Shown: positions 1 through 64,000 of the stretch, piece after piece | How positions within the stretch are numbered: the first letter of the stretch is position 1 | How the letters are laid out: the number at the start of each line of letters is the position of its first letter | Assembly: GCA_965223415.1 (NCBI GenBank) | Contig: OZ245002.1 | Location: 1,120,001-1,184,000 of the forward strand | DNA length: 64,000 nt | Direction: 5' to 3' | Source of the DNA: Myxococcota bacterium | GTDB taxonomy: Bacteria; Myxococcota_A; UBA9160; UBA6930 | The notes under the pieces: model-generated | The model's input: only the letters and a program-made list of their open reading frames with translations | The model's database searches: none | Told to the model about the DNA's origin: nothing | Position numbers and translations under genes: made by a program

Positions 1-789
1 AATCGCGTTCTTCGTGGTGTCGTGACCGGCGGTGAAGACGATCAGGTAGTAGCCGAAGGTCTCCATCGGCCCCATCGGCTGGCCGTCGACCTGGCCGCCC
101 GCGAGCACGGTAGCGAGATCGTCCCGGGGATTCGCGCGGCGGTCCTCGATGATCTTGTTGAAGAACTGGAAGAACTCGAGCCCGAGCTCGCGGATCGCCG
201 CGTTCCGGTCCTCCCCGGGGCGTTGGAGCTCCGGATCGTCCGAGCCGAAGAGCTGGTTCGTCATCTCGAGGATGTAGGGCTCGTCCTTCTGCTCGACGCC
301 GAGGATCGTGGAGAGGACGCGCAGCGGGTGGGCGGTCGCCACCTCCATGGCGAAGTCGCACTCGCCTTCGCCGGTGGCGCCGGCCAGCTTGTCCACGGTC
401 TCGCGGGCGCTCCGCTCGACCGCCTCGTCGAGGCGCCCGAGGGCGTTGGGCGTGAACCAGGCGCTCGACACCTTGCGGAAGGTGCGGTGCTCCGGCGGAT
501 CCATCTCGATGATGGTCCGCATCATTCCGAGGCCCTCGCCCTGGTCGCGGAGCTGCTCGCGCTCCTCCTCGATCAACACGATGCCGGGGGCGTTCAGGAA
601 GGTGTCCGGGGCCTTGGAGATGCGGCAGATGTCCGCGTGACGGGTGATCGCCCAGAAGGGCGGATACTTCGCGGGCTCGCACCGATGGATGGGATCCTGC
701 TCCCGGAGCGCCGTCCAGCTCGCGTGGGGATGTCCGTCCGCCTCGTAGGCGGGCGGATCGACCAGATCGAAGCCGTCGGTGAGAGCCAT
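1..789 (-). CDS. Cytochrome P450 (C-terminus runs off the window)
   Basis: Not in the ORF track; manual translation from ATG at 789 gives MALTDGFDLVDPPAYEADGHPH...FWAITRHADI...MDPPEHRTFRK...I-helix FTAGHDTT. GGAGGA RBS upstream. Confidence 0.93.
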   Translation of the reverse strand, partial: MALTDGFDLVDPPAYEADGHPHASWTALREQDPIHRCEPAKYPPFWAITRHADICRISKAPDTFLNAPGIVLIEEEREQLRDQGEGLGMMRTIIEMDPPEHRTFRKVSSAWFTPNALGRLDEAVERSARETVDKLAGATGEGECDFAMEVATAHPLRVLSTILGVEQKDEPYILEMTNQLFGSDDPELQRPGEDRNAAIRELGLEFFQFFNKIIEDRRANPRDDLATVLAGGQVDGQPMGPMETFGYYLIVFTAGHDTTKNAI

Positions 790-800
790 GGATCCTCCTC

Positions 801-1484
801 CTAGAGCTCGATGCCGTGGGGCTTGAACAGGGTCTCCTCTTCGGCGATGCAGGCGGCGAAGCTCGGCCGCTCGTGGATGCGCTCGGCCCAGGCGAGGAGC
901 TGGGGCCAGCGGGCGCCGTCGACCCGTCCGCCCGCGTGGCGCATGTTCACGAGCTGCGTCGCGACGGAGATGTCGGCGATCGAGAACGCCTCGCCGACCA
1001 GGTAGCCGTGGCCCTGGAGCTGGCGCTCGAGGTAGTCGAAGTGGGCCGGCAGGTCCTCGTGCAGGGTCTTGCGGGCGCGATCGACGTCGCGCTCCTTGCC
1101 CATCATCGCGCCCATCACCATCGGCCGGAACATTCCGATTCCGATCGGGCCCGCCAGCACCGAATCGGCGAACTCCTCGTACCAGAGGGCCCGGGCCCGG
1201 GCAAAGGGCTCGCTCGGGTAGAGCGGCGGGTCCGGGTGCATCTGCTCGAGGTAGGCGCAGATGGCCGAGGAGTCGGGGATCGTCCCGGCCTCGCCCTCGG
1301 TGCCGACGCTCCGGTCTCGCAGCACGGGGATACGGCCAGCCGGGTTGATGCGAAGGAAGTCCTCGGACGGCGGGAAGGGCATGACCATCTCGATTTCATA
1401 GGGAACGCCCTTCTCGGCGAGCACCACCTGCACCTTGCGGACGAAGGGCGAGCCCTTGGCGCCCAGGACGACGAGATCGGTCAC
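801..1484 (-). CDS. Glutathione S-transferase family protein
   Basis: SPFVRKV, INPAGRIPVL, DSSAICAYLE and FSIADI motifs. Confidence 0.93.
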   Translation of the reverse strand: MTDLVVLGAKGSPFVRKVQVVLAEKGVPYEIEMVMPFPPSEDFLRINPAGRIPVLRDRSVGTEGEAGTIPDSSAICAYLEQMHPDPPLYPSEPFARARALWYEEFADSVLAGPIGIGMFRPMVMGAMMGKERDVDRARKTLHEDLPAHFDYLERQLQGHGYLVGEAFSIADISVATQLVNMRHAGGRVDGARWPQLLAWAERIHERPSFAACIAEEETLFKPHGIEL

Positions 1485-1519
1485 GGGTCTTCCTCCTCGT
1501 AGGGGCCGGGGAGTCTACG

Positions 1520-2800
1520 TCAATTCTGGTCTTCGAACGCGTCCCGGCCGACCTCGCTCACCTTCTCGAAGCGCTCGCGCTGCTCCGGCGTCAGCGCCGA
1601 CTGATCCGTGATCTGGCGGCCCAGGGCCGGGAAGGTCGGGATCTCGTCGTCGGCGAGCTCCTTCATCCGCACCTTCCGCTCCATGGCCGCCTCCAGGTAG
1701 GGCGCCAGCTCCTCCATCTTCGCCCGCTGGCGCGCCTCTTCCTCTTCCTTGAACTCGGGCAGCACGCGATCGGCGAAGAGCTCGAGGGACTCGCAGATGT
1801 GCTCGTGGCGGTTGCGCCCGCCCTGCTGGATGAAGGTCACCTGGTCCACCCCGGCGTCGGAGAAGGCGCGCAGGTGGGTACGCAGCTCGTCGGGAGTGCC
1901 AATGCCCCGGTCGGCGCCATCGTCGGGCAGCATGGGCCGGGCCTTCTCGAAGGCCCTCCAGATGTCGGTTCGGCCGGGCTTGTGCTCGCCGAAGATGTAG
2001 TGGTGACCGAGGCCGAAGCCGAAGAAGCGGAAGCCGTCCTGGCCGCGGCGCTTGGCTTCATCCGCGTTCTCGTGTACCGAGAAGCCGGTGACCATCGCGA
2101 TGTTCGGGTTGATCGCGTGGCCGATTGGCACGCATTCCTCCTTGAGGATGCGGTAGTAATCGTCGACCCACTTCTTGGCCTCCGCCGTGTCGACGAAGGC
2201 GAAGGTGAGGGCGCCGATGCCCAGCCGGGCCGCGAGCTTGATCGTCTCCCGGTTCGAGCAGGCCACCCACAGCGGCGGATGCGGCTTCTGGACCGGCTTG
2301 GGCACGACGTTGCGGCAGGGCATCTCGAAGTAGCGGCCCTGGTAGCCCGGGTAGGGGTCCATGACCATCATGTTCGCGATCTGCTCGGTCGCCTCCCGCC
2401 AGGCCTCGCGCTTCGTGGCGACGTCGACCTGGAAGCCGCCGAGCTCGAGAATGGCCGAGGACTCCCCCGTGCCGAACTCGACACGGCCGTCGGACACCAG
2501 GTCGAGAGTGGCGATGCGCTCGGCCACCCGCGCCGGATGGTTATAGCCCGGTGGCGTCTGCACGATGCCGTGGCCCAGGCGGATGCGCTTCGTGCGCTGG
2601 GAGCAGGCGGCGAGGAAGACCTCCGGAGCGGAGGAGTGGGAGTACTCCTCCAGGAAGTGGTGCTCCACCTCCCAGGCGAAGTCGATGCCGATGCGATCCG
2701 CCAGCTCGACCTGGTCGAGGGCCTCCTGGAACAGTCGGTGCTCGTCGCCCTCGTTCCAAGGCCGCGGCAGCTGGTGTTCGTAGAAGATCCCGAACTTCAT
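1520..2800 (-). CDS. LLM-class (luciferase-like) flavin-dependent oxidoreductase
   Basis: MKFGIFYE start after AAGGAG RBS; EHHF, RIATLDLVSDGRVEFGTG, PKPVQKPHPPLW. The longer ORF-track extension overlaps the divergent gene. Confidence 0.93.
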   Translation of the reverse strand: MKFGIFYEHQLPRPWNEGDEHRLFQEALDQVELADRIGIDFAWEVEHHFLEEYSHSSAPEVFLAACSQRTKRIRLGHGIVQTPPGYNHPARVAERIATLDLVSDGRVEFGTGESSAILELGGFQVDVATKREAWREATEQIANMMVMDPYPGYQGRYFEMPCRNVVPKPVQKPHPPLWVACSNRETIKLAARLGIGALTFAFVDTAEAKKWVDDYYRILKEECVPIGHAINPNIAMVTGFSVHENADEAKRRGQDGFRFFGFGLGHHYIFGEHKPGRTDIWRAFEKARPMLPDDGADRGIGTPDELRTHLRAFSDAGVDQVTFIQQGGRNRHEHICESLELFADRVLPEFKEEEEARQRAKMEELAPYLEAAMERKVRMKELADDEIPTFPALGRQITDQSALTPEQRERFEKVSEVGRDAFEDQN

Positions 2801-2938
2801 CGTGGCTCCTTCGCTCGTGATGCGCGAGGCGGAGCCTAGCTCGCTCCCCCCGGGGGATCCCCGGGCGACCGCGGGAAATGAGGCTTTTCGAGGAACCCGG
2901 ACCTGCCGATGCAGGGGAGCACCTTTCTCGGGAATCCG

Positions 2939-4807
2939 ATGACCGCCGCCGACCCATCCGATACCGCGGCCCAGGAGCCGGCCCTGGCCGTTCTCCTGGT
3001 CGAAGCCGACCGCATCGCTGCGGAACGACTGTTCGCCGTGCTGGGCGAGGCGCCGACCGGCCGCTTCGAGATCACCCACGTCGCGCGCATCGAGGAAGGT
3101 CTTCACAAGCTCCACGAGGCCCACTTCGACGTAATGCTGCTGGACCTCGCCATCGAGGAAGGCGCGGGCCTCGAATCGCTGTACCGCGCCCGGGTCGCGG
3201 CGGAGGCGGTGCCGATCGTCCTCCTCACCTACCAGGGCGACGCGGACCTGGCCCTGCGCGCAACCCGCGCGGGAGCCCACGACGTGCTCATCAAGGGCGA
3301 GGCGACGCCGGCTCTGATCGCCCGCAGCCTCGTCCACGCCGTGGAGCGCCACCGCATGATGGCGCAGCTTCGCGATGCGAAGCAGCGCCACTGGTTCCTG
3401 GCGAACCACGACCCCCTCACCTCCCTCCAGAACCGGACGGCCTTGCGCGAATCGGCGCGCGGCGCCCTGGCTCGCGCCCGGCGCCGCGGCGAGCGCCTCG
3501 CGGTCCTGTTCCTGGACCTCGACGGATTCAAGCCCGTCAACGACAACCTCGGCCACGCCACCGGGGACGAGCTGCTGACCGACGTGGCCCAGCGCTTGCG
3601 GCGCATCCGTCCCAAACGCGACGTGGTGGCCCGCATCGGCGGCGACGAGTTCGTGGTCGTGGCGATGGGCGTCGTCGACCGCGAAGCCGCGATCCGGCTG
3701 GCCGAGGACCTCCGCGACGAGATCGAGAAGCCCTACCACGTCGGCGGCGTCGAGTGCTTCATCAGCGCCAGCCTCGGCGTCGCGCTCTTTCCGGAAGACG
3801 GCAACGACGCCGACGAGCTGATCCGACGCGCCGATACCGCCATGTACGTCGCGAAGGGCGCCGGCCGCAACGCCGTCCGCTGCTTCGAGCCGGCGATGGA
3901 CGAGGAGACCCACGCGCGCTTCGAGATGGTGAACGGCCTTCGCGAGGCGATCCGCGCCGGCCAGCTCGTGCTCGATTTCCAGCCCCAGATCGACGCGGCC
4001 CAGGAGCGCATCGTCGGGGCCGAGACCCTGGTGCGCTGGCAGCATCCGACCCGCGGCATCGTGGCGCCCGGCGAGTTCATCGGCGTGGCCGAGGACACGG
4101 GGATGATGGTCGGCCTGGGCGAGTGGATCCTGCGCACCGCCTGTGCCGCCGCCGCGAGCTGGACGGAGCTGTCGGACATCCGCCTCGCCGTGAACATCTC
4201 CGGCCGCCAGCTGGAGCAGCGCGACTTCACACGCCGGGTCCGGGCGATCCTCGACGAGACCGGCCTGCCCCCGGGACGCCTCGAGCTCGAGCTGACCGAA
4301 TCCGTCGCTGCCCAGGATTCGGCCATGAAGGCCCTCGCCGGTCTGCGCGAGGCAGGCGTGCGCGTGGCGATCGACGATTTCGGAACCGGCTACTCCTCCC
4401 TCACCCTGCTGAAGCAGCTCCCCGCCGACCTCCTCAAGATCGACCAGTCCTTCGTCCACGACGCGGTCTCCCGGGATTCCGGCGCGCTGATCCTCGACGC
4501 GATCCTGCGCATCGCCCGCGGCCTCGGTCTCGACGTGATCGCGGAGGGCGTCGAGACGCTGGAAGAGATGGACCTGCTGCTCGGCCTGGGCTGCGTCCAG
4601 ATGCAGGGCTACCTGCTCGGCAAGCCCACCGCGAAGAACGACTTCGAGGCCAGCGTCAGCGCGCCCGACGCGCTCTGGCGCCTCCCGATCGAGCGGCCGG
4701 AGGCCTGGTCGCCCCCGTCCCGGGAGGAGCTCCTGACGAGCGTTTCGAACCCGGACCCGCTGGAGCCGGAGATGCTCGACGACGACGCCCTGCCGGTGCT
4801 CAAGTAG
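2939..4807 (+). CDS. Response regulator with GGDEF and EAL domains
   Basis: REC (VLLVE...LLDL), [50 protein letters not shown]. Start may be 2909. Confidence 0.92.
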   Translation: MTAADPSDTAAQEPALAVLLVEADRIAAERLFAVLGEAPTGRFEITHVARIEEGLHKLHEAHFDVMLLDLAIEEGAGLESLYRARVAAEAVPIVLLTYQGDADLALRATRAGAHDVLIKGEATPALIARSLVHAVERHRMMAQLRDAKQRHWFLANHDPLTSLQNRTALRESARGALARARRRGERLAVLFLDLDGFKPVNDNLGHATGDELLTDVAQRLRRIRPKRDVVARIGGDEFVVVAMGVVDREAAIRLAEDLRDEIEKPYHVGGVECFISASLGVALFPEDGNDADELIRRADTAMYVAKGAGRNAVRCFEPAMDEETHARFEMVNGLREAIRAGQLVLDFQPQIDAAQERIVGAETLVRWQHPTRGIVAPGEFIGVAEDTGMMVGLGEWILRTACAAAASWTELSDIRLAVNISGRQLEQRDFTRRVRAILDETGLPPGRLELELTESVAAQDSAMKALAGLREAGVRVAIDDFGTGYSSLTLLKQLPADLLKIDQSFVHDAVSRDSGALILDAILRIARGLGLDVIAEGVETLEEMDLLLGLGCVQMQGYLLGKPTAKNDFEASVSAPDALWRLPIERPEAWSPPSREELLTSVSNPDPLEPEMLDDDALPVLK

Positions 4808-4813
4808 CGACGC

Positions 4814-5635
4814 CTAGCGTCCCCGAAACTGCGGCTTGCGCTTCTCCACGAACGCGCGCACGGCTTCGCGGTGGTCCTCGGTCCCCGCCGATCGCACCAC
4901 GCCCTCCGCCTCCGCAGCGAGGCACGCCGGCAGGTCTTCCCGAAGCGCCCGGTCGAGGTTGGCCTTCATCAGGCCGTAGGCGACGGTCGGCCCCTGGCCG
5001 AGACGGCGCGCCCAGGCGAGGGCCTCGCTCCCGAGCTCCGCGTCGGGAACGACGCGGTTGGTGATGCCCAGGCGTTCGCAGGTGGCGGCGTCGATGCGCT
5101 CGGCGCCGAAGAAGAGCTCTCGCGCCTTCGCGGTGCCGACGAGCTGGGTGAGGAAGAAGCTCGCCCCGTAGTCGCCGGAGAGCCCGACGTTCGCGAAGCC
5201 GGTCGTCACGAAGGCGCTCTCGGCCATGATGCGCAGATCGCAGGCCAGGGCGATGGAGAGCCCGGCCCCGGCGGCCGGGCCGGGGAGTGCGGCGAGGGTC
5301 GGCTGCGGCAGGGCGTAGAGAGCACCGGTGAGCGCCAGCTGCCGGCGGGTCTGGTCGGCGATCACCTCCTCGCGGGAAGGCGGCGGGGCTGGGCGGGAGC
5401 CACGGCCCCCCATCCCCTTCACGTCGCCGCCGGCGCAGAAGGCCGTGCCCGCGCCGGTGACGAGGACGGCGCGCACCCGCGCATCGTCCCGCAGCTCGCC
5501 CAGCAACGTCCGCAGCGCCGGGCTCAGGCGGTCCGAGAGCGCGTTCCGCGCATGGGGACGGTTCAACGTGAGGACGGCGACGCAGTCCTCGACGTGGGCG
5601 AGTAGCTCTTCGGTCCCGGTCTCGAGCGTCTCCAT
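4814..5635 (-). CDS. Enoyl-CoA hydratase/isomerase (crotonase) family protein
   Basis: LTLNRPHARNAL, AFCAGGDVK, GAGLSIALACDLR, EAVRAFVEKRKPQF. Confidence 0.93.
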   Translation of the reverse strand: METLETGTEELLAHVEDCVAVLTLNRPHARNALSDRLSPALRTLLGELRDDARVRAVLVTGAGTAFCAGGDVKGMGGRGSRPAPPPSREEVIADQTRRQLALTGALYALPQPTLAALPGPAAGAGLSIALACDLRIMAESAFVTTGFANVGLSGDYGASFFLTQLVGTAKARELFFGAERIDAATCERLGITNRVVPDAELGSEALAWARRLGQGPTVAYGLMKANLDRALREDLPACLAAEAEGVVRSAGTEDHREAVRAFVEKRKPQFRGR

Positions 5636-5819
5636 GCACAGACCCATAGCCCGCCTCTGCGGCGCACAGCGAGCCCCTTGGGCGGCAGGGCCTCACCAGA
5701 GGCGCGCTGGGGATCACGATCGGATCGACGTGATCGGGCGGTTCGAGGTAGCGGGGGCCTCCCGGGCCTCCGTCGGGGCGGCCCGTCGTTTCGGTGCGCG
5801 AAGCGCCGCAGTGTCGAAA

Positions 5820-6120
5820 GGCGGTCGATCCGTGTGATGAGCCGACCCCCTGAGTTCCCGACGGCTGCGTCCCTCGGAGCCCACTTCACGTCCACCTGGC
5901 CGAGGCGGACGCCATGGGTGGGTCGTCGTTCTCCGCGCCGGATTGGAAGCTCCCGGGTCCGGGAGGATTCCCCGCTCTGTCAGCGGCTGCTTCGCAGCCA
6001 CCGCTCGCTCGCGGTCCGTCGACGTGAAGCCCCTGGGCGCGCGCACCATGTGCCGCCGACGGCTGCGAGACCTCGCTCTCCCGTGCCGCCCCGTCGGGCT
6101 CCGTCTTCAACCTACACCCG
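5820..6120. ncRNA. Candidate structured non-coding element, family unassigned
   Basis: Intergenic region with nested long-range complementary segments (5876-5882/6096-6102; 5884-5895/6018-6029; 5857-5864/6091-6098) and internal hairpins. No known RNA family recognised. Confidence 0.35.
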
Positions 6121-6182
6121 CCGCGATCGCGCGGGCAAGCGAAAACGAAGCGACCGCGCGTTCAGGGGTGCAACGTCACACC

Positions 6183-8009
6183 TCAGTTCACGTCGAGGAA
6201 CAGCGAGATGAACTCCCCGGCCCGCGAGACCTCGACGGGAGTCGTCGTCAGGCCCAGCAGGCTCGGAATCGGGAACGAACCGAACGAATCCGCCAGGGAC
6301 GGCAGCGCCGTGTCGAGCGTGAATCCCAGCACGCTGGCCAGCACCGTCTCGTTCGTGTTGATGCGGTTGTCGATGATGTCGATGTGGATGCTTCCCGGCG
6401 CCACGCTGCCGATCGTCACGGCCAGCTCCCCTGCCACGAAGGCGAAGTCGAGACCGACCTGGGCATCGACGACCACCTCGACCAGCGGGACGTTGGTGCT
6501 CACCGGCTTCATCTTGATCACAAGGTGCGGCACGTGCATGAGCGCCAGCTCGCCGGCGGGCCCGGGGGCCCCGGTCACGAAGGGCGCCGCCCCCGGCTCG
6601 AGAACCAGCTCGATCAGCTCCGCCGGATCGAAGGCCGCCAGCTCGGGCACGAAGACCGAGAGCAGCCCGGCGGTGAGGGTCGTGGGACCGGCGCCCAGGT
6701 CCAGCTCGGTGATCGCGCCGGCGAGCAGCCCGCTCTCCACCTCCGCCTTCAGCAGCTGGTTGAAGGCGGACGTCCCGATGCACAGTCCCAGGCCGTAGGG
6801 CAGGCCGCTCACCGGCGTTGTCGTGCCGAAGACCGGAAAGACCTCGTCGATGTGGTAGGAGGCCGCGAGGTCCGGTGCGCTCCCGACGGGCATCGACGCG
6901 GTGATGCGCGCATCGGTTCCGATGGTGAGGCCGTTCGGATCCTCGTCGAGGGCGAAGTGGGGAGCCTCGAGGTTCACGCCGATCTGGGTGCCGATCGTGC
7001 CGTCGAGATCGAGGCCCGAGGTCGCGGTCTCGATGGCGTCAGCGATCGGGCCGTCCGCCGGGCCGGCACCGTCGGGATCCGTGAGGAAGGCCTGGAAGCC
7101 CTGGGTCACGTCGTCCTGGAGGTCCCCGATGATCAGCTGGATGATGTCGCCGATGATCAGCACGTCGCAGATGCCGCTCGTGAAGGTCTGGTTGAAGCCG
7201 GAGAAGCTGACGCCGATCGAGGTCTGGTTGACGTCCACGTTGGAGGGATCGACCGGATCCGGCTCCACCTCGTAGGTGCCGGGGAGATCGGTCTGGTTCG
7301 CCGTGAGGCGCACGCCGCAGGTCGGCACCAGGCCGGAGCCGTTGATGTGGATGTTGATCTCGAGGTCGAAGATCGAGACGGTGCCGGTCATCGCGTCGGT
7401 GATGGGCACGATGTCGAGGGCGAAACCGGAGATCGAGGGCGCGGGGCTCGCGACGGTGGTGGTGGACGACCCGAGACACGCGCCGAAGAGTGGATCGACG
7501 ATCTTGCAGCCGCTGTCGAGGACGGAGCCGACCGGAACGAGGGTCGCCGGGTCGAGCACGAAGAGGCTCGCCATCACCGGCTCCATGGCGTCGAGGCCCA
7601 CATCGGTGATGCGCATGGCCATGGCTTCGAGGGAGAAGTCGCCGTCCAGCACGGAATCCGCAGCGAACACGGTGATCCGCTCCCGGTAGTGGCCTCCCGA
7701 GACGGCCGAGACGACGATCGGGTTGACGATCGCCACCGGGTCGAGGGTGACGCTCGTGGACCAGGTGCCGTCCGGGTTGACCGGTACCGACACGCCGTCC
7801 ACCGTCAGCGACGGACTCTTCGGGTTGGTGATGCGCCCGGAGACCGTGATCGAGCCGGCCGTCGTGAAGGTGCCGTTCGGCGGCGACTCCACGATGAGGT
7901 TGGAGGACGGCGCGCAGGTCATGCCGAGGCTCAAGATCGCCAACAGGCCGAGGGCCGCAGCGGGCGCGAGACGAAGCGAGCGGGGGTCACGGGCGGGCTG
8001 AGGGCGCAT
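6183..8009 (-). CDS. Secreted (possibly lipo)protein with N-terminal Ig-like domain and putative BPI/LBP (TULIP)-like fold
   Basis: Basic then hydrophobic signal peptide ending ...LGMTC; MRITDVGLD, IGTSAFNQLL...GLL and terminal SFPIP...EFISLFLD resemble BPI/LBP motifs. AGGAGGAG RBS. Confidence 0.6.
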   Translation of the reverse strand: MRPQPARDPRSLRLAPAAALGLLAILSLGMTCAPSSNLIVESPPNGTFTTAGSITVSGRITNPKSPSLTVDGVSVPVNPDGTWSTSVTLDPVAIVNPIVVSAVSGGHYRERITVFAADSVLDGDFSLEAMAMRITDVGLDAMEPVMASLFVLDPATLVPVGSVLDSGCKIVDPLFGACLGSSTTTVASPAPSISGFALDIVPITDAMTGTVSIFDLEINIHINGSGLVPTCGVRLTANQTDLPGTYEVEPDPVDPSNVDVNQTSIGVSFSGFNQTFTSGICDVLIIGDIIQLIIGDLQDDVTQGFQAFLTDPDGAGPADGPIADAIETATSGLDLDGTIGTQIGVNLEAPHFALDEDPNGLTIGTDARITASMPVGSAPDLAASYHIDEVFPVFGTTTPVSGLPYGLGLCIGTSAFNQLLKAEVESGLLAGAITELDLGAGPTTLTAGLLSVFVPELAAFDPAELIELVLEPGAAPFVTGAPGPAGELALMHVPHLVIKMKPVSTNVPLVEVVVDAQVGLDFAFVAGELAVTIGSVAPGSIHIDIIDNRINTNETVLASVLGFTLDTALPSLADSFGSFPIPSLLGLTTTPVEVSRAGEFISLFLDVN

Positions 8010-8040
8010 GCTCTCCTCCTTGTGGGCTGAACGAGGGTTA

Positions 8041-8056
8041 AGCAAGCCCGGTGCCA
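8041..8056 (-). promoter_or_regulatory. Sigma54 -24/-12 promoter of the 6183-8009 gene
   Basis: TGGCACCGGGCTTGCT matches TGGCAC-N5-TTGCW, about 30 nt upstream of the ATG. Confidence 0.85.
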
Positions 8057-8127
8057 GCTGAGTGCGCAGAGAGCCCTTCGATTCCGAGGAGTTACGTGCC
8101 CTTTCCCGGCGGCCGGCGGCTCCGATG

Positions 8128-8161
8128 GGAACGCGCGTTCCACGAGTGGAACACGCTTTCC
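8128..8161. promoter_or_regulatory. Tandem palindromic sites, putative enhancer (UAS) for a sigma54 activator
   Basis: Perfect palindrome GGAACGCGCGTTCC (8128-8141) and near-copy GGAACACGCTTTCC (8148-8161), 70-105 nt upstream of the -24 element. Confidence 0.6.
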
Positions 8162-8162
8162 C

Positions 8163-9263
8163 CTACAGTTCGGCGAAGGGGACGACCCGCGTGTCCACCG
8201 GCGGATGCTCGGCCGCCCCGATCCAGCGGAAGAGCATGCCGCCCTCCCGGTGTCCCGCCGTCTCCAGCCGGTTCGGCCAGGCCGGGCCGGGATCCCGATG
8301 GGAGAGCACGATGCGCACGGAGCCGTCGGGCTCGAGGTGGGCGCTGTGCTGGTTCAGGTGGATGCGGTGGTAGCGGTAGTCGAGAGACTCCATCCAGTAG
8401 TTGCTCACCTGGAAGTTCCACGCCTCGCACGCGGGGATGCGCCGGGCCTCCACCACCAACGCCTCGTCCGGCTCGAGACGCCAATAGCTCTGCAGGTAGT
8501 GGATGTTCGCGTCGCCCCCCGCCTGCTGGCACTTCGCCTGGTCGTCGGAAGGGAGCTGGTTGATGTGGTTCGAGTAGTCCTGCATCCAGTCGGCGAACTT
8601 GTTGGCGGTGCCCGCGACGAAGGCGACCACGCGCTCGAGGGTGGCCTCGAGCTCGCCGGGATCGAGGGCGTCGTCCTCGGCGGCGCCGACTCGCTCGATG
8701 CGCAGGCGGGCCGGCTCTTCACCGGCGCGGTCGGCGAAGGTCTGCCGCACGATCAGCATCCGCGTCTCCGCCGTCATGGGCAGCCAGTTCCCGGGCCGGG
8801 GCTCGCAGGAGACGGCGATCTCGAAGCGCCCGTCGTCGTCGACCTCGAGAGCGTCCGCGTCGATCTGTCCGGTGGGCTCGAGATCGCCGCTCGTCCCGTA
8901 GCCGCCGGCCTTGGTGCCGAAGCTCAGATAGGGAACGGTGCCGCGCTGGCCGGCGATGCGGTACTCGTAGCGCCCGTTGATGGTGCAGTTCTGGTAGAAG
9001 TTGTCCGGGTTGTCGTTGCCGATCTTGATCGTCTCGTTCGCGAGCTGGTAGAAGCCGGGGAAGCGCGCGTCGCCCAGCTCGAGCTGGCTCTCGAGACCGG
9101 CCCGCAGGAGCCGCGTCAGGTAGCGGAAGCCCTCCGCCCGATCGAAGGGGGTGTGGGGCGTCTCCTCCCGCAGCACGACGTCTCCGGCCGCCTTGAGGCG
9201 ATCGCAGAAGGCGTGCCAGGCGCGGCCGTCGACCACACGCTGCTCGGCTTCACTCCATCCCAT
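8163..9263 (-). CDS. DUF1214-like conserved protein
   Basis: RAEGFRYLTRLL, DNPDNFY, WMESLDYRY, DGSVRIVLSHRDPG motifs. Confidence 0.75.
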   Translation of the reverse strand: MGWSEAEQRVVDGRAWHAFCDRLKAAGDVVLREETPHTPFDRAEGFRYLTRLLRAGLESQLELGDARFPGFYQLANETIKIGNDNPDNFYQNCTINGRYEYRIAGQRGTVPYLSFGTKAGGYGTSGDLEPTGQIDADALEVDDDGRFEIAVSCEPRPGNWLPMTAETRMLIVRQTFADRAGEEPARLRIERVGAAEDDALDPGELEATLERVVAFVAGTANKFADWMQDYSNHINQLPSDDQAKCQQAGGDANIHYLQSYWRLEPDEALVVEARRIPACEAWNFQVSNYWMESLDYRYHRIHLNQHSAHLEPDGSVRIVLSHRDPGPAWPNRLETAGHREGGMLFRWIGAAEHPPVDTRVVPFAEL

Positions 9264-9282
9264 GGTCGGATCCTCCGCTCGG

Positions 9283-10764
9283 TCAGAGCTGCAGGTCGCG
9301 CTCGGGCCCGACCCGCGCTTCGCGGCCGCAGAGCTCTTCCTCTGCGAGAAGGCCGAGCAGCCCGGGGTCCCTCGTCCCGGCCCAGGTGCGCGCGCCGTCC
9401 GGGGTGAGCGCCGCCACGATGGCCCGTTCCGGCGCCCCGTTCGCGTAGGGGACCACGCCGGTCTCGAGGGTGACGGGCCCGGTGTAGTCCGCCTGGTAGG
9501 CGCGGCGCGGGAGCGCGGCGGCGGCCTCGCTCAGGTCTTCGCTGACGAAACCCTCCGGGCGCGGCGTCGCGCCCAGGACGCCGAAGGCGTGCCGCGCCAC
9601 GAAGCCGCCGACCCCCGACACCATGGCGGGCCGCCTGCCGTCCTCCCGCAGGCGAAGCACCGTCGTGGCGAGGGAGTGCATCACGTAGCTGTTGAAGGGC
9701 CCGCCGGCGAAGGTGAGGCCACCGGTCACGGTCGGCGTGCCGGCCTCGTCGAGCCCGAGCTCCGCCACGGCGAGCTGCACCGCCGCGGGGAAGCAGCTGT
9801 AGAGATCGATACAGCCGAGCTCGTCCGCCTCCACCCCCGCCAGCTCGAGTGCGCGACGGGCGGCCAGGCCGAGGGTCGGCTCGGCGTGGAAGACGTCGCG
9901 ATCCGAGAGGTAGCCGGCGTTCTGGGCGTAGGTGCCGACCCAGGGGAAGACCCAGCGGTCGCGCGGCACGCCGGCCCGCATCGCGGCCTCCGCCGAGCAC
10001 ACGAGCAGCGCGGCGGCCTGATCGACGACCATGTTCGCGACCATGTACTTCGTGTAGGGCGCCGAGACCACGCGGTTGCCGTCCATCGGAGCGATGATCG
10101 CGTCGGCGTCGGGCGCGCTGCGGACCCACGCATAGGGGTTGTCCGCGGCCACCCGGGCAAAGCGCGCCCACAGGCCCGCGACCCGCGCACGGTGGGCCGC
10201 GACGGACTCGCCCCGCCGGTAGCGCATCGCCACCTCGAAGAGCCCGAAGCACTGGGTCGGGTTACGCAGACCCGCGGCGACGTCCGGATGGCGCTTCCAG
10301 TCACCGGGCGTCATGGGCCCCGGCTCGTGGTCGGGCGGGGGGCCTTCCTGGAGCGTGCGGCGGGGCTCGTCCCCTCGGGCCTTCGCGCGTCGCTTGCTGT
10401 GCTCTGCCTCACCACCGACCAGCAGCACCACGTCCTTCTTGCCGTCGCGCACGTCCGCCGCGGCGCCGCTGAGCTGGCTCAGCACGGTGGTCCCGCTGAT
10501 CGGAGCCAGCCAGGTCTCCGGCCGCTCGGCACCGAGACGTTCGGCCAGCCAAGCCCCGGGGTTGGCGTAGTTCCAGAGCCCCTTCGGCACGCGCAGCGCG
10601 TCGAGCTGGGCGAGCAGCCGGGGCGCACCGGCGTCCTCGGCGGCCAGGCGGGCCGCGCGCTCCATCAGCGCGAGCGGCTCCTCCGCCTCCGCGGGGTCCT
10701 CCACCCTCTGTACCACCTGCCCCACGCCGACCACCACCGGCGTCCGGGGATCGATCCCGCTCAT
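9283..10764 (-). CDS. Thiolase-like protein (acetyl-CoA acetyltransferase family, long non-canonical type)
   Basis: DPRTPVVVGVGQ, VDQAAA, DLYSCFPAAVQ, TVTGGLTFAGGPFNSY. Confidence 0.85.
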   Translation of the reverse strand: MSGIDPRTPVVVGVGQVVQRVEDPAEAEEPLALMERAARLAAEDAGAPRLLAQLDALRVPKGLWNYANPGAWLAERLGAERPETWLAPISGTTVLSQLSGAAADVRDGKKDVVLLVGGEAEHSKRRAKARGDEPRRTLQEGPPPDHEPGPMTPGDWKRHPDVAAGLRNPTQCFGLFEVAMRYRRGESVAAHRARVAGLWARFARVAADNPYAWVRSAPDADAIIAPMDGNRVVSAPYTKYMVANMVVDQAAALLVCSAEAAMRAGVPRDRWVFPWVGTYAQNAGYLSDRDVFHAEPTLGLAARRALELAGVEADELGCIDLYSCFPAAVQLAVAELGLDEAGTPTVTGGLTFAGGPFNSYVMHSLATTVLRLREDGRRPAMVSGVGGFVARHAFGVLGATPRPEGFVSEDLSEAAAALPRRAYQADYTGPVTLETGVVPYANGAPERAIVAALTPDGARTWAGTRDPGLLGLLAEEELCGREARVGPERDLQL

Positions 10765-10797
10765 GTCCACCACCGCAGTTCGGAGACGACGAGGACG

Positions 10798-12663
10798 TTA
10801 GCGGAGGGCGGTGCGGAGGCGGGAGAGGAGCTTGAGGAGGCCGTCGGCGCCGAGCTGGGCGGTGGCGAGCAGCGCTCGCGAGCGGCGGACGGCGCCTTCG
10901 AAATCGCCGTCCGCGCTCCTCGAGGCGAGCTGGAGATCGTGCAGCTCGCCCTGCACCAGGAAGCCCACCATCGGCAGGTGGCCCAGGCGCTCGCGCACCT
11001 TGTGCTCGGCCTGCTGGGCCGAGCGCAGGAGGGGTGCCGCGGCGCCGGCCCGGGCCCTCGCGAAGCGACCGAGCTTCTCGGCGCCGCGCTTCGCGTCGGC
11101 GCGCAGGGCCCGGGCCTCCGCCTCGAGTGCCCGGGCGGCGGCGAGCAGGACGCCCGGGTCCGAAGCGGTGCGTGCGCGCGCGGCCTCCGCCAGCCGCTCT
11201 TCGGTCGACAGCTCCGCGTGCGCCACCTCTTCGATCAGCGGGCCGAAAGCCCGGTGCTCGATACCTGGAATGCGCGCACCGCCCTCGGTGCAGTTGACGA
11301 GGCGCACGCCCTCCCGCGCCAGCAGCCCGCCGAGCGCCCGATACTCCTCGCGGAAGCTCGCGTAGGTGACGTCGGTCAGCACCCGGTCCCCGTTCCACCC
11401 CTCGACCCAGGTCGCACCCGGTGCCAGCTCGCGATCGGGCGTGTCCCGCTCGAAGAGCGCCGCCTTCTTCTTCAGGTCGGTAAAGTAGACGCTGCCGTCC
11501 GCTTCCTGCTCGACGCCGAGGTCCTCGTAGAGCGACCCCTCCGCATAACGTCGGCCGTCCGTGAAGGCCAGATCCTGGCCGATCAACATCACCCGGCCCG
11601 CGCCGAGGAAGGCCGCCAGGCCGACCGCCGCCACGGCGACGGTCCCCCCGGAGCGCAGCCAGGCCGTCTCGCCGAGGGCGGCGCCGAGCCAGACCGCGAA
11701 GGGGTTCGACGACTCGAAGCCGAGGAAGCGACGGCCCGGCGAGAGCTCGAAGAGCCGGGGATGAGCCTGAGGCACGAGCACGAGGTTCTGCGCGCCCAGG
11801 CTGGGAACGCGATCGAGCTGGTGACTCACGTCCTGGGTTTCGGTGACGACGACGAGGTCCGGCCGCACGCCGGCCCGCTCAAGCGCCGCGAGGCTCTGCC
11901 CGATGGCGATCACCAGCACCCGACTCCGGTAGCGGGCGACGAGCGGAAGCTGCTTCGGGAGCGAGGGGCCGGCCGCGCACACGACGGCGGGCGCGCCGGA
12001 GAAGGCGCCCTCGAGGGCCCCGATGCGCGACGCGCCCAGCAGGTGCGGCCCGTTCTCGATGCTGGTCAGCGCCCAGTGCCGAGACCAGGTCCGCAGGGTC
12101 GCGCACTGGACGTCCGCCGCCTCCTTCGTCCGGGCCACCCGGGCCACCGCGGAGCGCAGCGTCTCCGGCGCCACCCGCCCGAGCCCGGGATGGGGCAGGA
12201 CGTGCAGGGAGAGGCCCGGCGAATACCACTCGGTGAGGCGCTCACACAGCGCGTCCTCGTCGGTGACGACGGAGACGTGCTCGCCGCCGAGCGCCGCGAA
12301 GGGGCGCGCCGCGAACGCCGCCCGCAGGAGCCCCGTGTGGGGCTCGAAGACGATCAGCCGGCGGATGCCACGCCGCTGGAGCGCGTCCAGCTGATGACCG
12401 GTGCCCACACCGAGAGCCACCACCACGTCCGCGTCGTCGGGCACCCGGGCAGCGAGGCGCTCCCCGTCCGCGGCGGGATCGTAGGCCGAGGCGAGGAGCG
12501 TTCCGCGAAACGAGAGGGTCGTGGCGCCGCTCGGCCCCGCGACGGCCAGGACGTCCTCGTCGAAGGCACCCGCGATGCGCGAGGCCAGCTGGGGATCGGC
12601 GCGGCGCAGCCGCGAGAGATTGCGCTCGAGGTGGTCGCCGCTGGCGGGTGCAGGGGTCGGCAT
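10798..12663 (-). CDS. Motility-associated factor (Maf, DUF115-type) nonulosonate glycosyltransferase
   Basis: LASAYDPAA, VVCAAGPSL, GVRPDLVV, GGTVA, LIGQDLAF and VNCTEGGARIPG are Maf-family motifs; divergent from a NeuB-like gene. Confidence 0.85.
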   Translation of the reverse strand: MPTPAPASGDHLERNLSRLRRADPQLASRIAGAFDEDVLAVAGPSGATTLSFRGTLLASAYDPAADGERLAARVPDDADVVVALGVGTGHQLDALQRRGIRRLIVFEPHTGLLRAAFAARPFAALGGEHVSVVTDEDALCERLTEWYSPGLSLHVLPHPGLGRVAPETLRSAVARVARTKEAADVQCATLRTWSRHWALTSIENGPHLLGASRIGALEGAFSGAPAVVCAAGPSLPKQLPLVARYRSRVLVIAIGQSLAALERAGVRPDLVVVTETQDVSHQLDRVPSLGAQNLVLVPQAHPRLFELSPGRRFLGFESSNPFAVWLGAALGETAWLRSGGTVAVAAVGLAAFLGAGRVMLIGQDLAFTDGRRYAEGSLYEDLGVEQEADGSVYFTDLKKKAALFERDTPDRELAPGATWVEGWNGDRVLTDVTYASFREEYRALGGLLAREGVRLVNCTEGGARIPGIEHRAFGPLIEEVAHAELSTEERLAEAARARTASDPGVLLAAARALEAEARALRADAKRGAEKLGRFARARAGAAAPLLRSAQQAEHKVRERLGHLPMVGFLVQGELHDLQLASRSADGDFEGAVRRSRALLATAQLGADGLLKLLSRLRTALR

Positions 12664-12680
12664 CGATGGGCAGCTGATGT

Positions 12681-12696
12681 TGCAAATGCAGTGCCA
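12681..12696 (-). promoter_or_regulatory. Sigma54 promoter of the maf-like gene
   Basis: TGGCACTGCATTTGCA, full consensus match. Confidence 0.85.
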
Positions 12697-12709
12697 CGCA
12701 GCGGATCCG

Positions 12710-12725
12710 CGGCATGTGTCTTGCA
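12710..12725 (+). promoter_or_regulatory. Sigma54 promoter of the neuB-like operon
   Basis: CGGCATGTGTCTTGCA: GG-N10-GC spacing with TTGCA -12 element. Confidence 0.65.
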
Positions 12726-12858
12726 CCGGCGTGGCTTCGCCGACTTGGCGCCCGCGCGGAGGGTGACCGGCCGGCACCGCGTTTCAAAGTGAACGGTCCG
12801 GCGTTCAATTCGCCGGGCACCGAGGCCCTGACCCGACCCCCGTCTGGACGACCGATCG

Positions 12859-13746
12859 ATGCGCCTTCACCACGGACCCCGGTTCATCGCCGAGGTCTCG
12901 AGCAACCACCAGCGCGATCCCGAGCGTTGCCTCGCATTTGTCGATCGCGCCGCAGAGATCGGCTGCGACGGCGTCAAGTTCCAGCTCTTTCGCGTGGACG
13001 AGCTGTTCGCGCCGGAGGTGATCGCCGCGAGTCGGCTCCACCGTGCCCGGGAGGACTGGGAGCTTCCGGAGGAGCTCCTCCCGGCGATCGCCGCGCGTTG
13101 CCGCGCCCGCGGGCTGCTCTTCGGCTGCACGCCCTTCTCGCCACGGGCGGCCCGCGTGCTCGCGCCTCATGTGGACTTCGTGAAGATCGCCTCCTACGAG
13201 CTGCTCTACGAGCCGCTCCTCGAAGCCTGTGCCGGACTGGACCGACCGCTCGTGCTCTCCACCGGCATGGCGCGCGCCGACGAGGTGAGCCACGCCCTGA
13301 AGCGCATCGACGCCGCCGGATGTCGCGATCTCACGCTCCTCCACTGCGTGTCGGGCTACCCCACTCCGCCGGAGCAGGCGAACCTGGCGGCGATCGAGAC
13401 CCTGCGACGGCTGTCGGAAGCGGTGCTCGGACGCACCTGCGAGATCGGCTGGTCGGACCACAGCGTGGCGCCGGGCGTCGTACAGCGCGCCGTGCACCGC
13501 TACGGCGCGAGCCTCGTGGAGTTCCACCTCGACTTGGACGGCGAGGGGGCGGAGTACGCAAGCGGCCACTGCTGGCTCCCGGCGGCGATCGCCGCCGTGA
13601 TTGGCGACGTGCGCGCCGCCTTCCGCGCCGACGGCCGGGGCCACAAGGAGCCGGCGCCGTGCGAGCTGGCCGATCGCGCCTGGCGAGCCGATCCGGCCGA
13701 CGGCTGGCGCCCCCTGCGCGGCGCCCGGGCGGAGGTCGGCCCGTGA
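12859..13746 (+). CDS. Nonulosonic acid synthase (NeuB/PseI/LegI family)
   Basis: FIAEVSSNH, VKFQ, KIASYE, LSTGMA, LLHCVSGYP, GWSDHS, EFH. Short: no obvious C-terminal AFP-like domain. Confidence 0.92.
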   Translation: MRLHHGPRFIAEVSSNHQRDPERCLAFVDRAAEIGCDGVKFQLFRVDELFAPEVIAASRLHRAREDWELPEELLPAIAARCRARGLLFGCTPFSPRAARVLAPHVDFVKIASYELLYEPLLEACAGLDRPLVLSTGMARADEVSHALKRIDAAGCRDLTLLHCVSGYPTPPEQANLAAIETLRRLSEAVLGRTCEIGWSDHSVAPGVVQRAVHRYGASLVEFHLDLDGEGAEYASGHCWLPAAIAAVIGDVRAAFRADGRGHKEPAPCELADRAWRADPADGWRPLRGARAEVGP

Positions 13747-14711
13747 AGCGGCTCGTGATCGCGACGGCGGGGGGGGCCGAGCTCGGGGTCGGTCACGTGA
13801 TGCGGGCCGCGAGCCTGGCACGGGAAGCGGTCTCCCACGGAATCGGCACGGTGATGCACGTCGCCGGCGAGGAATCGGTGCGGCGCGCGGCCGCACGGGA
13901 GATCCCGGAGGTTCCGATCGAGCCGTGGGATGGCGTGTCGCACGTGGCGGCGAACGCGAGGGGCCTCTTGATCGACGCGCCCCACCCGATCGCGCCGGTC
14001 GTCGACGCAGCCCGCGCCGCCGGTGTGCCGACCACAGTGCTCGACCGCCTCGACACGCTCGAGACGGCGAGCTGGACCGTCCTGCCCGTCCTCCACGCCG
14101 AGCCCCGCGCACACCCGCGCCTGCGCCACGGCGCGGACTGGTGCGTGCTCGAGCCCCGTCGCCTGGGGCTCCCCGTGCCGTCGTTCCCCGGTGAGCGAGA
14201 TCTCCTCCTCGTCGCGTTTGGCGGCGCCGACGCGGGCGGCTGGACGCGCCAGGTCGCCGAGGCCCTCCCCGCACCGCCGCCGTCCGGGCTCCGGCCGGTG
14301 TTCGCCGTCGGGCCGGCGGCGCCGCCGGAACGTGCCGACGAGCTGGCTCCCTACGGCGAGGTGCTGCGCGCGCCGAGTCGGCGCGAGCTCTTCGCCTGGA
14401 TGGGCCGCGCTCGCCTCGCGGTGTGCGGCTTCGGTGTGACCCTCTACGAGCTCGCCGCCCTGGGCACCCCGGCGCTGGTGTTCGCGCGAGACGACGCCGA
14501 TGCCACCGCAGCACTCCGCCTGTCCGAGCGGGGCATCGGTCGGCTGGTGGGTCCCGCGGGCGGCTTCGACGCGGACGCGTTCCGGGACGCACTGGTCGAC
14601 GCCTTGCACGACGACTGGCCGGAGCGCACCCACCGCCAGGGCCTCCAAGCCCTCGGCGACGGCGCCGGCGCCGGGCGCATCCTCGAGCTCACCCTGGGAG
14701 ATCGGCGATGA
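13743..14711 (+). CDS. PseG/SpsG-like GT-B fold protein (nucleotide-sugar hydrolase or transferase)
   Basis: GTG start overlapping upstream stop; LGVGHVMR, LVAFGGAD, GVTLYELAALGTP, DGAGAGRI. Confidence 0.82.
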   Translation: MKRLVIATAGGAELGVGHVMRAASLAREAVSHGIGTVMHVAGEESVRRAAAREIPEVPIEPWDGVSHVAANARGLLIDAPHPIAPVVDAARAAGVPTTVLDRLDTLETASWTVLPVLHAEPRAHPRLRHGADWCVLEPRRLGLPVPSFPGERDLLLVAFGGADAGGWTRQVAEALPAPPPSGLRPVFAVGPAAPPERADELAPYGEVLRAPSRRELFAWMGRARLAVCGFGVTLYELAALGTPALVFARDDADATAALRLSERGIGRLVGPAGGFDADAFRDALVDALHDDWPERTHRQGLQALGDGAGAGRILELTLGDRR

Positions 14712-17125
14712 GGGCAGGCGCGATCGTGCAGGCGCGGATGAGCAGCCGCCGCCTGCCCGGGAAGGTGCTGCGCGATCTCGCGGGCGAGCCGTTGCTGGCC
14801 CGCGTGGTCGAGCGGGTGCGCCAGGCCCGGCGCCTCGCCTTCGTCGGCGTCGCGACGTCCGCGGAGGCGGAAGACGATGCGATCGCCGCCTTCTGTCGCG
14901 TCCAGGGCATCCCCTGCCACCGCGGGCCGCTCGGCGACGTGCTCGCCCGCACGGCGGAGGCCGCGCGGCGCTGGAAGCTCGACCCGGTCGTGCGCATCAC
15001 CGCCGATTGTCCCTTCGTCTGCCCGGAGCTGATCGATCGCCTCGTCGCCGAGCTCGTCGCCCGGGACGCCGATGCGATCCGGCTGGCAGGGCCGAGCCTG
15101 CACGAGGGCATCGATCCCTTCTCTCGACGGGCGATCTTGCACTGGCAGGCCCAGGCGCTGTCGCCGGAGGAGCGCGAGCACCTGGGGCTCCTCCCCCAGC
15201 GCCGCGGCGAGGGTCTGCGCCTGGCGACGCTTGCGCCCCGCGCGGAGGATCCGCCTCCGGGCCCCGTGCGGCTCTCGGTGGACGAGCCTCACCAGCTCGA
15301 TTTCGCCCGCGCCGTCTACGCCGCCCTGGGCGGGCATGCCTGCTTCACCACCCTGGAGCTGCTGGCCGAGCTCCGACGGAGCCGTGTGCCCACCGGCGCC
15401 GACGCCGTCGTCGACGCCCTCCGGGCGGCGGGCGTGCCGCGTCTGCACCTCTACCCGGGCGGCACCATCATGCCGATCCTGAACGCGTGGATCGCCCGCG
15501 GCGGCGCCTTCGTGGTGGCGCGTCACGAGCAGGGCGCCGGCTACGCCGCCCTCGCCGAGGCACGCCTGGACGGGGAGCCGCGCGTCGCGATGGTGACGAG
15601 TGGCCCCGGGGTGACGAACCTGATGACCGTGGTCGCCGACGCCTGGTATGACGCCACACCGCTGGTCGCGATCACCGGCCAGGTCGGCACGGGGGATCTC
15701 CGCAGCCGACCGGGAGTGCGCCAGCGCGGCTTCCAGGAAGCGCCGACGGCCGCCCTGTGCGCGCCGATCAGCAAGGCCTGCCTGCGCCCGATGACGCCGG
15801 ACGAAGTGCCGGCGGTGATGGACGAAGCCCTGGCCCTCGCGGTCGCGGACCGGCCGGGACCAGTGGTGATCGAGCTGCCGATGGACGTTCAGCGCGGCGC
15901 GCTCGAAGCTCCGGGAGGCACCGAAGAGAAGGGAACCGGGACGCCCTCGAGGCCGGTCGTGGGCCCACCGGCCGCTCCCGACGAGGCGGCGATCGCGCTG
16001 CTCGCCGAGTGGCTGCGGGAGGCGGAACGTCCGCTGGTCCTCGCCGGACAGGGAGTGCTGCAGAGCGGCGCCGTGGAGCCGCTCCGGCGCCTGGCCGAGC
16101 GCGCACGGATCCCGGTGGCGACCAGTCTGCTCGGACTGGGCGCGGTTCCCGGCGATCACCCCCTCTCCCTCGGCATGGTCGGACACACGGGCACGGGCTG
16201 GGCCAACCGCGCCCTCGCCGAGTGCGACCTCCTGCTCGTGCTCGGCGCGCGCCTCGACGTACGCCAGACCGGCACCCGAACCGAGGCGTTCGCGCCGCAC
16301 GCGCGGATCGCCCGGGTCGACCTCGACCCGGCGGAGCTCTCGGCGCCGCGGGTGCACACGGAGCTGCCGATCCGGGGCGACGCGGCGCTGGCCCTGGCAG
16401 CTCTCGAACGCGCCTGGAACCCGGAGTCCGAGCCGCCCGCCTGCCACGAGGCGTGGCTCGGCCGCCTGAAGGAGTGGCGCGCGCGGCTTCCCCTCGACGC
16501 CGCGCCGGTCGCGAGCGGCTGCCATCCCGCCGAGCTGCTGCGCGCCGTCGACCGGGCGACCGCCGGTGAGTCGCTCGTGGTCGTGACGGGCGTGGGCCAC
16601 CACCAGCAGTGGGCTGCCCGACACTTCACCTTCGACGCGCCGCGCCGCAGGCTCCTCACCTCGGGCGGCCACGGTGCCATGGGCTACGACCTGCCCTCCG
16701 CGGCGGGCGCGTGTCTGGCGTGTCCGGACGCCCGGGTGCTGTGCGTGGTGGGCGACGGCTCCCTGCAGATCAACGGACAGGAGCTCGGGACCCTGGCCGA
16801 GTACGGCCTGCCCGCCAAGGTCCTGGTCCTGGACAACCGGCGCCTGGCCATGGTCTCCCAGTTCCAGAAGCTCACCTGGGGACACGATCCGAGCACCGGC
16901 GAGCGCGCGCCGGTCGACTTCGCGGGGCTGGCGCGGAGCTACGGCGTGCCTGCGTTTCGTCTCGAGCGATGGGACGAGGCGGCACCGGCGACCCTGCGCG
17001 CGTTCCTGGATCGGGCGGGCCCGGCGCTGTTGTGGGCGAGCATCGACCCGAGCGCCGAGGTGTCGCCGATGCTGCTGGCCGGCCAGACCACCGACGACCT
17101 CTGGTACGGGGACGACCCGTCGTGA
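14708..17125 (+). CDS. Fusion of SpsF/PseF-like cytidylyltransferase and acetolactate-synthase-like ThDP enzyme
   Basis: N-terminal IVQARMSSRRLPGKVL, VRITADCP, RLSVD; in-frame C-terminal YPGG, RHEQGAG, TSGPGVTN, GAMGYDLP, GDGS...LDN. Confidence 0.88.
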   Translation: MRAGAIVQARMSSRRLPGKVLRDLAGEPLLARVVERVRQARRLAFVGVATSAEAEDDAIAAFCRVQGIPCHRGPLGDVLARTAEAARRWKLDPVVRITADCPFVCPELIDRLVAELVARDADAIRLAGPSLHEGIDPFSRRAILHWQAQALSPEEREHLGLLPQRRGEGLRLATLAPRAEDPPPGPVRLSVDEPHQLDFARAVYAALGGHACFTTLELLAELRRSRVPTGADAVVDALRAAGVPRLHLYPGGTIMPILNAWIARGGAFVVARHEQGAGYAALAEARLDGEPRVAMVTSGPGVTNLMTVVADAWYDATPLVAITGQVGTGDLRSRPGVRQRGFQEAPTAALCAPISKACLRPMTPDEVPAVMDEALALAVADRPGPVVIELPMDVQRGALEAPGGTEEKGTGTPSRPVVGPPAAPDEAAIALLAEWLREAERPLVLAGQGVLQSGAVEPLRRLAERARIPVATSLLGLGAVPGDHPLSLGMVGHTGTGWANRALAECDLLLVLGARLDVRQTGTRTEAFAPHARIARVDLDPAELSAPRVHTELPIRGDAALALAALERAWNPESEPPACHEAWLGRLKEWRARLPLDAAPVASGCHPAELLRAVDRATAGESLVVVTGVGHHQQWAARHFTFDAPRRRLLTSGGHGAMGYDLPSAAGACLACPDARVLCVVGDGSLQINGQELGTLAEYGLPAKVLVLDNRRLAMVSQFQKLTWGHDPSTGERAPVDFAGLARSYGVPAFRLERWDEAAPATLRAFLDRAGPALLWASIDPSAEVSPMLLAGQTTDDLWYGDDPS

Positions 17126-17877
17126 TCCCGAACCTGGACGGACGCCACGCCTTCGTCACCGGGGGAGGCCGCGGCATCGGCCGGGCGACCGCGCTGGCGC
17201 TCGCCGATGCGGGCGCGGCATTGACGATCACCTGGTGCAGCCGGCGCGACGAGGCGGAGCGCACACTCGCGGAGCTGGCCGCCCGCGGTGTCGCGGCCGG
17301 TGCCCAGCCCCTCAACGCAGCCCGCCCCGAGGAGGTTCGCTGCGCCTTCCGACGGGCGCAGGCCGAGCGGGGTCCGGTTCACGTGCTGGTCAACAACGCG
17401 GGGATGGTCCAGGAGAAGCCGTTCGAAGAGATCCGGGTGGCGGACTGGGACCGCATGCTCGAGGTGAACCTCCGCGGCCCGTTCCTGTGCGCGCGAGAGG
17501 CGCTTCCAGCCATGCGCGAACGGCGCTGGGGACGCATCGTGAACGTCAGCTCGATCGGCGGCCAGTGGGGCGGCATCCGGCAGGTGCACTATGCGGCAGC
17601 GAAGGCCGGCCTCATCAGCCTCACCCGCTCCCTCGCCCGCGTGGCCGCGGCCGACGGTGTCACGGCGAACGCCGTGGCCCCAGGCCTCATCGGTACGGAG
17701 ATGATCGCCGGAGAGCTCGCCAGCGGCGACGGCCGCGCCAAGGCCGCGGGCATCCCCATCGGCCGCATCGGAACGCCCGAGGAGGTGGGCGAGACGATCG
17801 CGTTCCTGGCTTCGGACGCGGCTTCGTACATCACGGGCCAGACGGTCAACGTCAACGGCGGGATGTACTTCACATGA
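17122..17877 (+). CDS. Short-chain dehydrogenase/reductase (FabG-like)
   Basis: TGGGRGIG, NNAG, YAAAK, YITGQTVNVNGG; GTGA overlap with upstream gene. Confidence 0.92.
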   Translation: MIPNLDGRHAFVTGGGRGIGRATALALADAGAALTITWCSRRDEAERTLAELAARGVAAGAQPLNAARPEEVRCAFRRAQAERGPVHVLVNNAGMVQEKPFEEIRVADWDRMLEVNLRGPFLCAREALPAMRERRWGRIVNVSSIGGQWGGIRQVHYAAAKAGLISLTRSLARVAAADGVTANAVAPGLIGTEMIAGELASGDGRAKAAGIPIGRIGTPEEVGETIAFLASDAASYITGQTVNVNGGMYFT

Positions 17878-19097
17878 GCCTCCTGTGGGTGATCAGCGCC
17901 GGTCCGGAGGCGTGCCCGACCATCGCCCGTGCGAAGGAGCTCGGCCTGGAGGTGGTGGCCAGCGACGTGCGGCCGGAGGCCCCGGGCCTGGCCCTGGCGG
18001 ACCACGCAGTCGTGGCGAGCGTCTACGACCCGGAGGAGACCCTCGCCGCGGCACAGTCCTTCGCCGCGAGGGTTCGAGCGCCCGACGGCGTGCTATGCGT
18101 CGCCGCCGATGCGCCCCGGACGGCGGCGCGCCTCTGCGAGGCGTTCGACCTTCCCGGTGTGTCGGTACAGACCGCCCGACTGGCGTCGGACAAGCTCGCC
18201 ATGAAGGAGCGCCTGGCGGCGGACGGCGTGCCGGTGCCCTGGTTCCGCTCGGTCTCCGATGCCCGGGAGCTCGCGGAGCTCGCGGACAAGGAAGACCTTC
18301 CTCTGGTCGTCAAGCCCGTCGACAGCCGCGGCGCGCGCGGCGTGGTGCGTCTCACCGGCGCCGTCGACCCGGCCTGGGCCTTCGCGACCGCCCTCACCCA
18401 CTCCCCGAGCGGCCGCGTGATGGTCGAGCACTTCCTCGACGGGCCGCAGGTGAGCACCGAATCTCTCGTCCTCGGCGACGCGGTGGCCACGCCGGGCTTC
18501 GCCGACCGCAACTACGCTCTTCTCGATCGCTTCGCCCCCTTCGTCTTGGAGAACGGCGGGGAGCTGCCCTCGCTCCTGCCGGAGGACGTCCGGTCCGCCA
18601 CCTGCGATGCGGTGGCCCGGGCCACCCGGAGCCTCGGGCTCTCGGTCGGCGTGGCCAAAGGCGACGTCGTCGTGCACCGGGGCCGCCCGATGATCATCGA
18701 GCTCGCGGCGCGGTTGAGCGGCGGCTACCTGTGCTCCCACCATATTCCTCTCTCGACGGGCGTGGACTTCATCGGGGCGGCGATCCGACAGGCCGTCGGC
18801 CAGCGGGTCGACGCCTCGGAGCTCGCCCCGCGCCGGACGCGGGGCGTCGCCCAGCGCTTCGTCTTTCCGCGGCCGGGCCGCGTCGTCGCGGTGCACGGGG
18901 AGCGCGAGGTGGCTGCCCGCCGGGAGATCGCGCTGGTCGAGGTACGGGTGGCGCCGGGAGACCTGGTGGGGCCGGTCGAGCACCACCCGAGCCGCGCTGG
19001 GTTGGTCATCGCCCACGCCGACTCCCGGGAGGCCGCCGTGCGCGCCGCGGACGCCGCTGCCGACGCTCTCGTGATCGAGACGGTTCCCGCGCCGTGA
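17874..19097 (+). CDS. ATP-grasp ligase
   Basis: DKLAMK, VVKPVDSRGARGV, VEHFLDGPQVSTE, IIELAARLSGG; ATGA overlap. Confidence 0.9.
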   Translation: MSLLWVISAGPEACPTIARAKELGLEVVASDVRPEAPGLALADHAVVASVYDPEETLAAAQSFAARVRAPDGVLCVAADAPRTAARLCEAFDLPGVSVQTARLASDKLAMKERLAADGVPVPWFRSVSDARELAELADKEDLPLVVKPVDSRGARGVVRLTGAVDPAWAFATALTHSPSGRVMVEHFLDGPQVSTESLVLGDAVATPGFADRNYALLDRFAPFVLENGGELPSLLPEDVRSATCDAVARATRSLGLSVGVAKGDVVVHRGRPMIIELAARLSGGYLCSHHIPLSTGVDFIGAAIRQAVGQRVDASELAPRRTRGVAQRFVFPRPGRVVAVHGEREVAARREIALVEVRVAPGDLVGPVEHHPSRAGLVIAHADSREAAVRAADAAADALVIETVPAP

Positions 19098-21052
19098 GCG
19101 AGCCGCTCCACGTCTACGCGATCTTCCACCTGAACCTCATGTTCTCGGCAATCGAGGAGCGCCAGCGGCCGCAGGTGGTGGAGCGCTGCTATTGGCCCCT
19201 CCTGTCCCTCGCGACCGACCTGGGCATTCCGCTCGGCCTCGAGGTCTCCGGCCTCACCCTGGAGGAGATCCGTCGCATCGATCCCCTGTGGCTGCGGCGG
19301 CTGCGGAAGCTCACCGAGGCCGGCACCTGCGAGCTGGTCGGCAGCGGCGACGCCCAGCTGATCGGTCCGCTTGTCCCGGAATCCGTCAATCGCTGGAACC
19401 TGCGCCTCGGCCGGGAGCGCGCCGAAGCGTTGCTAGGCGAGGCCCCGCGGCTCGCCTTCGTGAACGAGCAGGCCTTCTCCGCGGGGCTCGTGCCCCTCTA
19501 CCGGGAGGCGGGCTTCGAGGCGATCGTCATGGAGTGGAACAACGCGGCCCGGACGCACCCGGAGTGGCCCCGGGACTGGCGCTACCACCCGCAGCTCGCC
19601 GCGGGGCCCGGAGGCGAGACGATCCCCCTCGTATGGAACGACTCGATCGCCTTCCAGCGGCTCCAGCGGGTGGCCCACGGTGAGATCACCGGGGACGAGC
19701 TGGTCGAGTGGCTCGCGCCCCGGGCCGGAAGGGGCCGGGCGTTTCCCCTCTACGGCGGCGACGCCGAGATCTTCGACTTTCGCCCGAATCGCTATGCGGT
19801 CGAGCCCACCCTCGAAGCCGGCGAGTGGCAGCGCCTTCGCGATCTCTTCCTTCGCCTCCAGGAAGACGAGCGCTTCCGCTGGGTGGCGCCGAGCGCCACG
19901 CTGGCCCTCCCTGCCGGCGAGCACGGGGGGCAGGTGCTCCGACTCGACACGGCGGAGCAACCGTGCCCGGTGAAGAAGCAGCCGAAGTACCACCTGGCCC
20001 GGTGGGCGGTGAGCGGGCGGGACGATCTCGCCGTGAACACCGTATGTCGCCGCATCGCGGGGGAGTTGGAGCGCCAGCCCGAAGCCCGGGCGGAGGACTG
20101 GCAGGAGCTCTGCGCACTGTGGGGCAGCGACTACCGCACCCACATCACCGACGACCGCTGGCGCGGGTTCCGCGACCGCCTTTCCCGCTTCGAGCGCCGG
20201 GTCCGCGGCCCGGCCGCCCTGCCGAGCCCGAGCACCGCCTGCTGGCCCGTGGCGCTTCCGGATTCGCGCTGGGATCGCGAGGGTTCGCGGCTGCGCTTCG
20301 AGAGCGATCGCCTGCGCATCCACTTCAACATCCGCCGCGGCCTCGCGATCGAGGCCCTGTGGTGGAAGGACGTGTCGCCGGATCCGCTGGTCGGAACGCT
20401 GCGCCACGGCTTCTTCGAGGACGTGGCCTGGGCCAGCGATCTCTACACCGGCCACGCGGTCTTCCAGCCGCCGGGCCGGCACCAGATCACCGACCTCTCG
20501 CCCATCGAGCCGTTCCTGGAGAACCACGGCGACCGGCTGGCACGCCTGACGGGCACGCTCCCGACGGAGCTGGGCCCGATCGAGAAGCGCTGGCAGATCG
20601 ACCTCGAGCACGGCCGCATCGACCTGGCCCATCACTTCTTCTGGCCCGGGCCGGCGACGGGCTCCTTGCGCGTCGGTCACGTGACCCTGCTGCCTGGCGC
20701 GTTCGAGCGGAGCTCCCTCTTCTACCGGACCTGCAACGGCGGCGGGCCGGAGCGCTTCGCGCTGGGGAAGGGCTTCGATCAGGGCCGCGCGGTTTCGAGC
20801 CTGGTCTCGTCCAGCGGCGCCGTCGGGATGACCGAAGGCTGGCTCGAGCTGGGCGACGCGCGCACGAGCGTCCGGATCGACCTTGACCTGGCCCACGCCG
20901 CGTGCGTCGGCCTGCTGCGCTTCGAGCCCGTGGACGATCGCTTCTTCCTGCGCGCCACCCTCTCGGCCCGGGAGTGCGACGACACGGCCAGGCCCGTCGC
21001 CAACGACGGCCTGGTGTGCGCCTTCTCCCTCAGCGCGCGGAAACGTTGCTGA
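19094..21052 (+). CDS. GH57-like / deacetylase beta-alpha barrel protein
   Basis: AIFHLN, VERCYWPLL, SGLTLE, NEQAFS, YGGDAEIFD; GTGA overlap. Confidence 0.7.
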   Translation: MSEPLHVYAIFHLNLMFSAIEERQRPQVVERCYWPLLSLATDLGIPLGLEVSGLTLEEIRRIDPLWLRRLRKLTEAGTCELVGSGDAQLIGPLVPESVNRWNLRLGRERAEALLGEAPRLAFVNEQAFSAGLVPLYREAGFEAIVMEWNNAARTHPEWPRDWRYHPQLAAGPGGETIPLVWNDSIAFQRLQRVAHGEITGDELVEWLAPRAGRGRAFPLYGGDAEIFDFRPNRYAVEPTLEAGEWQRLRDLFLRLQEDERFRWVAPSATLALPAGEHGGQVLRLDTAEQPCPVKKQPKYHLARWAVSGRDDLAVNTVCRRIAGELERQPEARAEDWQELCALWGSDYRTHITDDRWRGFRDRLSRFERRVRGPAALPSPSTACWPVALPDSRWDREGSRLRFESDRLRIHFNIRRGLAIEALWWKDVSPDPLVGTLRHGFFEDVAWASDLYTGHAVFQPPGRHQITDLSPIEPFLENHGDRLARLTGTLPTELGPIEKRWQIDLEHGRIDLAHHFFWPGPATGSLRVGHVTLLPGAFERSSLFYRTCNGGGPERFALGKGFDQGRAVSSLVSSSGAVGMTEGWLELGDARTSVRIDLDLAHAACVGLLRFEPVDDRFFLRATLSARECDDTARPVANDGLVCAFSLSARKRC

Positions 21053-22256
21053 AGGCCGGCGTGCGCTCGTAGAAGGTCACTGTCGGGACGGAGCCGAGGC
21101 CGAGACGGCGCAGATTGGCGAGCATCTCCGTCTGGAAGTCGTAGCTGGAGACGACGATCGCGTCGGGACGCAGGGCGGCCAGGGCCTCCGGGGCGACGAC
21201 GGGCAGGCCGAGGACGCGGCTTCCCTGCTTGGCCGGGTTGCCGTCGGCCAACGCGACGATCCGGGCCTTCCGCAGGTCGGTGGCGTCGAGCAGGCACTCC
21301 GTGTGGTAGCCGGCCCCGTACAGGGCGACCCGGTGACCCTCGGCGAGCCAGCGGGGCAGCGCCTCGTCGACGCGCGCGCGGAGGCGCTCCAGGAAGACAC
21401 GGCGCTCGCGGGTGTAGCGACCCACGACGTCCCGGATCGCCGCGACCTCGTCGGGTGCCGCCGGAACCGGGGCGCCCGGGCGCTCGCCCCGGCGTGCCCA
21501 CGAGCGGAAGGCCGGGAACGGGAAGTCCTGGTCGCAGGTCTCCGGCTCGAGGCCGCAGGCCCGCAGCAGGGCAGCCAGGGTCACGGGGCTGAAGTTGAAG
21601 AGGTGGTCGAAGGTGAAGAAGTCGACGGCGCTCTCGAGGCGGGGGCGCAGCACGTTGGGCACCTCGATGAAGAGCGCGCCGCCGGGAGCGAGGAGCTCGC
21701 GACAGCGCAGGAGGGTGGCGCGGGGATCGGCGAGGTGCTCGAGAACGTGGGAGAGCGCGATCAGGTCGAAGCGCTCCCCGGCCAGCGGCGCGTCCTCGAA
21801 GGCGCCGGCTTCGATCGGGACGCCCCAGCGCTCGCGCCCGAGGCGGGCGGCGCTCCGGGAGGGCTCGACGCCGCGCACCCGGGCGCCCCGGTCCCGGAGC
21901 AGCTTCAGCAGGAAGCCCTCGTAGCAGCCGATCTCGAGGACGCGCCAACCCACGAGCGGGCCCGCGGCGCGCTCGATCCAAGCGGCCTGGTCGCGCCGGC
22001 TCCCCTCACCGGGGATGCGCGGGCTGCCGTCCTCGGCGACGAAGGCGTCGCGCTCCTGGGCGGCGTAGAAGCTCGCGAGCAGCGCCGGCTCCGGCTGGGG
22101 ATCCGTGGAGACCAGGCCGCAGTGCGTGCACAGCACGGTGCGGATGTCGAAGGGCACCTCGCACCCGCCGGTGAGGATCCGGAAGCCCTCCTGGACCCGG
22201 ACCTCCTCGCTCTCCCGCGCGCCACAAGCAGGACAGGGCCGGCCGGCCTCAGCCAT
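21030..22256 (-). CDS. Class I SAM-dependent methyltransferase with Zn-binding N-terminus and C-methyltransferase-like C-terminal domain
   Basis: CPAC...CTHC, VLEIGCYEG, SHVLEH, IEVPN, LYGAG, DGNPAKQG. Confidence 0.85.
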   Translation of the reverse strand: MAEAGRPCPACGARESEEVRVQEGFRILTGGCEVPFDIRTVLCTHCGLVSTDPQPEPALLASFYAAQERDAFVAEDGSPRIPGEGSRRDQAAWIERAAGPLVGWRVLEIGCYEGFLLKLLRDRGARVRGVEPSRSAARLGRERWGVPIEAGAFEDAPLAGERFDLIALSHVLEHLADPRATLLRCRELLAPGGALFIEVPNVLRPRLESAVDFFTFDHLFNFSPVTLAALLRACGLEPETCDQDFPFPAFRSWARRGERPGAPVPAAPDEVAAIRDVVGRYTRERRVFLERLRARVDEALPRWLAEGHRVALYGAGYHTECLLDATDLRKARIVALADGNPAKQGSRVLGLPVVAPEALAALRPDAIVVSSYDFQTEMLANLRRLGLGSVPTVTFYERTPAFSNVSAR

Positions 22257-22333
22257 GTGCATCCCCCCTCCGTTCTCATCGGACGATTCAAGGATTTCTG
22301 GAACCCCGCCGATGGGAACCGCGGAGGGAGGGG

Positions 22334-23521
22334 ATGCACCCGCATCAGGAGGTTCGTATCCAGCATCCGGTGGGAGCGCTGTCGCCCACCGGCGTCCTCG
22401 ACGTGGGGCTGCGTTGCCCCCATTCCTGCGTGTTCTGCTACTACAGCCACTTCGACGGCCACGCGGAGCCCTTCCACGCCCTTCGGACCCTGCCCTTCCG
22501 CCCCCTGCCGGAGTGCACGGAGCTCGCGGACGACTTCCGGCAGTGGGGGCTCACCCACTGCGACGTGACCGGCGGCGAGCCGAGCCTGCATCCGCACATC
22601 CTGGAGCTGATCCACCACGTGGAGCACGTGGCGGACCTGCGCGCCCGGCTCATCACCCTGGCCCAGTTCACCATGCGTCCCCACAAGCCGAGCGGCCGCG
22701 AGCGTCTGGTCGACGGGCTGCTCGACGCGGGGCTCACGGACTTCCTGTTCTCCTTCCATGCGGCGAGCGAGGGGCTCTTCAAGCAGCTCACGAAGGGCTC
22801 GCTCGCCCAGGTGAAGGCGACCATGGAGTATCTCGACGCCTGCGCGTTCTCGTACACCGCGAACACGGTCGTGCAGCAGTACAACGCCCACGAGCTGCCG
22901 GCGATCGCGCGCTATCTCTCGAGGCGGAACCTGCGCTTCCACAACTTCATCGTGATGAAGCTCGAGTGGGGATGGCGCAACGGGCCGGACCACGGCGTCG
23001 AGCACAAGGCGCGCTACGACGAGATCGCGCCGTCCCTGCGCGACGCCGTGCACATCCTGGAGGATGCGGGCGTGGGCGTGAACGTGCGCTACGCCCCCTA
23101 CTGCGCGCTGCCGGGGCTCGAGAAGAACCTGGTCGGCTACAAGCAGGTCCAGCTCGACCCCTACGAGTGGCGCAACGGCACCCGCGGCGCGAAGACCGAG
23201 GGCACGCCCTACGGCGGCAAGCCCTTCCTCTTCTACGAGAGACTCGAGGACTACCTGGCGAAGCATCCGGGGGACGTGGCGACCCGCGACGAGTACAACA
23301 TGAGCCAGGGTCCTCCCTGCGAGGGCTGCGCCCTTCGCGAGATCTGCGACGGGGTCGATCGGGACTACGTGGCGCGCCACGGTTGGGCCGAGCTCCACCC
23401 CTACGATGGCGAGACGGTCCAGGACCTCACGCACTTCCGGGTGACGAACCCCCGCCCCTTCGAGCTGCTGCAGCGGCCGGGCTGGCCCGGGCCGCGGGAG
23501 AAGGAGGAGGCGGGGTCGTGA
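22334..23521 (+). CDS. Radical SAM protein with C-terminal Cys cluster
   Basis: CPHSCVFC (CX3CX2C), TGGEP, C-terminal CEGCALREICDG; GGAGGG RBS. Confidence 0.9.
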   Translation: MHPHQEVRIQHPVGALSPTGVLDVGLRCPHSCVFCYYSHFDGHAEPFHALRTLPFRPLPECTELADDFRQWGLTHCDVTGGEPSLHPHILELIHHVEHVADLRARLITLAQFTMRPHKPSGRERLVDGLLDAGLTDFLFSFHAASEGLFKQLTKGSLAQVKATMEYLDACAFSYTANTVVQQYNAHELPAIARYLSRRNLRFHNFIVMKLEWGWRNGPDHGVEHKARYDEIAPSLRDAVHILEDAGVGVNVRYAPYCALPGLEKNLVGYKQVQLDPYEWRNGTRGAKTEGTPYGGKPFLFYERLEDYLAKHPGDVATRDEYNMSQGPPCEGCALREICDGVDRDYVARHGWAELHPYDGETVQDLTHFRVTNPRPFELLQRPGWPGPREKEEAGS

Positions 23522-24489
23522 GGCTCTCGGTGGTCGTTCCCACCTTCGAGCGGCACTCGAAGCTCGAAGCCTGCGTCGCGAGCCTGGCGGCCCAGGGCGC
23601 CGACGCCGTCGGCGAGGTGGTGATCGCGGACGACGGCTCCGCGGACGACACCCGCGCCTGGCTCGAGGCGGCGCCCCGCCGCGATTGGCCGTTCGCCCTG
23701 CGCGTCCTGCGGCTGGACCACCGGGGACCCGCCGCGGCACGCAATGCCGGCGTGCGCGCGGCCCGCTGCGAGCTGGTGGCCTTCACGGGCGACGATTGCG
23801 TGCTCGCCCCGGGCTGGGCCGAGGCGCACCTGGGCGCCCACGGGGGGAGCCGTGGGGGCTCGGTGCTGGGACACACCACCTGGCTTCCCTCGCTCCGCGT
23901 CACGCCCTTCATGCACTACCAGGAGAACGGCGGCAGCCAATTCGCGTACGGGCGAATCGCCGATCCGGCGGATGCGGGCTGGCGGTACTACTACACGACG
24001 AACGTCTCCTCGCCGAGAGGGCTTCTGCTGGAGCATCCCTTCGACGAGCGCTTTCCGGCAGCGCGCTACGAGGACATGGAGCTCGGTTGGCGCCTCGAGC
24101 AGCAGGGACACCGCGTGGTGTATCGGCCGGAGGCGCTCGCCTGGCACGACCACCCGATCGGCTTCGAGGCCTTTCGCGGGCGCTGCCCCGAGTACGGCGA
24201 GTACGCGGCCCTCTTCCACCGGCTACACCCGCAGGAGCCGGCCCTGGCGCAGGCGCTGGGCATTCGCGACGCGGAGGCCTGCGACCGGGTGCTCGGGGCG
24301 GCCGTCGACGCGGCGGAGCGGGTCGTGGCGGAGCTGGAGGAGGCGGTGGCCAGTGCCGGAGCACCGCCGCCTTTCGGCCTCCGCGGCGCCACCGGGCTGC
24401 TCCACGACGCCTACCGGCTGCTCATCCATCTCGGGCTGGTCGGCGGGATCCGCAAGGCGCTGTCGCTACCGGCGCCGGAGCGGGTCTGA
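23518..24489 (+). CDS. Glycosyltransferase family 2
   Basis: LSVVVPTFER, DDGSAD, GPAAARNAG, FDERF...EDMELGWRL; GTGA overlap. Confidence 0.9.
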   Translation: MRLSVVVPTFERHSKLEACVASLAAQGADAVGEVVIADDGSADDTRAWLEAAPRRDWPFALRVLRLDHRGPAAARNAGVRAARCELVAFTGDDCVLAPGWAEAHLGAHGGSRGGSVLGHTTWLPSLRVTPFMHYQENGGSQFAYGRIADPADAGWRYYYTTNVSSPRGLLLEHPFDERFPAARYEDMELGWRLEQQGHRVVYRPEALAWHDHPIGFEAFRGRCPEYGEYAALFHRLHPQEPALAQALGIRDAEACDRVLGAAVDAAERVVAELEEAVASAGAPPPFGLRGATGLLHDAYRLLIHLGLVGGIRKALSLPAPERV

Positions 24490-24613
24490 GCGTGGGGCAG
24501 ACGGTCCAGCTCCGCCCGGGTCACCAACGTCTGGTGGGTCCTCCGACGCGACGACAGCTTGACAAGCGGAACCGGCCCCCAGCTCAACGGCAACGCAACA
24601 GACGGAACCGGCC

Positions 24614-25662
24614 CTACCCAACGCGGACAGTGATGCGGCCTTGGGTCTGGCGGGCGGCGAGGGCGGTGAGGGCGGCGGGGACTTCGTGCCACGCGACGGA
24701 GCTGCCGACGACGGGCTGGAAGCGGCCCTCCCGGAGCAGGCGCAGGATGTCCGCGTGGGCCCGGGTCTCGATGTCGAGACCCTGATCGGGCGGGTAGAAG
24801 CCCATGCAGGCCCCGACGAGGGTGTAGTTCTGCATGTAGAAGCTCTTGGGGTCGATGGGCAAGAGGCCGCCGGCGTGGCCGCACAGGATGTGCCGGCCGT
24901 CAGGGGCGAGGAGGGAGCGGGAGCGCTCGCCGGCCTCTCCCTGGACCGGGTCGAAGATGCAGTCGACGCCCCGCCCGCCAGTCGCCTCGCGGGTGGCGGC
25001 CACGAAATCCTCGGCCCGGTGGTCGATGGCGACATCGGCGCCGAGGCTCTCGCAGAAGGCCTTCTTCTCCGGGCCGCCGGCGACCGCAATGACCCGGGCG
25101 CCGGCGGCGCGGGCCAGCTGTACGGCGGCGCTTCCGAGTCCACCCGCCGCGCCGTGCACGAGCACGGTCTCTCCCTCCCGCAGCCTCCCGCGATGGTGGA
25201 GCGCGTGGTGGGCGGTGTGGGAGGCCAGCAGGAAGGCCGCGGCCTCCTCGTCACCCAGGCCCTCGGGCACCTCCCAGGTGGAGCCGGCCATGCCGACGGC
25301 CAGGGGGGCCAACGCGCCGTAGGGCTGAGGCGTGAAGGCGACGGTTTGCCGAGCCACTCCTTCATGGTGGGAGCCGCCTCCACCACGCGACCGGCCGCCT
25401 CGAGCCCGGCCGTGTACGGACGGGCGATCGGCACCGGATAGCTGCCGCGAGCCATCGTCACGTCGGGCAGACCGAGGGCCGCAGCGGCCACTTCGATCAG
25501 CACCCAGTCCTCGAGGGGCCGGTCGGTCGCTGCGGTTCGCTCTCGGAGCCCGCAAAGGTCGATGGCCATACCCTCGAAATCGCTCGGCCGAAGCTCGTCC
25601 ATCTCGTGCTCGGCGAGCACGGCAGCGGGCTCGCCCTCGCCTTCCACGCGCCAGGCTTTCAT
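24614..25662 (-). pseudogene. NADPH:quinone reductase (MDR/zeta-crystallin family), frameshifted near 25345
   Basis: MKAWRVEG...AGLEAAGRVV...EWLGK in one frame continues as VAFTPQPYG...VHGAAGGLGSAAVQLA...GRGVD in another; junction reads AAA-CC-GTC. Confidence 0.8.
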
Positions 25663-26849
25663 GCGGGGACCTCCACGCGCCGCCCCAGGGCGGCGGAATG
25701 ATACGCGGCGTAGATCACGCGCAGGACTTCGCGGCCCAGCCAGCCGTCGGCGGCGGCCGGCGCGTTCGTTCGGACGGCCTCGGCGAAGGCCTCGCACAGG
25801 CCGATCTGCCCCGCGGTCCAGTCCTCGTCGACCATCGGCGTGCTCCAACCGGCGCTCGTGCTCTGCTTCTCGATCAGGTAGGCGTCGCCCAGCACGCGCT
25901 CGTCGGGAGCGTAGGCGCGCAGGGCGTCCTGGGGGCTCAGGTTGCACTCGAGGCGACAGCGCGAGCCGGAAAGCTCCAGGCGGCTCTCCATGCCACCCAG
26001 GTGGTTGTCGCTTCCGTAGGCGACCGCTCTGGAGCCGTCGTCGAAGGCGATGACGGCGCAGCCCCAGCTCTCCACGTCCTGCCAGCCGTCGGCCACGAAG
26101 GCCGGCTCGGCGTCGAAGCCCTCGGTGCGGGAGAGATCCGCGACCTCCGCGGTCACGAAGGCGGGCCGGATCGGCTCGCCCCGGCCGCGCAGCCCCTCCC
26201 GGCGCTTCAGGTGCAGCATGGCGCCGATGGGGTGGGCACCGAGCCGGAGCAGCGCGCCCCCACCGGTGTGACGCCAGCTCTTCGCATAAGGAGAATGGGA
26301 GCCGGCGTGGGCCTCCCAGCCCCGCATCTCGAGGAGCCGTCCGCCGGCCTGCTCCAGCAGCGCCTCCATGCGCCGGAACGCCGGGGCGTAGAGCCAGTTC
26401 TCGCCGTAGACGAGCTGGACGCCGGCGGCCTCGGCCGCGGCGATCATCGCCTGCGCGTCCTCCTCGGCCACGCGGGCCATGGCGGCCGGGTCGCGCCCGG
26501 CGACGGCGGCGTCGTCCGCGTCGGCGGCCAGGTCCTGGCCGACGTAGGCCGCGAGCGGCTTGGTGCAGAGCACGTGCTTCCCGGCTCGCGCGGCGGCCTC
26601 GGCCAGGGGCCGGTGCTGGGCGTTGGGGACGCACAGGTCGACCGCATCGATCTCGGCCGAGGCGAGCAGCTCCGCCGGGTCCGCGAACACCCGGGCCACG
26701 CCGTGACGCTCGGCCCAGGCCCGGGCCCGCTCCGCGCGGGCACTGGCGACGCCGCGGATCTCCGCGCCGCTCACGGCGCGCCAGCAACGCGCGCGGGTCT
26801 CCGCCAGGAAGCCGGCTCCCACCACTCCGATGCGCAGCGCCCGTTCCAT
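25659..26849 (-). CDS. Gfo/Idh/MocA family oxidoreductase
   Basis: IGVVGAG, IDAVDLCVPNAQH, GKHVLCTKP, GGGALL. Confidence 0.9.
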   Translation of the reverse strand: MERALRIGVVGAGFLAETRARCWRAVSGAEIRGVASARAERARAWAERHGVARVFADPAELLASAEIDAVDLCVPNAQHRPLAEAAARAGKHVLCTKPLAAYVGQDLAADADDAAVAGRDPAAMARVAEEDAQAMIAAAEAAGVQLVYGENWLYAPAFRRMEALLEQAGGRLLEMRGWEAHAGSHSPYAKSWRHTGGGALLRLGAHPIGAMLHLKRREGLRGRGEPIRPAFVTAEVADLSRTEGFDAEPAFVADGWQDVESWGCAVIAFDDGSRAVAYGSDNHLGGMESRLELSGSRCRLECNLSPQDALRAYAPDERVLGDAYLIEKQSTSAGWSTPMVDEDWTAGQIGLCEAFAEAVRTNAPAAADGWLGREVLRVIYAAYHSAALGRRVEVPA

Positions 26850-26870
26850 CGCGGCGCAGCATAGCCGCGC

Positions 26871-27737
26871 TCAGCCGCGAGCGGAGGCTCGGGCCAGGGC
26901 GCGGAGCTCGTCCGCCGTGTGGCTCGACCCGTCCGGGCTCCAGCCGGGAGGCTGCAGGGCGTAGGCCAGGCGCTCCCGCCAGGGCCCGGGGCGCAGGACG
27001 TCGCGAGTCACCGCGATCCACTCGTGGAAGGCGATCCAGAACGGGTTGTAGGAGTCGATGTTCTTCGTGAGGCCGTAGACGACCTCTTCGTCCTCGGGCT
27101 CGAAGGTGCCGAACAGGCGGTCCCAGACGATGAAGACGCCGGCGTGGTTGCGATCCAGGTACTGGAGGTTCGTCCCGTGGTGCACCCGGTGGTGGGAGGG
27201 CGTGTTCATGACGGCCTCCACCCAGCCTGGCAGCCGATCGATCTCCTCGGTGTGGATCCAGTACTGGTAGATCAGGTTCAGCGAGTAGACGGACACCACC
27301 ATCAAGGGCTCGAAGCCGAGCAGCGGCAGCGGCGCGTAGAAGACGAGCCCCGTCATCGGCGTCCAGCTCTGCCGCAGCGCCGTAGCGAGGTTGTAGTGGG
27401 TGCTCGAGTGATGGGTGACGTGGGCGGCCCAGAGCGCCCGCACCTCGTGATGCAGCCGATGGAACCAGTAGTAGGCGAAGTCGAGGGCCACGAAGGCGGC
27501 GATCCAGGTGAGGGGCCCATGGCCCAGGTCGAACCGGGCGTGGGCGTGGGCCCACTCGTAGGTCCCGAGCATCACGCCCTTCCAGGCCAGGCCGACGAAC
27601 ACGCTGCCGATTCCCATCGTCACGCTCGCGACGCTGTCCTTCGCCTCGTGCACGGGCGCGCCCCGCCGGCGGGTCACCCACGCCTCGAGGAGGAGCAGGC
27701 CGACGAAGGCGGGGCTGGCCCACAACGTGAAGTCCAT
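26871..27737 (-). CDS. Sterol desaturase / fatty acid hydroxylase family membrane enzyme (alkylglycerol monooxygenase-like)
   Basis: His boxes HRLHH, HVTHH, WIH, HHRVHH; WDRLFGTF. Confidence 0.92.
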   Translation of the reverse strand: MDFTLWASPAFVGLLLLEAWVTRRRGAPVHEAKDSVASVTMGIGSVFVGLAWKGVMLGTYEWAHAHARFDLGHGPLTWIAAFVALDFAYYWFHRLHHEVRALWAAHVTHHSSTHYNLATALRQSWTPMTGLVFYAPLPLLGFEPLMVVSVYSLNLIYQYWIHTEEIDRLPGWVEAVMNTPSHHRVHHGTNLQYLDRNHAGVFIVWDRLFGTFEPEDEEVVYGLTKNIDSYNPFWIAFHEWIAVTRDVLRPGPWRERLAYALQPPGWSPDGSSHTADELRALARASARG

Positions 27738-27738
27738 G

Positions 27739-28344
27739 CTAGGCGACCTCCTTGCGCACCAGCTCGGTGAGGGCGGCCAGCATCGGCTCGTGGGACGCGA
27801 GTTCGCCGTCTGCCAGGCTTCCGAGGGCGGCCCCCTGCAGCGCGTTCACCGCCAGGGCCACCGTGGGTGCGAAGCCCGGCCGGCCGGCGGCTTCGGGAAA
27901 GAGATCGCGGGCGATCTGGAGCAGGTTGTCCCCGTGGCGTGCCGCCACCGGCGCGAGAGTGCGAGCCAGCTCCGGATCCGTGCGGGACGCGTTGTAGAGC
28001 TCGAAGGCCGCGTGGAGCCGCGGCTCCTGGAACACCTCCCAGAGCACGCGGACCGCCGCCTCGGCCAGGTCCTGGGTGCCGGCGAGGGCGGGGAGCCGCG
28101 CGCGAAACAGGTCCGTCAGCTCGGCGAACAGGGCCTCGGCGGCCACCGAGAGCAGCGCCGCCTTGGTCGGGAAGTGCTTGAAGAGGGCGCCCTGGGAGAG
28201 CCCGGCCCGGGCGCAGATGCGTGTGGTGGTGGCGCCGGCCCAGCCGTGGAGGACCAGGACGTCCAGGGTGGCGGTGAGCAGCTCCCGGCGCGTGGCGGCG
28301 CGGCGCTCGGGCTGGCTTCGGCGACGTCGGGAGGGCTCGGGCAC
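27739..28344 (-). CDS. TetR/AcrR family transcriptional regulator
   Basis: N-terminal HTH: TTTRICARAGLSQGALFKHFPTKAAL. Confidence 0.92.
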   Translation of the reverse strand: MPEPSRRRRSQPERRAATRRELLTATLDVLVLHGWAGATTTRICARAGLSQGALFKHFPTKAALLSVAAEALFAELTDLFRARLPALAGTQDLAEAAVRVLWEVFQEPRLHAAFELYNASRTDPELARTLAPVAARHGDNLLQIARDLFPEAAGRPGFAPTVALAVNALQGAALGSLADGELASHEPMLAALTELVRKEVA

Positions 28345-28350
28345 GGCCGG

Positions 28351-28387
28351 ATCCTATCGAGAACTTCATAAAGTGACAAGTCACTTT
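28351..28387 (-). promoter_or_regulatory. Sigma70-type promoter with overlapping palindromic operator
   Basis: TTGTCA-N17-TAGGAT on the minus strand; palindrome AAAGTGAC-AA-GTCACTTT at 28370-28387 covers the -35. Confidence 0.75.
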
Positions 28388-28392
28388 CTAAC

Positions 28393-28710
28393 TTGATTCC
28401 AGGCGACCGGTACGCTCTTGCCGTGCGCCTTCTCGTCATCGCCGCCGCGGTTGCGGCCCTGGTCGCTCTCTTCCTGTGGACCGAGGCGGGCCGGCGCCTC
28501 GCGGAGCGAGCCGGCCTTCCGCCGCTGCGGGGACGGGCGTCCGCGGACGACCGGGCCTTCCTGCTCCGGGCCTGCGAGGGCGATCGGAAGCGTCTCACCG
28601 AACGGCTGGCCCTCGAGAAGGCCCGCTGGCCCGAGGCGAGCGAGGCGGAGCTCTACCGCAAGGCCATCCGCCGCTGGTTCCAGGAGACCGGGCGCACGGT
28701 GGGCCAGTGA
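28393..28710 (+). CDS. Small hypothetical membrane-anchored protein
   Basis: Hydrophobic N-terminal helix, fills the intergenic space; the start may be GTG at about 28423. Confidence 0.6.
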   Translation: MIPGDRYALAVRLLVIAAAVAALVALFLWTEAGRRLAERAGLPPLRGRASADDRAFLLRACEGDRKRLTERLALEKARWPEASEAELYRKAIRRWFQETGRTVGQ

Positions 28711-28711
28711 C

Positions 28712-30832
28712 TCAGGACGTGCGCTCGCGGATCCACGCCTCGATGGCTTCCGGGGCCGCCGGCCGACAGATCCAGAAGCCCTGGAGCAGGTGGCAGCCCT
28801 CGTCGCGGAGGAAGGTCGCGTGCTCGGTCCCTTCCACGCCCTCGGCGATCACCGTGATGCCCATGCGCTTCGCCATCGCGATGATGGCGGCGATCACGCC
28901 GCAGGCCGGATCGCCGGGGCGGATCCGGGCGATGAAGGACTGGTCGATCTTGAGCGTGTCGATCTGGAACTCGAAGAGGTGGCTGAGCGACGAGTAGCCG
29001 GTGCCGAAATCGTCGAGGGCCAGGCCCACGCCCAGCGAGCGAAGCGCCTCGCAGGTGCGCAGCACATGGGCTCCTTCGCTGAGCAGTGCGGTCTCCGTGA
29101 TCTCCAGCTCGAGACGCGACGGCGCCAGGCCGGTCTCGTCGAGGACCGCCACCACCTTCTCGACGAGCCGCCCATGGTCGAACTGGACGCTCGAGACGTT
29201 GACGCTCATGCGAACCGGGGGCAGGCCCGCCGCGTCCCATTCGACGGCCTGGCCGCACGCCCGTCGGAGCACCCACTCGCCCAGCGCGGGGATGAGTCCG
29301 CACGACTCCGCGGCGGGGATGAACTGGCCCGGCGGCAGCTGTCCGAAGCGCGGGTGCGCCCAGCGCACCAGCGCCTCGACGCCGATGAGCGCGCCGTTCT
29401 CCGCGTCGACTTGTGGCTGGTACTGGAGCGCGAGCTCGTCGTCCTGGATGGCCGCCGCGAGGTCGCTCTCCAGGGCCAGCACCCGTGCGGCGCTCTGATC
29501 GGCGGCCGGGTCGAAGAAGCGGTAGCTGCTGCCGCCCGCCTTCTTGGCCCAGCTCATCGCGGCGCCGGCGTGGCCGATCAGCGCGTCGGCGTCGTCGCAG
29601 TCCGCGTTGAACATCGCGATGCCAATGCTCGCAGAGAGGGGAATCGCGTGGCCGCCGACCTCGAAGGGCTCGGCGAGGGAGCGGAGGATCCGGCTCGCGG
29701 CCTGGGCGGCGACCCCTTCGTCCACGTCTCCGGTGAGCACGATGGTGAACTCGTCGCCGCCGAAGCGCGACACGTCCGGCGGCTCCACGCCGCGGCTGAC
29801 GAAATCGGTGGTGCGGACGGAGGCAACCAGGCGCTCGCTGACCGCGCGTAGCAAGGCGTCGCCGGTCGCGTAGCCGAGAGCGCGGTTCACGCGATCGAAG
29901 CGGTCCAGGTCGACGCAGAGGATGGCGACCGAAGAAGGCTGCTTGCGGCTCCGTGCCACGAGCCGCTCCAGCCGGGCGTGCAGGAAGGCGCGGTTCGGGA
30001 GCCGGGTGAGGCTGTCGAAGGACTCGAGGAACTCGGCCTTCGCCTCGGCGCGACGCCGATCGGTCACGTCCTGGATGGTCCCGCGCACCCGGTACTCCCC
30101 CGGCAGCGCCTCCGCGGCTTCGATGTACTGGTGGACGAAGCGGAGGTCGTCCTTCACGTGCACCATGCGGTGCTCGAGGGTCGTCGGCCGGCGCGTCACC
30201 ATCGCGTCGCGCACCGCCTTTTCCAGGTTCGGGCGCTCGTCCTCCGGAACCAGGCTGAGGAAGCCCTCCCAGCTCGGCGATGCGCCGGGGCTGGGCGTGG
30301 TCCCGACGAAGCGGTGGATGTCGTCGCTCAGGAGCATCCGGCCGCTCTCCGGGTCGAGCTCCCAGGTACCGATGTGGCCGAGCTCCCGGGCGACCTCCAG
30401 CTCCCGGCGGCTCTCGTGCAGATCCGACAGTGTGCTCTTCAGGTCGTTGAAAGCCGTGTTCGCGCGCATCAGGAAGCGCACCCGGTGCTGGACCAGCTGC
30501 CAGTCGAGGGGCTTCTTGATGAAGTCGGTGGCCCCGACCTGGAAGGTGCGGTCGATCGTCTGGGGATCGGTCTGGCCGGTGACGACGAGGATCGGCACGT
30601 CGGCCTGAGCGGGACGGGCCCGCAAGGCTTCGCAGGTCCAGAAGCCGTCCCGGCCCGGAAGGTTGAGGTCGAGCAGAACCAGGTCCGGCGCGCGGGCCTG
30701 CGCCAGGACGAGAGCCTCCTCGCCGGTCTCCGCGTCGACGATCTCGAAGCCGATGGCGGAGAGGGCCTCGGCGCCGATCATGCGGAGGACCGGATCGTCG
30801 TCGACGACCAGCGCCAGGGGTTTGCGGCTCAT
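28712..30832 (-). CDS. REC-PAS-GGDEF-EAL protein
   Basis: [52 protein letters not shown]; overlaps the kinase stop codon. Confidence 0.92.
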
Positions 30833-33285
30833 GCGCCGCCGCTCCCGACCATCTGTCGGAGCTTCGCCATCGCGTCGGTCAGTGCCTCCGAGAGCTGCTC
30901 GGCGAGCTCCGCTGCTCCGTCGAGCTTCCCGCTGCGGGCGACCTGCTCGAGCTCCAGGGCGAGCTCGGACACCAGGCGGGCGCCGAGCTGGGCGCTGCTC
31001 GACTTGAGCCCGTGGGCGGCGCTGCGCAAGGCCTCTTCGTCGTCCTCCTCGACGCCGGCCTCGATCTCGGCGAGGAGCTTCTGGGCGGAGCCGCTGAACG
31101 TCTCGACCAGCCCCGCGACGAGGCCCGGGCGGCCCGTGCCCTCGAGCTCCCGCAGGCGCCCGATCACGGCGGCGTCGATGCCGCCGCCCCCGGCACGGCG
31201 GCGCGGTGCCGAAACGCTCCGAGCCGGGGCCGGGGCGTCGGAGCGCCAGCTCGCAAGAACCTGGGCCAGCTCTTCGCGGCCGAAGGGCTTGCTCACGTAA
31301 GCGTCCATGCCCGCGGTAAAGCAGACCTCCCGGTCGTGCCGCATGGCATGCGCCGTGACCGCGATGATGGGAATGCGTTCGCCGCTCCGGGCGCGCACGT
31401 TCGCGGCACGGATGCGACGGGTGGCCTCGATGCCGTCCATCACCGGCATCTGGCAGTCCATGAGCACCACGTCGAAGCCGCGCCCCACCGCCTCCACCGC
31501 GGCGGCGCCGTCGGCGACGAGCTCCACCTCGCAGCCGGCCGATTCCAGGATCGCGATGGCCACTTCCTGGTTGACGGCGTTGTCTTCGGCCAGGAGGACG
31601 CGCAGGCCGAGGGCTTCGAGGGAGGCCGGGGCCTCGGGAGCCGGAGCAGCCGCCCGCGCCTGGCCTGCCGCGACGATCTCGGCGGGAATGGTGAACCAGA
31701 ACCGCGAGCCCCGCGCAGGCTCGCTCTCGAAGCGAAGCTCGCCGTTCATCAGCTCGACGAGCTGGCGCGAGATGGCGAGGCCGAGCCCCGTACCACCGTG
31801 GCGCCGGGCCAGGGAGCCATCGGCCTGGGTGAAGGACTGGAAGATCAAGTCCTTCTCGTCTTCCTCGACACCGATGCCCGTGTCGGCCACGGCGAACTCG
31901 AGGCGACAGAAGCCCTGGCCCTCGTCCGGATGGACCAGCCGGGTGACGGTCACCGTCACCGAGCCTTCCTCCGTGAACTTCACGGCGTTGCCGACCAGGT
32001 TCGTGAGCACCTGTCGGAGACGGACCGGGTCGGACTGGATCGCGGGGGGCACGTCTTCGCCGACGTGGACCGCGAGCTCGACGCCCTTGCGAAGGGCCGC
32101 CTCCGTGACGACGTCGACCACCTCGTTCACCGCCTCGTTTACCTGGCAGGTGCTCTGCTGCAGCTCCAGCTTGCCGGCCTCGGCCTTCGAGAAGTCGAGG
32201 ATGTCGTTGATGATGCCGAGCAGCTGTTCCGCCGAGCGGTGAACGGTCTTCATGTACCCGGTCTGCCGCCCGTCGAGGCTCGTCTCGAGCATGAGCTCGG
32301 TCATCCCGAGCACGCCGTTCATCGGGGTCCGGATCTCGTGGCTCATGTTGGCGAGGAACTGCGACTTGGCGACACTCGCCTCCTCGGCCTGGCGGGCCAG
32401 CTCGACGGCCTCGCTGGTGCGCGCCTCCAGCTGCGCAGTGCGCTCCTTGACCTGTCCTTCGAGATCGCGGCGGTGGCTCTCCACCTGCCCGCGGTAATCG
32501 CGCAGGCGCTCGATCATGACGCCGAGGCCGTCGGCCAGCAGGCCCACCTCGTCTCCACCCCGGACGTCGACGCTGCGATCGAAGTTGCCCGCGGCGATGT
32601 CCCGGGTGACTGCGGCGAGCTGACGCATCCGCGCCGTCGCGCTGCGGCTCGCGATCCAACCGAGCAGGGCGAGCCCCGCGGCCAGCAGGGCGAAGCCCGC
32701 GAGCTCGTCGCGGGTCCAGCCCGGGCCCAGGTCCAGGGGAGTGGGGACCCGGATGGCGACCTGCACGAAGCCCAGCTCGCGAGGCAGCGGTCGTCCGACG
32801 GGCTGGGAGGCGGCGAGCGCGGCGTCCGAGCGCACCGGAACGAACAGGTCGACGAGGTGCGCGTCGGATCCGTCCGTCCAGCGGACCGGCTCCGGGTGCT
32901 GAGCCCGACGCGCGGTCGCCCGCACCGTCGCCGGCGGATCGCCGGCGGAGAGGAATACCTGCTTGGCCGCCTCCCCGAGCTCCGCGTCGAGGACCCGGAC
33001 GTACGCGATATCCCCTACCCGGCCGAGGGCGCCAAGGGCATCGGCCAACGCCTCCTCGCGGCCGGGGCCGGGCCCCCTGGCCAGCAGCGGCGCGAGCTGG
33101 CGGGCGATGCGGCTGCCGCGGGCCTCCACCTGCAGGTCGGCCTCGCGGGCGTCCCCCACCTGACCGAGCCAGGCGGTCCCCGCGACCGCCGTCGCGACGA
33201 GCAGAGCCGAGATCGCCGCGAGACGCGCCGCCAGTCCCCCGCGGAGCTGCGGTGCCGCGTCGGCCGGTTGCCAGCGCTCGCTCAT
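30829..33285 (-). CDS. Hybrid sensor histidine kinase (HAMP-HisKA-HATPase-REC-Hpt)
   Basis: [47 protein letters not shown]. Confidence 0.93.
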
Positions 33286-33533
33286 GCCGGCGTGGCCGAG
33301 ATGTCCCCCCGGGTCATCCCGCGCGGGGCGCGGGTAACGTGGGGGGGCGGGTCCGACGTGAGCATGGGATCTCCAGAGCACCGGGCCGTTGGGCACTTCG
33401 GCGCGACCGTCGCATCGGCCTCCCCGGTGCCCCGCTGAAGCGGTTGCCGGAGGGCGAAAGCCCCGGGAAATGCGTCAGGTGCAGGCCCGGGACGGTCGAA
33501 AAGGGGGGCTCGCGTACCTCGCTCGGAGACCTC

Positions 33534-34535
33534 GTGTCCGGATCGCCGCCCTCATGGATCGAATCGCCGCGGAAGATGATGGCGGCCGGAGCGCTGCTGG
33601 TGGTCCTCGTCGCGGCGGTGCCGGCGTTCATCGCGACCGAGCGAAGCCGCCCCGGCGAGCCGGCGATGGACACGGCCGGAGCGCCGCAACCGACCGCCGA
33701 GCCGATGCCCGCCGCGGACCCGCTCGCGCCCCCGCCGGACGATTGGCTGGCCCAGGAGGGCGAGCCGGCCCAGGCGCGAGTCAGCGAGGACCCGGACGGT
33801 GCCCTGGACTGCCTGGTCCAGCCTTCCCGGATCGTCGAGATCGGAAGCCAGACGATCGGGCTGATCGAGAAGATCCACGTGGAGCGCGGCGAGCGGGTCG
33901 AGGCCGACCAGGTCGTCGTGGAGCTCGAAGCCGGCGTCGAGGCCGAAGCGGTCCGGGTCGCGCGCATGCGCGCGTCCCTCGAGGGCTCCCTGCGCGCCCA
34001 CGAGGAGAGCGTCGCCCTCAGCAAGAAGCGCAAGCAGCGGGGCGCCAAGCTGTTCCGTCGGAACGCGGTCTCGGCCGACGCCCACGACGAGCTCGAATCC
34101 CAGGCCCGGCTCGCCCAGCACGAGCTGCTCCAGGCCCAGGAGGCGCGACGCCTTGCGGCGCTCGAGTTGCGGCAGGCGAAGGCCGTACTCGCGCGCCGCA
34201 CCCTGCACAGCCCGATCTCCGGCGTCGTCGTCGAACGCCTGCTCGAGGAAGGCGAGGTGGTGGACGAGGAGACGGTGCTGAGGATCGCCCGCATCGATCC
34301 CCTGCGCGTCGACGTGCTGCTCCCGGCGAGCCGCTACGGAACCGTGAAGGAAGGCATGCGGGCGACGATCTCGCCGGAGTTCCCGGTCGACGCGAGCGTG
34401 GTGGCCACGGTCGCCATCGTCGACCCGATCATCGACGCCGCGAGCGGCACCTTCAGCGTGCGGTTAGACCTTCCCAACGAGGACGGTCGGATCCCGGGTG
34501 GTCTCCACTGCACGGTGAAGTTCCTGGGCGAATAG
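33534..34535 (+). CDS. RND/HlyD-type membrane fusion (periplasmic adaptor) protein
   Basis: TM anchor, lipoyl halves (VERGERVEADQVV; LHSPISGVV), coiled coil, DAASGTFSVRLDLPN. Start GTG 33534 or ATG 33576. Confidence 0.88.
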   Translation: MSGSPPSWIESPRKMMAAGALLVVLVAAVPAFIATERSRPGEPAMDTAGAPQPTAEPMPAADPLAPPPDDWLAQEGEPAQARVSEDPDGALDCLVQPSRIVEIGSQTIGLIEKIHVERGERVEADQVVVELEAGVEAEAVRVARMRASLEGSLRAHEESVALSKKRKQRGAKLFRRNAVSADAHDELESQARLAQHELLQAQEARRLAALELRQAKAVLARRTLHSPISGVVVERLLEEGEVVDEETVLRIARIDPLRVDVLLPASRYGTVKEGMRATISPEFPVDASVVATVAIVDPIIDAASGTFSVRLDLPNEDGRIPGGLHCTVKFLGE

Positions 34536-34541
34536 CCGCCG

Positions 34542-36026
34542 ATGGGCTCCTTCAGACCGATCGCACGGATCAGCTTCGGGCTGGTCCTGCTGACGAGCAC
34601 GATCCTGACAGGCCTCGACCTGGTCGGCTGGCTCCCTCGCCCCCAGGCGAGGGACGCGGAGCTTCGCGTCCACATCGCCGAATCGGTGGCGTCCCAGGCG
34701 ATGGCCGGAATCGACCGGGGCGACATGCGCGCCGTGCTTGGCTCCCTGAACATCGCCGTCGAGCGCAGCGAGGAGGTCGTGTCGGCGGGCGTTCGCTCGT
34801 CGAACGGGCGGCTGATCGCCCAGGCGGGCCCCCATGCCGAGGTCTGGAACCCTCCGGACGACGGCCGCTCGACCACCGAGCACATTCGCGTTCCCATCTT
34901 TCGCGACGGCGGCGAGTGGGGCGCGGTGGAGATCCGTTTCCAGGAGCCCCACGCGGACCTCGTCGGCAGCCTCTGGAACAACCCCCTGCTCCGGATCGTG
35001 GGCGTCGTCGGTCTGCTGGGCTTCGTGGCCTACGGGCTCTACATGCGCCGCACCCTCCGTTACCTCGACCCGTCGGCCGTCATTCCCACGCGGGTCCAGG
35101 CCACCCTCGACGTGATGACCGAAGGCGTCATCGTGATCGATCGCAGCGACGACGTCGTGATGGCCAACGAGGCCTTCGCCTCGAGGTTTTCCCTCCAGCC
35201 CGCGGACATGATGGGACGAAAGGCCTCTTCCTTCGGTTGGCGGGACCGGCGGGGCGAGGAGATCGTCGGCCAGCTGCCCTGGATGCGCGCCATGACCGAC
35301 GCCGAGCCCTTCGTGGGCGAGACGATCACCTTGAACCGCAGCGAGCAGGAACGCGTCGTGCTCACGGTCAACGGCGCGCCGGTCCTCGACGGTTGGGGCC
35401 GGCCCACCGGCGCGATCGTCACCTTCGACGACGTCACCGAGCTCGAACGCAACCGCGCGGAGCTGCAGCAGGCCCTCACCGAGCTCGAGAAGTCCCGCGA
35501 CGAGATCCGCCTCCAGAACGAGGAGCTCCAGCAGCTCGCCCGCAGCGACCCCCTGACCGGCGCCGCCAACCGGCGGAGCTTCATGGAGGACGTGGAGCCG
35601 CTCTTCTCACGCATCCAAGCCGACGGCGGCGAGCTCGCCTGCCTGATGGTGGACATCGACCACTTCAAGCGGGTCAACGACGAGCACGGCCACCTCACCG
35701 GCGACGAGGTGATCAAGCGCGTCGCCGAGGCCCTGATCTCCCAGCTCGGCGGAACCGGCATCGTGTGCCGGTACGGCGGCGAGGAGTTCTGCGTGGCCCT
35801 GCCGGACACCCTCCCGGAAGAAGCCGAAGCCCTGGGCGAGCGCGTGCGCCGCCAGATCGGGGCCCCGGGCTTCGCCAGCGTCCCGATCACCGCAAGCCTG
35901 GGGGTCGCTACGCTGCGAAGCGGCGCCTCCGACATCACCGCCCTGATCGACCAGGCGGACCAGGCGCTCTACTCCTCGAAGGAGAACGGGCGGAACCGGC
36001 TGACGCGGTTCGTCCGGACCTCCTGA
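34542..36026 (+). CDS. Membrane PAS-GGDEF diguanylate cyclase
   Basis: Two TM segments, PAS, DPLTGAANRR, DIDHFKRVND, RYGGEEF. Confidence 0.92.
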   Translation: MGSFRPIARISFGLVLLTSTILTGLDLVGWLPRPQARDAELRVHIAESVASQAMAGIDRGDMRAVLGSLNIAVERSEEVVSAGVRSSNGRLIAQAGPHAEVWNPPDDGRSTTEHIRVPIFRDGGEWGAVEIRFQEPHADLVGSLWNNPLLRIVGVVGLLGFVAYGLYMRRTLRYLDPSAVIPTRVQATLDVMTEGVIVIDRSDDVVMANEAFASRFSLQPADMMGRKASSFGWRDRRGEEIVGQLPWMRAMTDAEPFVGETITLNRSEQERVVLTVNGAPVLDGWGRPTGAIVTFDDVTELERNRAELQQALTELEKSRDEIRLQNEELQQLARSDPLTGAANRRSFMEDVEPLFSRIQADGGELACLMVDIDHFKRVNDEHGHLTGDEVIKRVAEALISQLGGTGIVCRYGGEEFCVALPDTLPEEAEALGERVRRQIGAPGFASVPITASLGVATLRSGASDITALIDQADQALYSSKENGRNRLTRFVRTS

Positions 36027-36067
36027 GGACGGGATCGGACGGTCGGGGCGGTGCGATCGACCTGCGC

Positions 36068-38056
36068 CTACTCCGCCGACCCCGCGAACGAAAGCGTCCG
36101 CTCCAACTCCGCCTCGCTCTTCATCAGCTGCGCCCGCTGCGCCGCATGGGCCCGCTCGAGTCGCCGCTGCACCCAGCCCACCCACGCGCGGGAGAGGCGC
36201 TCGCTGCCGGGCACGCTCCGGGCGACGAACGCGCGGAGGATGGCGATCGCCCAGGCCGGGCTGTGCTCCGCGAGCCAGGGGTCTTCGAGGGAGAGAATCT
36301 GCTCGAAGGAGCCGGCGTCGCCCTGGCGGCCGCAGCGGCCGAAGAGCTGGCGGTCGATGCGGCTGGCTTCGGCCCGTTCGACCGAGAGCACATGGAGGCC
36401 GCCGAGCTTCTCGACGTCGTCGGGGACGCGGATGTCCGAGCCGCGGCCGGCCATGTTCGTGGCCACGGTGACGCGCGCGCGCTCGCCGGCCTCACCGACG
36501 ATCTCGGCTTCGCCGGCGTCCTGGCGGGCGTTGAGGACGCGGTGGGGGAGGCGCGCGCGCTCCAGGATGGCGGCCAGCGCCTCCGAGGATCGGACGGAGT
36601 GGGTTCCCACCAGGACCGGACGACCGGAGGCGTGGAGACGACGCAGGCGCTGTACCACCGCGTTCGACTTCGCGGCGGCGGTCGGGAGGATCCGCACGCC
36701 CTGATCGATACGGCGGGAAGGGCGACGCGGCTCGACCCGGATCATCGGCAGGCCGTACACCTCGTCGATCTCGGGGCCGACCTCGCGGCCGGTGCCGGTC
36801 ATGCCGGCGAGCCGCAGGTAGCGACGGTAGAACTGCTGGTAGCTGATGCGCGCGATGGTCTCGCGCTCGCCGGAGACCTCGCAGCCTTCCTTGAGCTCGA
36901 TCATCTGCTGGAGGCCGCCCTCCCAGGAGCGATCGGGCATGGAGCGACCGGTCTGGGCGTCGACGATCTCGACCTTGCCATCGCGCACGATGTAGTCCTC
37001 GTCGCGCACGAAACCCCGCTGGGCGGTGAGGGCCACCCGGATCAGCTCGGCCCGACGCAGGGGCGCGTTCCAGACGCCGCCCTTGCCGGCCGAGAGGCCG
37101 GCGATCCTCTCGCGGCCGGAATCCGTGACGTCGGCACTGCGCCCGTCCCGCGAGAGCCGGAAGTCCCGGCCCTCCTCCAGGCCTTCGGCCACCTCCATGG
37201 CCTCGCGAACGATCTGCTCGAGTCCGGGAGCCGGCACGTTGCGGGAGAGGATGAGGGGCGTGCGGGCCTCGTCGATCAGCACGCTGTCCGCTTCGTCGAC
37301 GATCGCGAAGCACAGACCGCGCAGTAGGAGGCCCCTGCGGCCACCCTGCCCCGCCGCGCCGAGGCGCTTCACCTCGCCCCGCAGCAGCTCGCTGCGATTC
37401 GGGCGCTCGAGACGATCGCGCAGGTAGTCGAAGGCGACCTGCTTGTTCGTCACGTAGGTGACGTCGCAGGCGTAGGCCGCGCGTCGGATGTCGGGATCCG
37501 GGTCCGTGTCGATCACGGTTCCCACGCTCAGGCCGAGCGCCCGGTAGAGGGGCCCCATGATCTCGGCGTCGCGCTCGACCAGGTAGTCGTTCACGGTGAT
37601 CACGTGGACGGGCACGCCGGCCAGCGCCGCCACCGCGGCGGGGAGCGTGGCGGAGAGGGTCTTCCCCTCGCCGGTATCGAGCTCCACGAGCATGCCCTGG
37701 AGCATCGCCATGCCCGCCATGAGCTGGACCTCGAAGTGGGCCATCCCGAGCTCGCGACGCGCGTGCTCGCGCACCAGCGCGAGCGCCTCGTGGAGTGGAT
37801 CGCCCGCCAGCTCCCGCCGTAGGGCCGGCCGGACGTCGCCGAGGCGACGCACGAGCTCCTCGGCCGAGGCGTCTCGCAGCGCGTTGGAGCGGGCGACCAC
37901 TTCCCCGGCCCGCGCCGCCAGCTCCTCGGTGCCCAGGCGCTCGCCCCGCAGCCGCTCCCGGAGCCGGTTCACGCGGTGCTCGAGCTTCGGGGGACGAGGC
38001 TGCACGCGCTCCGGGTAGCCGCCGTGCAGCACGCCGGGCCGGAAGACCTCAGACAC
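36068..38056 (-). CDS. Accessory, C-terminally truncated SecA-like ATPase
   Basis: TGEGKT, VITVNDYL, FDYLRD, DEADSVLIDEARTPLI, ATNMAGRGSDI, GRCGRQGD; only about 660 aa. GTG start overlaps the upstream gene end. Confidence 0.92.
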   Translation of the reverse strand: MSEVFRPGVLHGGYPERVQPRPPKLEHRVNRLRERLRGERLGTEELAARAGEVVARSNALRDASAEELVRRLGDVRPALRRELAGDPLHEALALVREHARRELGMAHFEVQLMAGMAMLQGMLVELDTGEGKTLSATLPAAVAALAGVPVHVITVNDYLVERDAEIMGPLYRALGLSVGTVIDTDPDPDIRRAAYACDVTYVTNKQVAFDYLRDRLERPNRSELLRGEVKRLGAAGQGGRRGLLLRGLCFAIVDEADSVLIDEARTPLILSRNVPAPGLEQIVREAMEVAEGLEEGRDFRLSRDGRSADVTDSGRERIAGLSAGKGGVWNAPLRRAELIRVALTAQRGFVRDEDYIVRDGKVEIVDAQTGRSMPDRSWEGGLQQMIELKEGCEVSGERETIARISYQQFYRRYLRLAGMTGTGREVGPEIDEVYGLPMIRVEPRRPSRRIDQGVRILPTAAAKSNAVVQRLRRLHASGRPVLVGTHSVRSSEALAAILERARLPHRVLNARQDAGEAEIVGEAGERARVTVATNMAGRGSDIRVPDDVEKLGGLHVLSVERAEASRIDRQLFGRCGRQGDAGSFEQILSLEDPWLAEHSPAWAIAILRAFVARSVPGSERLSRAWVGWVQRRLERAHAAQRAQLMKSEAELERTLSFAGSAE

Positions 38057-40196
38057 GGAGCTGGTCCATGAAGAGCCTGCGGACGCCGCGGGCGAGCCGG
38101 AAACCGATCGGCTCGGCGCCGTGCTCGAAGCGCACCCGCGCCAGTGCACCGAGGCCGGGAACGGACGCTCCGGGCTCGAGCCGCACGTCGAATTGGAAGA
38201 GCGACTCGAGGGCAGTCAGCCCCTGCTGGTCCCGGCTATCGACCGCGACCTCCCCACCGCCGGCGGCGCCGAGCGCCAGGCTCGGGAGGCGATCCGTGGC
38301 CTGGGGCACCTCGCGCTCCAGGCGGGCTTCACGTGTCGCGCTCGTACCCGGGAAGCGCACGCTCACGGCCCGCGTGGCCGCCCGGACCCAGGCGGCGTCT
38401 TCCTGCGGCACGACCACGCGCACAGTGGAGTCTCCGGCAATCTCCAGGTAGCCGATGACGGCCCCCTTCTCGAAGAAGCGGCCGGTCAAGTCCTCGGCGC
38501 GCGGCAGGACCAGACGTCCCGTGGCTTGTGCGCGGACGATCCCTTCCTCGAGCCGCTCGCGCGCGCGTCGCAGCTCTGCGCGAACCGAAGCCAGCTCGAC
38601 CCGCGCCACCTCGGCACCGACCCGGTCGCGGGGCTGCTTGGAATCGAGGCGCGCGCGTGCCTCCCGCTCGCGCGCCTCCAAGGCCCGCAGCTCCGCGGTG
38701 AGGAGGTCGTCGCGAATCTCGAGGAGAGGCGTGCCCGGCCCCACCTCGCTCCCGGGCTCGGCAAGGATCCGGTGCACCACGCCCCCCGCGCCGGCACGCA
38801 CCTGGGCCTGCTCCGGGAGCCAGACCACGCCCTCGGCGAGGGTCCACATCGGAAACGGCAGCACGAAGAGGAGCAGGGCCACGGCGACGACCGACGCCGC
38901 GGCACGGCCTGCCACCTGGAGCGGACGCTCTCCCACTCGCGGATCCCGGTGCAGTGCCAGCAGTCCCTTCGCGGCGGGGATTCCGACCTGCAGCACCAGG
39001 GACCAGATCGCGAGAGCGACGCCGACGCTGAAGAAGCGGCTGGCGACGAAGAGCGCGATCGAGGTGGTGAGGAAGATCCGATAGACGAAGGCCAGCACGC
39101 CGTAGCCGGCGAGCCAGACGCGTTCGTCAGGTGCGACCGCCTGGGGACGGCGCTCCGGAAGGCCCAGAATGCCCGTCTCGGCCAGGTAGCGCAGGTATTT
39201 GTTCGCGCGCGTCGCCAGATTCGGCATCTCGAGCGCGTCGGCCAGCACGTAGTAGCCGTCGAAGCGGATCAGCGGATTGCCGTTGAACAGCAGCGTGGAG
39301 ATGCCGCCGATCGCCATGACCTGGAACGCCGCCAGCTTGACGACTCCCGGTGAGACCGCGATCCAGAGGAACAGGGCGAGAGAGGCCAGGGCAAGCTCGA
39401 CGATCACCCCGGCAGCACCGACCACCATGCGCGGGCGCTTGCGCGGGAACACCCAGGTGCCGGAGGCATCGACGTAGGGCACGGGCATGCCGAGCAGCAG
39501 CATGATCCCGATCTCGTGGACCGGCGCGCCCCAGTGCTTCGCGGCGAAGGCGTGCCCCAGCTCGTGAAGCGTCTTCACGATGGGGTAGATCACGACGAGC
39601 ATCACCAGGCTCATCGGATCCCAGAGCATGTCCCGCGTGTAAGAGGCGAGCTCGCTTCCATGGGCCACCGCCGTCACACCGCCGGCGACGACGAGGAAGC
39701 ACCAGAGCCACCAGGCGATGCGCGTGAAGAGGGGCGCGACGCGGCCCCGATGGCGTTCGAGCCAGGCATCCGGGTCCCAGAGCGGGATGCGGACGTAGAG
39801 CGGGTTCTTGAAGCGGGTGGCGATCGACTGCTGGCGGGCGTGGTGGACATGGCGCGCAAAGAGCTGGCTCGTGTCGGGCGAGACGTCGCATAGCATCGCG
39901 TCCGCCGAGTTCAGCTGGGCGAGGAGCGCGATCATCTGGCCCTGGGTGGGTGCGTCGTCGCCCAGCCGGTCGAGGGCGGCGTCCCAGATCTCGGCGACCG
40001 TCCGCCGCCCGTCCATCTGGGAGACGACGAAGTGGGCCGAGGGCGGGAAGCGATGCTGCCGCCGCGCCGTCGCGTTCTCGAGGATGTACCAGCGCTGGCC
40101 CCGATAGACGTGCCGGTGGATGCGCACGTGGGCGCGGAGGCGCGGGCGCAGCTCGGCCACGCGGTACCAGAAGGGGCTGAACAGCCGCTCGCCCAC
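38049..40196 (-). CDS. M50 (site-2 protease type) membrane peptidase fused to a HlyD-like domain
   Basis: HELGH, NPLIRFDGYY, multiple TM segments, PqqD-like N-terminus, C-terminal lipoyl/hairpin domain; TAGTG coupling. Confidence 0.88.
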   Translation of the reverse strand: MGERLFSPFWYRVAELRPRLRAHVRIHRHVYRGQRWYILENATARRQHRFPPSAHFVVSQMDGRRTVAEIWDAALDRLGDDAPTQGQMIALLAQLNSADAMLCDVSPDTSQLFARHVHHARQQSIATRFKNPLYVRIPLWDPDAWLERHRGRVAPLFTRIAWWLWCFLVVAGGVTAVAHGSELASYTRDMLWDPMSLVMLVVIYPIVKTLHELGHAFAAKHWGAPVHEIGIMLLLGMPVPYVDASGTWVFPRKRPRMVVGAAGVIVELALASLALFLWIAVSPGVVKLAAFQVMAIGGISTLLFNGNPLIRFDGYYVLADALEMPNLATRANKYLRYLAETGILGLPERRPQAVAPDERVWLAGYGVLAFVYRIFLTTSIALFVASRFFSVGVALAIWSLVLQVGIPAAKGLLALHRDPRVGERPLQVAGRAAASVVAVALLLFVLPFPMWTLAEGVVWLPEQAQVRAGAGGVVHRILAEPGSEVGPGTPLLEIRDDLLTAELRALEAREREARARLDSKQPRDRVGAEVARVELASVRAELRRARERLEEGIVRAQATGRLVLPRAEDLTGRFFEKGAVIGYLEIAGDSTVRVVVPQEDAAWVRAATRAVSVRFPGTSATREARLEREVPQATDRLPSLALGAAGGGEVAVDSRDQQGLTALESLFQFDVRLEPGASVPGLGALARVRFEHGAEPIGFRLARGVRRLFMDQLRV

Positions 40197-42001
40197 TACG
40201 GCACCCAGGCCCACCAGGCCATGCGCAGCCAGTCCAAGGCGGAGTGGGTCCAGATCCACAGGAGACTGCGCCGCCCCACGTCGATCTTGGCAACTCCCTC
40301 CATGCCGGGACGGAGGCCCTCCCCCTTCCCTTCCAGGGCGGCTTCGACGCGAAAGAAGCTCCGGCCCTCCTCGGAGCTGGAGATGGGCGTCACCCGGCGC
40401 ACGGTGAAGGGCCGCGGCTCGCCCGGGTGCGCCTGGAGGGTGAGACGCCCCGAGTGGCCGGGCGCGACGAAGGCGATGTCTGCGCCGCCGACCTCGAGGA
40501 TCACCCGGTAGTCGTCGCGGGGCGCCACCTCGAACAGCACCTCTCCCCGCTCCACCGGCGAGCCCAGGGCCTGGGAGAGATCGCCGTGGGTGACCACGCC
40601 GTCGAAGGGCGCGACGAGGCGCGTGCGGCGGCCCTGCTCGCGGATCAGCGCCAGCTCCGCGTCGGCCTGCTCTACCTGGGCCTGGAGGATGCGCACCTGG
40701 GAGCGATCGGCCTCCGCCATCGCGGCGCGCAGCTCCTTGCGGCGCTGCTCCCGCTTCGCCTCCCATTTTCGCGCCTCGAGCCGCAGGTCCGCGTCTTCCA
40801 GGACGCCGAGCACGTCGCCCTTGCGCACGAGATCGCCCGCGCGGTGGCGGCTCTCGGCGACGAAGGCGGGCATGGGTGCGACGATGGCCCGTTGGACCGT
40901 GCCTTCGAGCTCGGCAGGTGCGGCGACCCGGTGGGTGGCGGGCAGGAGCGCCAGGGCGAGCAGCACGAAGACGAACAGCCCGATGCCGAGCCGCACGTTC
41001 AGGCGGTCGAGCCCCGCTGCCGTGGGCAGGTCTTCGGTGAGCAGGGTTCGCACCCTCGCTCCGAGGGGCGCCTGATCTCGCCGGGAGAGACCGAGCACCG
41101 GACCGAGCAGCGAAGCGAGCTGGCCGAGCCACGCGCGCACTGCCTCCGGTTGCTTCTTGCCCGGTGCGAACTCGACCAGGAGCGCTCCCGACAGCTCGTC
41201 GTCGTCGCGAAGGGGCAGCGTCCACACCGCCGAGAGGGCCTGCTCGTCGGCGAGCCGCCGATGGGCGGAGGCCGCCACGGGCGGCTCGCCTTCGGGCGGC
41301 GGATGCACGACCACCGCGTCCTGGTCGACGGCTTCCTGCATCGCCGCGACGAGGTCCTGGGCGAGACGAGAGCGCGGCTCGAGCTGAGCCGTGTGGGAGA
41401 CCGCCTCGAGCACGATCGCATCGCCCTCGATCCGTCCGAGGCTCACCCGCTCGGAGCCGAGCAGGCTCGCGAGCTCGGTGGCCAGGGCGAGGGAGGTCGC
41501 CTCCACCGGCCGCGGTTCCAGGGCGAGGGCCACCACGTCGAGGGTGCGCTCGGCACCGGGCGGTGCCAGGCCGGGCGGGCGCTCCTCCGCCTTGGGCGCG
41601 GGGCCCTGCCTGAGCGCCGGGGTTCGGACCGCCCATTCGAGCCACTCCACCGCCTGGACCAGCTCGCCGAGGGCGGCGGACTGTTCCCGCGGCGAGGAGG
41701 TGGGCTGCTCGACCACGGCCACGACGCGGAGCTCTCCCTGGCGACCCGGGGCGGCCAGCAGATCCGTCCCCTCGCGAGTGCGCACCAGCGAACGATCCGC
41801 GGCCAACGCCGATTGGGCGGCGGCGCGATGACCCTCCGGGTAGGGAGGACCGAGCGGGGCGTTCGGGGGATGCAGCGCGACGAGATCGGGAGGCCCGTCG
41901 GCGCTCTTCTGGAGCCACAGCGTACCGCGGGCCGATCGTTCGCCGGACTCGCAGTGGTGCATCAGCCACGCCTGGAGCAAGGGCTTCATCCCCGGGAACA
42001 T
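40196..42001 (-). CDS. GAF-domain HlyD-family adaptor protein
   Basis: GAF-like (ERVSLG, AMQEAVDQ), TM, RAGDLVRKGDVL, LVAPFDGVV, LRPGMEGVAKI. Start uncertain (42001 or 41989). Confidence 0.85.
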   Translation of the reverse strand: MFPGMKPLLQAWLMHHCESGERSARGTLWLQKSADGPPDLVALHPPNAPLGPPYPEGHRAAAQSALAADRSLVRTREGTDLLAAPGRQGELRVVAVVEQPTSSPREQSAALGELVQAVEWLEWAVRTPALRQGPAPKAEERPPGLAPPGAERTLDVVALALEPRPVEATSLALATELASLLGSERVSLGRIEGDAIVLEAVSHTAQLEPRSRLAQDLVAAMQEAVDQDAVVVHPPPEGEPPVAASAHRRLADEQALSAVWTLPLRDDDELSGALLVEFAPGKKQPEAVRAWLGQLASLLGPVLGLSRRDQAPLGARVRTLLTEDLPTAAGLDRLNVRLGIGLFVFVLLALALLPATHRVAAPAELEGTVQRAIVAPMPAFVAESRHRAGDLVRKGDVLGVLEDADLRLEARKWEAKREQRRKELRAAMAEADRSQVRILQAQVEQADAELALIREQGRRTRLVAPFDGVVTHGDLSQALGSPVERGEVLFEVAPRDDYRVILEVGGADIAFVAPGHSGRLTLQAHPGEPRPFTVRRVTPISSSEEGRSFFRVEAALEGKGEGLRPGMEGVAKIDVGRRSLLWIWTHSALDWLRMAWWAWVP

Positions 42002-42155
42002 CGGCCTGCACGCCTGGTTTCCTGAGGACTTCCAGCGGGTTGCCTCCCATCTCACCCCGGAATGAGGGTCTTCTGCCGCTTCGATGCGTCCTCTCGATCG
42101 ACTAAATTGTGTGATTTTCAACCCATTTTCTTCAAGCGAGGCTTCGGGCGCTCCG

Positions 42156-45100
42156 ATGAGTGCGGATACCGACCCCCGCGCACCGGCGCGAAGTGCCACG
42201 CCGGCGGGAGGGACACGAGCAGACAAGGAGAGCGCGCCTTTGGCCCGCCGGAGACGTCGTCAGCGCAAGAAGGCAGAGAGGAAGAAGGTCCTCCAGCAGC
42301 CGGGCCAGCCGGCCCTGGAGGCGCTGGAGCCGCGGGTCCTGCTCTCGACCTTCACCGTCGCCCCGGAGGCCGACTCGCTCGAGGAGGCGATGTCCGCCGC
42401 GGATCCCGCGACCGGCGCGATCGAGTTCACCCTGAATGCCGACCCCGCCGCCGCGGTCGACGAGGTCGCCGTCGAGAGCCGCTCCGAGCTTGTGTTCGTC
42501 GACACCGGCGTGGAGGACTATCAACGCCTCGTCGACGACCTGCGCGCCGCGAGCCCGGACGGCCGCACGGTGGAGGTCTTCCTGCTCGATACGGAGCGGG
42601 ACGGCGTCGAGCAGATCAGCGAGATCCTGAGCGACCACCAGGGCGTCGATGCGATCCACGTCGTCTCCCACGGCACCGACGGCGCCGTGCAGCTCGGAGA
42701 CACGTGGCTCTCGGGCGACACCCTCGCTCGCTACGAGACGGACCTCATGGGCTGGGCCGAAGCGCTCTCCGCGGAGGCCGACCTGCTCTTCTACGGCTGC
42801 GACCTGGCCGCGGGAGCGAGCGGCAATGCCCTGGTCCAGTCCATCGCGAAGCTGACGGGCGCCGACGTGGCGGCGAGCGAAGACCTCACCGGCGCGAAGG
42901 CGCTCGGAGGCGACTGGACCCTGGAGGTCGCCACCGGCGACGTGGAGACGAGCCTCGCCTTCAGCGAGACACTGCAGCGTTCGTGGAGCGCCACGCTCGA
43001 GACCGCGACCTTCCAGCAGGGGGTCGGCGGCTACACCGGAACCCTCGACACGGAGATCGACTCGGCGAACCCCGGGACGACACTCGGCAGCAGCGTCACC
43101 CTCGAAGCCGACACCGTCAATTCCAGCGGCGGGGTCTCTCAGGGGCTGCTCCAGTTCGGCGACTTGTTCGGAACGGGGCCGGGCCGCATCCCGCTCGGAT
43201 CGACGATCACGTCGGCGACCCTCGAGCTGAACGTCACGGATGCGACGGGGGCCAGTGCCAACGTCGCGCTCCACCGGATGCTCACGCCCTGGGACGAGTC
43301 CTCCACCTGGAACTCGCTCTCCGGCGGTGTTCAGTTCGACGACGTGGAGGCGATGATCGCGGCGGACGGTCAGGTGGCCACGCCCGCGGCGACCGGGCCG
43401 ATCACCGTCTCGGGGCTCGAGAGCGCGCTCCAATCCTGGTCCGACGGCGCCGGCAACCACGGCTGGGTGATCGACATCACCAGCTCCAACGCCTGGGTGG
43501 TGAGCACGTCGGAAGACGCCACGGCGAGCCTGCGGCCGAAACTGACCGTCGAGTACGTCGCCCCGAACAGCGTGGCCGTCGCGAGCGACGACTCCCTCAA
43601 CACCACCGAGGGCATCCCGGTCGTCTTCGACCCGACCAGCAACGATACGGACGCGGACTCCGAAGCCGTGAGCATCGTCGAGTTCACCCAGCCGGCCAAC
43701 GGGACCGTGGTCGACAACGGAGACGGCACGCTCACCTACACCCCGGACGGGGGCTTCTCGGGTGCCGACACCTTCGACTACCTGGCGATCGACGCCGGGA
43801 GCGGGCTGCAGCACCACTGGGGGCTTGCAGGGAATGCCACCGACTCGATCGGCGGCGCCGATGGCTCGCGGATCGGCACCACGACCGTGCCCGGGAACCT
43901 CGGCAGCGGCCTCTCCTTCGACGAGATCGACGACCACGTCCTGCTGCCGGACATCAGCTACGCCAGCGAGTTCACCGTCTCGTTCGACTTCAAGGTCGAC
44001 GAGAACAACGGCTCCCTCGTCCAGTACCTCTACAGCCACGGGGATGTCAACAGCACCAACAGCCTGAACGTCTTCCTCCTCGAAGGTGCTCACACGACCG
44101 ACCCCAATATGCTGCGCACGGTCATCCGCGACGGGAACGACACACTGGACAACAGCGCCCTCCAGGTGGACATCGCCTCGCTGGTCGGCGACAGCCAGTG
44201 GCACACCTACACCCTGACCGTCGGGGCAGCCGGGGCCGAGGTGTTCATCGACGGCGTGCTCTCCAACAGCGCTTCCTACGGCTCCGACGGCCTGGACCCG
44301 GCCGGAGACGTCCATCTCGGCGCGCGCCACGATCTCGACCCGGACAGATTCTTCGGGGGCTCCCTCGACTCCGTTCAGCTCTACTCCAGGGCGCTGAGCA
44401 GCACGGAGGTCTCGGATCTCGCCTCCAGGGCGAATCGGGCGACGGCCGTGGTCACGGTCGCTGCCGAACCGACGCCGACGGTCTCGGCCTCTGGGTCGTC
44501 CACGATCACCGCGGGAGCCGTCTACACCCTGAACCTGAGCAGTGCGAATCTCGGCACGATCAGCGGGTGGACCATCAACTGGGGAGACGGCACGATCGAT
44601 GCCGTGGCGGGCGATCCGGGATCCGTCGACCATGTCTACACCCAGGCGGGGATGACCCACGAGATCACGGTTTCCGCGACCGACGAGAATGGCACCTTCA
44701 CGAGCAGCCGGCTCTTGACGGCCAGTGACCACAACAGCACGGTCTACCTGCTCGACGGCAGCACCGGAGATATCGCGCAGAAGCTTCCCACCAGTCCAGA
44801 GCTGGCCCGAAGCACAGGCGCGACCATTGGCCCCGATGGGAACTTCTACGTAGCCTCGTTGGACACGGACAGCATCGTCCGCTTCGACGGCTCGACGGGG
44901 GCATTCCTAGGAACCTTCGTTTCCGCCGGTAGCGGAGGGCTGGACCAACCGATGGGCCTCGACTTCGGCGCGGACGGCAACCTCTACGTCGCTAGCTACG
45001 TCACGCACGAGGTCCTTCGCTACGACGCCGCAACGGGCGCCTTCATCGACGCCTTCGTCCCGTCCACAGCAGGCGTGAACGGTCCGACTTCTGTGGAGTT

Positions 45101-48100
45101 CGGCCCCGACGGCCACCTCTATGTCGCGAGCTGGTCCTCCGGCATGGTCCACCGCTTCGACGGAAGCACCGGCGCGTTCATCGACGACTTCGCCGATACC
45201 GGCGGTGCCGGCGCGACCGACGTGGCGTTCGGCCCAGACGGACACCTCTACGTCAGCAGTGCTCTCCAGAATCGCGTGTTCGAGTTCGACGGGGTGAACG
45301 GCGCCTCGCTCGACTCCTTCGCGGTCAGCTCCGCCTACTCCCTCGAGTTCGGGCCCGACGGGCACCTCTACGTCAGCCGCTGGGGCTACGACCTGATCGA
45401 GGAGTATGACCCCGACTCGAACACCCTGCTCGGCACTTTCGCCGACGCCGCTGACGGCATCGATGGGCCCTGGGGCATCGACTTCACGCCGAACCAGCAG
45501 GTCACCGTCCTGGCGAACCCCGCGCCGACGGCGGTGAACGACTTGGCCGCCGTGAACGAGGGTGGCAGCGTCATCATCGATGTGGCCGGGAACGACAGCG
45601 ATCCCAACAACGCCCTCGACCTCTCCTCCATCGCCGTCACCTCCGGGCCCGCCAACGGCTCCCTCGTCGACAACGGCGACGGCACCCTCACCTACACCCA
45701 TGACGGCTCCGAGACCGTCGGAGATTCCTTCTCCTACACCGTCGACGACGTCTTGGGCGCCAGCTCCAACGTCGCCAGTGTAACCCTCACGGTCACGCCG
45801 CAGAACGACTCTCCGTCGGTTGTCGGCCTCCACAACGACGAGCTGAACTACACGGAAGGAAGTGGCACCGTCATCCTCGAACAGGGGGGCGACGTCTTGG
45901 TCAGCGACGTGGACTCGGCGGACTTCGCCGGTGGGTCCCTGAATGTCGAGGTCGACAGCGGCCTGGTCGCCACCGAGGATGTCTTCGCGATCCGCAACCA
46001 GGGCTCGGGGGCCGGCCAGATCGGGATCGTGGGAAGCGATGTGACCTACGGCGGGGTGGTGATCGGCTCCTTCGTCGGTGGCACGGGCGTGACGCCCCTG
46101 ACGGTTTCGTTCAACTCGAATGCGACCGCCACCGCCGTGACGCACCTTGTCCGGAACATCACCTATGAGAATCTCGACCTCGAGGACCCGACCGAGGGTG
46201 CCCGCAGCGTGACGGTCGACATCACGGACGGTGATGGAGGGACGAGCGGCACCCAGAACCTGACCGTCAACGTCACGGCGGTGAACGATCAAGCCATTGC
46301 CGACCTCGATGGCGCGGACGGAGCGGGCCGCGATTTTTCGGCGACCTTTACTGAAGGGACGGGTCCCGTGGGCGTGACCGACGCCGACGCCACGGTATCC
46401 GATGTCGACGACTCCGACTTCGCGGGACTCGGAATCAACCTGTCTGACTTCCTGGACGGGACCAGCGAGAAGATCACGATCGCCGGCTACACCTTCGCGT
46501 TCGGTGTGCCTGAGGTCGTTATTCGGACGATCGGAAGCACTGATTTCGAGATCGACTTCGACGGCAGCGGCTTCACGATCTCGCGGGACATCAGCGGCAA
46601 CATGCCGCAGGCCGACCTCCAGACGCTCGTCCGGGGCATCACCTACGAGAACACCTCCTCGGATCCCACGACCGGCGACCGATCCTTCGACATCATCCCC
46701 CAGGACGGCGGCGGGCTGAACGGCCTCTCGTCGACGGCCACGATCTCGGTCGTCGCTACGAACACGGCGCCCACGGCCCTCGATGATGCAGCCTCGGTCG
46801 ATGAAGGCGCCTCGGTGGTGATCGATCTCTCGGGCAACGACTCCGATCCGGACAACGCACTGGACCTCGGCTCGATCGTCATCACGTCAGGCCCTGCCAA
46901 CGGCACGCTGGTCGACAACGGCGATGGGACCCTCACCTACACCCACGACGGCTCCGAGACGATGGGGGACGGCTTCTCGTACACCATCCAGGATGCCTCG
47001 GGGGCCACCAGCAACGTCGCCTCGGTCACCCTGACCGTGACTCCGGTGAACGAGGCACCCACGGACGTCGTCTTCGACTCCGAGTCCACGGCGGAGCGGA
47101 GCCTCAACACCTACGGCACCGGGGACCAGATGGACCCGGCGATCGCCGCCCTGCCCGACGGTGGGTTCGTCGCGGTCTGGGTCTCTCAGGGTCAGGACGG
47201 AGATGGCTACGGCATCTACGGCCGGCGCTTCGACGCCGCGAGCGTTGCCGTGGGGTCCGAGTTCCTCGTCACCTCCGAGATCTCCGATCACGAGACCAAT
47301 CCTTCGGTCACGGCCTTCGCCGACGGCGGCTTCGCCGTCGCGTGGCAAGACCAGGCCTCCGGGGTCAACGCCTGGACCGAAGCCCGGGTCTTCGCGGCAG
47401 ACGGGACGCCAGCCTCGGGGGAGTTCCGCCTCAGCCCGGGACTCGATGGCGACCACGAGGGTTACCAGCCGGCGGTCGTCGCCCTCAACGCTGACGAGTT
47501 CGTCGCGGTCTGGGCCAACGAGGTGGGCGGATCAACCTACGAGGTCGTGGGTCGCATCTACGACCGGGCCGGCAACGCCGTCAGTGGGCAGTTCTCGGTC
47601 GGGTCCCTGGCCTCCGGCTCGGGGCTCTTCGGGGCTCAGACCGAGGTCGCGAGGCTCGACGACGGCGGCTTTGCGGTCGTGTGGCGGACCCACGACGGTG
47701 CGAATCTGGGAACCCGGGTTCGCGTCATGAATGCGGACGGGACCCCGCGGTCTGCGGAGCTGGTCCTCGCGGGCGACGACATCGGCGACGTTGCCGCGCT
47801 GTCGAGCGGTGGCTTCGTCGTCACCTACGATGCGTCCGGGGACCTCCATGCCTCGATCTTCGATGCCAGCGGAGTCTCCGTGGCGGGGCCCGTCAAGGTC
47901 AACACCACTTCCTCCGCCGCCCGCTACGAGTCGAGCGTCGCGCGCTCGGATGACGGCTTCGTCGTCGCCTGGGAATCGAGTGCGGGAGACGGAAGCGGCT
48001 CTTCCGTCCTCGCACAGCGCTTCGACGCGAACGGAACCCGGATCGACGCCGAGATCCTCGTCAACGAGACGACGACCGGCAACCAGGTCAAGCCGGAGCT

Positions 48101-51100
48101 CGTCGAGACGAGCTCCGGACAAGTCGTCGCGGTCTGGCAGAGCGAGAACGTCGACGCCGACCTCAGCGGCATCGCCTCCCGGGTGGTTGCCACCGGCTCG
48201 GCTTCGGTCGCCGAGAACGCGATCGCTGGGGCTCGGGTGGCGGATGCCCTCGGCGTCGCGGATCCCGACGCTGACGATACCCACACCTTCTCGCTGATCG
48301 ACGACGCGGGAGGCCGCTTCGCGATCGATTCGGTCACCGGCGAGATCACCGTGGCGGATGGAAGCCTGCTCGACTACGAAACCGCGACGAGCCACACCGT
48401 CACGGTACGCGCGACGGACGCCGGGGGCCTGAGCTACGACGAGGCCCTGGTCATCTCCCTGCTCGACGTCGACGAGGCCCCCTCGGCGGTGGCCGACGCC
48501 GCGACCGTCGGCGAGGGCGCAAGCGTCACGATCGACCTGGCCGCCAACGACGCCGATCCGGAGGGTGCCCTCGACCTGACCTCGATCCAGATCATCTCCG
48601 GCCCCGCCAACGGCACCTTGGTGGACAATGGCGACGGTACCCTCACCTACACCCACGATGGCTCCGAGACCGTTGGCGACAGCTTCTCCTACACCATCGA
48701 TGACGTCTCGGGGGCTGCCTCCAACGTCGCCTCGGTCACCCTGACGGTCACGCCCCAGAACGACGCCCCGACTGCGGCGAACGATGCGGCCACGGTCGAC
48801 GAGGGCAGCTCCGTCGTCATCAATCTCACCGGAAACGACTCCGACCCCGACAACGCCCTCGACCTCTCCTCGATCACGATCACCTCGGGCCCCGCCAACG
48901 GCACGCTGGTCGACCACGGCGACGGCACCTTCACCTACACCCACGATGGCTCCGAGACCGTTGGCGACAGCTTCTCCTACACCATCGATGACGTCTCGGG
49001 GGCTGCCTCCAACGTCGCCTCGGTCACCCTGACGGTCACGCCGCAGAACGATGCCCCGACTGCCACCAACGATGCGGCCACGGTCGACGAGGGCAGCTCC
49101 GTCGTGATCAATCTCACCGGAAACGACTCCGACCCCGACAACGCCCTCGATCTCTCCTCGATCACGATCACCAGCGGTCCCGCCAACGGCACGCTCGTCG
49201 ACCACGGCGACGGCACCCTCACCTACACCCACGATGGCTCCGAGACCGTTGGCGACTCCTTCTCCTACACCATCGACGACGTCTCGGGCGCCACCTCGAA
49301 CGTCGCCTCGGTCACCCTGACGGTCACGCCGCAGAACGATGCCCCGACTGCCACCAACGATGCGGCCACGGTCGACGAGGGCAGCTCCGTCGTGATCAAC
49401 CTGGCTGGGAACGACTCGGACCCGGACAACGCCCTCGACCTCTCCTCGATCACGATCACCTCGGGCCCCGCCAACGGCACCCTGGTGGACAATGGCGATG
49501 GCACCCTCACCTACACCCACGATGGCTCCGAGACCGTTGGCGACTCCTTCTCCTACAGCATCGATGACGTCTCGGGCGCCACCTCGAACGTCGCCTCCGT
49601 CACCCTGACGGTCACGCCGCAGAACGATGCCCCGACTGCCACCAACGATGCGGCCACGGTCGACGAGGGCAGCTCCGTCGTGATCAACCTGGCTGGGAAC
49701 GACTCGGACCCGGACAACGCCCTCGACCTCTCCTCGATCACGATCACCTCGGGCCCCGCCAACGGCACCCTGGTGGACAATGGCGATGGCACCCTCACCT
49801 ACACCCACGATGGCTCCGAGACCGTTGGCGACTCCTTCTCCTACAGCATCGATGACGTCTCGGGCGCCACCTCCAACGTCGCCTCCGTCACCCTGACCGT
49901 CACGCCCCAGAACGACGCCCCGACCGCCGCCAACGATGCGGCCACGGTCGACGAGGGCAGCTCCGTCGTGATCAACCTGGCCGGGAACGACTCGGATCCG
50001 GACAACGCTCTCGACCTCTCCTCGATCACGATCACCTCGGGTCCGACCAACGGCACGCTGGTCGACCACGGCGACGGCACCTTCACCTACACCCACGATG
50101 GCTCCGAGACCGTCGGCGACAGCTTCTCCTACAGCATCGATGACGTCTCGGGCGCCACCTCGAACGTTGCCTCCGTCACCCTGACCGTCACGCCGCAGAA
50201 CGACGCCCCGACCGCCGCGAACGATGCGGCCACGGTCGACGAGGGGAGCTCCGTCGTCATCAACCTCACCGGGAACGACTCGGACCCGGACAACGCTCTC
50301 GACCTCTCCTCGATCACGATCACCTCGGGCCCCGCCAACGGCACCCTGGTGGACAATGGCGACGGCACCTTCACCTACACCCACGACGGCTCCGAGACCG
50401 TTGGCGACAGCTTCTCCTACACCATCGATGACGTCTCGGGGGCTGCCTCCAACGTCGCCTCGGTCACCCTGACGGTCACGCCCCAGAACGACGCCCCGAC
50501 TGCGGCGAACGATGCGGCCACGGTCGACGAGGGCAGCTCCGTCGTCATCAATCTCACCGGGAACGACTCGGATCCGGACAACGCTCTCGACCTCTCCTCG
50601 ATCACGATCACCAGCGGTCCCGCCAACGGCACGCTGGTCGACCACGGTGACGGCACCTTCACCTACACCCACGACGGCTCCGAGACCGTTGGCGACTCCT
50701 TCTCCTACACCATCGACGACGTCTCGGGCGCCACCTCCAACGTCGCCTCGGTCACCCTGACCGTCACGCCCCAGAACGACGCCCCGACTGCGGCGAACGA
50801 TGCGGCCACGGTCGACGAGGGCAGCTCCGTCGTCATCAATCTCACCGGGAACGACTCGGATCCGGACAACGCTCTCGACCTCTCCTCGATCACGATCACC
50901 AGCGGTCCCGCCAACGGCACGCTGGTCGACCACGGTGACGGCACCTTCACCTACACCCACGACGGCTCCGAGACCGTTGGCGACTCCTTCTCCTACACCA
51001 TCGACGACGTCTCGGGCGCCACCTCCAACGTCGCCTCGGTCACCCTGACCGTCACGCCCCAGAACGACGCCCCGACTGCGGCGAACGATGCGGCCACGGT

Positions 51101-54100
51101 CGACGAGGGCAGCTCCGTCGTCATCAACCTGGCCGGGAACGACTCGGACCCGGACAACGCCCTCGACCTCTCCTCGATCACGATCACCAGCGGTCCCGCC
51201 AACGGCACGCTCGTCGACCACGGCGACGGCACCCTCACCTACACCCACGATGGCTCCGAGACCGTTGGCGACTCCTTCTCCTACACCATCGACGACGTCT
51301 CGGGCGCCACCTCGAACGTCGCCTCGGTCACCCTGACCGTCACGCCCCAGAACGACGCCCCGACCGCCGCGAACGATGCGGCCACGGTCGACGAGGGCAG
51401 CTCCGTCGTGATCAACCTGGCCGGGAACGACTCGGACCCGGACAACGCTCTCGACCTCTCCTCGATCACGATCACCAGCGGTCCCGCCAACGGCACGCTC
51501 GTCGACCACGGCGACGGCACCTTCACCTACACCCACGATGGCTCCGAGACCGTTGGCGACTCCTTCTCCTACACCATCGATGACGTCTCGGGCGCCACCT
51601 CGAACGTTGCCTCCGTCACCCTGACCGTCACGCCCCAGAACGACGCCCCGACTGCGGCGAACGATGCGGCCACCGTCGACGAGGGCAGCTCCGTCGTGAT
51701 CAACCTGGCCGGGAACGACTCGGACCCGGACAACGCCCTCGACCTCTCCTCGATCACGATCACCTCGGGCCCCGCCAACGGCACCCTGGTGGACAATGGC
51801 GATGGCACCCTCACCTACACCCACGATGGCTCCGAGACCGTTGGCGACTCCTTCACCTACACCATCGATGACGTCTCGGGCGCCACCTCGAACGTCGCCT
51901 CGGTCACCCTGACGGTCACGCCCCAGAACGACGCCCCGACTGCGGCGAACGATGCGGCCACCGTCGACGAGGGCAGCTCCGTCGTCATCAACCTGGCCGG
52001 GAACGACTCGGATCCGGACAACGCTCTCGACCTCTCCTCGATCACGATCACCAGCGGTCCCGCCAACGGCACGCTCGTCGACCACGGCGACGGCACCTTC
52101 ACCTACACCCACGATGGCTCCGAGACCGTTGGCGACTCCTTCTCCTACACCATCGATGACGTCTCGGGCGCCACCTCGAACGTTGCCTCCGTCACCCTGA
52201 CCGTCACGCCCCAGAACGACGCCCCGACTGCGGCGAACGATGCGGCCACCGTCGACGAGGGCAGCTCCGTCGTGATCAACCTGGCCGGGAACGACTCGGA
52301 CCCGGACAACGCCCTCGACCTCTCCTCGATCACGATCACCTCGGGCCCCGCCAACGGCACCCTGGTGGACAATGGCGATGGCACCCTCACCTACACCCAC
52401 GATGGCTCCGAGACCGTTGGCGACTCCTTCACCTACACCATCGATGACGTCTCGGGCGCCACCTCGAACGTCGCCTCGGTCACCCTGACGGTCACGCCCC
52501 AGAACGACGCCCCGACTGCGGCGAACGATGCGGCCACCGTCGACGAGGGCAGCTCCGTCGTCATCAACCTGGCCGGGAACGACTCGGATCCGGACAACGC
52601 TCTCGACCTCTCCTCGATCACGATCACCAGCGGTCCCGCCAACGGCACGCTGGTCGACCACGGTGACGGCACCTTCACCTACACCCACGACGGCTCCGAG
52701 ACCGTTGGCGACTCCTTCTCCTACACCATCGACGACGTCTCGGGCGCCACCTCCAACGTCGCCTCGGTCACCCTGACCGTCACGCCCCAGAACGACGCCC
52801 CGACTGCGGCGAACGATGCGGCCACGGTCGACGAGGGCAGCTCCGTCGTCATCAACCTGGCCGGGAACGACTCGGACCCGGACAACGCCCTCGACCTCTC
52901 CTCGATCACGATCACCAGCGGTCCCGCCAACGGCACGCTCGTCGACCACGGCGACGGCACCCTCACCTACACCCACGATGGCTCCGAGACCGTTGGCGAC
53001 TCCTTCTCCTACACCATCGACGACGTCTCGGGCGCCACCTCGAACGTCGCCTCGGTCACCCTGACCGTCACGCCCCAGAACGACGCCCCGACCGCCGCGA
53101 ACGATGCGGCCACGGTCGACGAGGGCAGCTCCGTCGTGATCAACCTGGCCGGGAACGACTCGGACCCGGACAACGCTCTCGACCTCTCCTCGATCACGAT
53201 CACCAGCGGTCCCGCCAACGGCACGCTCGTCGACCACGGCGACGGCACCTTCACCTACACCCACGATGGCTCCGAGACCGTTGGCGACTCCTTCTCCTAC
53301 ACCATCGATGACGTCTCGGGCGCCACCTCGAACGTTGCCTCCGTCACCCTGACCGTCACGCCCCAGAACGACGCCCCGACTGCGGCGAACGATGCGGCCA
53401 CCGTCGACGAGGGCAGCTCCGTCGTGATCAACCTGGCCGGGAACGACTCGGACCCGGACAACGCCCTCGACCTCTCCTCGATCACGATCACCTCGGGCCC
53501 CGCCAACGGCACCCTGGTGGACAATGGCGATGGCACCCTCACCTACACCCACGATGGCTCCGAGACCGTTGGCGACTCCTTCACCTACACCATCGATGAC
53601 GTCTCGGGCGCCACCTCGAACGTCGCCTCGGTCACCCTGACGGTCACGCCCCAGAACGACGCCCCGACTGCGGCGAACGATGCGGCCACCGTCGACGAGG
53701 GCAGCTCCGTCGTCATCAACCTGGCCGGGAACGACTCGGATCCGGACAACGCTCTCGACCTCTCCTCGATCACGATCACCAGCGGTCCCGCCAACGGCAC
53801 GCTGGTCGACCACGGTGACGGCACCTTCACCTACACCCACGACGGCTCCGAGACCGTTGGCGACTCCTTCTCCTACACCATCGACGACGTCTCGGGCGCC
53901 ACCTCCAACGTCGCCTCGGTCACCCTGACCGTCACGCCCCAGAACGACGCCCCGACTGCGGCGAACGATGCGGCCACCGTCGACGAGGGCAGCTCCGTCG
54001 TCATCAACCTGGCCGGGAACGACTCGGACCCGGACAACGCCCTCGACCTCTCCTCGATCACGATCACCAGCGGTCCCGCCAACGGCACGCTCGTCGACCA

Positions 54101-55988
54101 CGGCGACGGCACCCTCACCTACACCCACGATGGCTCCGAGACCGTCGGCGACTCCTTCTCCTACACCATCGATGACGTCTCGGGCGCCACCTCCAACGTC
54201 GCCTCCGTCACCCTGACGGTCACGCCCCAGAACGACAGCCCGATCCTCGGCAACAACGCCCTCACGATCTCCGAGGGTGGCGCGGTCATCCTCTCCAGCA
54301 CGGATCTCTCGGCCACCGACGCCGAGACCGGCGCTGGCCTCCTTCAGTTCACCGTCTCCGGCGTGACCGGCGGCCGGTTCGAGCTGGTCGGCAGCCCGGG
54401 CGTCCCGATCACCTCCTTCACCCAGGCCCAGGTCGCCGCCGGCCAGGTCCAGTTCGTCCATGACGGCGGCGAGGCGGCACCGGCCTATTCCGTCACGGTC
54501 TCGGACAGCGCCCTTATCGACGGCCCGCTCGCCGCGACCATCACTTTCACGAATGTTAACGACGTCCCCACCATCATCGACCAGCCCATGAGCGTGGACG
54601 AGAACACGCCCGCCGGGGCGCTGGTGGGCGCGGTGGCGGCCGGCGACGCGGACGCGGGCGACGCTCTCGTCTTCTCCATCACCGGCGGCAACACCGGTGG
54701 TGCGTTCGCGATCGATCCCGCCAACGGCGACCTCTTCGTCGCGGATCCCGCGCCGATCGATTTCGAGGTCAACCCGACGATCGCCCTGACGGTAACGGTC
54801 GAGGACCTGGCGGGTGCCACGGACTCGGCGACGGTCACAGTGAGCGTCCTGAACCTGAACGAGCCGCTCTCGATCACGGGACCGGGCGGCCTGAGCCTCG
54901 CACCCGGAGCCAGCCTGGTCTTCTCCACCACCGGGGGCACGTCGATCGCGATCAGCGATCCCGACGGACCGACGGCGCCGTTGGAGCTCACCCTCTCCGC
55001 GACGGGCGGCACGATGACGCTGCCGACCACCGCCGGGCTGGCGATGCTGGCGGGGACCGGTGCGGGCGACGCGACGATGACCTTCCGGGGCACGGTGGCG
55101 GCGGTGCAGACGGCACTCGAAGGCCTGGCCTTCGACTCCGACGGCAGCGCGAGCGCGGGCGTTGCCCTCGCGGCCACCGATCTCGGCCCGGGCGGCACGG
55201 CGGCCAGCGCCAACTTCGGCATCGCGGTCCAGACCGTCACGACGCCGACGCCCACGACCCCGCCGCCGGTCGATCCACCGGTGGACCCGCCGATCTCGCT
55301 CCCGCCCACCGAGATCACCGACCCGGCCGACCCCGAGGCACCGACCACGCGGAGCGGTCCGGAGAGCAGCGCCCCGGAGCCCGCTTCGCCGGCCCCGGAG
55401 CCCGTCGCCACCCCGACCAGCCTGGGACCGGCCCCTGGCTTCTCGGTTCCGAACAGGTACCAGATCGAACACGTGGAGTTCCGGCAGATCGAAGCGAACG
55501 ACGCGGAGGCGGCCCTGGTGGAAGGCACACCGCTGACACCCAGGGAGGATCTCTCGCCGCGGGAACACCGCGCCGGTGAGGTGCCGTTCGACCTCGGCCT
55601 GCTCCGCGCGAGCTTTGTCCATCCCGACTTCCTGGCCTCCCTCGATCGCATGCGCCAGGACGTGCTGGAGTCCGATCGCGAGACGTCCGGCGAACGGGAC
55701 TGGTTCGTCCCGGCGATCGAGAGCATCGCCATGGTCGCGACCACGGGCCTGCTCGCCGGCGTGCTGCGGGCCAGCTCGCTGCTGGCGGCGGCGATCTCCG
55801 CGGTGCCGCTCTGGAAGCAGGCCGACCCGCTGATGATCCTCTCGCTCTCGAAGGACGAGCGGCGGGACCTCGAGGCGAGCCTTCGCCACGAGCAGGGCCG
55901 TGAACGCGCCCTGGACGCAGTCCTCGACCGCCGGCCCCGTGCCGACGAGGCCGGGGAAGCGGAAGACGAGGAGACCCCGGAGGAGTAG
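42156..55988 (+). CDS. Giant repeat surface protein / adhesin (LEPR-XLL, DUF4347, DNRLRE-like, LamG, PKD, beta-propeller, cadherin, about 23 Ig-like repeats)
   Basis: LEPRVLLS; ELVFVD...LYGCDLA...GGDWTLE; WGDG; FGPDGHLYV repeats; LDYE/IDFE cadherin motifs; 96-aa NDAP repeats; Pro-rich linker; hydrophobic C-terminus. Confidence 0.93.
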   Translation: MSADTDPRAPARSATPAGGTRADKESAPLARRRRRQRKKAERKKVLQQPGQPALEALEPRVLLSTFTVAPEADSLEEAMSAADPATGAIEFTLNADPAAAVDEVAVESRSELVFVDTGVEDYQRLVDDLRAASPDGRTVEVFLLDTERDGVEQISEILSDHQGVDAIHVVSHGTDGAVQLGDTWLSGDTLARYETDLMGWAEALSAEADLLFYGCDLAAGASGNALVQSIAKLTGADVAASEDLTGAKALGGDWTLEVATGDVETSLAFSETLQRSWSATLETATFQQGVGGYTGTLDTEIDSANPGTTLGSSVTLEADTVNSSGGVSQGLLQFGDLFGTGPGRIPLGSTITSATLELNVTDATGASANVALHRMLTPWDESSTWNSLSGGVQFDDVEAMIAADGQVATPAATGPITVSGLESALQSWSDGAGNHGWVIDITSSNAWVVSTSEDATASLRPKLTVEYVAPNSVAVASDDSLNTTEGIPVVFDPTSNDTDADSEAVSIVEFTQPANGTVVDNGDGTLTYTPDGGFSGADTFDYLAIDAGSGLQHHWGLAGNATDSIGGADGSRIGTTTVPGNLGSGLSFDEIDDHVLLPDISYASEFTVSFDFKVDENNGSLVQYLYSHGDVNSTNSLNVFLLEGAHTTDPNMLRTVIRDGNDTLDNSALQVDIASLVGDSQWHTYTLTVGAAGAEVFIDGVLSNSASYGSDGLDPAGDVHLGARHDLDPDRFFGGSLDSVQLYSRALSSTEVSDLASRANRATAVVTVAAEPTPTVSASGSSTITAGAVYTLNLSSANLGTISGWTINWGDGTIDAVAGDPGSVDHVYTQAGMTHEITVSATDENGTFTSSRLLTASDHNSTVYLLDGSTGDIAQKLPTSPELARSTGATIGPDGNFYVASLDTDSIVRFDGSTGAFLGTFVSAGSGGLDQPMGLDFGADGNLYVASYVTHEVLRYDAATGAFIDAFVPSTAGVNGPTSVEFGPDGHLYVASWSSGMVHRFDGSTGAFIDDFADTGGAGATDVAFGPDGHLYVSSALQNRVFEFDGVNGASLDSFAVSSAYSLEFGPDGHLYVSRWGYDLIEEYDPDSNTLLGTFADAADGIDGPWGIDFTPNQQVTVLANPAPTAVNDLAAVNEGGSVIIDVAGNDSDPNNALDLSSIAVTSGPANGSLVDNGDGTLTYTHDGSETVGDSFSYTVDDVLGASSNVASVTLTVTPQNDSPSVVGLHNDELNYTEGSGTVILEQGGDVLVSDVDSADFAGGSLNVEVDSGLVATEDVFAIRNQGSGAGQIGIVGSDVTYGGVVIGSFVGGTGVTPLTVSFNSNATATAVTHLVRNITYENLDLEDPTEGARSVTVDITDGDGGTSGTQNLTVNVTAVNDQAIADLDGADGAGRDFSATFTEGTGPVGVTDADATVSDVDDSDFAGLGINLSDFLDGTSEKITIAGYTFAFGVPEVVIRTIGSTDFEIDFDGSGFTISRDISGNMPQADLQTLVRGITYENTSSDPTTGDRSFDIIPQDGGGLNGLSSTATISVVATNTAPTALDDAASVDEGASVVIDLSGNDSDPDNALDLGSIVITSGPANGTLVDNGDGTLTYTHDGSETMGDGFSYTIQDASGATSNVASVTLTVTPVNEAPTDVVFDSESTAERSLNTYGTGDQMDPAIAALPDGGFVAVWVSQGQDGDGYGIYGRRFDAASVAVGSEFLVTSEISDHETNPSVTAFADGGFAVAWQDQASGVNAWTEARVFAADGTPASGEFRLSPGLDGDHEGYQPAVVALNADEFVAVWANEVGGSTYEVVGRIYDRAGNAVSGQFSVGSLASGSGLFGAQTEVARLDDGGFAVVWRTHDGANLGTRVRVMNADGTPRSAELVLAGDDIGDVAALSSGGFVVTYDASGDLHASIFDASGVSVAGPVKVNTTSSAARYESSVARSDDGFVVAWESSAGDGSGSSVLAQRFDANGTRIDAEILVNETTTGNQVKPELVETSSGQVVAVWQSENVDADLSGIASRVVATGSASVAENAIAGARVADALGVADPDADDTHTFSLIDDAGGRFAIDSVTGEITVADGSLLDYETATSHTVTVRATDAGGLSYDEALVISLLDVDEAPSAVADAATVGEGASVTIDLAANDADPEGALDLTSIQIISGPANGTLVDNGDGTLTYTHDGSETVGDSFSYTIDDVSGAASNVASVTLTVTPQNDAPTAANDAATVDEGSSVVINLTGNDSDPDNALDLSSITITSGPANGTLVDHGDGTFTYTHDGSETVGDSFSYTIDDVSGAASNVASVTLTVTPQNDAPTATNDAATVDEGSSVVINLTGNDSDPDNALDLSSITITSGPANGTLVDHGDGTLTYTHDGSETVGDSFSYTIDDVSGATSNVASVTLTVTPQNDAPTATNDAATVDEGSSVVINLAGNDSDPDNALDLSSITITSGPANGTLVDNGDGTLTYTHDGSETVGDSFSYSIDDVSGATSNVASVTLTVTPQNDAPTATNDAATVDEGSSVVINLAGNDSDPDNALDLSSITITSGPANGTLVDNGDGTLTYTHDGSETVGDSFSYSIDDVSGATSNVASVTLTVTPQNDAPTAANDAATVDEGSSVVINLAGNDSDPDNALDLSSITITSGPTNGTLVDHGDGTFTYTHDGSETVGDSFSYSIDDVSGATSNVASVTLTVTPQNDAPTAANDAATVDEGSSVVINLTGNDSDPDNALDLSSITITSGPANGTLVDNGDGTFTYTHDGSETVGDSFSYTIDDVSGAASNVASVTLTVTPQNDAPTAANDAATVDEGSSVVINLTGNDSDPDNALDLSSITITSGPANGTLVDHGDGTFTYTHDGSETVGDSFSYTIDDVSGATSNVASVTLTVTPQNDAPTAANDAATVDEGSSVVINLTGNDSDPDNALDLSSITITSGPANGTLVDHGDGTFTYTHDGSETVGDSFSYTIDDVSGATSNVASVTLTVTPQNDAPTAANDAATVDEGSSVVINLAGNDSDPDNALDLSSITITSGPANGTLVDHGDGTLTYTHDGSETVGDSFSYTIDDVSGATSNVASVTLTVTPQNDAPTAANDAATVDEGSSVVINLAGNDSDPDNALDLSSITITSGPANGTLVDHGDGTFTYTHDGSETVGDSFSYTIDDVSGATSNVASVTLTVTPQNDAPTAANDAATVDEGSSVVINLAGNDSDPDNALDLSSITITSGPANGTLVDNGDGTLTYTHDGSETVGDSFTYTIDDVSGATSNVASVTLTVTPQNDAPTAANDAATVDEGSSVVINLAGNDSDPDNALDLSSITITSGPANGTLVDHGDGTFTYTHDGSETVGDSFSYTIDDVSGATSNVASVTLTVTPQNDAPTAANDAATVDEGSSVVINLAGNDSDPDNALDLSSITITSGPANGTLVDNGDGTLTYTHDGSETVGDSFTYTIDDVSGATSNVASVTLTVTPQNDAPTAANDAATVDEGSSVVINLAGNDSDPDNALDLSSITITSGPANGTLVDHGDGTFTYTHDGSETVGDSFSYTIDDVSGATSNVASVTLTVTPQNDAPTAANDAATVDEGSSVVINLAGNDSDPDNALDLSSITITSGPANGTLVDHGDGTLTYTHDGSETVGDSFSYTIDDVSGATSNVASVTLTVTPQNDAPTAANDAATVDEGSSVVINLAGNDSDPDNALDLSSITITSGPANGTLVDHGDGTFTYTHDGSETVGDSFSYTIDDVSGATSNVASVTLTVTPQNDAPTAANDAATVDEGSSVVINLAGNDSDPDNALDLSSITITSGPANGTLVDNGDGTLTYTHDGSETVGDSFTYTIDDVSGATSNVASVTLTVTPQNDAPTAANDAATVDEGSSVVINLAGNDSDPDNALDLSSITITSGPANGTLVDHGDGTFTYTHDGSETVGDSFSYTIDDVSGATSNVASVTLTVTPQNDAPTAANDAATVDEGSSVVINLAGNDSDPDNALDLSSITITSGPANGTLVDHGDGTLTYTHDGSETVGDSFSYTIDDVSGATSNVASVTLTVTPQNDSPILGNNALTISEGGAVILSSTDLSATDAETGAGLLQFTVSGVTGGRFELVGSPGVPITSFTQAQVAAGQVQFVHDGGEAAPAYSVTVSDSALIDGPLAATITFTNVNDVPTIIDQPMSVDENTPAGALVGAVAAGDADAGDALVFSITGGNTGGAFAIDPANGDLFVADPAPIDFEVNPTIALTVTVEDLAGATDSATVTVSVLNLNEPLSITGPGGLSLAPGASLVFSTTGGTSIAISDPDGPTAPLELTLSATGGTMTLPTTAGLAMLAGTGAGDATMTFRGTVAAVQTALEGLAFDSDGSASAGVALAATDLGPGGTAASANFGIAVQTVTTPTPTTPPPVDPPVDPPISLPPTEITDPADPEAPTTRSGPESSAPEPASPAPEPVATPTSLGPAPGFSVPNRYQIEHVEFRQIEANDAEAALVEGTPLTPREDLSPREHRAGEVPFDLGLLRASFVHPDFLASLDRMRQDVLESDRETSGERDWFVPAIESIAMVATTGLLAGVLRASSLLAAAISAVPLWKQADPLMILSLSKDERRDLEASLRHEQGRERALDAVLDRRPRADEAGEAEDEETPEE
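48471..54236 (+). repeat. Tandem array of about 20 x 288-bp units encoding 96-aa Ig/cadherin-like domains
   Basis: Exact 288-nt periodicity; 19 near-identical units from about 48759 plus one diverged first unit. Dispersed related copies near 45520 and 46760. Confidence 0.97.
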
Positions 55989-56000
55989 CCGTCGCGGCCC

Positions 56001-56170
56001 CTAGCCCTCCGCGGCGTCGGCTCCGAACCCCACCGTGCAGCGCAGGCCCGCCGGGAGTTCCCGGTCCGGATTGGCGAGGCGCAGCTGCACGCGAAAGGTG
56101 CCGCTGGCGCGGTCGATGATGCGGTCGACGATGGTCACCCGGGCGGTGCGCGGCTCATTGGGCCTGGCTC
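56001..56170 (-). pseudogene. C-terminal remnant of an RND/HlyD adaptor gene
   Basis: RTARVTIVDRIIDRASGTFRVQLRLANPDRELPAGLRCTVGF* closely parallels the end of the 33534-34535 protein; the frame is closed upstream near 56175. Confidence 0.8.
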
Positions 56171-56204
56171 GCCTTCACGTCCACGTCGCGCTGGGGGCGC
56201 AGGC

Positions 56205-56578
56205 CTGCTCGACCTGATGATGCCGCACATCGTCGGCCTCGAGATCCTCCAGGCGTGCGAGCCGACGAGGCGCTCCAGCAGGTGCCCGTCATCATCCTCA
56301 CCTCTCCACCGAACCCGAGCTGTAGCTCCAGGCCCTCGAGCTCGGCGCCAACGACTTCCTCGCCGAGCCGGTGGACCGGAGTGAGCTGGCGCTCCGGGTG
56401 CGCAACACCCTCGCCGCGCAGAGTTGGTGAACGGTACCGATTCGGCTCCGGGCGCCGCCCGGGTGGCCCGCCGGCTGCTCCCCCTGGTCGCCGCGCCGAT
56501 CTCCCTCGCCGGCCAGGAGCTCTTCATCTCCTGCAGGATCGGAATCGCCCTGGCACCCAACGTTTCCGGAAGCAGTAG
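56205..56578 (+). pseudogene. Decayed REC-GGDEF gene
   Basis: LLDLMMP, VPVIILT, ALELGANDFLAEPVD, ISCRIGIA fragments across several frames with an in-frame TAG near 56323. Confidence 0.78.
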
Positions 56579-56606
56579 GCCCGGGGCTCGATCGGAGCGA
56601 GCCGGC

Positions 56607-57743
56607 CTAGCCCCCGCTCGCCAGCCCGGGCAGCTCGATCGCGAAGCACGCGCCCCCGAGCTCGGACTTCTCGAGGCGGATGCGGCCGTGGTGCTGGTCG
56701 ATCACGAGCTTGACGATGGCGAGGCCGAGGCCGTTGCCGTTGGCCTTGCCCGCGGTGTAGAAGGGCTCGAAGATGCGCTCCCGGATCGCCGCGGCGATCC
56801 CCGGGCCCGAGTCGGCGAGGCGAAGGTGGAGGGTGGCGTCGGCGTCCTGCTGGCAGGAGAGATCGATGCGTCCGCCGTCGGGCATCGCCTCGATGGCGTT
56901 CTGCACGAGATTGCGCAGGGCGCGGGTGAGGCGATCGGTGTTTCCGCGGAAGGAGGCGCCGGTCGGAGCGGGGAGGTCCAGCTGGACGCCGCTGCGGGAG
57001 GCCAGCTCGAGGTAGGGAGCCACCGCGGCCTGCACCAGCTCGTCCAGGTCCACCTCGGCGAGCTCCCCCTCCTGGCCGGACACCCGGGAGATCTCGAGGA
57101 GCTCTTCGCACATCCCGTTCAGGTGCCGCGCTTCCTGGAGGATGCTCTCGCGAAGGGCGGCGACGTCGTCGGGTGGTGCCTGGGCCAGGCCTTCGATGAC
57201 CGAGAGCGGGCCGCGAATGTCGTGGACGACGGTGGCGATGGCCTTGCCGATCGCCGCGAGGCAGCGGGCCTGCTCGAGCTGCTCCTGGGAGACCTGGAGC
57301 TCGTCGCGGACGGTCTCGAGCTCGTGGTTCTGTTCGACGGTCACGGACACGAGCCGCCGGTTCTCTCGGGCCAGGTTGACCCGATCCAGCACGCCGCGCA
57401 CCGAGGCCTCGAGGTCCGGCGGCGCGCAGGGCTTGTGGAGATAGGCATGGACGCGGCCGTGGTTGATGGCGTCCACGGTGGCGTCCATGTCGGAGTAGCC
57501 GGTCAACAGGATGCGGCCGACGTTCTCGTCCTGGCAGGCGATCTTGCCCAGCAGCTCGACCCCGGACATGCCGGGCATGCGCTGGTCGGAAACCACCAGC
57601 TCGAAGGCCGCCGGCGCGAACCTCTGCCAGGCCTCGTCGCCGCTGGCCGCGGTCTCGATCCGGCCGATGCGGCGGAGAGAACGCACCAGCAACTCGACGG
57701 CCCGGGGCTCGTCGTCGACGACCAGGATGCGGGGCTTGTCCAC
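56607..57743 (-). CDS. Hybrid response regulator-histidine kinase (REC-HisKA-HATPase)
   Basis: ILVVDDE, SDQRMPGMSG, VHDIRGPL, NLVQNAIEA, DSGPG, GNGLGL. Confidence 0.92.
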   Translation of the reverse strand: MDKPRILVVDDEPRAVELLVRSLRRIGRIETAASGDEAWQRFAPAAFELVVSDQRMPGMSGVELLGKIACQDENVGRILLTGYSDMDATVDAINHGRVHAYLHKPCAPPDLEASVRGVLDRVNLARENRRLVSVTVEQNHELETVRDELQVSQEQLEQARCLAAIGKAIATVVHDIRGPLSVIEGLAQAPPDDVAALRESILQEARHLNGMCEELLEISRVSGQEGELAEVDLDELVQAAVAPYLELASRSGVQLDLPAPTGASFRGNTDRLTRALRNLVQNAIEAMPDGGRIDLSCQQDADATLHLRLADSGPGIAAAIRERIFEPFYTAGKANGNGLGLAIVKLVIDQHHGRIRLEKSELGGACFAIELPGLASGG

Positions 57744-57810
57744 GATCCGTCCATCGGCCGACCCGAGAGGCGACCTGAGACCGGGGAGCTCCGCGACGGC
57801 TCACCTTGTA

Positions 57811-58010
57811 CCTCTGAGCAGGCTCTTCGGGCCTGAGTGAGACTCCGAGATGGGTTCCCGGGAAAGGCCGTCGCTGCCTGAAGCCAGAGAGCTTGTCCGT
57901 TAGATGGGCCTCCCGCCCTCGTCACCCATGCCGTGGAGTATCCGAGGCCCGAGAGCCTGCGTCTACAAGGTCCGTAGGTGAATGTGCAGGGTCGGGAGAC
58001 CCGGGTCCCA
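57811..58010 (+). ncRNA. Putative bridge RNA of the IS110 element (ends approximate)
   Basis: 5' hairpin, then two internal loops whose segments match the target flank (CCGTTAG) and the donor junction (GGAGTATC, TACAAG). Confidence 0.8.
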
Positions 58011-58033
58011 GCTTATCACGGGGAGGAGAGACC

Positions 58034-59029
58034 TTGAAGAAGTGTCATTACGTGGGCGTGGACGTCGGGGCGAAGGAGCTCGTCGTCGCCATCGACCGGA
58101 ACGGAACTCGCGAGGGCGGGCTGGTCTTTGCGAACGATCCCAAGGGCCACCAGAGGCTGATTCGGTGGGCCACGAAGGGGAATGCGACGGCGCGCGTCGT
58201 CCTGGAATCGACCGGGGTGTACGGCCTCGACCTCGCGTTCGCGCTTCACCGTGCGAAGGCGTCCCAGGTGATGGTGGCGAACCCGCGGGCCATTGCCGCG
58301 TTCGCCAAGGCATCGCTTCAACGCTCCAAGACGGATGCGCTCGATGCGGAAACGATTCTCGAGTTCGGAATGCGCATGGAGTTTTCCGCCTGGACTCCGC
58401 CGGACCCCCGAATTCTGGAGGTACGGGCCCTCTCCCGCCGCGTGGAGGCTCTGAGCAAGACCGTGACGCAGGAGAAGAACCGGCTCCATGCCAACGACCA
58501 GAGCGAGGAGCTCAGTGAGTTCGTGAAGCAAGACATCCGCGAACTGATCGAGCTCCTGGAGGGGCGAATCGATCGGCTGCGCAAGCAAGCGTTGAAGGTG
58601 ATCGAGCAGAGCCCCGAGCTCGCCAGAGACTTCGGCCACATCACATCGATCAAGGGTATCGCCGACGCAGCCGGCATCCAGTTGCTCGCCGAGCTAGGCA
58701 CCTTGCCCAAGGACATGACGACCCGGCAATGGGTCGCGCATGCGGGCCTCGACCCCCGACAGTTTCAATCGGGCACCTCTGTGCACAAGCCAGCTCGCAT
58801 CAGCAAGACCGGCAACGCCCACCTTCGCCGCGCACTCTTTCTTCCTGCGATGGTCGCTGCACGCTGGGAACCGAACGTGAAGGCCTTCTACGAGAAGCTG
58901 CTCTCCAAGGGCAAAACCAAGATGCAAGCACTCGTCGCCGTCATGCGGAAGCTGCTCCACGCCATCTACGGCATGCTCCGCCACGACCAGGACTTCCTTG
59001 GCGAGAAATTCTTCGCCACGAAGGGTTGA
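58034..59029 (+). CDS. IS110-family DEDD transposase/recombinase
   Basis: GVDVG, LESTG, KTDALDA, QSGTS, ISKTGNAHLRRAL, AVMRKL; TTG start after GGAGGAG. Confidence 0.95.
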   Translation: MKKCHYVGVDVGAKELVVAIDRNGTREGGLVFANDPKGHQRLIRWATKGNATARVVLESTGVYGLDLAFALHRAKASQVMVANPRAIAAFAKASLQRSKTDALDAETILEFGMRMEFSAWTPPDPRILEVRALSRRVEALSKTVTQEKNRLHANDQSEELSEFVKQDIRELIELLEGRIDRLRKQALKVIEQSPELARDFGHITSIKGIADAAGIQLLAELGTLPKDMTTRQWVAHAGLDPRQFQSGTSVHKPARISKTGNAHLRRALFLPAMVAARWEPNVKAFYEKLLSKGKTKMQALVAVMRKLLHAIYGMLRHDQDFLGEKFFATKG

Positions 59030-59044
59030 CGACGAAGGGAGTAT

Positions 59045-59737
59045 CTAACGGGAGCCGTCGATCCAATCCCGGAGCCGCCGGGCGGCCCCCTCGCCGACGT
59101 CGTCGAAGACCACGTCGAGACCGCCGGAGCGGCCCCAGGTGGGCTCCACGACGCTCTCGACGTGCGCGGTGATCGGCAGCCGCTGGCGATTCACCACCAG
59201 CGTGAGCACGAGCTCCGTGCCTGCGGCGACGGGGCCCTCTGCCCGCAGGAAGGCCCCATCGGGTCGGAGCGACTCGATCTCCCAGGCCACGGTGGGTGCC
59301 ATGGGCTCCTCCGGGTCGACGAGCAGCGCGTGCCCGATCGGGGTGGTGACGCGTTGGGTGGACGGCACGGAGAAGCGCTCCGGGCTGTGGCGCTCCCACA
59401 CCTCGATCACGTCGCGCAGCGTGAGGGGCTTCGGCAGGTAGTCGAGGGCGCCGAGGCGATGGGCCAGGGTGGCACCGCCGGGCGTCGGCTTGGACGTGAC
59501 CAGGATCGACGGAAGCTCCGGGCGCTCGTCGCGCAACAGGTCGAAGCCGGTTCCGTCCGGGAGTACGACGTCGCTGATGAGCAGATCGACGTCGTCCCGC
59601 CTCTGGAGCTGCTCGGCGGCCTCGGCGCAGGTGCGAGCGGCGATCACCTCGTCGCAGCAGGTGTCGAGCATGCGGTGCAGGGCGTCGGAGAACACGGCCG
59701 AGTCGTCGACCAGCAGCACGGTTCCGAGCGAAGTCAT
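59045..59737 (-). CDS. Response regulator with degenerate PilZ-like C-terminal domain
   Basis: LLVDD, SDVVLPDGTG, YLPKP; C-terminal SLRPDGAFL...GTELVLTL...GLDVVF pattern. Confidence 0.7.
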   Translation of the reverse strand: MTSLGTVLLVDDSAVFSDALHRMLDTCCDEVIAARTCAEAAEQLQRRDDVDLLISDVVLPDGTGFDLLRDERPELPSILVTSKPTPGGATLAHRLGALDYLPKPLTLRDVIEVWERHSPERFSVPSTQRVTTPIGHALLVDPEEPMAPTVAWEIESLRPDGAFLRAEGPVAAGTELVLTLVVNRQRLPITAHVESVVEPTWGRSGGLDVVFDDVGEGAARRLRDWIDGSR

Positions 59738-59768
59738 CGGGGGGAGGACCTTTCTCTTCCCGCGTCCG

Positions 59769-60773
59769 TCAAGGAGACGCGGGCTCGGGATAGCTCTCGT
59801 TGCGTACGGCGTAGGCCAGCGAGAGGGGAAGGATGAAGCCGGTCAACGCGATCGCGTTCTGGGGCGAGCGGCCGCCGGTGACGAACTCGAAGACCGTGAT
59901 CAGCACCGGCAGGGCCAGGGCGGCGGCGCAGCCGAGGGCCACGGTGCGCAGCCGCTCGCGGACCTCCGCGCCGAGAGGACGGCGGTAGCGCTCGATCTCC
60001 GAGACGAGGAGCATCGCCATCGCAGCGCCGAGCGCGCTCACCGCGAGCAGGTGGGTCGTGGTGTAGACCGCCGGTGTCCCGAGGCCCCACTGGCAGGCCA
60101 GGGCGAGACCCCCACAGAGCACGTAGGGAAGCGTGACCAGCCAGGGATGTCGGCGCACCGACCGCAGCCGCGTGGGGAAGCCCATCGCCATGTGGAGCGC
60201 GCAAGCGGGAAGCAGGGTCTCCGCCAGGGCGTGCAGGCGGAACAGCTTGTAGGGACCGTAGAGGTCCATCGCCGTGAGGGCCCACACCGAGGCCACGATG
60301 AGCGCCGGTGCCACCGCCAGCGCGGAGCCGTTGCGGTGACGCGCTCCGAGGGCGACCAGGGCGGCGATGCCGAGGGCGATTCCGTTCAGCAGGTACAGGC
60401 CGTGGAGGAGCGTCGCATCCCGCCAGCCGAAGGCCCGCGTGGCGACGCTGCGCTCGAAGACGCCTTCGCTGCCCCGGAAGGTGTAGGTGAGCTCGGTGCC
60501 GACCGGCAGGGCGGAAACGATCTCCATCACGTCGTCGACGTGGCCGACGCGCTCGCCGCCGACCGCCCGGATGTCGTGCTGGTAGATCTCGCCGCCGTGG
60601 GTCGCCGGCCAGATCGAGAGCCCGACGGAGGCCACGACGCGGTTCTCGAGCACCAGGAAGCCCGGGAAGGGCTTCCCGACCTGGGAGAGGGCGCCGGACC
60701 CGCCGACCCATCCCACCAGGAGCAGCAGGACGGCGACGGCGAGTCGCAGCGGATCGTGGAAGAAGGAGCGCAT
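59769..60773 (-). CDS. Multi-pass membrane protein with PDZ-like periplasmic loop; stand-alone sensor-like domain
   Basis: PFPGFLV, DIRAVGGERV, several TM helices, ends PLSLAYAV with no catalytic domain. Confidence 0.65.
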   Translation of the reverse strand: MRSFFHDPLRLAVAVLLLLVGWVGGSGALSQVGKPFPGFLVLENRVVASVGLSIWPATHGGEIYQHDIRAVGGERVGHVDDVMEIVSALPVGTELTYTFRGSEGVFERSVATRAFGWRDATLLHGLYLLNGIALGIAALVALGARHRNGSALAVAPALIVASVWALTAMDLYGPYKLFRLHALAETLLPACALHMAMGFPTRLRSVRRHPWLVTLPYVLCGGLALACQWGLGTPAVYTTTHLLAVSALGAAMAMLLVSEIERYRRPLGAEVRERLRTVALGCAAALALPVLITVFEFVTGGRSPQNAIALTGFILPLSLAYAVRNESYPEPASP

Positions 60774-60783
60774 GCAGGGGCCG

Positions 60784-62148
60784 CTACTGGAGGATGGCCG
60801 TCGCGGTGGCACCATCACCTGCGGTGACGGTGACCTGGAGACCGTTCAGGTCGTCCTGGCTCGGGTGTTTGAACTCGAAGCGGCTCTTCCTGGCGTTCCA
60901 GGTCATGACGGATTCGGGGAGGCCCTCACCGCTCGCCACGAGCTTCGCCGAAGGATCGGAGGCGGTAGCGTGGACGACGACCCTCTCCTTGCGGTCCTGG
61001 TACACGGCCTTGATGATGGCGATCTCGGTGGTCGGAGCCGCCGCCGTCTCCTCGGTCACGGTCGTCTCCGCGGCGCGGAGCACCACCTCGTCCTCTCCGG
61101 CAACGATGGTCTTCATGGCGTCGACCGTGGCGTTTTCGGTGTGGTAGAGCGTCGCGCCGAAGGTGACGGCCGCCATCTCCTCGGGCTCGATCGGCGTCTG
61201 GCTCACCTCCGAGGTGGCGGCGAGATCGACCACCCGCGGTCCCGGAGTCACCTGATCGGGTACGGAGATCGCCACGACCAGCAGGTCGTGATCGACGTGG
61301 AACGAGCCGTCCGGATGGAAGCCTTCGCTCACCTCGTGGCTGCCGCCGATCTCGTGGGCCGCCGCGTAGGTGTGGAACTCGTGGCGCCAGTAGGTGAGCA
61401 GATCGCTCTCCTTGGCCGGATCCCAGGCCTGGGCGACCTGGGAGTTGTAGACCTCGCCGCTCAGGCCCGCATCGTCCTCGACGGTCCAGCCGTAGTAGCT
61501 GCCCCACTCGCGGGCGGTCGAGTCGTCCACGGTGAGGGTGAACAGCGTGAGGTCGACACCGTCCCGGTTGTAGAAGACCACGTCCCCCGCGCCGAAGCGG
61601 AGCGGCCAGTCGGCGAAGCTCATGGCGAACTGGGTCGGGTCGAGGACGTTCCGAAGGTCGAAGGGCACGAGGATCGTGCCGCCGGCGCTCACCGCGACCA
61701 CCAGGTTCTCCATGAGCATCACGGAATCACCGGCGGGGATCACCCGGGGCAGGGCCATGGCGGTGAAGAGGCTGCGGTCGTAGACCACCGATCCGCCCCG
61801 CTCGCTGCCCTCGACCTCGGTGACGTGCACCTCGACCGGGCCCACCGGCACCATCGACGGCATCTCGACCCGGAGCTGCGTCTTGCTGTCCGCGACGACG
61901 TTCGCGCGGGGTGTGAGCCAGCCTGGCGTGCCGAAGGATACCTCGTAGGTCGCGCCGACGCCGAACTCGTCCTTCTGGGCATTGATCAGCAGTGTCTGTC
62001 CCGCCGAGGCGAAGGGGGGCATGATCGGCGCCCAGGCCGGCGGGGGGTGATCGCAGCCACAGCCGGCCTGGACCGGCGTGGGACTCGGCACCAGCGTCAG
62101 CAGGGCGAATGCGGCCGTGAGAGCGAGGAAGCGGGTGACAGCGGTCAT
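60784..62148 (-). CDS. Secreted hypothetical protein with N-terminal GCGCDHPPP motif
   Basis: Signal peptide ending VQA; beta-rich acidic sequence with a His-rich patch; sigma54 promoter upstream. Confidence 0.75.
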   Translation of the reverse strand: MTAVTRFLALTAAFALLTLVPSPTPVQAGCGCDHPPPAWAPIMPPFASAGQTLLINAQKDEFGVGATYEVSFGTPGWLTPRANVVADSKTQLRVEMPSMVPVGPVEVHVTEVEGSERGGSVVYDRSLFTAMALPRVIPAGDSVMLMENLVVAVSAGGTILVPFDLRNVLDPTQFAMSFADWPLRFGAGDVVFYNRDGVDLTLFTLTVDDSTAREWGSYYGWTVEDDAGLSGEVYNSQVAQAWDPAKESDLLTYWRHEFHTYAAAHEIGGSHEVSEGFHPDGSFHVDHDLLVVAISVPDQVTPGPRVVDLAATSEVSQTPIEPEEMAAVTFGATLYHTENATVDAMKTIVAGEDEVVLRAAETTVTEETAAAPTTEIAIIKAVYQDRKERVVVHATASDPSAKLVASGEGLPESVMTWNARKSRFEFKHPSQDDLNGLQVTVTAGDGATATAILQ

Positions 62149-62195
62149 GGGGGTCCCTTCGATCGAAGAGGCGTTTCCGATCCGGCCCCGGATAG

Positions 62196-62211
62196 AGCAA
62201 GCGCCATGCCA
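62196..62211 (-). promoter_or_regulatory. Sigma54 promoter of the 60784-62148 gene
   Basis: TGGCATGGCGCTTGCT, GG-N10-GC. Confidence 0.8.
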
Positions 62212-62351
62212 TGGGCAGGAGCGGTCGCAAGGCCGCGGGATCCGGCGCTTCGTGGCGAGGAGCCGGCAGCGGCTCCAGTGACGCCGCCAGTCTCCTGCGC
62301 GCGCTCGGGCACGCAGCTTCGCTGGAAAGGGCGGACGCGCGCAGGGCATTC

Positions 62352-62394
62352 GCGAGCGACAACGACGTTGGCGGCTGCGAACGACAACGACGTT
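62352..62394. repeat. 18-bp direct repeat pair, possible activator binding sites
   Basis: GCGAGCGACAACGACGTT (62352-62369) and GCGAACGACAACGACGTT (62377-62394), 140-180 nt upstream of the sigma54 site. Confidence 0.55.
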
Positions 62395-62398
62395 TTCG

Positions 62399-64000
62399 CT
62401 AGGCGTCCCCGTTCGCGAGCTGGGAGCGCACCGGCAGCTCCACGCGGAAGCAGCTGCCCTCGCCGGGCGTGCTGGCCACCTCCAGGCGCCCGCCGTGGCG
62501 GCTCACCACCCCGTAGGAGATGGAGAGCCCCAGGCCGGTGCCCTTGCCCACTTCCTTGGTGGTAAAGAAGGGCTCGTAGATGCGCTCCACCACCTCGTCG
62601 GGGATGCCGCAGCCGTCGTCCTCCACCTCCACGAAGACGCGTTCGCCGTCCGCCGGGCCGATCCGCACGGTGATGCGGCCGGCTTCGCCGACCGCATCGG
62701 CGGCGTTGGCGAGGAGGTTCATCAGCACCTGCCCGATCTGGCCCTCGAGGCACTCGACGGGCGGCACGTCAGCGTACTTGCGCACCACCTCGATGCCCGT
62801 GAGCCGGCCGCGCAGCAGGTTCAGGGTGGCGTCCAAGGCCTCCGCCAGGTCGACGTCGGAGAGCTCACCGGCGTCGGTGCGCGAGAAGCTGCGAAGATCG
62901 CGCACGATGCGGGTGGCGCGTTCGACGCCCTCGTCGCAGCCCTCGAAGACCGAGCCCAGGTCTTCCAGTACGAAGTCGAGATCGTGGTGCTCTCGAATCT
63001 CCCGGACGCGGGTCTGCAGCTCCGGCCGCTCCTCCTTCACCGCCTCCTGCACGTCCTGGAAGGCGCCGCGCAGCTCCTCGGCGTAGCCGCGCAGGTGATG
63101 GAGGTTGCCCTCGATGAAGTTCAGCGGGTTGTTGATCTCGTGGGCGACGCCGGCCACCAGCTCGCCGACCGAGGCCATCTTCTCCTGGTGGACCATCTGC
63201 CGCTGGGTCTCCTGGAGCTCCTCCAGGGTGCGGGCCAGCTCGGCGGTGCGCTCGTCCACCTTGGCCTCGAGGTTGCGGTTCAGGTCCTGCAGGGCGTCGA
63301 GCGCGAGGGCGTTCTCGAAGGCGATCGCGCCCTGGTTGGCGAGCACGTGGAGCAGCCGCCGATCCTCGCCGCCGTAGAAAGCGCCGGAGCCGCGTCGGCC
63401 AAGCACCATCAGCGCGACCGGCCGGCCCTCCACGGCGAAGGCCACCGCCAGCCCGCCGCCGGGGAGATCGAAGACCTCCTCCAGACGCCCGGCCTCGATC
63501 TCCCGGGCGACGTCTTCGGGCACCGCAGAGCGCAGCAGCTCGGGAGCGAAGGACCGGGCCTGGGCCCCGCGAATCACGAAGCCGACCTGCTCGGGCTGGA
63601 GGGCCGCCACGACGGCCTCGCGGATGCGGCGCTCGATCTGGTCGAGATCCGTCACGGACGCCAGCTCGCTGCTCGTCGCCTCGACCAGGCGGCGGAAGTC
63701 GTAGGTGCTGCGGAAGAACACTCGGTCGATGCCGGACTGGACGCGATCGCGCAGCGGAAGGAGCAGGAGCACCGACACGCCGGCGAAGAGCCCGCTCCGG
63801 GCTCCCAGAGCGGAGGCGTCAGTGGAGGCGAAGAGCGATTCCATGGCGATGGCGGTGAGCGAGTAGATCCCCGCCAGGGCGACGGTGAGCGCGGCGTAGC
63901 CGAAGGTGCGCCGGACGAGGATGTCGACATCGAGCAGGTTCTGGCGGAGCACCGCGTAGCCGATCGCCAGCGGGTAGAGGAATACCGTGAGAGCCGCGGC
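62399..64000 (-). CDS. Membrane sensor histidine kinase with GAF domain (N-terminus outside the window)
   Basis: EKMASVGELVAGVAHEINNPL, NLLANA, EPFFTTKEVGKGTGLGL. Confidence 0.93.
   Translation of the reverse strand, partial: AAALTVFLYPLAIGYAVLRQNLLDVDILVRRTFGYAALTVALAGIYSLTAIAMESLFASTDASALGARSGLFAGVSVLLLLPLRDRVQSGIDRVFFRSTYDFRRLVEATSSELASVTDLDQIERRIREAVVAALQPEQVGFVIRGAQARSFAPELLRSAVPEDVAREIEAGRLEEVFDLPGGGLAVAFAVEGRPVALMVLGRRGSGAFYGGEDRRLLHVLANQGAIAFENALALDALQDLNRNLEAKVDERTAELARTLEELQETQRQMVHQEKMASVGELVAGVAHEINNPLNFIEGNLHHLRGYAEELRGAFQDVQEAVKEERPELQTRVREIREHHDLDFVLEDLGSVFEGCDEGVERATRIVRDLRSFSRTDAGELSDVDLAEALDATLNLLRGRLTGIEVVRKYADVPPVECLEGQIGQVLMNLLANAADAVGEAGRITVRIGPADGERVFVEVEDDGCGIPDEVVERIYEPFFTTKEVGKGTGLGLSISYGVVSRHGGRLEVASTPGEGSCFRVELPVRSQLANGDA

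Follow-up and report, generated by a model that had tools for sequence, protein, structure and literature searches.

A conserved cassette of HlyD-type adaptors, an M50 protease and a short SecA beside a LEPR-XLL giant protein: a candidate export and processing system in a Myxococcota bacterium

Organisation of the locus

Within the 64,000-nucleotide stretch of Myxococcota DNA analysed here (the window, 70% GC), three genes on the reverse strand encode, in order, a GAF-HlyD adaptor of ~601 amino acids (40196..42001), a 715 amino acid PqqD-like/M50/HlyD protein (M50-HlyD; 38049..40196) and a 662 amino acid short SecA paralogue (36068..38056). The TAG stop codon of GAF-HlyD shares one nucleotide with the GTG start of M50-HlyD (TAGTG), and the M50-HlyD stop codon lies in an 8-nt overlap with the GTG of the SecA gene (GTGTCTGA) that also appears in the gene maps of several relatives. 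The original prediction, made from the sequence of this locus, of a translationally coupled operon is thus confirmed in its genes, their order and their overlapping codons, as is the claim that the operon is divergent from a gene for a ~4600 amino acid LEPR-XLL protein. The latter, a giant surface-type protein, is encoded on the forward strand by an open reading frame of 4634 amino acids (42084..55988), with a probable start at M25 (nt 42156) that yields a protein of 4610 amino acids. The start of GAF-HlyD is uncertain (ATG at 42001 or GTG at 42055); taking 42001 and 42156 as the two starts, the genes are separated by ~150 bp (42002..42155), and both promoters are presumed to lie here.

A third HlyD-type periplasmic adaptor, HlyD3 (~333 amino acids; 33534..34535, forward strand), is present as predicted, but here it lies outside the operon, on the opposite strand and convergent with the SecA gene. 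The four genes GAF-HlyD, M50-HlyD, SecA and HlyD3 are referred to below as the cassette. Directly 3' of HlyD3 is a gene absent from the original prediction that encodes a PAS-GGDEF diguanylate cyclase (34542..36026, forward strand; GGDEF 2.4e-39, PAS 7e-10), and family matches identify genes for a hybrid histidine kinase (30829-33396) and a REC-PAS-GGDEF-EAL protein (28712 to ~30830), both on the reverse strand. A tblastn search of the whole genome with the cassette proteins detected a 40 amino acid remnant of a HlyD3-like gene (56025..56144, reverse strand; 62.5% identical to HlyD3 residues 385-424) just beyond the stop codon of the giant and near an IS110 transposase gene (57893-59029, family match). 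Shadow ORFs proposed by a GC3-weighted greedy gene caller opposite HlyD3, M50-HlyD and GAF-HlyD were dropped and family matches used instead.

The giant protein and its leader

The N-terminal leader of the giant (42156..42356, forward strand) comprises an Arg/Lys-rich stretch followed by the sequence LEALEPRVLLS (residues 78-88 of the open reading frame, nt 42315-42347). The LEPR-XLL model (NF012209) matches residues 77-88 with 16.0 bits in hmmscan (cut-off 17) and, in a six-frame search of the genome, scores 22.3 bits on the giant, above the cut-off. Hydropathy analysis revealed no hydrophobic Sec-type h-region or signal segment at the N-terminus. In relatives, a motif of the form hExLEPRxLLSAD lies 14-93 amino acids from the ORF start in 23 matches (21 distinct ORFs), and when matches to a looser regular expression are added, 26 motif-bearing giants adjoin cassettes in other genomes.

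Beyond the leader, the protein carries a DUF4347 domain (PF14252, 9.3e-59; residues 136-305, 42489..42998, forward strand), a DNRLRE domain and more than 20 cadherin-like/tandem-95 repeats, and it is both the sole DUF4347 protein and the sole LEPR-8K match in the genome. An alignment of 14 DUF4347 sequences shows H95, H99 and C142 to be invariant, together with the motifs SH(G/A) and YGC in the same domain. The AF2 model of the domain (pLDDT 78) suggests a caspase/CHAT-like fold, such as that of clan CD cysteine peptidases, in which a His and then a Cys follow hydrophobic strands; the best solved match is Pseudomonas aeruginosa Tce1 (9qpe_G, Z 12.9), followed by SAVED-CHAT (8tl0, Z 9.8) and by clostripain, caspases and legumain (Z ~7), the latter amid unrelated Rossmann-like folds.

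The C-terminal module of the giant (55614..55946, forward strand) consists of a moderately hydrophobic segment (LLAGVLRASSLLAAAISAV) and a charged tail, and is 46% identical over 111 amino acids to the C-terminus of a cassette-linked giant in G056, a genome of the same family. A C-terminal signal shared across the giants was also sought, and the C-termini were found to differ between lineages. Several giants of other lineages carry a C-terminal HExxGHxxGxxH motif that is missing from this one. Neither an RTX nor a type I signal family of Pfam or NCBIfam matches the giant; type I signals are poorly defined, and their absence is not provable in this way.

The proteins of the cassette

Family matches, motifs and hydropathy divide M50-HlyD into a cytoplasmic PqqD/RRE-like domain (residues ~20-100), an M50 domain (~150-450) and a periplasmic HlyD/MFP domain (451-715). 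An HExxH motif in a transmembrane helix together with a downstream NxxPxxxxDG is the signature of site-2 proteases (Peptidase M50), and the M50 part is a metalloprotease of this type with ~7 transmembrane helices, the motifs being HELGH at residues 211-215 and NGNPLxRFDGYY at 305-316 (NGNPLIRFDG at 305-314 here). Residues H211, E212, H215, N305, P308, D313 and G314 are invariant in 13 M50-HlyD sequences. The Pfam scores fall below the cut-offs both for M50 (19.3 against 27.2) and for PqqD (17.2 bits against 23.4). The best family match is to NCBIfam daptide_HExxH (NF041824; 147.1 bits, E 7.7e-43, residues 18-403), although the protein is not an equivalog of that family because the cut-off is 300; the YydH/LiaK model (NF058609) gives 33 bits with a cut-off of 225. 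When an AF2 model of M50-HlyD (pLDDT 71.8) was compared with solved folds, MexA, MacA, AcrA and TMexC were matched with E-values of 5e-12 to 1e-8, and model and fold search confirm an MFP fold with an alpha-hairpin. Foldseek run with the entire model returned adaptor proteins only. More than 7000 M50-HlyD relatives are found, nearly all of 715 amino acids and ~50% identical across phyla; JGI names this family 'putative peptide zinc metalloprotease'.

The short SecA has strong Pfam matches to SecA_DEAD (1.2e-92), PPXD (5.1e-22) and P-loop_SecA (1.6e-46) and none to the SecA wing or scaffold. It consists of NBD1, PPXD and NBD2 only, aligns to Bacillus subtilis SecA solely over residues 45-588 of the latter, and retains the GEGKT, DEAD and NMAGRG motifs. 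The best 120 relatives are mostly of 655-670 amino acids and none has a wing or scaffold match in Pfam. The protein scores under the cut-off of every NCBIfam SecA or SecA2 model, including the SecA2 models TIGR03714 (421 bits, cut-off 930), TIGR04221 (424, 725), TIGR04397 (476, 1085) and NF012136 (339, 1100). With TIGR00963 it reaches 455 bits, against 1086 bits for a canonical SecA found, in keeping with the original prediction, elsewhere in the same genome (C1:5291455-5293866). The genome has a single SecY match and no SecY2.

GAF-HlyD (GAF 23.3 bits, cut-off 22.4; HlyD_3 1.2e-17; HlyD_D23) has a cytoplasmic N-terminal region of ~335 amino acids that contains the GAF domain, a transmembrane helix at residues 338-356 and a periplasmic HlyD domain. 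HlyD3 (HlyD_D23 1.7e-19; HlyD_3 3.2e-15; RND_mfp 113 bits, above the cut-off; Biotin_lipoyl 4.2e-5) has a short cytoplasmic N-terminus, one transmembrane helix (MMAAGALLVVLVAAVPAFI) soon after its GTG start at 33534 and a periplasmic barrel-sandwich domain. The HlyD-domain proteins score far under the cut-off of TIGR01843 (type_I_hlyD). A tolC gene had been predicted to lie elsewhere in the genome, with the adaptors bridging to its product. Two OEP/TolC-family genes, possible partners of the cassette, are indeed found outside the locus, and bridging to a TolC-type duct fits the data because 8 of 80 related loci have a TolC-family (OEP) gene within the cluster. An OEP gene behind the giant in G056 was not counted, since the gene after it encodes an AcrB-type pump and the OEP gene itself lacks a close homologue here.

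SapC and DUF3467 proteins are recurrent companions of the cassette in relatives; these and the cluster-type OEP are not detectably present here, because tblastn at E 1e-3 found no match to any of them in this genome. The PAS-GGDEF gene has a 54% identical counterpart between HlyD3 and the giant in the closest related locus (L034) and no ortholog at that position in the other related loci, and is a lineage-specific companion and probable regulator that stands outside the universal cassette. The histidine kinase and REC-PAS-GGDEF-EAL architectures also flank the cassette in this closest relative only.

Distribution of the cassette and absence of an adjacent ABC exporter

The cassette, in the order GAF-HlyD, PqqD/M50-HlyD, SecA and HlyD3, recurs in the 80 loci examined, which come from Proteobacteria, Myxococcota, Nitrospirales, Omnitrophota, Bacteroidota, Planctomycetota and others, and it occurs in at least 588 species-level genomes. 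A GAF-HlyD homologue is found directly 5' of M50-HlyD in 78 of the 80 loci (the other two have less than 300 nt of upstream sequence), a SecA-like gene 3' of M50-HlyD in 63 of the 67 loci with at least 2.2 kb of room, and a HlyD3 homologue directly after SecA or nearby in 38 of the 44 with room. In most relatives HlyD3 is the fourth gene of the operon, straight after SecA. The four families thus co-occur as anticipated, with the same gene set and order among the 80 loci, and because an identical order recurs across many phyla the arrangement is more than chance. Among the four cassettes that have room for an adjacent SecA gene and lack one, two belong to a single genome, G158, which encodes a canonical SecA only and no short SecA; in three further loci the SecA-like gene is far more divergent (~30% identity).

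The proposal that no cognate ABC transporter accompanies these genes has also stood up, with none found adjacent in the window or in the 80 related loci. Neither tblastn with two ABC ATPase queries nor Pfam scans of selected ORFs detected an ABC ATPase in the 64-kb window, and the nearest of the nine ABC_membrane genes of the genome is more than 230 kb from the cassette. The sole ABC ATPases encoded by 110 neighbour ORFs from 15 loci are those of sugar-uptake and Mla ABC systems, and two neighbours in one locus (L027) are ABC-2 permease ORFs. An ABC ATPase is found within the flanks in 7 of the 80 loci, none nearer than ~2.6 kb. Leaving aside very small ORFs, the same 110 ORFs, and the window, contain no recurring modification enzymes or small precursors. 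On gene content alone, SecA may take the place of the ABC ATPase.

A link between the cassette and LEPR giants

The connection to a giant protein, which was the original prediction's own addition, is the part best supported by the data. Of the 35 loci with complete 10-kb flanks, 31 have a giant or LEPR-bearing ORF next to the cassette, and the motif was present in all five giants whose N-termini were retrieved from outside the flanks. At two loci (L026 and L052) the large ORFs beside the cassettes have visible 5' ends and no motif.

Two independent samples of genomes give near-identical sets for the cassette and the LEPR-XLL proteins, in keeping with the co-occurrence that had been proposed; the counts overstate independence, however, because the genomes within each sample are related to one another. 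In the sample from the phylum of this bacterium (n = 151), full-length M50-HlyD is found in nine genomes and LEPR-8K in eight, all eight being among the nine, and the 139 genomes in which no M50-HlyD match was found all lack the motif. A class-level sample around G004, in a second lineage, was too sparse, with the cassette in 1 of 151 genomes (G004 itself), and was repeated at family level. In this family-level sample (n = 121), 14 genomes have both, one has the cassette only, one the motif only (20 bits) and 105 neither. Copy numbers agree here, and the LEPR ORFs, mostly open frames of 4,619-17,824 amino acids, share a contig with the cassette and, where coordinates were worked out, end immediately upstream of it. 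A full-length cassette without a LEPR match occurs in one genome per sample (G103 and G365).

A predicted complex between leader and protease

To model the leader bound to the PqqD/M50 part of M50-HlyD, we used three runs, which gave ipSAE values of 0.65, 0.65 and 0.64 against 0.00 for the best control; ipSAE is the model's own confidence, and the calibration, in which 116 of 157 solved complexes and 2 of 215 mismatched pairs attained this mark, differs from our runs in that the latter had their own alignments and a riding zinc ion. The runs share at least 55% of contacts, with a partner pLDDT of at least 48 and an uncertain partner fold (pLDDT 48-50). In the model, leader residues 50-67 (GQPALEALEPRVLLSTFT) contact a PqqD-like strand (residues 45-51) and residues 81-98 (mostly helix 85-100), and also M50 residues 204-215 (which include HELGH), 239-248 and 300-316. 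Since RRE-leader complexes have been solved for other families, part of this pass could be likeness to those structures.

The LEPR motif is thus predicted to bind the PqqD-like domain and to sit in the M50 active site. Because the complex model places LEPR both on the PqqD-like domain and at the HExxH site, it points to M50 being a leader peptidase rather than a pore. The suggestion that the M50 membrane domain forms or gates an inner-membrane pore finds no support here.

What the cassette may do

Taken together, we consider it most likely, and hold with moderate confidence, that the cassette exports and trims the neighbouring giant, acting as a dedicated envelope-spanning machine for export and processing. 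We infer leader cleavage, the direction of transport, the role of SecA as motor, docking to TolC and regulation as follows. The giant would be made without a Sec signal peptide and with an N-terminal leader formed by a basic stretch and hExLEPRxLLSAD. The PqqD/RRE-like domain would bind this leader in the cytoplasm by beta-strand addition, and the bound LEPR segment would be presented to the membrane-embedded HExxH/NPxxxxDG zinc site, leading to removal of the leader. The short SecA, which has kept its two ATPase domains and preprotein-binding domain and lost the two-helix finger, wing and C-terminal tail, would stand in for the ABC ATPase of type I systems and use ATP to push the chain, unfolded and starting with its N-terminus. 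GAF-HlyD, M50-HlyD and HlyD3 may build a periplasmic tunnel to a TolC-family duct encoded elsewhere, and in this lineage the GAF domain, with the adjacent PAS-GGDEF and two-component genes, probably gates the machine.

A stronger form of this proposal, which is plausible but which we advance only tentatively, is that of a distinct diderm pathway that serves a number of the largest bacterial proteins known (4,600 to 17,800 residues among the sampled genomes). Their LEPR leader would be read by an RRE-type domain and cut by M50, and the chain would pass in one step, N-terminus first, through a three-adaptor, TolC-coupled conduit, driven by a truncated SecA without SecYEG or an ABC transporter.

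The strongest rival is a two-step route in which the short SecA feeds the giant through SecYEG and M50-HlyD, GAF-HlyD and HlyD3 then trim it and pass it to a TolC-type duct. SecA2 of Gram-positive bacteria targets large adhesins via SecYEG, and the short SecA is genuinely homologous to SecA, its PPXD and ATPase motifs being intact. Furthermore, the cassette offers no obvious channel-forming partner, a canonical SecA and a single SecY are encoded in this genome, and cassettes without a SecA gene might use the canonical protein. Canonical SecA, however, uses its scaffold helices, two-helix finger and wing on SecY, and the short SecA lacks all three. The giant has no hydrophobic signal peptide, there is no SecY2 in the genome, and the PqqD-like domain that would pair with the leader lies N-terminal to the protease, on what is presumably its cytoplasmic side. 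We judge this route unlikely.

It is also conceivable, though we think it quite improbable, that the giant is exported by another route and that the cassette is a device for its regulated release or retention, cutting an N-terminal anchor on a signal sensed by GAF, as in LapD/LapG-LapA. The GAF domain and the PAS-GGDEF, GGDEF-EAL and two-component genes around the cassette in this lineage would suit such a switch, as would a protease predicted to engage an N-terminal motif. The c-di-GMP genes are lineage-specific, however, and missing from most of the 80 loci, and a switch needs no ATPase, no set of three TolC-type adaptors and no OEP within the cluster (8 of 80 loci), whilst no alternative export route (ABC, C-terminal type I signal) is evident for the giants. 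That the cassette instead matures or exports a small RiPP-like peptide of the daptide or YydF type, its position next to giant genes having no significance for function, is very improbable indeed: the best NCBIfam matches of the protease (daptide metalloprotease, 147 bits; YydH/LiaK, 33 bits) and its JGI label suggest this, but both scores are far under the cut-offs of 300 and 225, modification enzymes do not recur among the 110 neighbour ORFs of 15 loci, presence and copy number follow LEPR giants almost one to one, and the leader motif is on the giants themselves.

We know of no explanation for the export of proteins of 5,000 to ~18,000 residues that lack a recognisable Sec signal peptide or type I signal. 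To this the export-and-trimming reading of the cassette offers a testable answer in the form of a LEPR leader signal, a receptor/protease, a motor and adaptors. If correct, it would describe a secretion route that blends Sec, type I and RiPP-leader parts, would give a function to thousands of genes labelled 'peptidase M50', 'HlyD family' or even 'prepilin peptidase', and would open a way to study how environmental and host-associated bacteria display giant adhesins on their surface.

Comparison with known systems

A conserved locus with a secondary SecA_DEAD gene has been described previously (Kamneva, Poudel and Ward 2015, PLoS One 10:e0129066, PMC4452313). As given in the main text of that paper, its gene set comprises GAF/HlyD, Peptidase_M50/HlyD, the secondary SecA_DEAD, HlyD/Biotin_lipoyl and sometimes OEP, with no ABC transporter, and the locus studied here has the same composition: a second SecA_DEAD, M50/HlyD, GAF/HlyD and HlyD/Biotin_lipoyl, and no ABC. 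The authors proposed that SecA_DEAD supplies the ATPase and that M50 may form a pore, noted a patchy spread over phyla resembling lateral transfer, called the biological role 'completely unknown' and reported that in Methylobacterium extorquens AM1 (genes META1p2399-2402) clear expression in exponential phase was confined to the GAF gene. The terms 'giant', 'adhesin', 'PqqD', 'cadherin' and 'large protein' are absent from the main text, and 'substrate' is confined to a general sentence; the link to LEPR-XLL giants, the PqqD/RRE reading of the leader and the SapC/DUF3467 companions do not appear there. The sole paper found to cite this title is by the same first author. The ideas of SecA as ATPase and M50 as pore are therefore already published. 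The cargo link and the leader reading were not found in print: full-text literature that took in few subscription journals, together with the Kamneva main text, yielded no paper connecting these genes with giants or with a leader. Since its publication in 2015 the gene set has had neither cargo nor role, and it is the cargo link that renders it testable.

SecA_DEAD and PPXD domains have also been reported inside giant proteins of Omnitrophota and Actinobacteria, where they are proposed to help export the giant itself (West-Roberts et al. 2023, bioRxiv 10.1101/2023.11.21.568195). The two systems share SecA ATPase and preprotein-binding domains that are linked to giants and lack scaffold and wing. 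There, however, SecA is a domain of the giant and type II secretion genes lie nearby, whereas here it is a separate 662 amino acid protein in an adaptor/protease operon.

The accessory Sec systems of Gram-positives and mycobacteria (SecA2/SecY2 and SecA2-only) likewise reserve a second SecA for a handful of unusual surface proteins that are often very large. The short SecA differs from these in scoring under the SecA2 cut-offs, in ending after NBD2, in having no SecY2 and in being coupled to HlyD adaptors in a diderm host.

With type I secretion (HlyB-HlyD-TolC; LapB-LapC-LapE) the cassette shares HlyD adaptors, a putative TolC-family duct, a huge, repetitive cargo encoded nearby and the lack of a Sec signal peptide. 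Type I systems have one adaptor and, in the inner membrane, an ABC transporter that supplies the energy, however, whilst the cassette has a SecA-family ATPase, three adaptors and no ABC; moreover, the type I signal is C-terminal and uncleaved, usually alongside RTX repeats, whereas the one proposed for the giants is N-terminal and probably cleaved.

The RRE-dependent intramembrane leader peptidases of RiPP pathways (NF041824, NF058609) are built in the same order, with a region for leader recognition at the N-terminus and an M50 HExxH membrane protease after it. In the cassette, by contrast, M50 is fused to HlyD and accompanied by SecA and adaptors, and giants take the place of the small precursors and modification enzymes in its neighbourhood. 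Leader reading as proposed here shares its principle with the peptidase-containing ABC transporters (PCATs) that export bacteriocins, where an N-terminal leader is read and cut during export by a protease borne on the exporter. The parts are non-homologous, with a C39 cysteine peptidase and ABC in place of an RRE-like/M50 protein and SecA-like ATPase, and whilst the cargo of PCATs is a peptide, that of the cassette would be thousands of residues long.

Organisation and conservation of the cassette

Long open reading frames (ORFs) are common on both strands of the window because its G+C content is ~70%, and genes were assigned by family matches. On the minus strand, three genes follow one another in tandem: GAF-HlyD (40196 to ~42001), M50-HlyD (38049–40196), which encodes a 715 amino acid protein with weak PqqD and Peptidase_M50 Pfam matches and an HlyD domain, and a gene for a 662 amino acid short SecA (36068–38056) that has DEAD, PPXD and P-loop domains and lacks a wing/scaffold domain. 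The GAF-HlyD stop codon overlaps the GTG start of M50-HlyD by one base (TAGTG), and the M50-HlyD stop overlaps the GTG of the SecA gene by eight (GTGTCTGA). Divergent from this operon is a 4634 amino acid ORF (42084–55988, plus strand), hereafter the giant. The original prediction had described the cassette, its translational coupling and the giant correctly. It had also listed a third adaptor, which family matches place at 33534–34535 (HlyD3); this gene is present but stands outside the operon: it and the PAS-GGDEF gene next after it (34542–36026) are both on the plus strand, convergent with the SecA gene. A sugar cluster of nonulosonic-acid type lies 16 kb upstream of the cassette (10798–17125; MptE-like/Maf protein, NeuB and a cytidylyltransferase–TPP enzyme fusion), with no connection seen between the two.

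More than 7000 relatives of M50-HlyD are found in the protein collection, nearly all of 715 residues, with ~50% identity across Myxococcota, Beta- and Gammaproteobacteria. When a single genome of each species was scanned, at least 588 loci were confirmed; the best 80 were kept with up to 10 kb of flank on each side, and their gene content was determined by local tblastn with the window's proteins. L064, whose genome carries an unpublished flag, contributes no more than a single locus to the counts. Within these best 80 of at least 588, GAF-HlyD is directly upstream of M50-HlyD in 78 (the other two have <300 nt of upstream sequence). Of the 67 loci that leave room of at least 2.2 kb for it, 63 have a SecA-like gene downstream; HlyD3 occurs in 38 of the 44 that leave room, its commonest position being immediately after SecA. 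The closest named relative among them, a Myxococcota MAG (L034), has the genes on one strand in the order GAF-HlyD, M50-HlyD, SecA, HlyD3, PAS-GGDEF and giant, and the layout in the window is therefore a rearranged version of this type. Just past the giant's stop codon is a 40-residue remnant (56025–56144, minus strand) that is 62.5% identical by tblastn to the HlyD3 C-terminus, and 1.7 kb beyond it an IS110-family transposase (57893–59029, plus strand); together with the inverted HlyD3/GGDEF pair, these suggest rearrangement relative to L034.

The original prediction also held that the cassette has no ABC ATPase, and no ABC exporter adjoins it in the window or among the related loci examined. 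The 64-kb window contains no ABC exporter, and the nearest of the genome's nine ABC_membrane genes is >230 kb from the cassette. The only ABC ATPases among 110 neighbouring ORFs of 15 loci belong to a sugar-uptake and an Mla system, with two ABC-2 permease ORFs among the neighbours of one locus (L027). Some ABC ATPase occurs within the flanks in 7 of the best 80 of at least 588 loci, the closest at ~2.6 kb; two of the seven were typed. Recurrent companions in the same 80 are SapC (19), DUF3467 (21) and an in-cluster OEP/TolC-family gene (8). The usual place of SapC and DUF3467 within the cassette is the gap between giant and GAF-HlyD or the one separating M50-HlyD from SecA (examples are L035:6950–7768, L027:12340–13188, L022:7643–8047 and L056:7786–8145). 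SapC, DUF3467 and the cluster-type OEP were not detectable beside the present cassette or, by tblastn, anywhere in the genome. A search for canonical secA and tolC genes, proposed with the original prediction, found a canonical SecA, a single SecY and two OEP genes encoded elsewhere in the genome.

The leader and its distribution

The giant probably starts at M25 (42156), from where an Arg/Lys-rich stretch leads into LEALEPRVLLS (LEPR-XLL match at residues 77–88); its N-terminus contains no hydrophobic signal segment. We defined a giant ORF as one of at least 1500 amino acids, or at least 700 if running off the locus, lying upstream on the same strand, downstream or divergent. A giant or LEPR-motif ORF adjoins the cassette in 31 of 35 loci with full flanks, drawn from the best 80 of at least 588 (the exceptions are L017, L044, L073 and L084). 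Extra DNA was fetched for four loci whose upstream giant has its 5′ end outside the flank and for two further cassettes of the same genomes. In all five N-termini brought into view, a basic stretch precedes [FL]E[AP]LEPRxLLSAD or a near variant of it, the sixth ORF being still open after 20 kb. Counting these five, the motif is found on 26 cassette-adjoining giants of other genomes; in the ORFs of one motif search in other genomes it lies 14–93 residues past the first start codon. Two large ORFs with 5′ ends in view lack it (L026 and L052), that of L052 perhaps being a shadow frame.

At the level of whole genomes, we searched with a 24-position profile of the motif (LEPR-8K). Among 151 genomes of the window's own phylum, nine encode full-length M50-HlyD and three more have weak or partial matches. 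All eight genomes with LEPR matches fall within the nine, and none of the 139 without any M50-HlyD match has one. A second sample, chosen to avoid reliance on one clade, comprised 121 genomes of the family of an alphaproteobacterial carrier: 14 have both, one has the cassette only (G365), 105 have neither and one (G373) has a weak, 20-bit LEPR match without a cassette. Copy numbers agree, with two-cassette genomes having two LEPR matches, and the genome studied here has a single cassette, a single LEPR match and a single DUF4347 protein. The pattern is alike in two distant lineages, the counts being no formal statistic as genomes within each sample are kin, and the co-occurrence of cassette and LEPR giants proposed as a check is seen both in loci and in two genome samples.

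In the second sample the LEPR-bearing frames are mostly 4,619–17,824 residues long, lie on the same contig as the cassette and, where coordinates were worked out, end directly upstream of it. Frames of 10,000–17,824 residues with the leader occur directly upstream of cassettes in several genomes of this family (G405:C4:103221 onward, G403, G396, G004 and others). Such frames appear to rank among the longest reported bacterial ORFs.

Other parts of the giant

Beyond its leader the giant has DUF4347 (residues 136–305; 42489–42998), a DNRLRE domain and more than 20 cadherin-like/tandem-95 repeats. DUF4347 is absent altogether from three of five genomes checked with cassette-linked giants; present in only some giants, it leaves the leader as their common feature. 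Across 14 DUF4347 sequences an invariant His (SHG/SHA) and then an invariant Cys (YGC) each follow a hydrophobic strand. Among solved structures, the predicted model matches the Pseudomonas aeruginosa T6SS protein Tce1 (9qpe_G, Z 12.9) and a SAVED-CHAT protease (Z 9.8), with weak matches also to clostripain, caspases and legumain. DUF4347 may be a cysteine protease domain of caspase-like type, one that processes the giant once it has been exported.

The last ~110 residues of the giant (~4511–4621; 55614–55946) share 46% identity with the C-terminus of the cassette-linked giant in a same-family genome. They include a charged tail and a segment of moderate hydrophobicity, and could form a membrane anchor or a second recognition element. 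Giants of other lineages have different C-termini. Several of those in L022, L035, L078, L056 and L027 carry a metzincin-like zinc motif near the C-terminus (GWFVD...MDLLSVxxHExGHxxGxxH), absent from the window's giant.

The adaptors and predicted leader recognition

M50-HlyD matches the NCBIfam daptide intramembrane metalloprotease at 147 bits (E 7.7e-43). In its predicted model (pLDDT 71.8), residues 24–100 form three strands and three helices, the layout of PqqD/RRE leader-binding domains. About seven membrane helices follow, with HELGH within one and a β-hairpin after it, and then an adaptor domain with a two-helix hairpin (497–520, 525–550) that matches MexA, MacA, AcrA and TMexC (E 5e-12 to 1e-8). 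Seven residues (H211, E212, H215, N305, P308, D313 and G314) do not vary among 13 diverse sequences. If the number of membrane helices is odd, the PqqD-like domain would lie on the cytoplasmic side of the membrane and the adaptor domain on the periplasmic side. In GAF-HlyD, a cytoplasmic region of ~335 residues that includes a GAF domain is joined through one membrane helix to an adaptor domain in the periplasm; in HlyD3, a short N-terminus comes before the single membrane helix and the adaptor domain.

We predicted a complex that combined M50-HlyD residues 1–430 (alignment of 13) with a zinc ion and the 96 N-terminal residues of the giant, counted from M25 (alignment of 18 leaders). Three runs scored 0.65, 0.65 and 0.64 and the best control 0.00, on a scale where 116 of 157 solved complexes and 2 of 215 mismatched pairs reached the mark; these scores are the model's and not a measure of binding, and depart from the tool's calibration through the custom alignments and the riding zinc ion. 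As a further caveat on the score, RRE–leader complexes of other families have already been solved. Contact agreement between runs was at least 55%, leader pLDDT was only 48–50, and confident contacts on the leader were limited to residues 50–67, GQPALEALEPRVLLSTFT, the conserved motif. Their partners are strand 45–51 and residues 81–98 (largely helix 85–100) of the PqqD-like domain and, in the protease part, the HELGH helix (204–215), the invariant PVPYVDAS loop (239–248) and the NGNPLxRFDGYY segment (300–316). The model supports binding of the leader to the PqqD/M50 part, and its geometry is what one would anticipate were the RRE-like domain to bind the leader as an additional strand and pass the LEPR segment on to the zinc site.

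A proposed route for export of the giant

The best-supported reading is that the cassette is a leader-guided, one-step, TolC-coupled exporter of the giant. Recognition of the leader would take place in the cytoplasm and the M50 domain would cleave it, the short SecA would act as the motor that threads the chain out, N-terminus first, and the three kinds of adaptor would lead it to an outer-membrane duct by docking on TolC. The GAF and c-di-GMP genes may have a regulatory role.

The main rival is a two-step route, in which export proceeds via SecYEG and the short SecA is a dedicated targeting motor. This route gains from the 4 of 67 cassettes with room (best 80 of at least 588 loci) that have no SecA of their own: L033, which has a 92-bit remnant-like match, L055 and L085, both in one MAG (G158), and L060, in an Omnitrophota MAG (G156). 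It gains also from G158 itself, where the two SecA-less cassettes are accompanied by only a canonical (fragmented) SecA; G156 encodes a 666 amino acid short SecA on another contig. In L055, L085 and L060, M50-HlyD is followed directly by HlyD3 or the giant. Set against these cases is the make-up of the short SecA, which aligns to residues 45–588 of Bacillus subtilis SecA and ends where the helical scaffold begins, with Walker A (GEGKT), DEAD and NMAGRG motifs in place. Its 120 best relatives are mostly 655–670 residues long, and none has wing or scaffold Pfam matches. Among the parts absent are the two-helix finger and the surfaces with which SecA rests on SecY, and canonical docking on SecYEG is therefore doubtful. 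In several NCBI records, short-SecA relatives bear the name 'prepilin peptidase', seemingly a misannotation propagated through similarity.

The original prediction, like Kamneva et al. (2015), suggested that the M50 domain itself might form the pore. Our data give this no support, although an oligomer of the seven-helix domain could conceivably do so.

Relation to known systems

The locus is an instance of a published, functionally uncharacterised type. Kamneva, Poudel and Ward (2015; PMC4452313) noted such loci without an ABC transporter and with an occasional OEP gene, proposed that SecA_DEAD is the ATPase and that M50 might form the pore, and called the biological role 'completely unknown'; giant proteins, adhesins and PqqD do not appear in a term search of their text. 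West-Roberts et al. (2023; bioRxiv 10.1101/2023.11.21.568195) independently describe giants of Omnitrophota and Actinobacteria that contain SecA ATPase and PPXD domains but no scaffold or wing, and suggest that these domains aid the giant's own export. Our literature search, incomplete in coverage, found no paper that connects LEPR-XLL giants with the cassette or interprets its M50 part as their leader peptidase. By adding a cargo and a candidate leader peptidase to an observation made ten years ago by comparative genomics, the present reading offers a secretion pathway, for some of the largest proteins of bacteria, that can be put to the test.

Follow-up and report, generated by a model that had tools for sequence, protein, structure and literature searches.

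A predicted bridge RNA in an IS110-group insertion sequence of a Myxococcota bacterium, and an insertion site matched to it in its right half

Structure, boundaries and host context of the element

The window, i.e., the whole 64-kb stretch of DNA that was analyzed, contains an IS110 element (positions 57807-59046) with a CT core at both junctions. The left copy of the core is located at 57805-57806 (+ strand) and the right copy at 59045-59046 (+), within the TAG stop codon of a response-regulator gene encoded on the minus strand (59045-59737). From left to right, the element is characterized by a non-coding left end of 227 nt (57807-58033, +), which starts with the right donor TGTAC (57807-57811) and encodes a predicted bridge RNA; a recombinase gene; and a right end of 17 nt past the stop codon (59030-59046), in which the left donor (LD) GGAGTAT (59038-59044, +) forms the last bases of the element. 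The adjoining host DNA provides the left target (LT) GGCTCAC (57798-57804, +) and the right target (RT) AACGG (59047-59051, +).

A scan of a genome collection returned three related loci, one of which (L003) lacked the left end and another (L001) the left junction. Similarity between the window and the third locus (L002) ended, on the left, between CT and TGTACC; on the right, it ended between GGAGTAT-CT and AACGG for the window, L001, and L002. Relatives with unrelated flanks thus stopped at the same points, which confirmed the element boundaries. The same CT was present at both junctions in L002, in the Acidisarcina polymorpha plasmid pACPOL3 (L005), and in IS621 of Escherichia coli (L006), while AT was found in place of the CT core in the Salinibacter ruber plasmid pSR118 (L004). 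The left end (227 nt) far exceeds the right end (17 nt) in length, and the element was therefore assigned to the IS110 group and not to the IS1111 group. The recombinase family is common to both groups, but in IS1111 elements it is the left end that is described as short and the right end as long, with sub-terminal inverted repeats of greater length (PMC11208160; this and the other reports are cited here from excerpts).

The G+C content of the element was 62.7%, versus 70% in the flanks, and this lower value may be a sign of foreign origin. No copy other than the element itself was found in the 64-kb window by blastn and tblastn searches with the element, and the donor junction GGAGTAT-CT-TGTAC had no match elsewhere in the window with up to 3 mismatches. 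The insertion adjoins the stop codon of the response-regulator gene and separates this gene from a hybrid kinase gene. Without the element, the flanks restore a compact pair of response-regulator and kinase genes, the co-transcription of which may be uncoupled by the insertion.

The recombinase gene

The recombinase gene (58034-59029, +) encodes a protein of 331 amino acids, with a TTG start codon and a TGA stop codon, and is preceded by the motif GGAGGAG at 58022-58028. Two Pfam domains were detected in the protein, PF01548 DEDD_Tnp_IS110 (92.2 bits, 3.8e-26) and PF02371 Transposase_20 (73.8 bits, 1.5e-20), and the NCBIfam equivalog NF033542, "IS110 family RNA-guided transposase", was matched with 218 bits for a cutoff of 140. 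Among solved structures aligned to residues 3-320, the best-scoring relative was the ISCro4 transposase (PDB 9T56; 4.2e-49), a comparison that concerns the protein only, followed by IS621 (2e-46). The latter (PMC11208160; structures 8WT6-8WT9, PMC11208158) shares both protein domains and the catalytic residues, with 36% protein identity (tblastn). Indeed, residues D10, E58, D101, D104, and S246-G247 aligned with D11, E60, D102, D105, and S241-G242 of IS621 (native numbering + 2 gives the numbering of the PDB chains), and the excerpted text of PMC11208158 describes the catalytic roles of these residues. With a full-length frame and the five catalytic residues kept, the recombinase is apparently intact, as far as its sequence can tell, in agreement with the initial annotation.

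The closest annotated relatives were those of the plasmids pSR118 (49.7% identity) and pACPOL3 (45.3%). Like the element described here, IS621 has a CT core, a long left end, and a short right end. It differs in having about 100 nt after the stop codon, compared with 17 nt in the window, where the gene also has a TTG start codon and the host a G+C content of 70%.

Organization and folding of the predicted bridge RNA

The left end begins with a 5' stem-loop (CAGGC / GCCTG; 57819-57835, +), which is nearly complementary to the region of the donor-loop hairpin (57943-57959). This is followed by a putative target-binding loop with its closing stem (57850-57929, +), in which 57850-55 can pair with 57924-29 and 57858-69 with 57907-21. 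The left target guide (LTG), TCGCTGC-CT or TCGCTGCCT (57871-57879, +), was placed by architecture, i.e., by the succession of a 1-nt linker (G), a hairpin, a 2-nt linker (GT), and the right target guide (RTG), as in the excerpted description of IS621 (PMC11208158). The inner hairpin of this loop, AAGC-CAGAGA-GCTT (57881-57894, +), is followed by the RTG, CCGTTAG (57897-57903, +), and by an AU handshake guide (57904-57905, +), a concept taken from PMC11208158. The putative donor-binding loop consists of the left donor guide (LDG) GGAGTATC (57935-57942, +), an inner hairpin, AGGC-CCGAGA-GCCT (57945-57958, +), the right donor guide (RDG; 57961-57969, +), and a GU handshake guide (57970-57971, +). 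The initial annotation described the first loop by one guide and did not mention its LTG partner. It correctly located the paired arms of both hairpins (AAGC/GCTT at 57881-84/57891-94 and AGGC/GCCT at 57945-48/57955-58).

This organization corresponds to that of IS621, as previously proposed, with the same order of loops, guides, and handshakes: a 5' stem-loop, a target loop (LTG/hairpin/RTG), and a donor loop (LDG/hairpin/RDG). In the target loop of both elements, a linker precedes the LTG, and a 1-nt linker, the hairpin, a 2-nt GU linker, a 7-nt RTG, and the AU handshake follow; in both donor loops, an 8-nt LDG precedes the hairpin, the RDG, and the GU handshake. The two elements share the GU linker that precedes the RTG, as well as the AU and GU dinucleotides of the handshakes. 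The same loop layout and handshake dinucleotides were found in L004 and L005. However, the inner hairpins are shorter in the window than in IS621, and the donor loop is separated from the start codon by an additional hairpin of approximately 50 nt.

When the guides were held unpaired, the target-loop structure formed in all five elements folded (window, L002, L004, L005, and IS621). In the minimum-energy constrained folds, the donor-loop hairpin did not form, its bases being paired with the 5' stem-loop; neither inspection by eye nor folding revealed a convincing closing stem of the donor loop. The two-loop structure was absent from the unconstrained fold of 57807-58034, whose stability (z = -0.91) was equaled by 41 of 200 shuffled sequences. 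The folding check proposed initially thus supported the target loop with unpaired guides, but not a two-loop fold without constraint. The proposed covariance-model check gave no relevant Rfam 15 match: at E values up to 10, positions 57600-59200 yielded three sub-threshold matches, all to unrelated families, and the whole window had no match at the gathering score.

Complementarity of the guides with the donor and the right target

The LDG matched the right end at 59038-59045 in 8 out of 8 positions, and the RDG matched the right donor in 6 out of 7, its last 6 nt, TACAAG (57964-57969), being reverse-complementary to CTTGTA (57805-57810) and pairing with CT-TGTA. Moreover, the RTG is reverse-complementary to CTAACGG (59045-59051) and pairs with the top strand CT-AACGG by 7 Watson-Crick pairs out of 7, whereas 5 Watson-Crick and 2 wobble pairs were counted for the IS621 copy. 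These three complementarities, noted in the initial annotation for GGAGTATC, TACAAG, and CCGTTAG, were all confirmed in the sequence. Pairing extended to the handshake positions: AU paired 2/2 with positions 6-7 of the donor (AT), and GU paired 2/2 with positions 6-7 of the target (AC) in the window, L002, and L004.

The left end was submitted to 20000 dinucleotide-preserving shuffles. A left-donor match of at least 8 nt was reached in 173 of these, a right-donor match of at least 6 nt in 174, and a right-target match of at least 7 nt in 242; the three matches never occurred jointly (0/20000).

The donor is close to that of IS621 (ACAGTAT-CT-TGTAT in L006 versus GGAGTAT-CT-TGTAC in the window), the shared part being xxAGTAT-CT-TGTAx, whereas the target loop specifies another sequence than that of IS621. 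The specificity of its own initially attributed to the element therefore holds for the target loop only. The right target AACGG was common to the three independent copies of the lineage (window, L001, and L002), and the right flanks of L001 and L002 run on into AACGGATCGG. AACGG was also the right target of L004, with a 7/7 match to its RTG, but next to an AT core. The LTGs of L004 and L005 differ from that of the window, and the LTG of L005 fitted its flank only with a one-base shift (by eye).

Conservation of the guide loops among copies of the lineage

The guide loops (57853-57992) were 97-98% identical in pairwise comparisons among the window, L001, and L002 (137/140, 137/141, and 138/141 positions), compared with 76-79% for the coding sequence of the same three copies (788/996, 758/996, and 763/996). 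The only difference in the LTG was a C at 57872 in the window versus a T in L001 and L002. Left-end DNA gave no match to plasmids. In addition, the matches listed included 119 other clusters with 64-88% identity. Most of these were located on 1-3 kb contigs, which are expected for repeats, since these break assemblies.

That the similarities in the non-coding leader arose by chance, with no guide RNA encoded, is hardly credible. The minimum-energy fold, no better than shuffles, and the lack of an Rfam match would fit such an origin, but it would have to account for matches that no shuffle produced jointly, for the recurrence of the layout, the handshake dinucleotides, and the guide-to-flank agreement in L002, L004, L005, and IS621, and for an island of 97-98% identity lying exactly over both loops.

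Mismatch of the left target and host palindrome at the insertion site

In contrast to the right half, the LTG fitted its own left flank, GGCTCAC-CT, poorly (3 Watson-Crick pairs, 2 wobble pairs, and 4 mismatches out of 9 positions). Within the left target itself, only positions 5-7 can pair with the LTG, by 2 wobble pairs and 1 Watson-Crick pair. The longest same-sense match of the left end to the left flank was 5 nt, a length reached by 11187 of the 20000 shuffles. The LTG of L002, however, paired with its own left flank in 9 out of 9 positions (6 Watson-Crick and 3 wobble pairs), and only 32 of 16384 random 7-mers would pair as the left target of L002 does. This guide, described in an excerpt as the longer target guide in IS621 (PMC11208160), is thus complementary to the left flank in the lineage (two left and three right flanks compared), but not at the insertion in the window. 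The initial claim that the guides match both the donor and the target junctions holds for the donor and for the right target, and fails for the left target.

From the sequence of its guides, the target loop would roughly specify TCGCTGC-CT-AACGG, with TYGCYRC-CT-AACGG as a wobble-tolerant form. As the LTG misfits the left flank of the window while that of L002 fits its own, GGCTCAC-CT-AACGG, which had been reconstructed as the target, is the occupied site, but probably not the cognate target of the RNA. The predicted target TYGCTGCCTAACGG had 10 matches in the window with up to 3 mismatches, for 9.58 expected, none of them convincing. The search for other copies and empty sites, as had been suggested, retrieved the L001 and L002 copies, but the empty-site motif CACCTAACGG had 0 matches in the three loci.

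The host DNA at the site contains a perfect 9-bp palindrome split by the insertion, with its left arm CGACGGCTC at 57794-57802 and its right arm, the reverse complement GAGCCGTCG, at 59052-59060. As the flanks together rebuild this palindrome, they are considered to have been contiguous before the insertion. Folded as DNA, the rebuilt empty site reached -12.4 kcal/mol, and 3 of 1000 shuffled sequences were equally stable; the CT core falls within the loop of the palindrome. No palindrome was seen at the L002 site, and when the flanks of the window, L001, and L002 were taken one by one, their hairpins did not exceed those of shuffled sequences.

Positions 57867-57874 (GCCGTCGC) were also noted to be complementary, over 8 nt, to the left arm of the palindrome, and this was judged to be probably due to chance. 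The segment overlaps the closing stem and the conserved linker, L001 and L002 have a T at 57872, and, by a rough estimate, it is not unusual for an 8-mer to find a match within the left end.

The window copy is most likely a right-half-matched, non-canonical insertion in the loop of the palindrome, at a site that agrees with the RNA at the core, in the right half, and at the handshake positions, but not in the left half. Insertion at a cognate site, followed by mutation or rearrangement of the left flank or by drift of the LTG, appears quite improbable. IS110 elements can mediate deletions and inversions, according to the excerpt of PMC11208160, and the one-base difference in the LTG (C versus T at 57872) proves that some guide change occurred. 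However, this difference neither creates nor removes pairing with the window flank, and four substitutions within 7 nt would be needed beside an unchanged palindrome arm. The rebuilt palindrome and the rebuilt response-regulator to kinase pair both argue that the flanks are original neighbors.

A right-half-matched insertion has a parallel in IS621, for which complementarity of the core and a single arm is reported to suffice for insertion in vitro (bioRxiv 10.64898/2026.08.31.748434, excerpt). The window copy shows the same pattern, with the core and the right arm, in one natural insertion and not in an assay. According to the same excerpt, events relying on the right target only could not be scored in vivo owing to the short native RTG of IS621. 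Moreover, natural targets of the IS110 element ISPpu10 are reported to carry a hairpin-forming sequence (bioRxiv 10.64898/2026.03.19.712850, excerpt). In ISPpu10, the left target takes part in a stem-loop located on the 5' side of the core, whereas the arms lie on both sides of the core in the window, with the core in the loop. We tentatively consider that the window copy could be a natural right-half-only insertion, in which the core and the right target were exposed in the hairpin loop, with the left target hidden within the stem, so that DNA structure, and not pairing of the left guide, may have licensed the event; this proposal is doubtful, and we regard it as unlikely.

Putative junction promoter and present-day activity

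A -35-like hexamer, TTGACG (59026-59031, +), overlaps the stop codon at the right end, and the left end carries TACCTC (57809-57814, +) at the -10 position of a promoter that would be rebuilt in the circle. When the ends were joined, TACCTC was found 17 nt after the -35-like hexamer. In all seven elements compared, including IS621, L004, and L005, a TTGAC/TTGCA hexamer was found whose last base lies exactly 15 nt from the end of the element. TACCTC is a weak -10 motif, sharing 2 out of 6 positions with TATAAT (by eye), and the same position is occupied by TATTAT in IS621, TATCTA in L004, and TATGTT in L005. In the element as integrated, no sigma-70-like site was detected.

On the model of IS621, the element would be released in circular form, with its right end joined to its left end at the CT core. 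The circle junction would juxtapose the -35 of the right end and the -10 of the left end, so that both the RNA and the recombinase gene would be transcribed. The joined ends, GGAGTAT-CT-TGTAC, would be paired with the donor loop, and the target loop would pair around the CT core of the target, where the recombinase would exchange strands.

The gene and the RNA may look intact in a copy that no longer moves. This is a real possibility, although on balance a rather unlikely one. Consistent with a fossil are the single copy in the window, the weak -10 at the junction along with the absence of a promoter-like site when integrated, the non-cognate site, and a 1-nt deletion that breaks the reading frame in L002, which indicates that decayed copies exist in the lineage. 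These points are to be set against the full-length frame with all catalytic residues, the guide loops conserved at 97-98% among diverged copies, and the abundance of the lineage (119 other clusters among the matches listed), which suggest that the element may still be active.

Significance of the element

Taken as a whole, positions 57807-59046 very probably correspond to one insertion sequence of the IS110 group (IS621-like) with its bridge RNA. It represents a new member of a known family, which the NCBI annotation models already name RNA-guided, and reveals no new mechanism. It adds a natural, predicted bridge-RNA system from a host with 70% G+C, with a 7-nt RTG and perfect handshake pairs, two features that reportedly improved IS621 recombination when engineered (PMC11208158, excerpt), and is a candidate orthologue for testing. 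The left-half mismatch is a naturally occurring case that bears on the extent of pairing required by a bridge recombinase. If insertion licensed by DNA structure were true and general, IS110 elements with a long RTG would have a second, structure-assisted mode of natural site choice; if true, the near-invariant loops, despite more than 20% divergence of the gene, would reflect selection on a fixed and widely available host motif.

The recombinase and the limits of the element

The insertion sequence at 57807-59046 contains a recombinase ORF (58034-59029; TTG start, with GGAGGAG 5' of it) encoding 331 amino acids, in which both IS110 domains were detected by a Pfam search. The protein passed the NCBIfam equivalog 'IS110 family RNA-guided transposase' (218 bits, cutoff 140), and its residues 3-320 aligned with the solved recombinases of ISCro4 (E = 4e-49) and IS621 (E = 2e-46). 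Residues D10, E58, D101, D104, and S246-G247 aligned with D11, E60, D102, D105, S241, and G242 of IS621 (PDB chain numbering is native + 2), of which D11, E60, D102, D105, and S241 were shown to be essential by Hiraizumi et al. (PMC11208158). The non-coding ends measure 227 nt on the left and 17 nt past the stop codon on the right; a long left and a short right end is the pattern of the IS110 group, as opposed to IS1111 (PMC11208160), and by its end lengths the element belongs to the former. Its G+C content is 62.7%, versus 70% in the flanks, and no second copy was found within the 64-kb window.

In a protein search, 119 other clusters were listed at 64-88% identity to the recombinase, nearly all of them on 1-3 kb contigs; the few named members were called 'transposase' or 'IS110 family transposase'. 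The recombinase described here, located on a 5.83-Mb contig, is the sole member of its own cluster. The lineage is widespread in environmental data.

A scan of the genome collection identified three relatives: L001, from a Gemmatimonadota MAG (83% protein identity; left junction missing at the contig end); L002, from an uncultured-bacterium MAG (82%); and L003 (59%), which lacks a left end. At the left end, similarity between the window copy and L002 broke off precisely at CT|TGTACC; at the right end, similarity to both L001 and L002 broke off precisely at GGAGTAT-CT|. Since the genes flanking the three copies are also unrelated, these represent independent insertions, with the boundaries proposed in the initial annotation. 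AACGG opens the right flank in all three. Near the position aligned to 58300, L002 lacks one nucleotide that the window copy and L001 have, and its recombinase frame is split there; the copy has either decayed or been misassembled.

Bridge RNA organization and folding

For comparison with IS621 itself we used L006, taken from an E. coli plasmid on which the gene is labelled 'IS110-like element IS621 family transposase'. Two closer annotated relatives were included: L004 (Salinibacter; 49.7% identity) and L005 (Acidisarcina plasmid pACPOL3; 45.3% identity). The IS621 target loop described by Hiraizumi et al. consists of a stem, a 3-nt linker, a 9-nt left target guide (LTG), a 1-nt linker, a stem-loop, a 2-nt GU linker, a 7-nt right target guide (RTG), and a 2-nt handshake guide, and the donor loop is organized analogously (PMC11208158). 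The target loop of the window element follows the same order (CCG; TCGCTGCCT, 57871-57879; G; AAGC-CAGAGA-GCTT; GT; CCGTTAG; AT), as does its donor loop (GGAGTATC; AGGC hairpin; GTCTACAAG; GT). Unlike IS621, the window element has an additional hairpin, some 40 nt long (57985-58022), that separates the donor loop from the ribosome-binding site. The T-to-A and C-to-T changes that L001 and L002 carry in the 3' arm of this hairpin retain or improve pairing.

When the guide positions were constrained to be unpaired, all five elements folded into the target-loop closing stem and inner hairpin. The donor loop was less well defined in the window element: no closing stem was found for it. Unconstrained folding of the left end was no better than that of shuffles (z = -0.91), and Rfam 15 contained no matching family. 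The donor-loop inner hairpin (57943-57959) and the 5' stem-loop (57819-57835) are almost reverse complements, and folding favoured pairing them in a duplex of about 17 bp. Such a predicted duplex could represent a second conformation in which the donor loop is masked, or could simply follow from the resemblance of the two G+C-rich hairpins; the fit is poorer for L001.

The two loops (57853-57992) were almost invariant, with 137/140 identical positions between the window copy and L001, 137/141 between the window copy and L002, and 138/141 between L001 and L002 (97-98%), versus 788, 758, and 763 out of 996, respectively, in the coding sequence (76-79%). For the same pairs, identity was 61%, 72%, and 42% in the left end 5' of the loops (L001 being cut at the contig start), and 73%, 76%, and 93% 3' of them. 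Loop conservation is the strongest internal evidence for a functional RNA, guides included, and for one specificity shared by the three copies.

Pairing of the guides with target and donor

The sequence matches reported initially were all recovered at the coordinates given. The reverse complements of CTAACGG (59045-59051) and CTTGTA (57805-57810) occur in the left end as CCGTTAG (57897-57903) and TACAAG (57964-57969), respectively, and GGAGTATC (57935-57942) repeats 59038-59045, with the AAGC/GCTT and AGGC/GCCT hairpins lying between the guides. Among 20000 dinucleotide-preserving shuffles of the left end, a left-donor match of 8 nt or more arose in 173, a right-donor match of 6 nt or more in 174, and a right-target match of 7 nt or more in 242; none combined all three.

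The copies in the window, L002, L004, L005, and IS621 were scored by the strand rules of Durrant et al., whereby the 5' guide pairs with the bottom strand and the 3' guide with the top strand, each including the core (PMC11208160). In the window copy, the RTG paired at 7/7 positions, the left donor guide at 8/8, and the right donor guide at 6/7, and both handshakes were complete (target-loop AU with donor AT, 2/2; donor-loop GU with target AC, 2/2). The LTG, which the initial annotation did not mention, formed three Watson-Crick pairs out of nine (the C before the core and the core itself) and two wobbles, with four mismatches.

The LTG of L002, TTGCTGCCT, pairs at 9/9 positions with TCGCCAC-CT when G-T and U-G wobbles are allowed, as fully as only 32 of 16384 random 7-mers. 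At the L006 site, the IS621 LTG includes one wobble, and the L004 LTG has three mismatches. L004, on Salinibacter ruber plasmid pSR118, appears to have AT rather than CT as its core; each of its two target guides terminates in the core-matching dinucleotide, and its right target is AACGG, as in the window. The L005 LTG (442-450) has three mismatches to the left flank in register, and nine contiguous bases match with a one-base shift relative to the CT core, which may reflect a slip in the C-rich run or a different core assignment.

The occupied site

The right flanks of L001 (1226-1250) and L002 (3511-3536) are alike for about 25 nt past the right target (AACGGATCGG..CAGC), beyond which they differ, suggesting that the usual target of the lineage belongs to a longer host motif, either conserved or repeated. 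Given this resemblance and the fit of the L002 LTG, the cognate site is likely close to that of L002. The window and L002 sites have only CAC-CT-AACGG in common, and the window right flank shares only AACGG with L001 and L002.

When the flanks were joined in a script, CGACGGCTC (57794-57802) and GAGCCGTCG (59052-59060) formed a perfect 9-bp palindrome, whose loop, ACCTAACGG, contains the core and right target (-12.4 kcal/mol as DNA; 3/1000 shuffles folded as well). Joining also rebuilt a compact minus-strand gene pair about 60 nt apart, with a response-regulator gene (receiver domain; 59045-59737), whose TAG stop contains the core, upstream of a hybrid receiver/HisKA/HATPase histidine-kinase gene (56607-57743). 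The two flanks were thus once adjacent, and the mismatch on the left was present from the outset. In a 2026 preprint, IS621 insertion in vitro is reported to need complementarity to no more than the core plus one arm (10.64898/2026.08.31.748434), the same pattern as in the window copy, which is probably a natural half-match insertion into a hairpin loop.

The split palindrome directly follows the response-regulator stop codon and may serve the gene pair as an intercistronic hairpin or attenuator; the opposite-strand insertion may uncouple co-transcription of the two genes. A target-encoded stem-loop adds specificity in ISPpu10 (10.64898/2026.03.19.712850); the hairpin geometry differs here, no comparable palindrome was found at the L002 site, and a role for the host hairpin in insertion is speculation. 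An 8-nt stretch at the target-loop entry, GCCGTCGC (57867-57874), is the exact reverse complement of GCGACGGC (57792-57799) in the left palindrome arm; we considered this probably fortuitous, position 57872 being T in the other two copies.

Junction promoter and overall assignment

In 7/7 elements compared, exactly 15 nt separate a TTGAC/TTGCA hexamer from the element end; the -35-like TTGACG of the window element (59026-59031) overlaps the recombinase stop codon. With the ends joined, the -10 position lies 17 nt after the hexamer and reads TATTAT in IS621 and TACCTC, a poor match, in the window element, for which a search of the integrated state gave no sigma-70-like site. The conserved hexamer and the lack of an integrated-state promoter fit the junction-promoter model of IS621 (PMC11208158); by analogy, we infer such a promoter in this host.

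Overall, the initial reading was right in kind: on sequence grounds, the element is a genuine member of the IS110 group with clear boundaries, an IS621-type bridge RNA, and predicted activity. The reading went too far in one respect: specification by the RNA did not extend to the left half of the occupied site, where the LTG mismatches at 4/9 positions. IS110 bridge RNAs of this kind are already known, and the element is a further example; the near-invariance of its guide loops and the probable half-match insertion are the points that deserve a second look.
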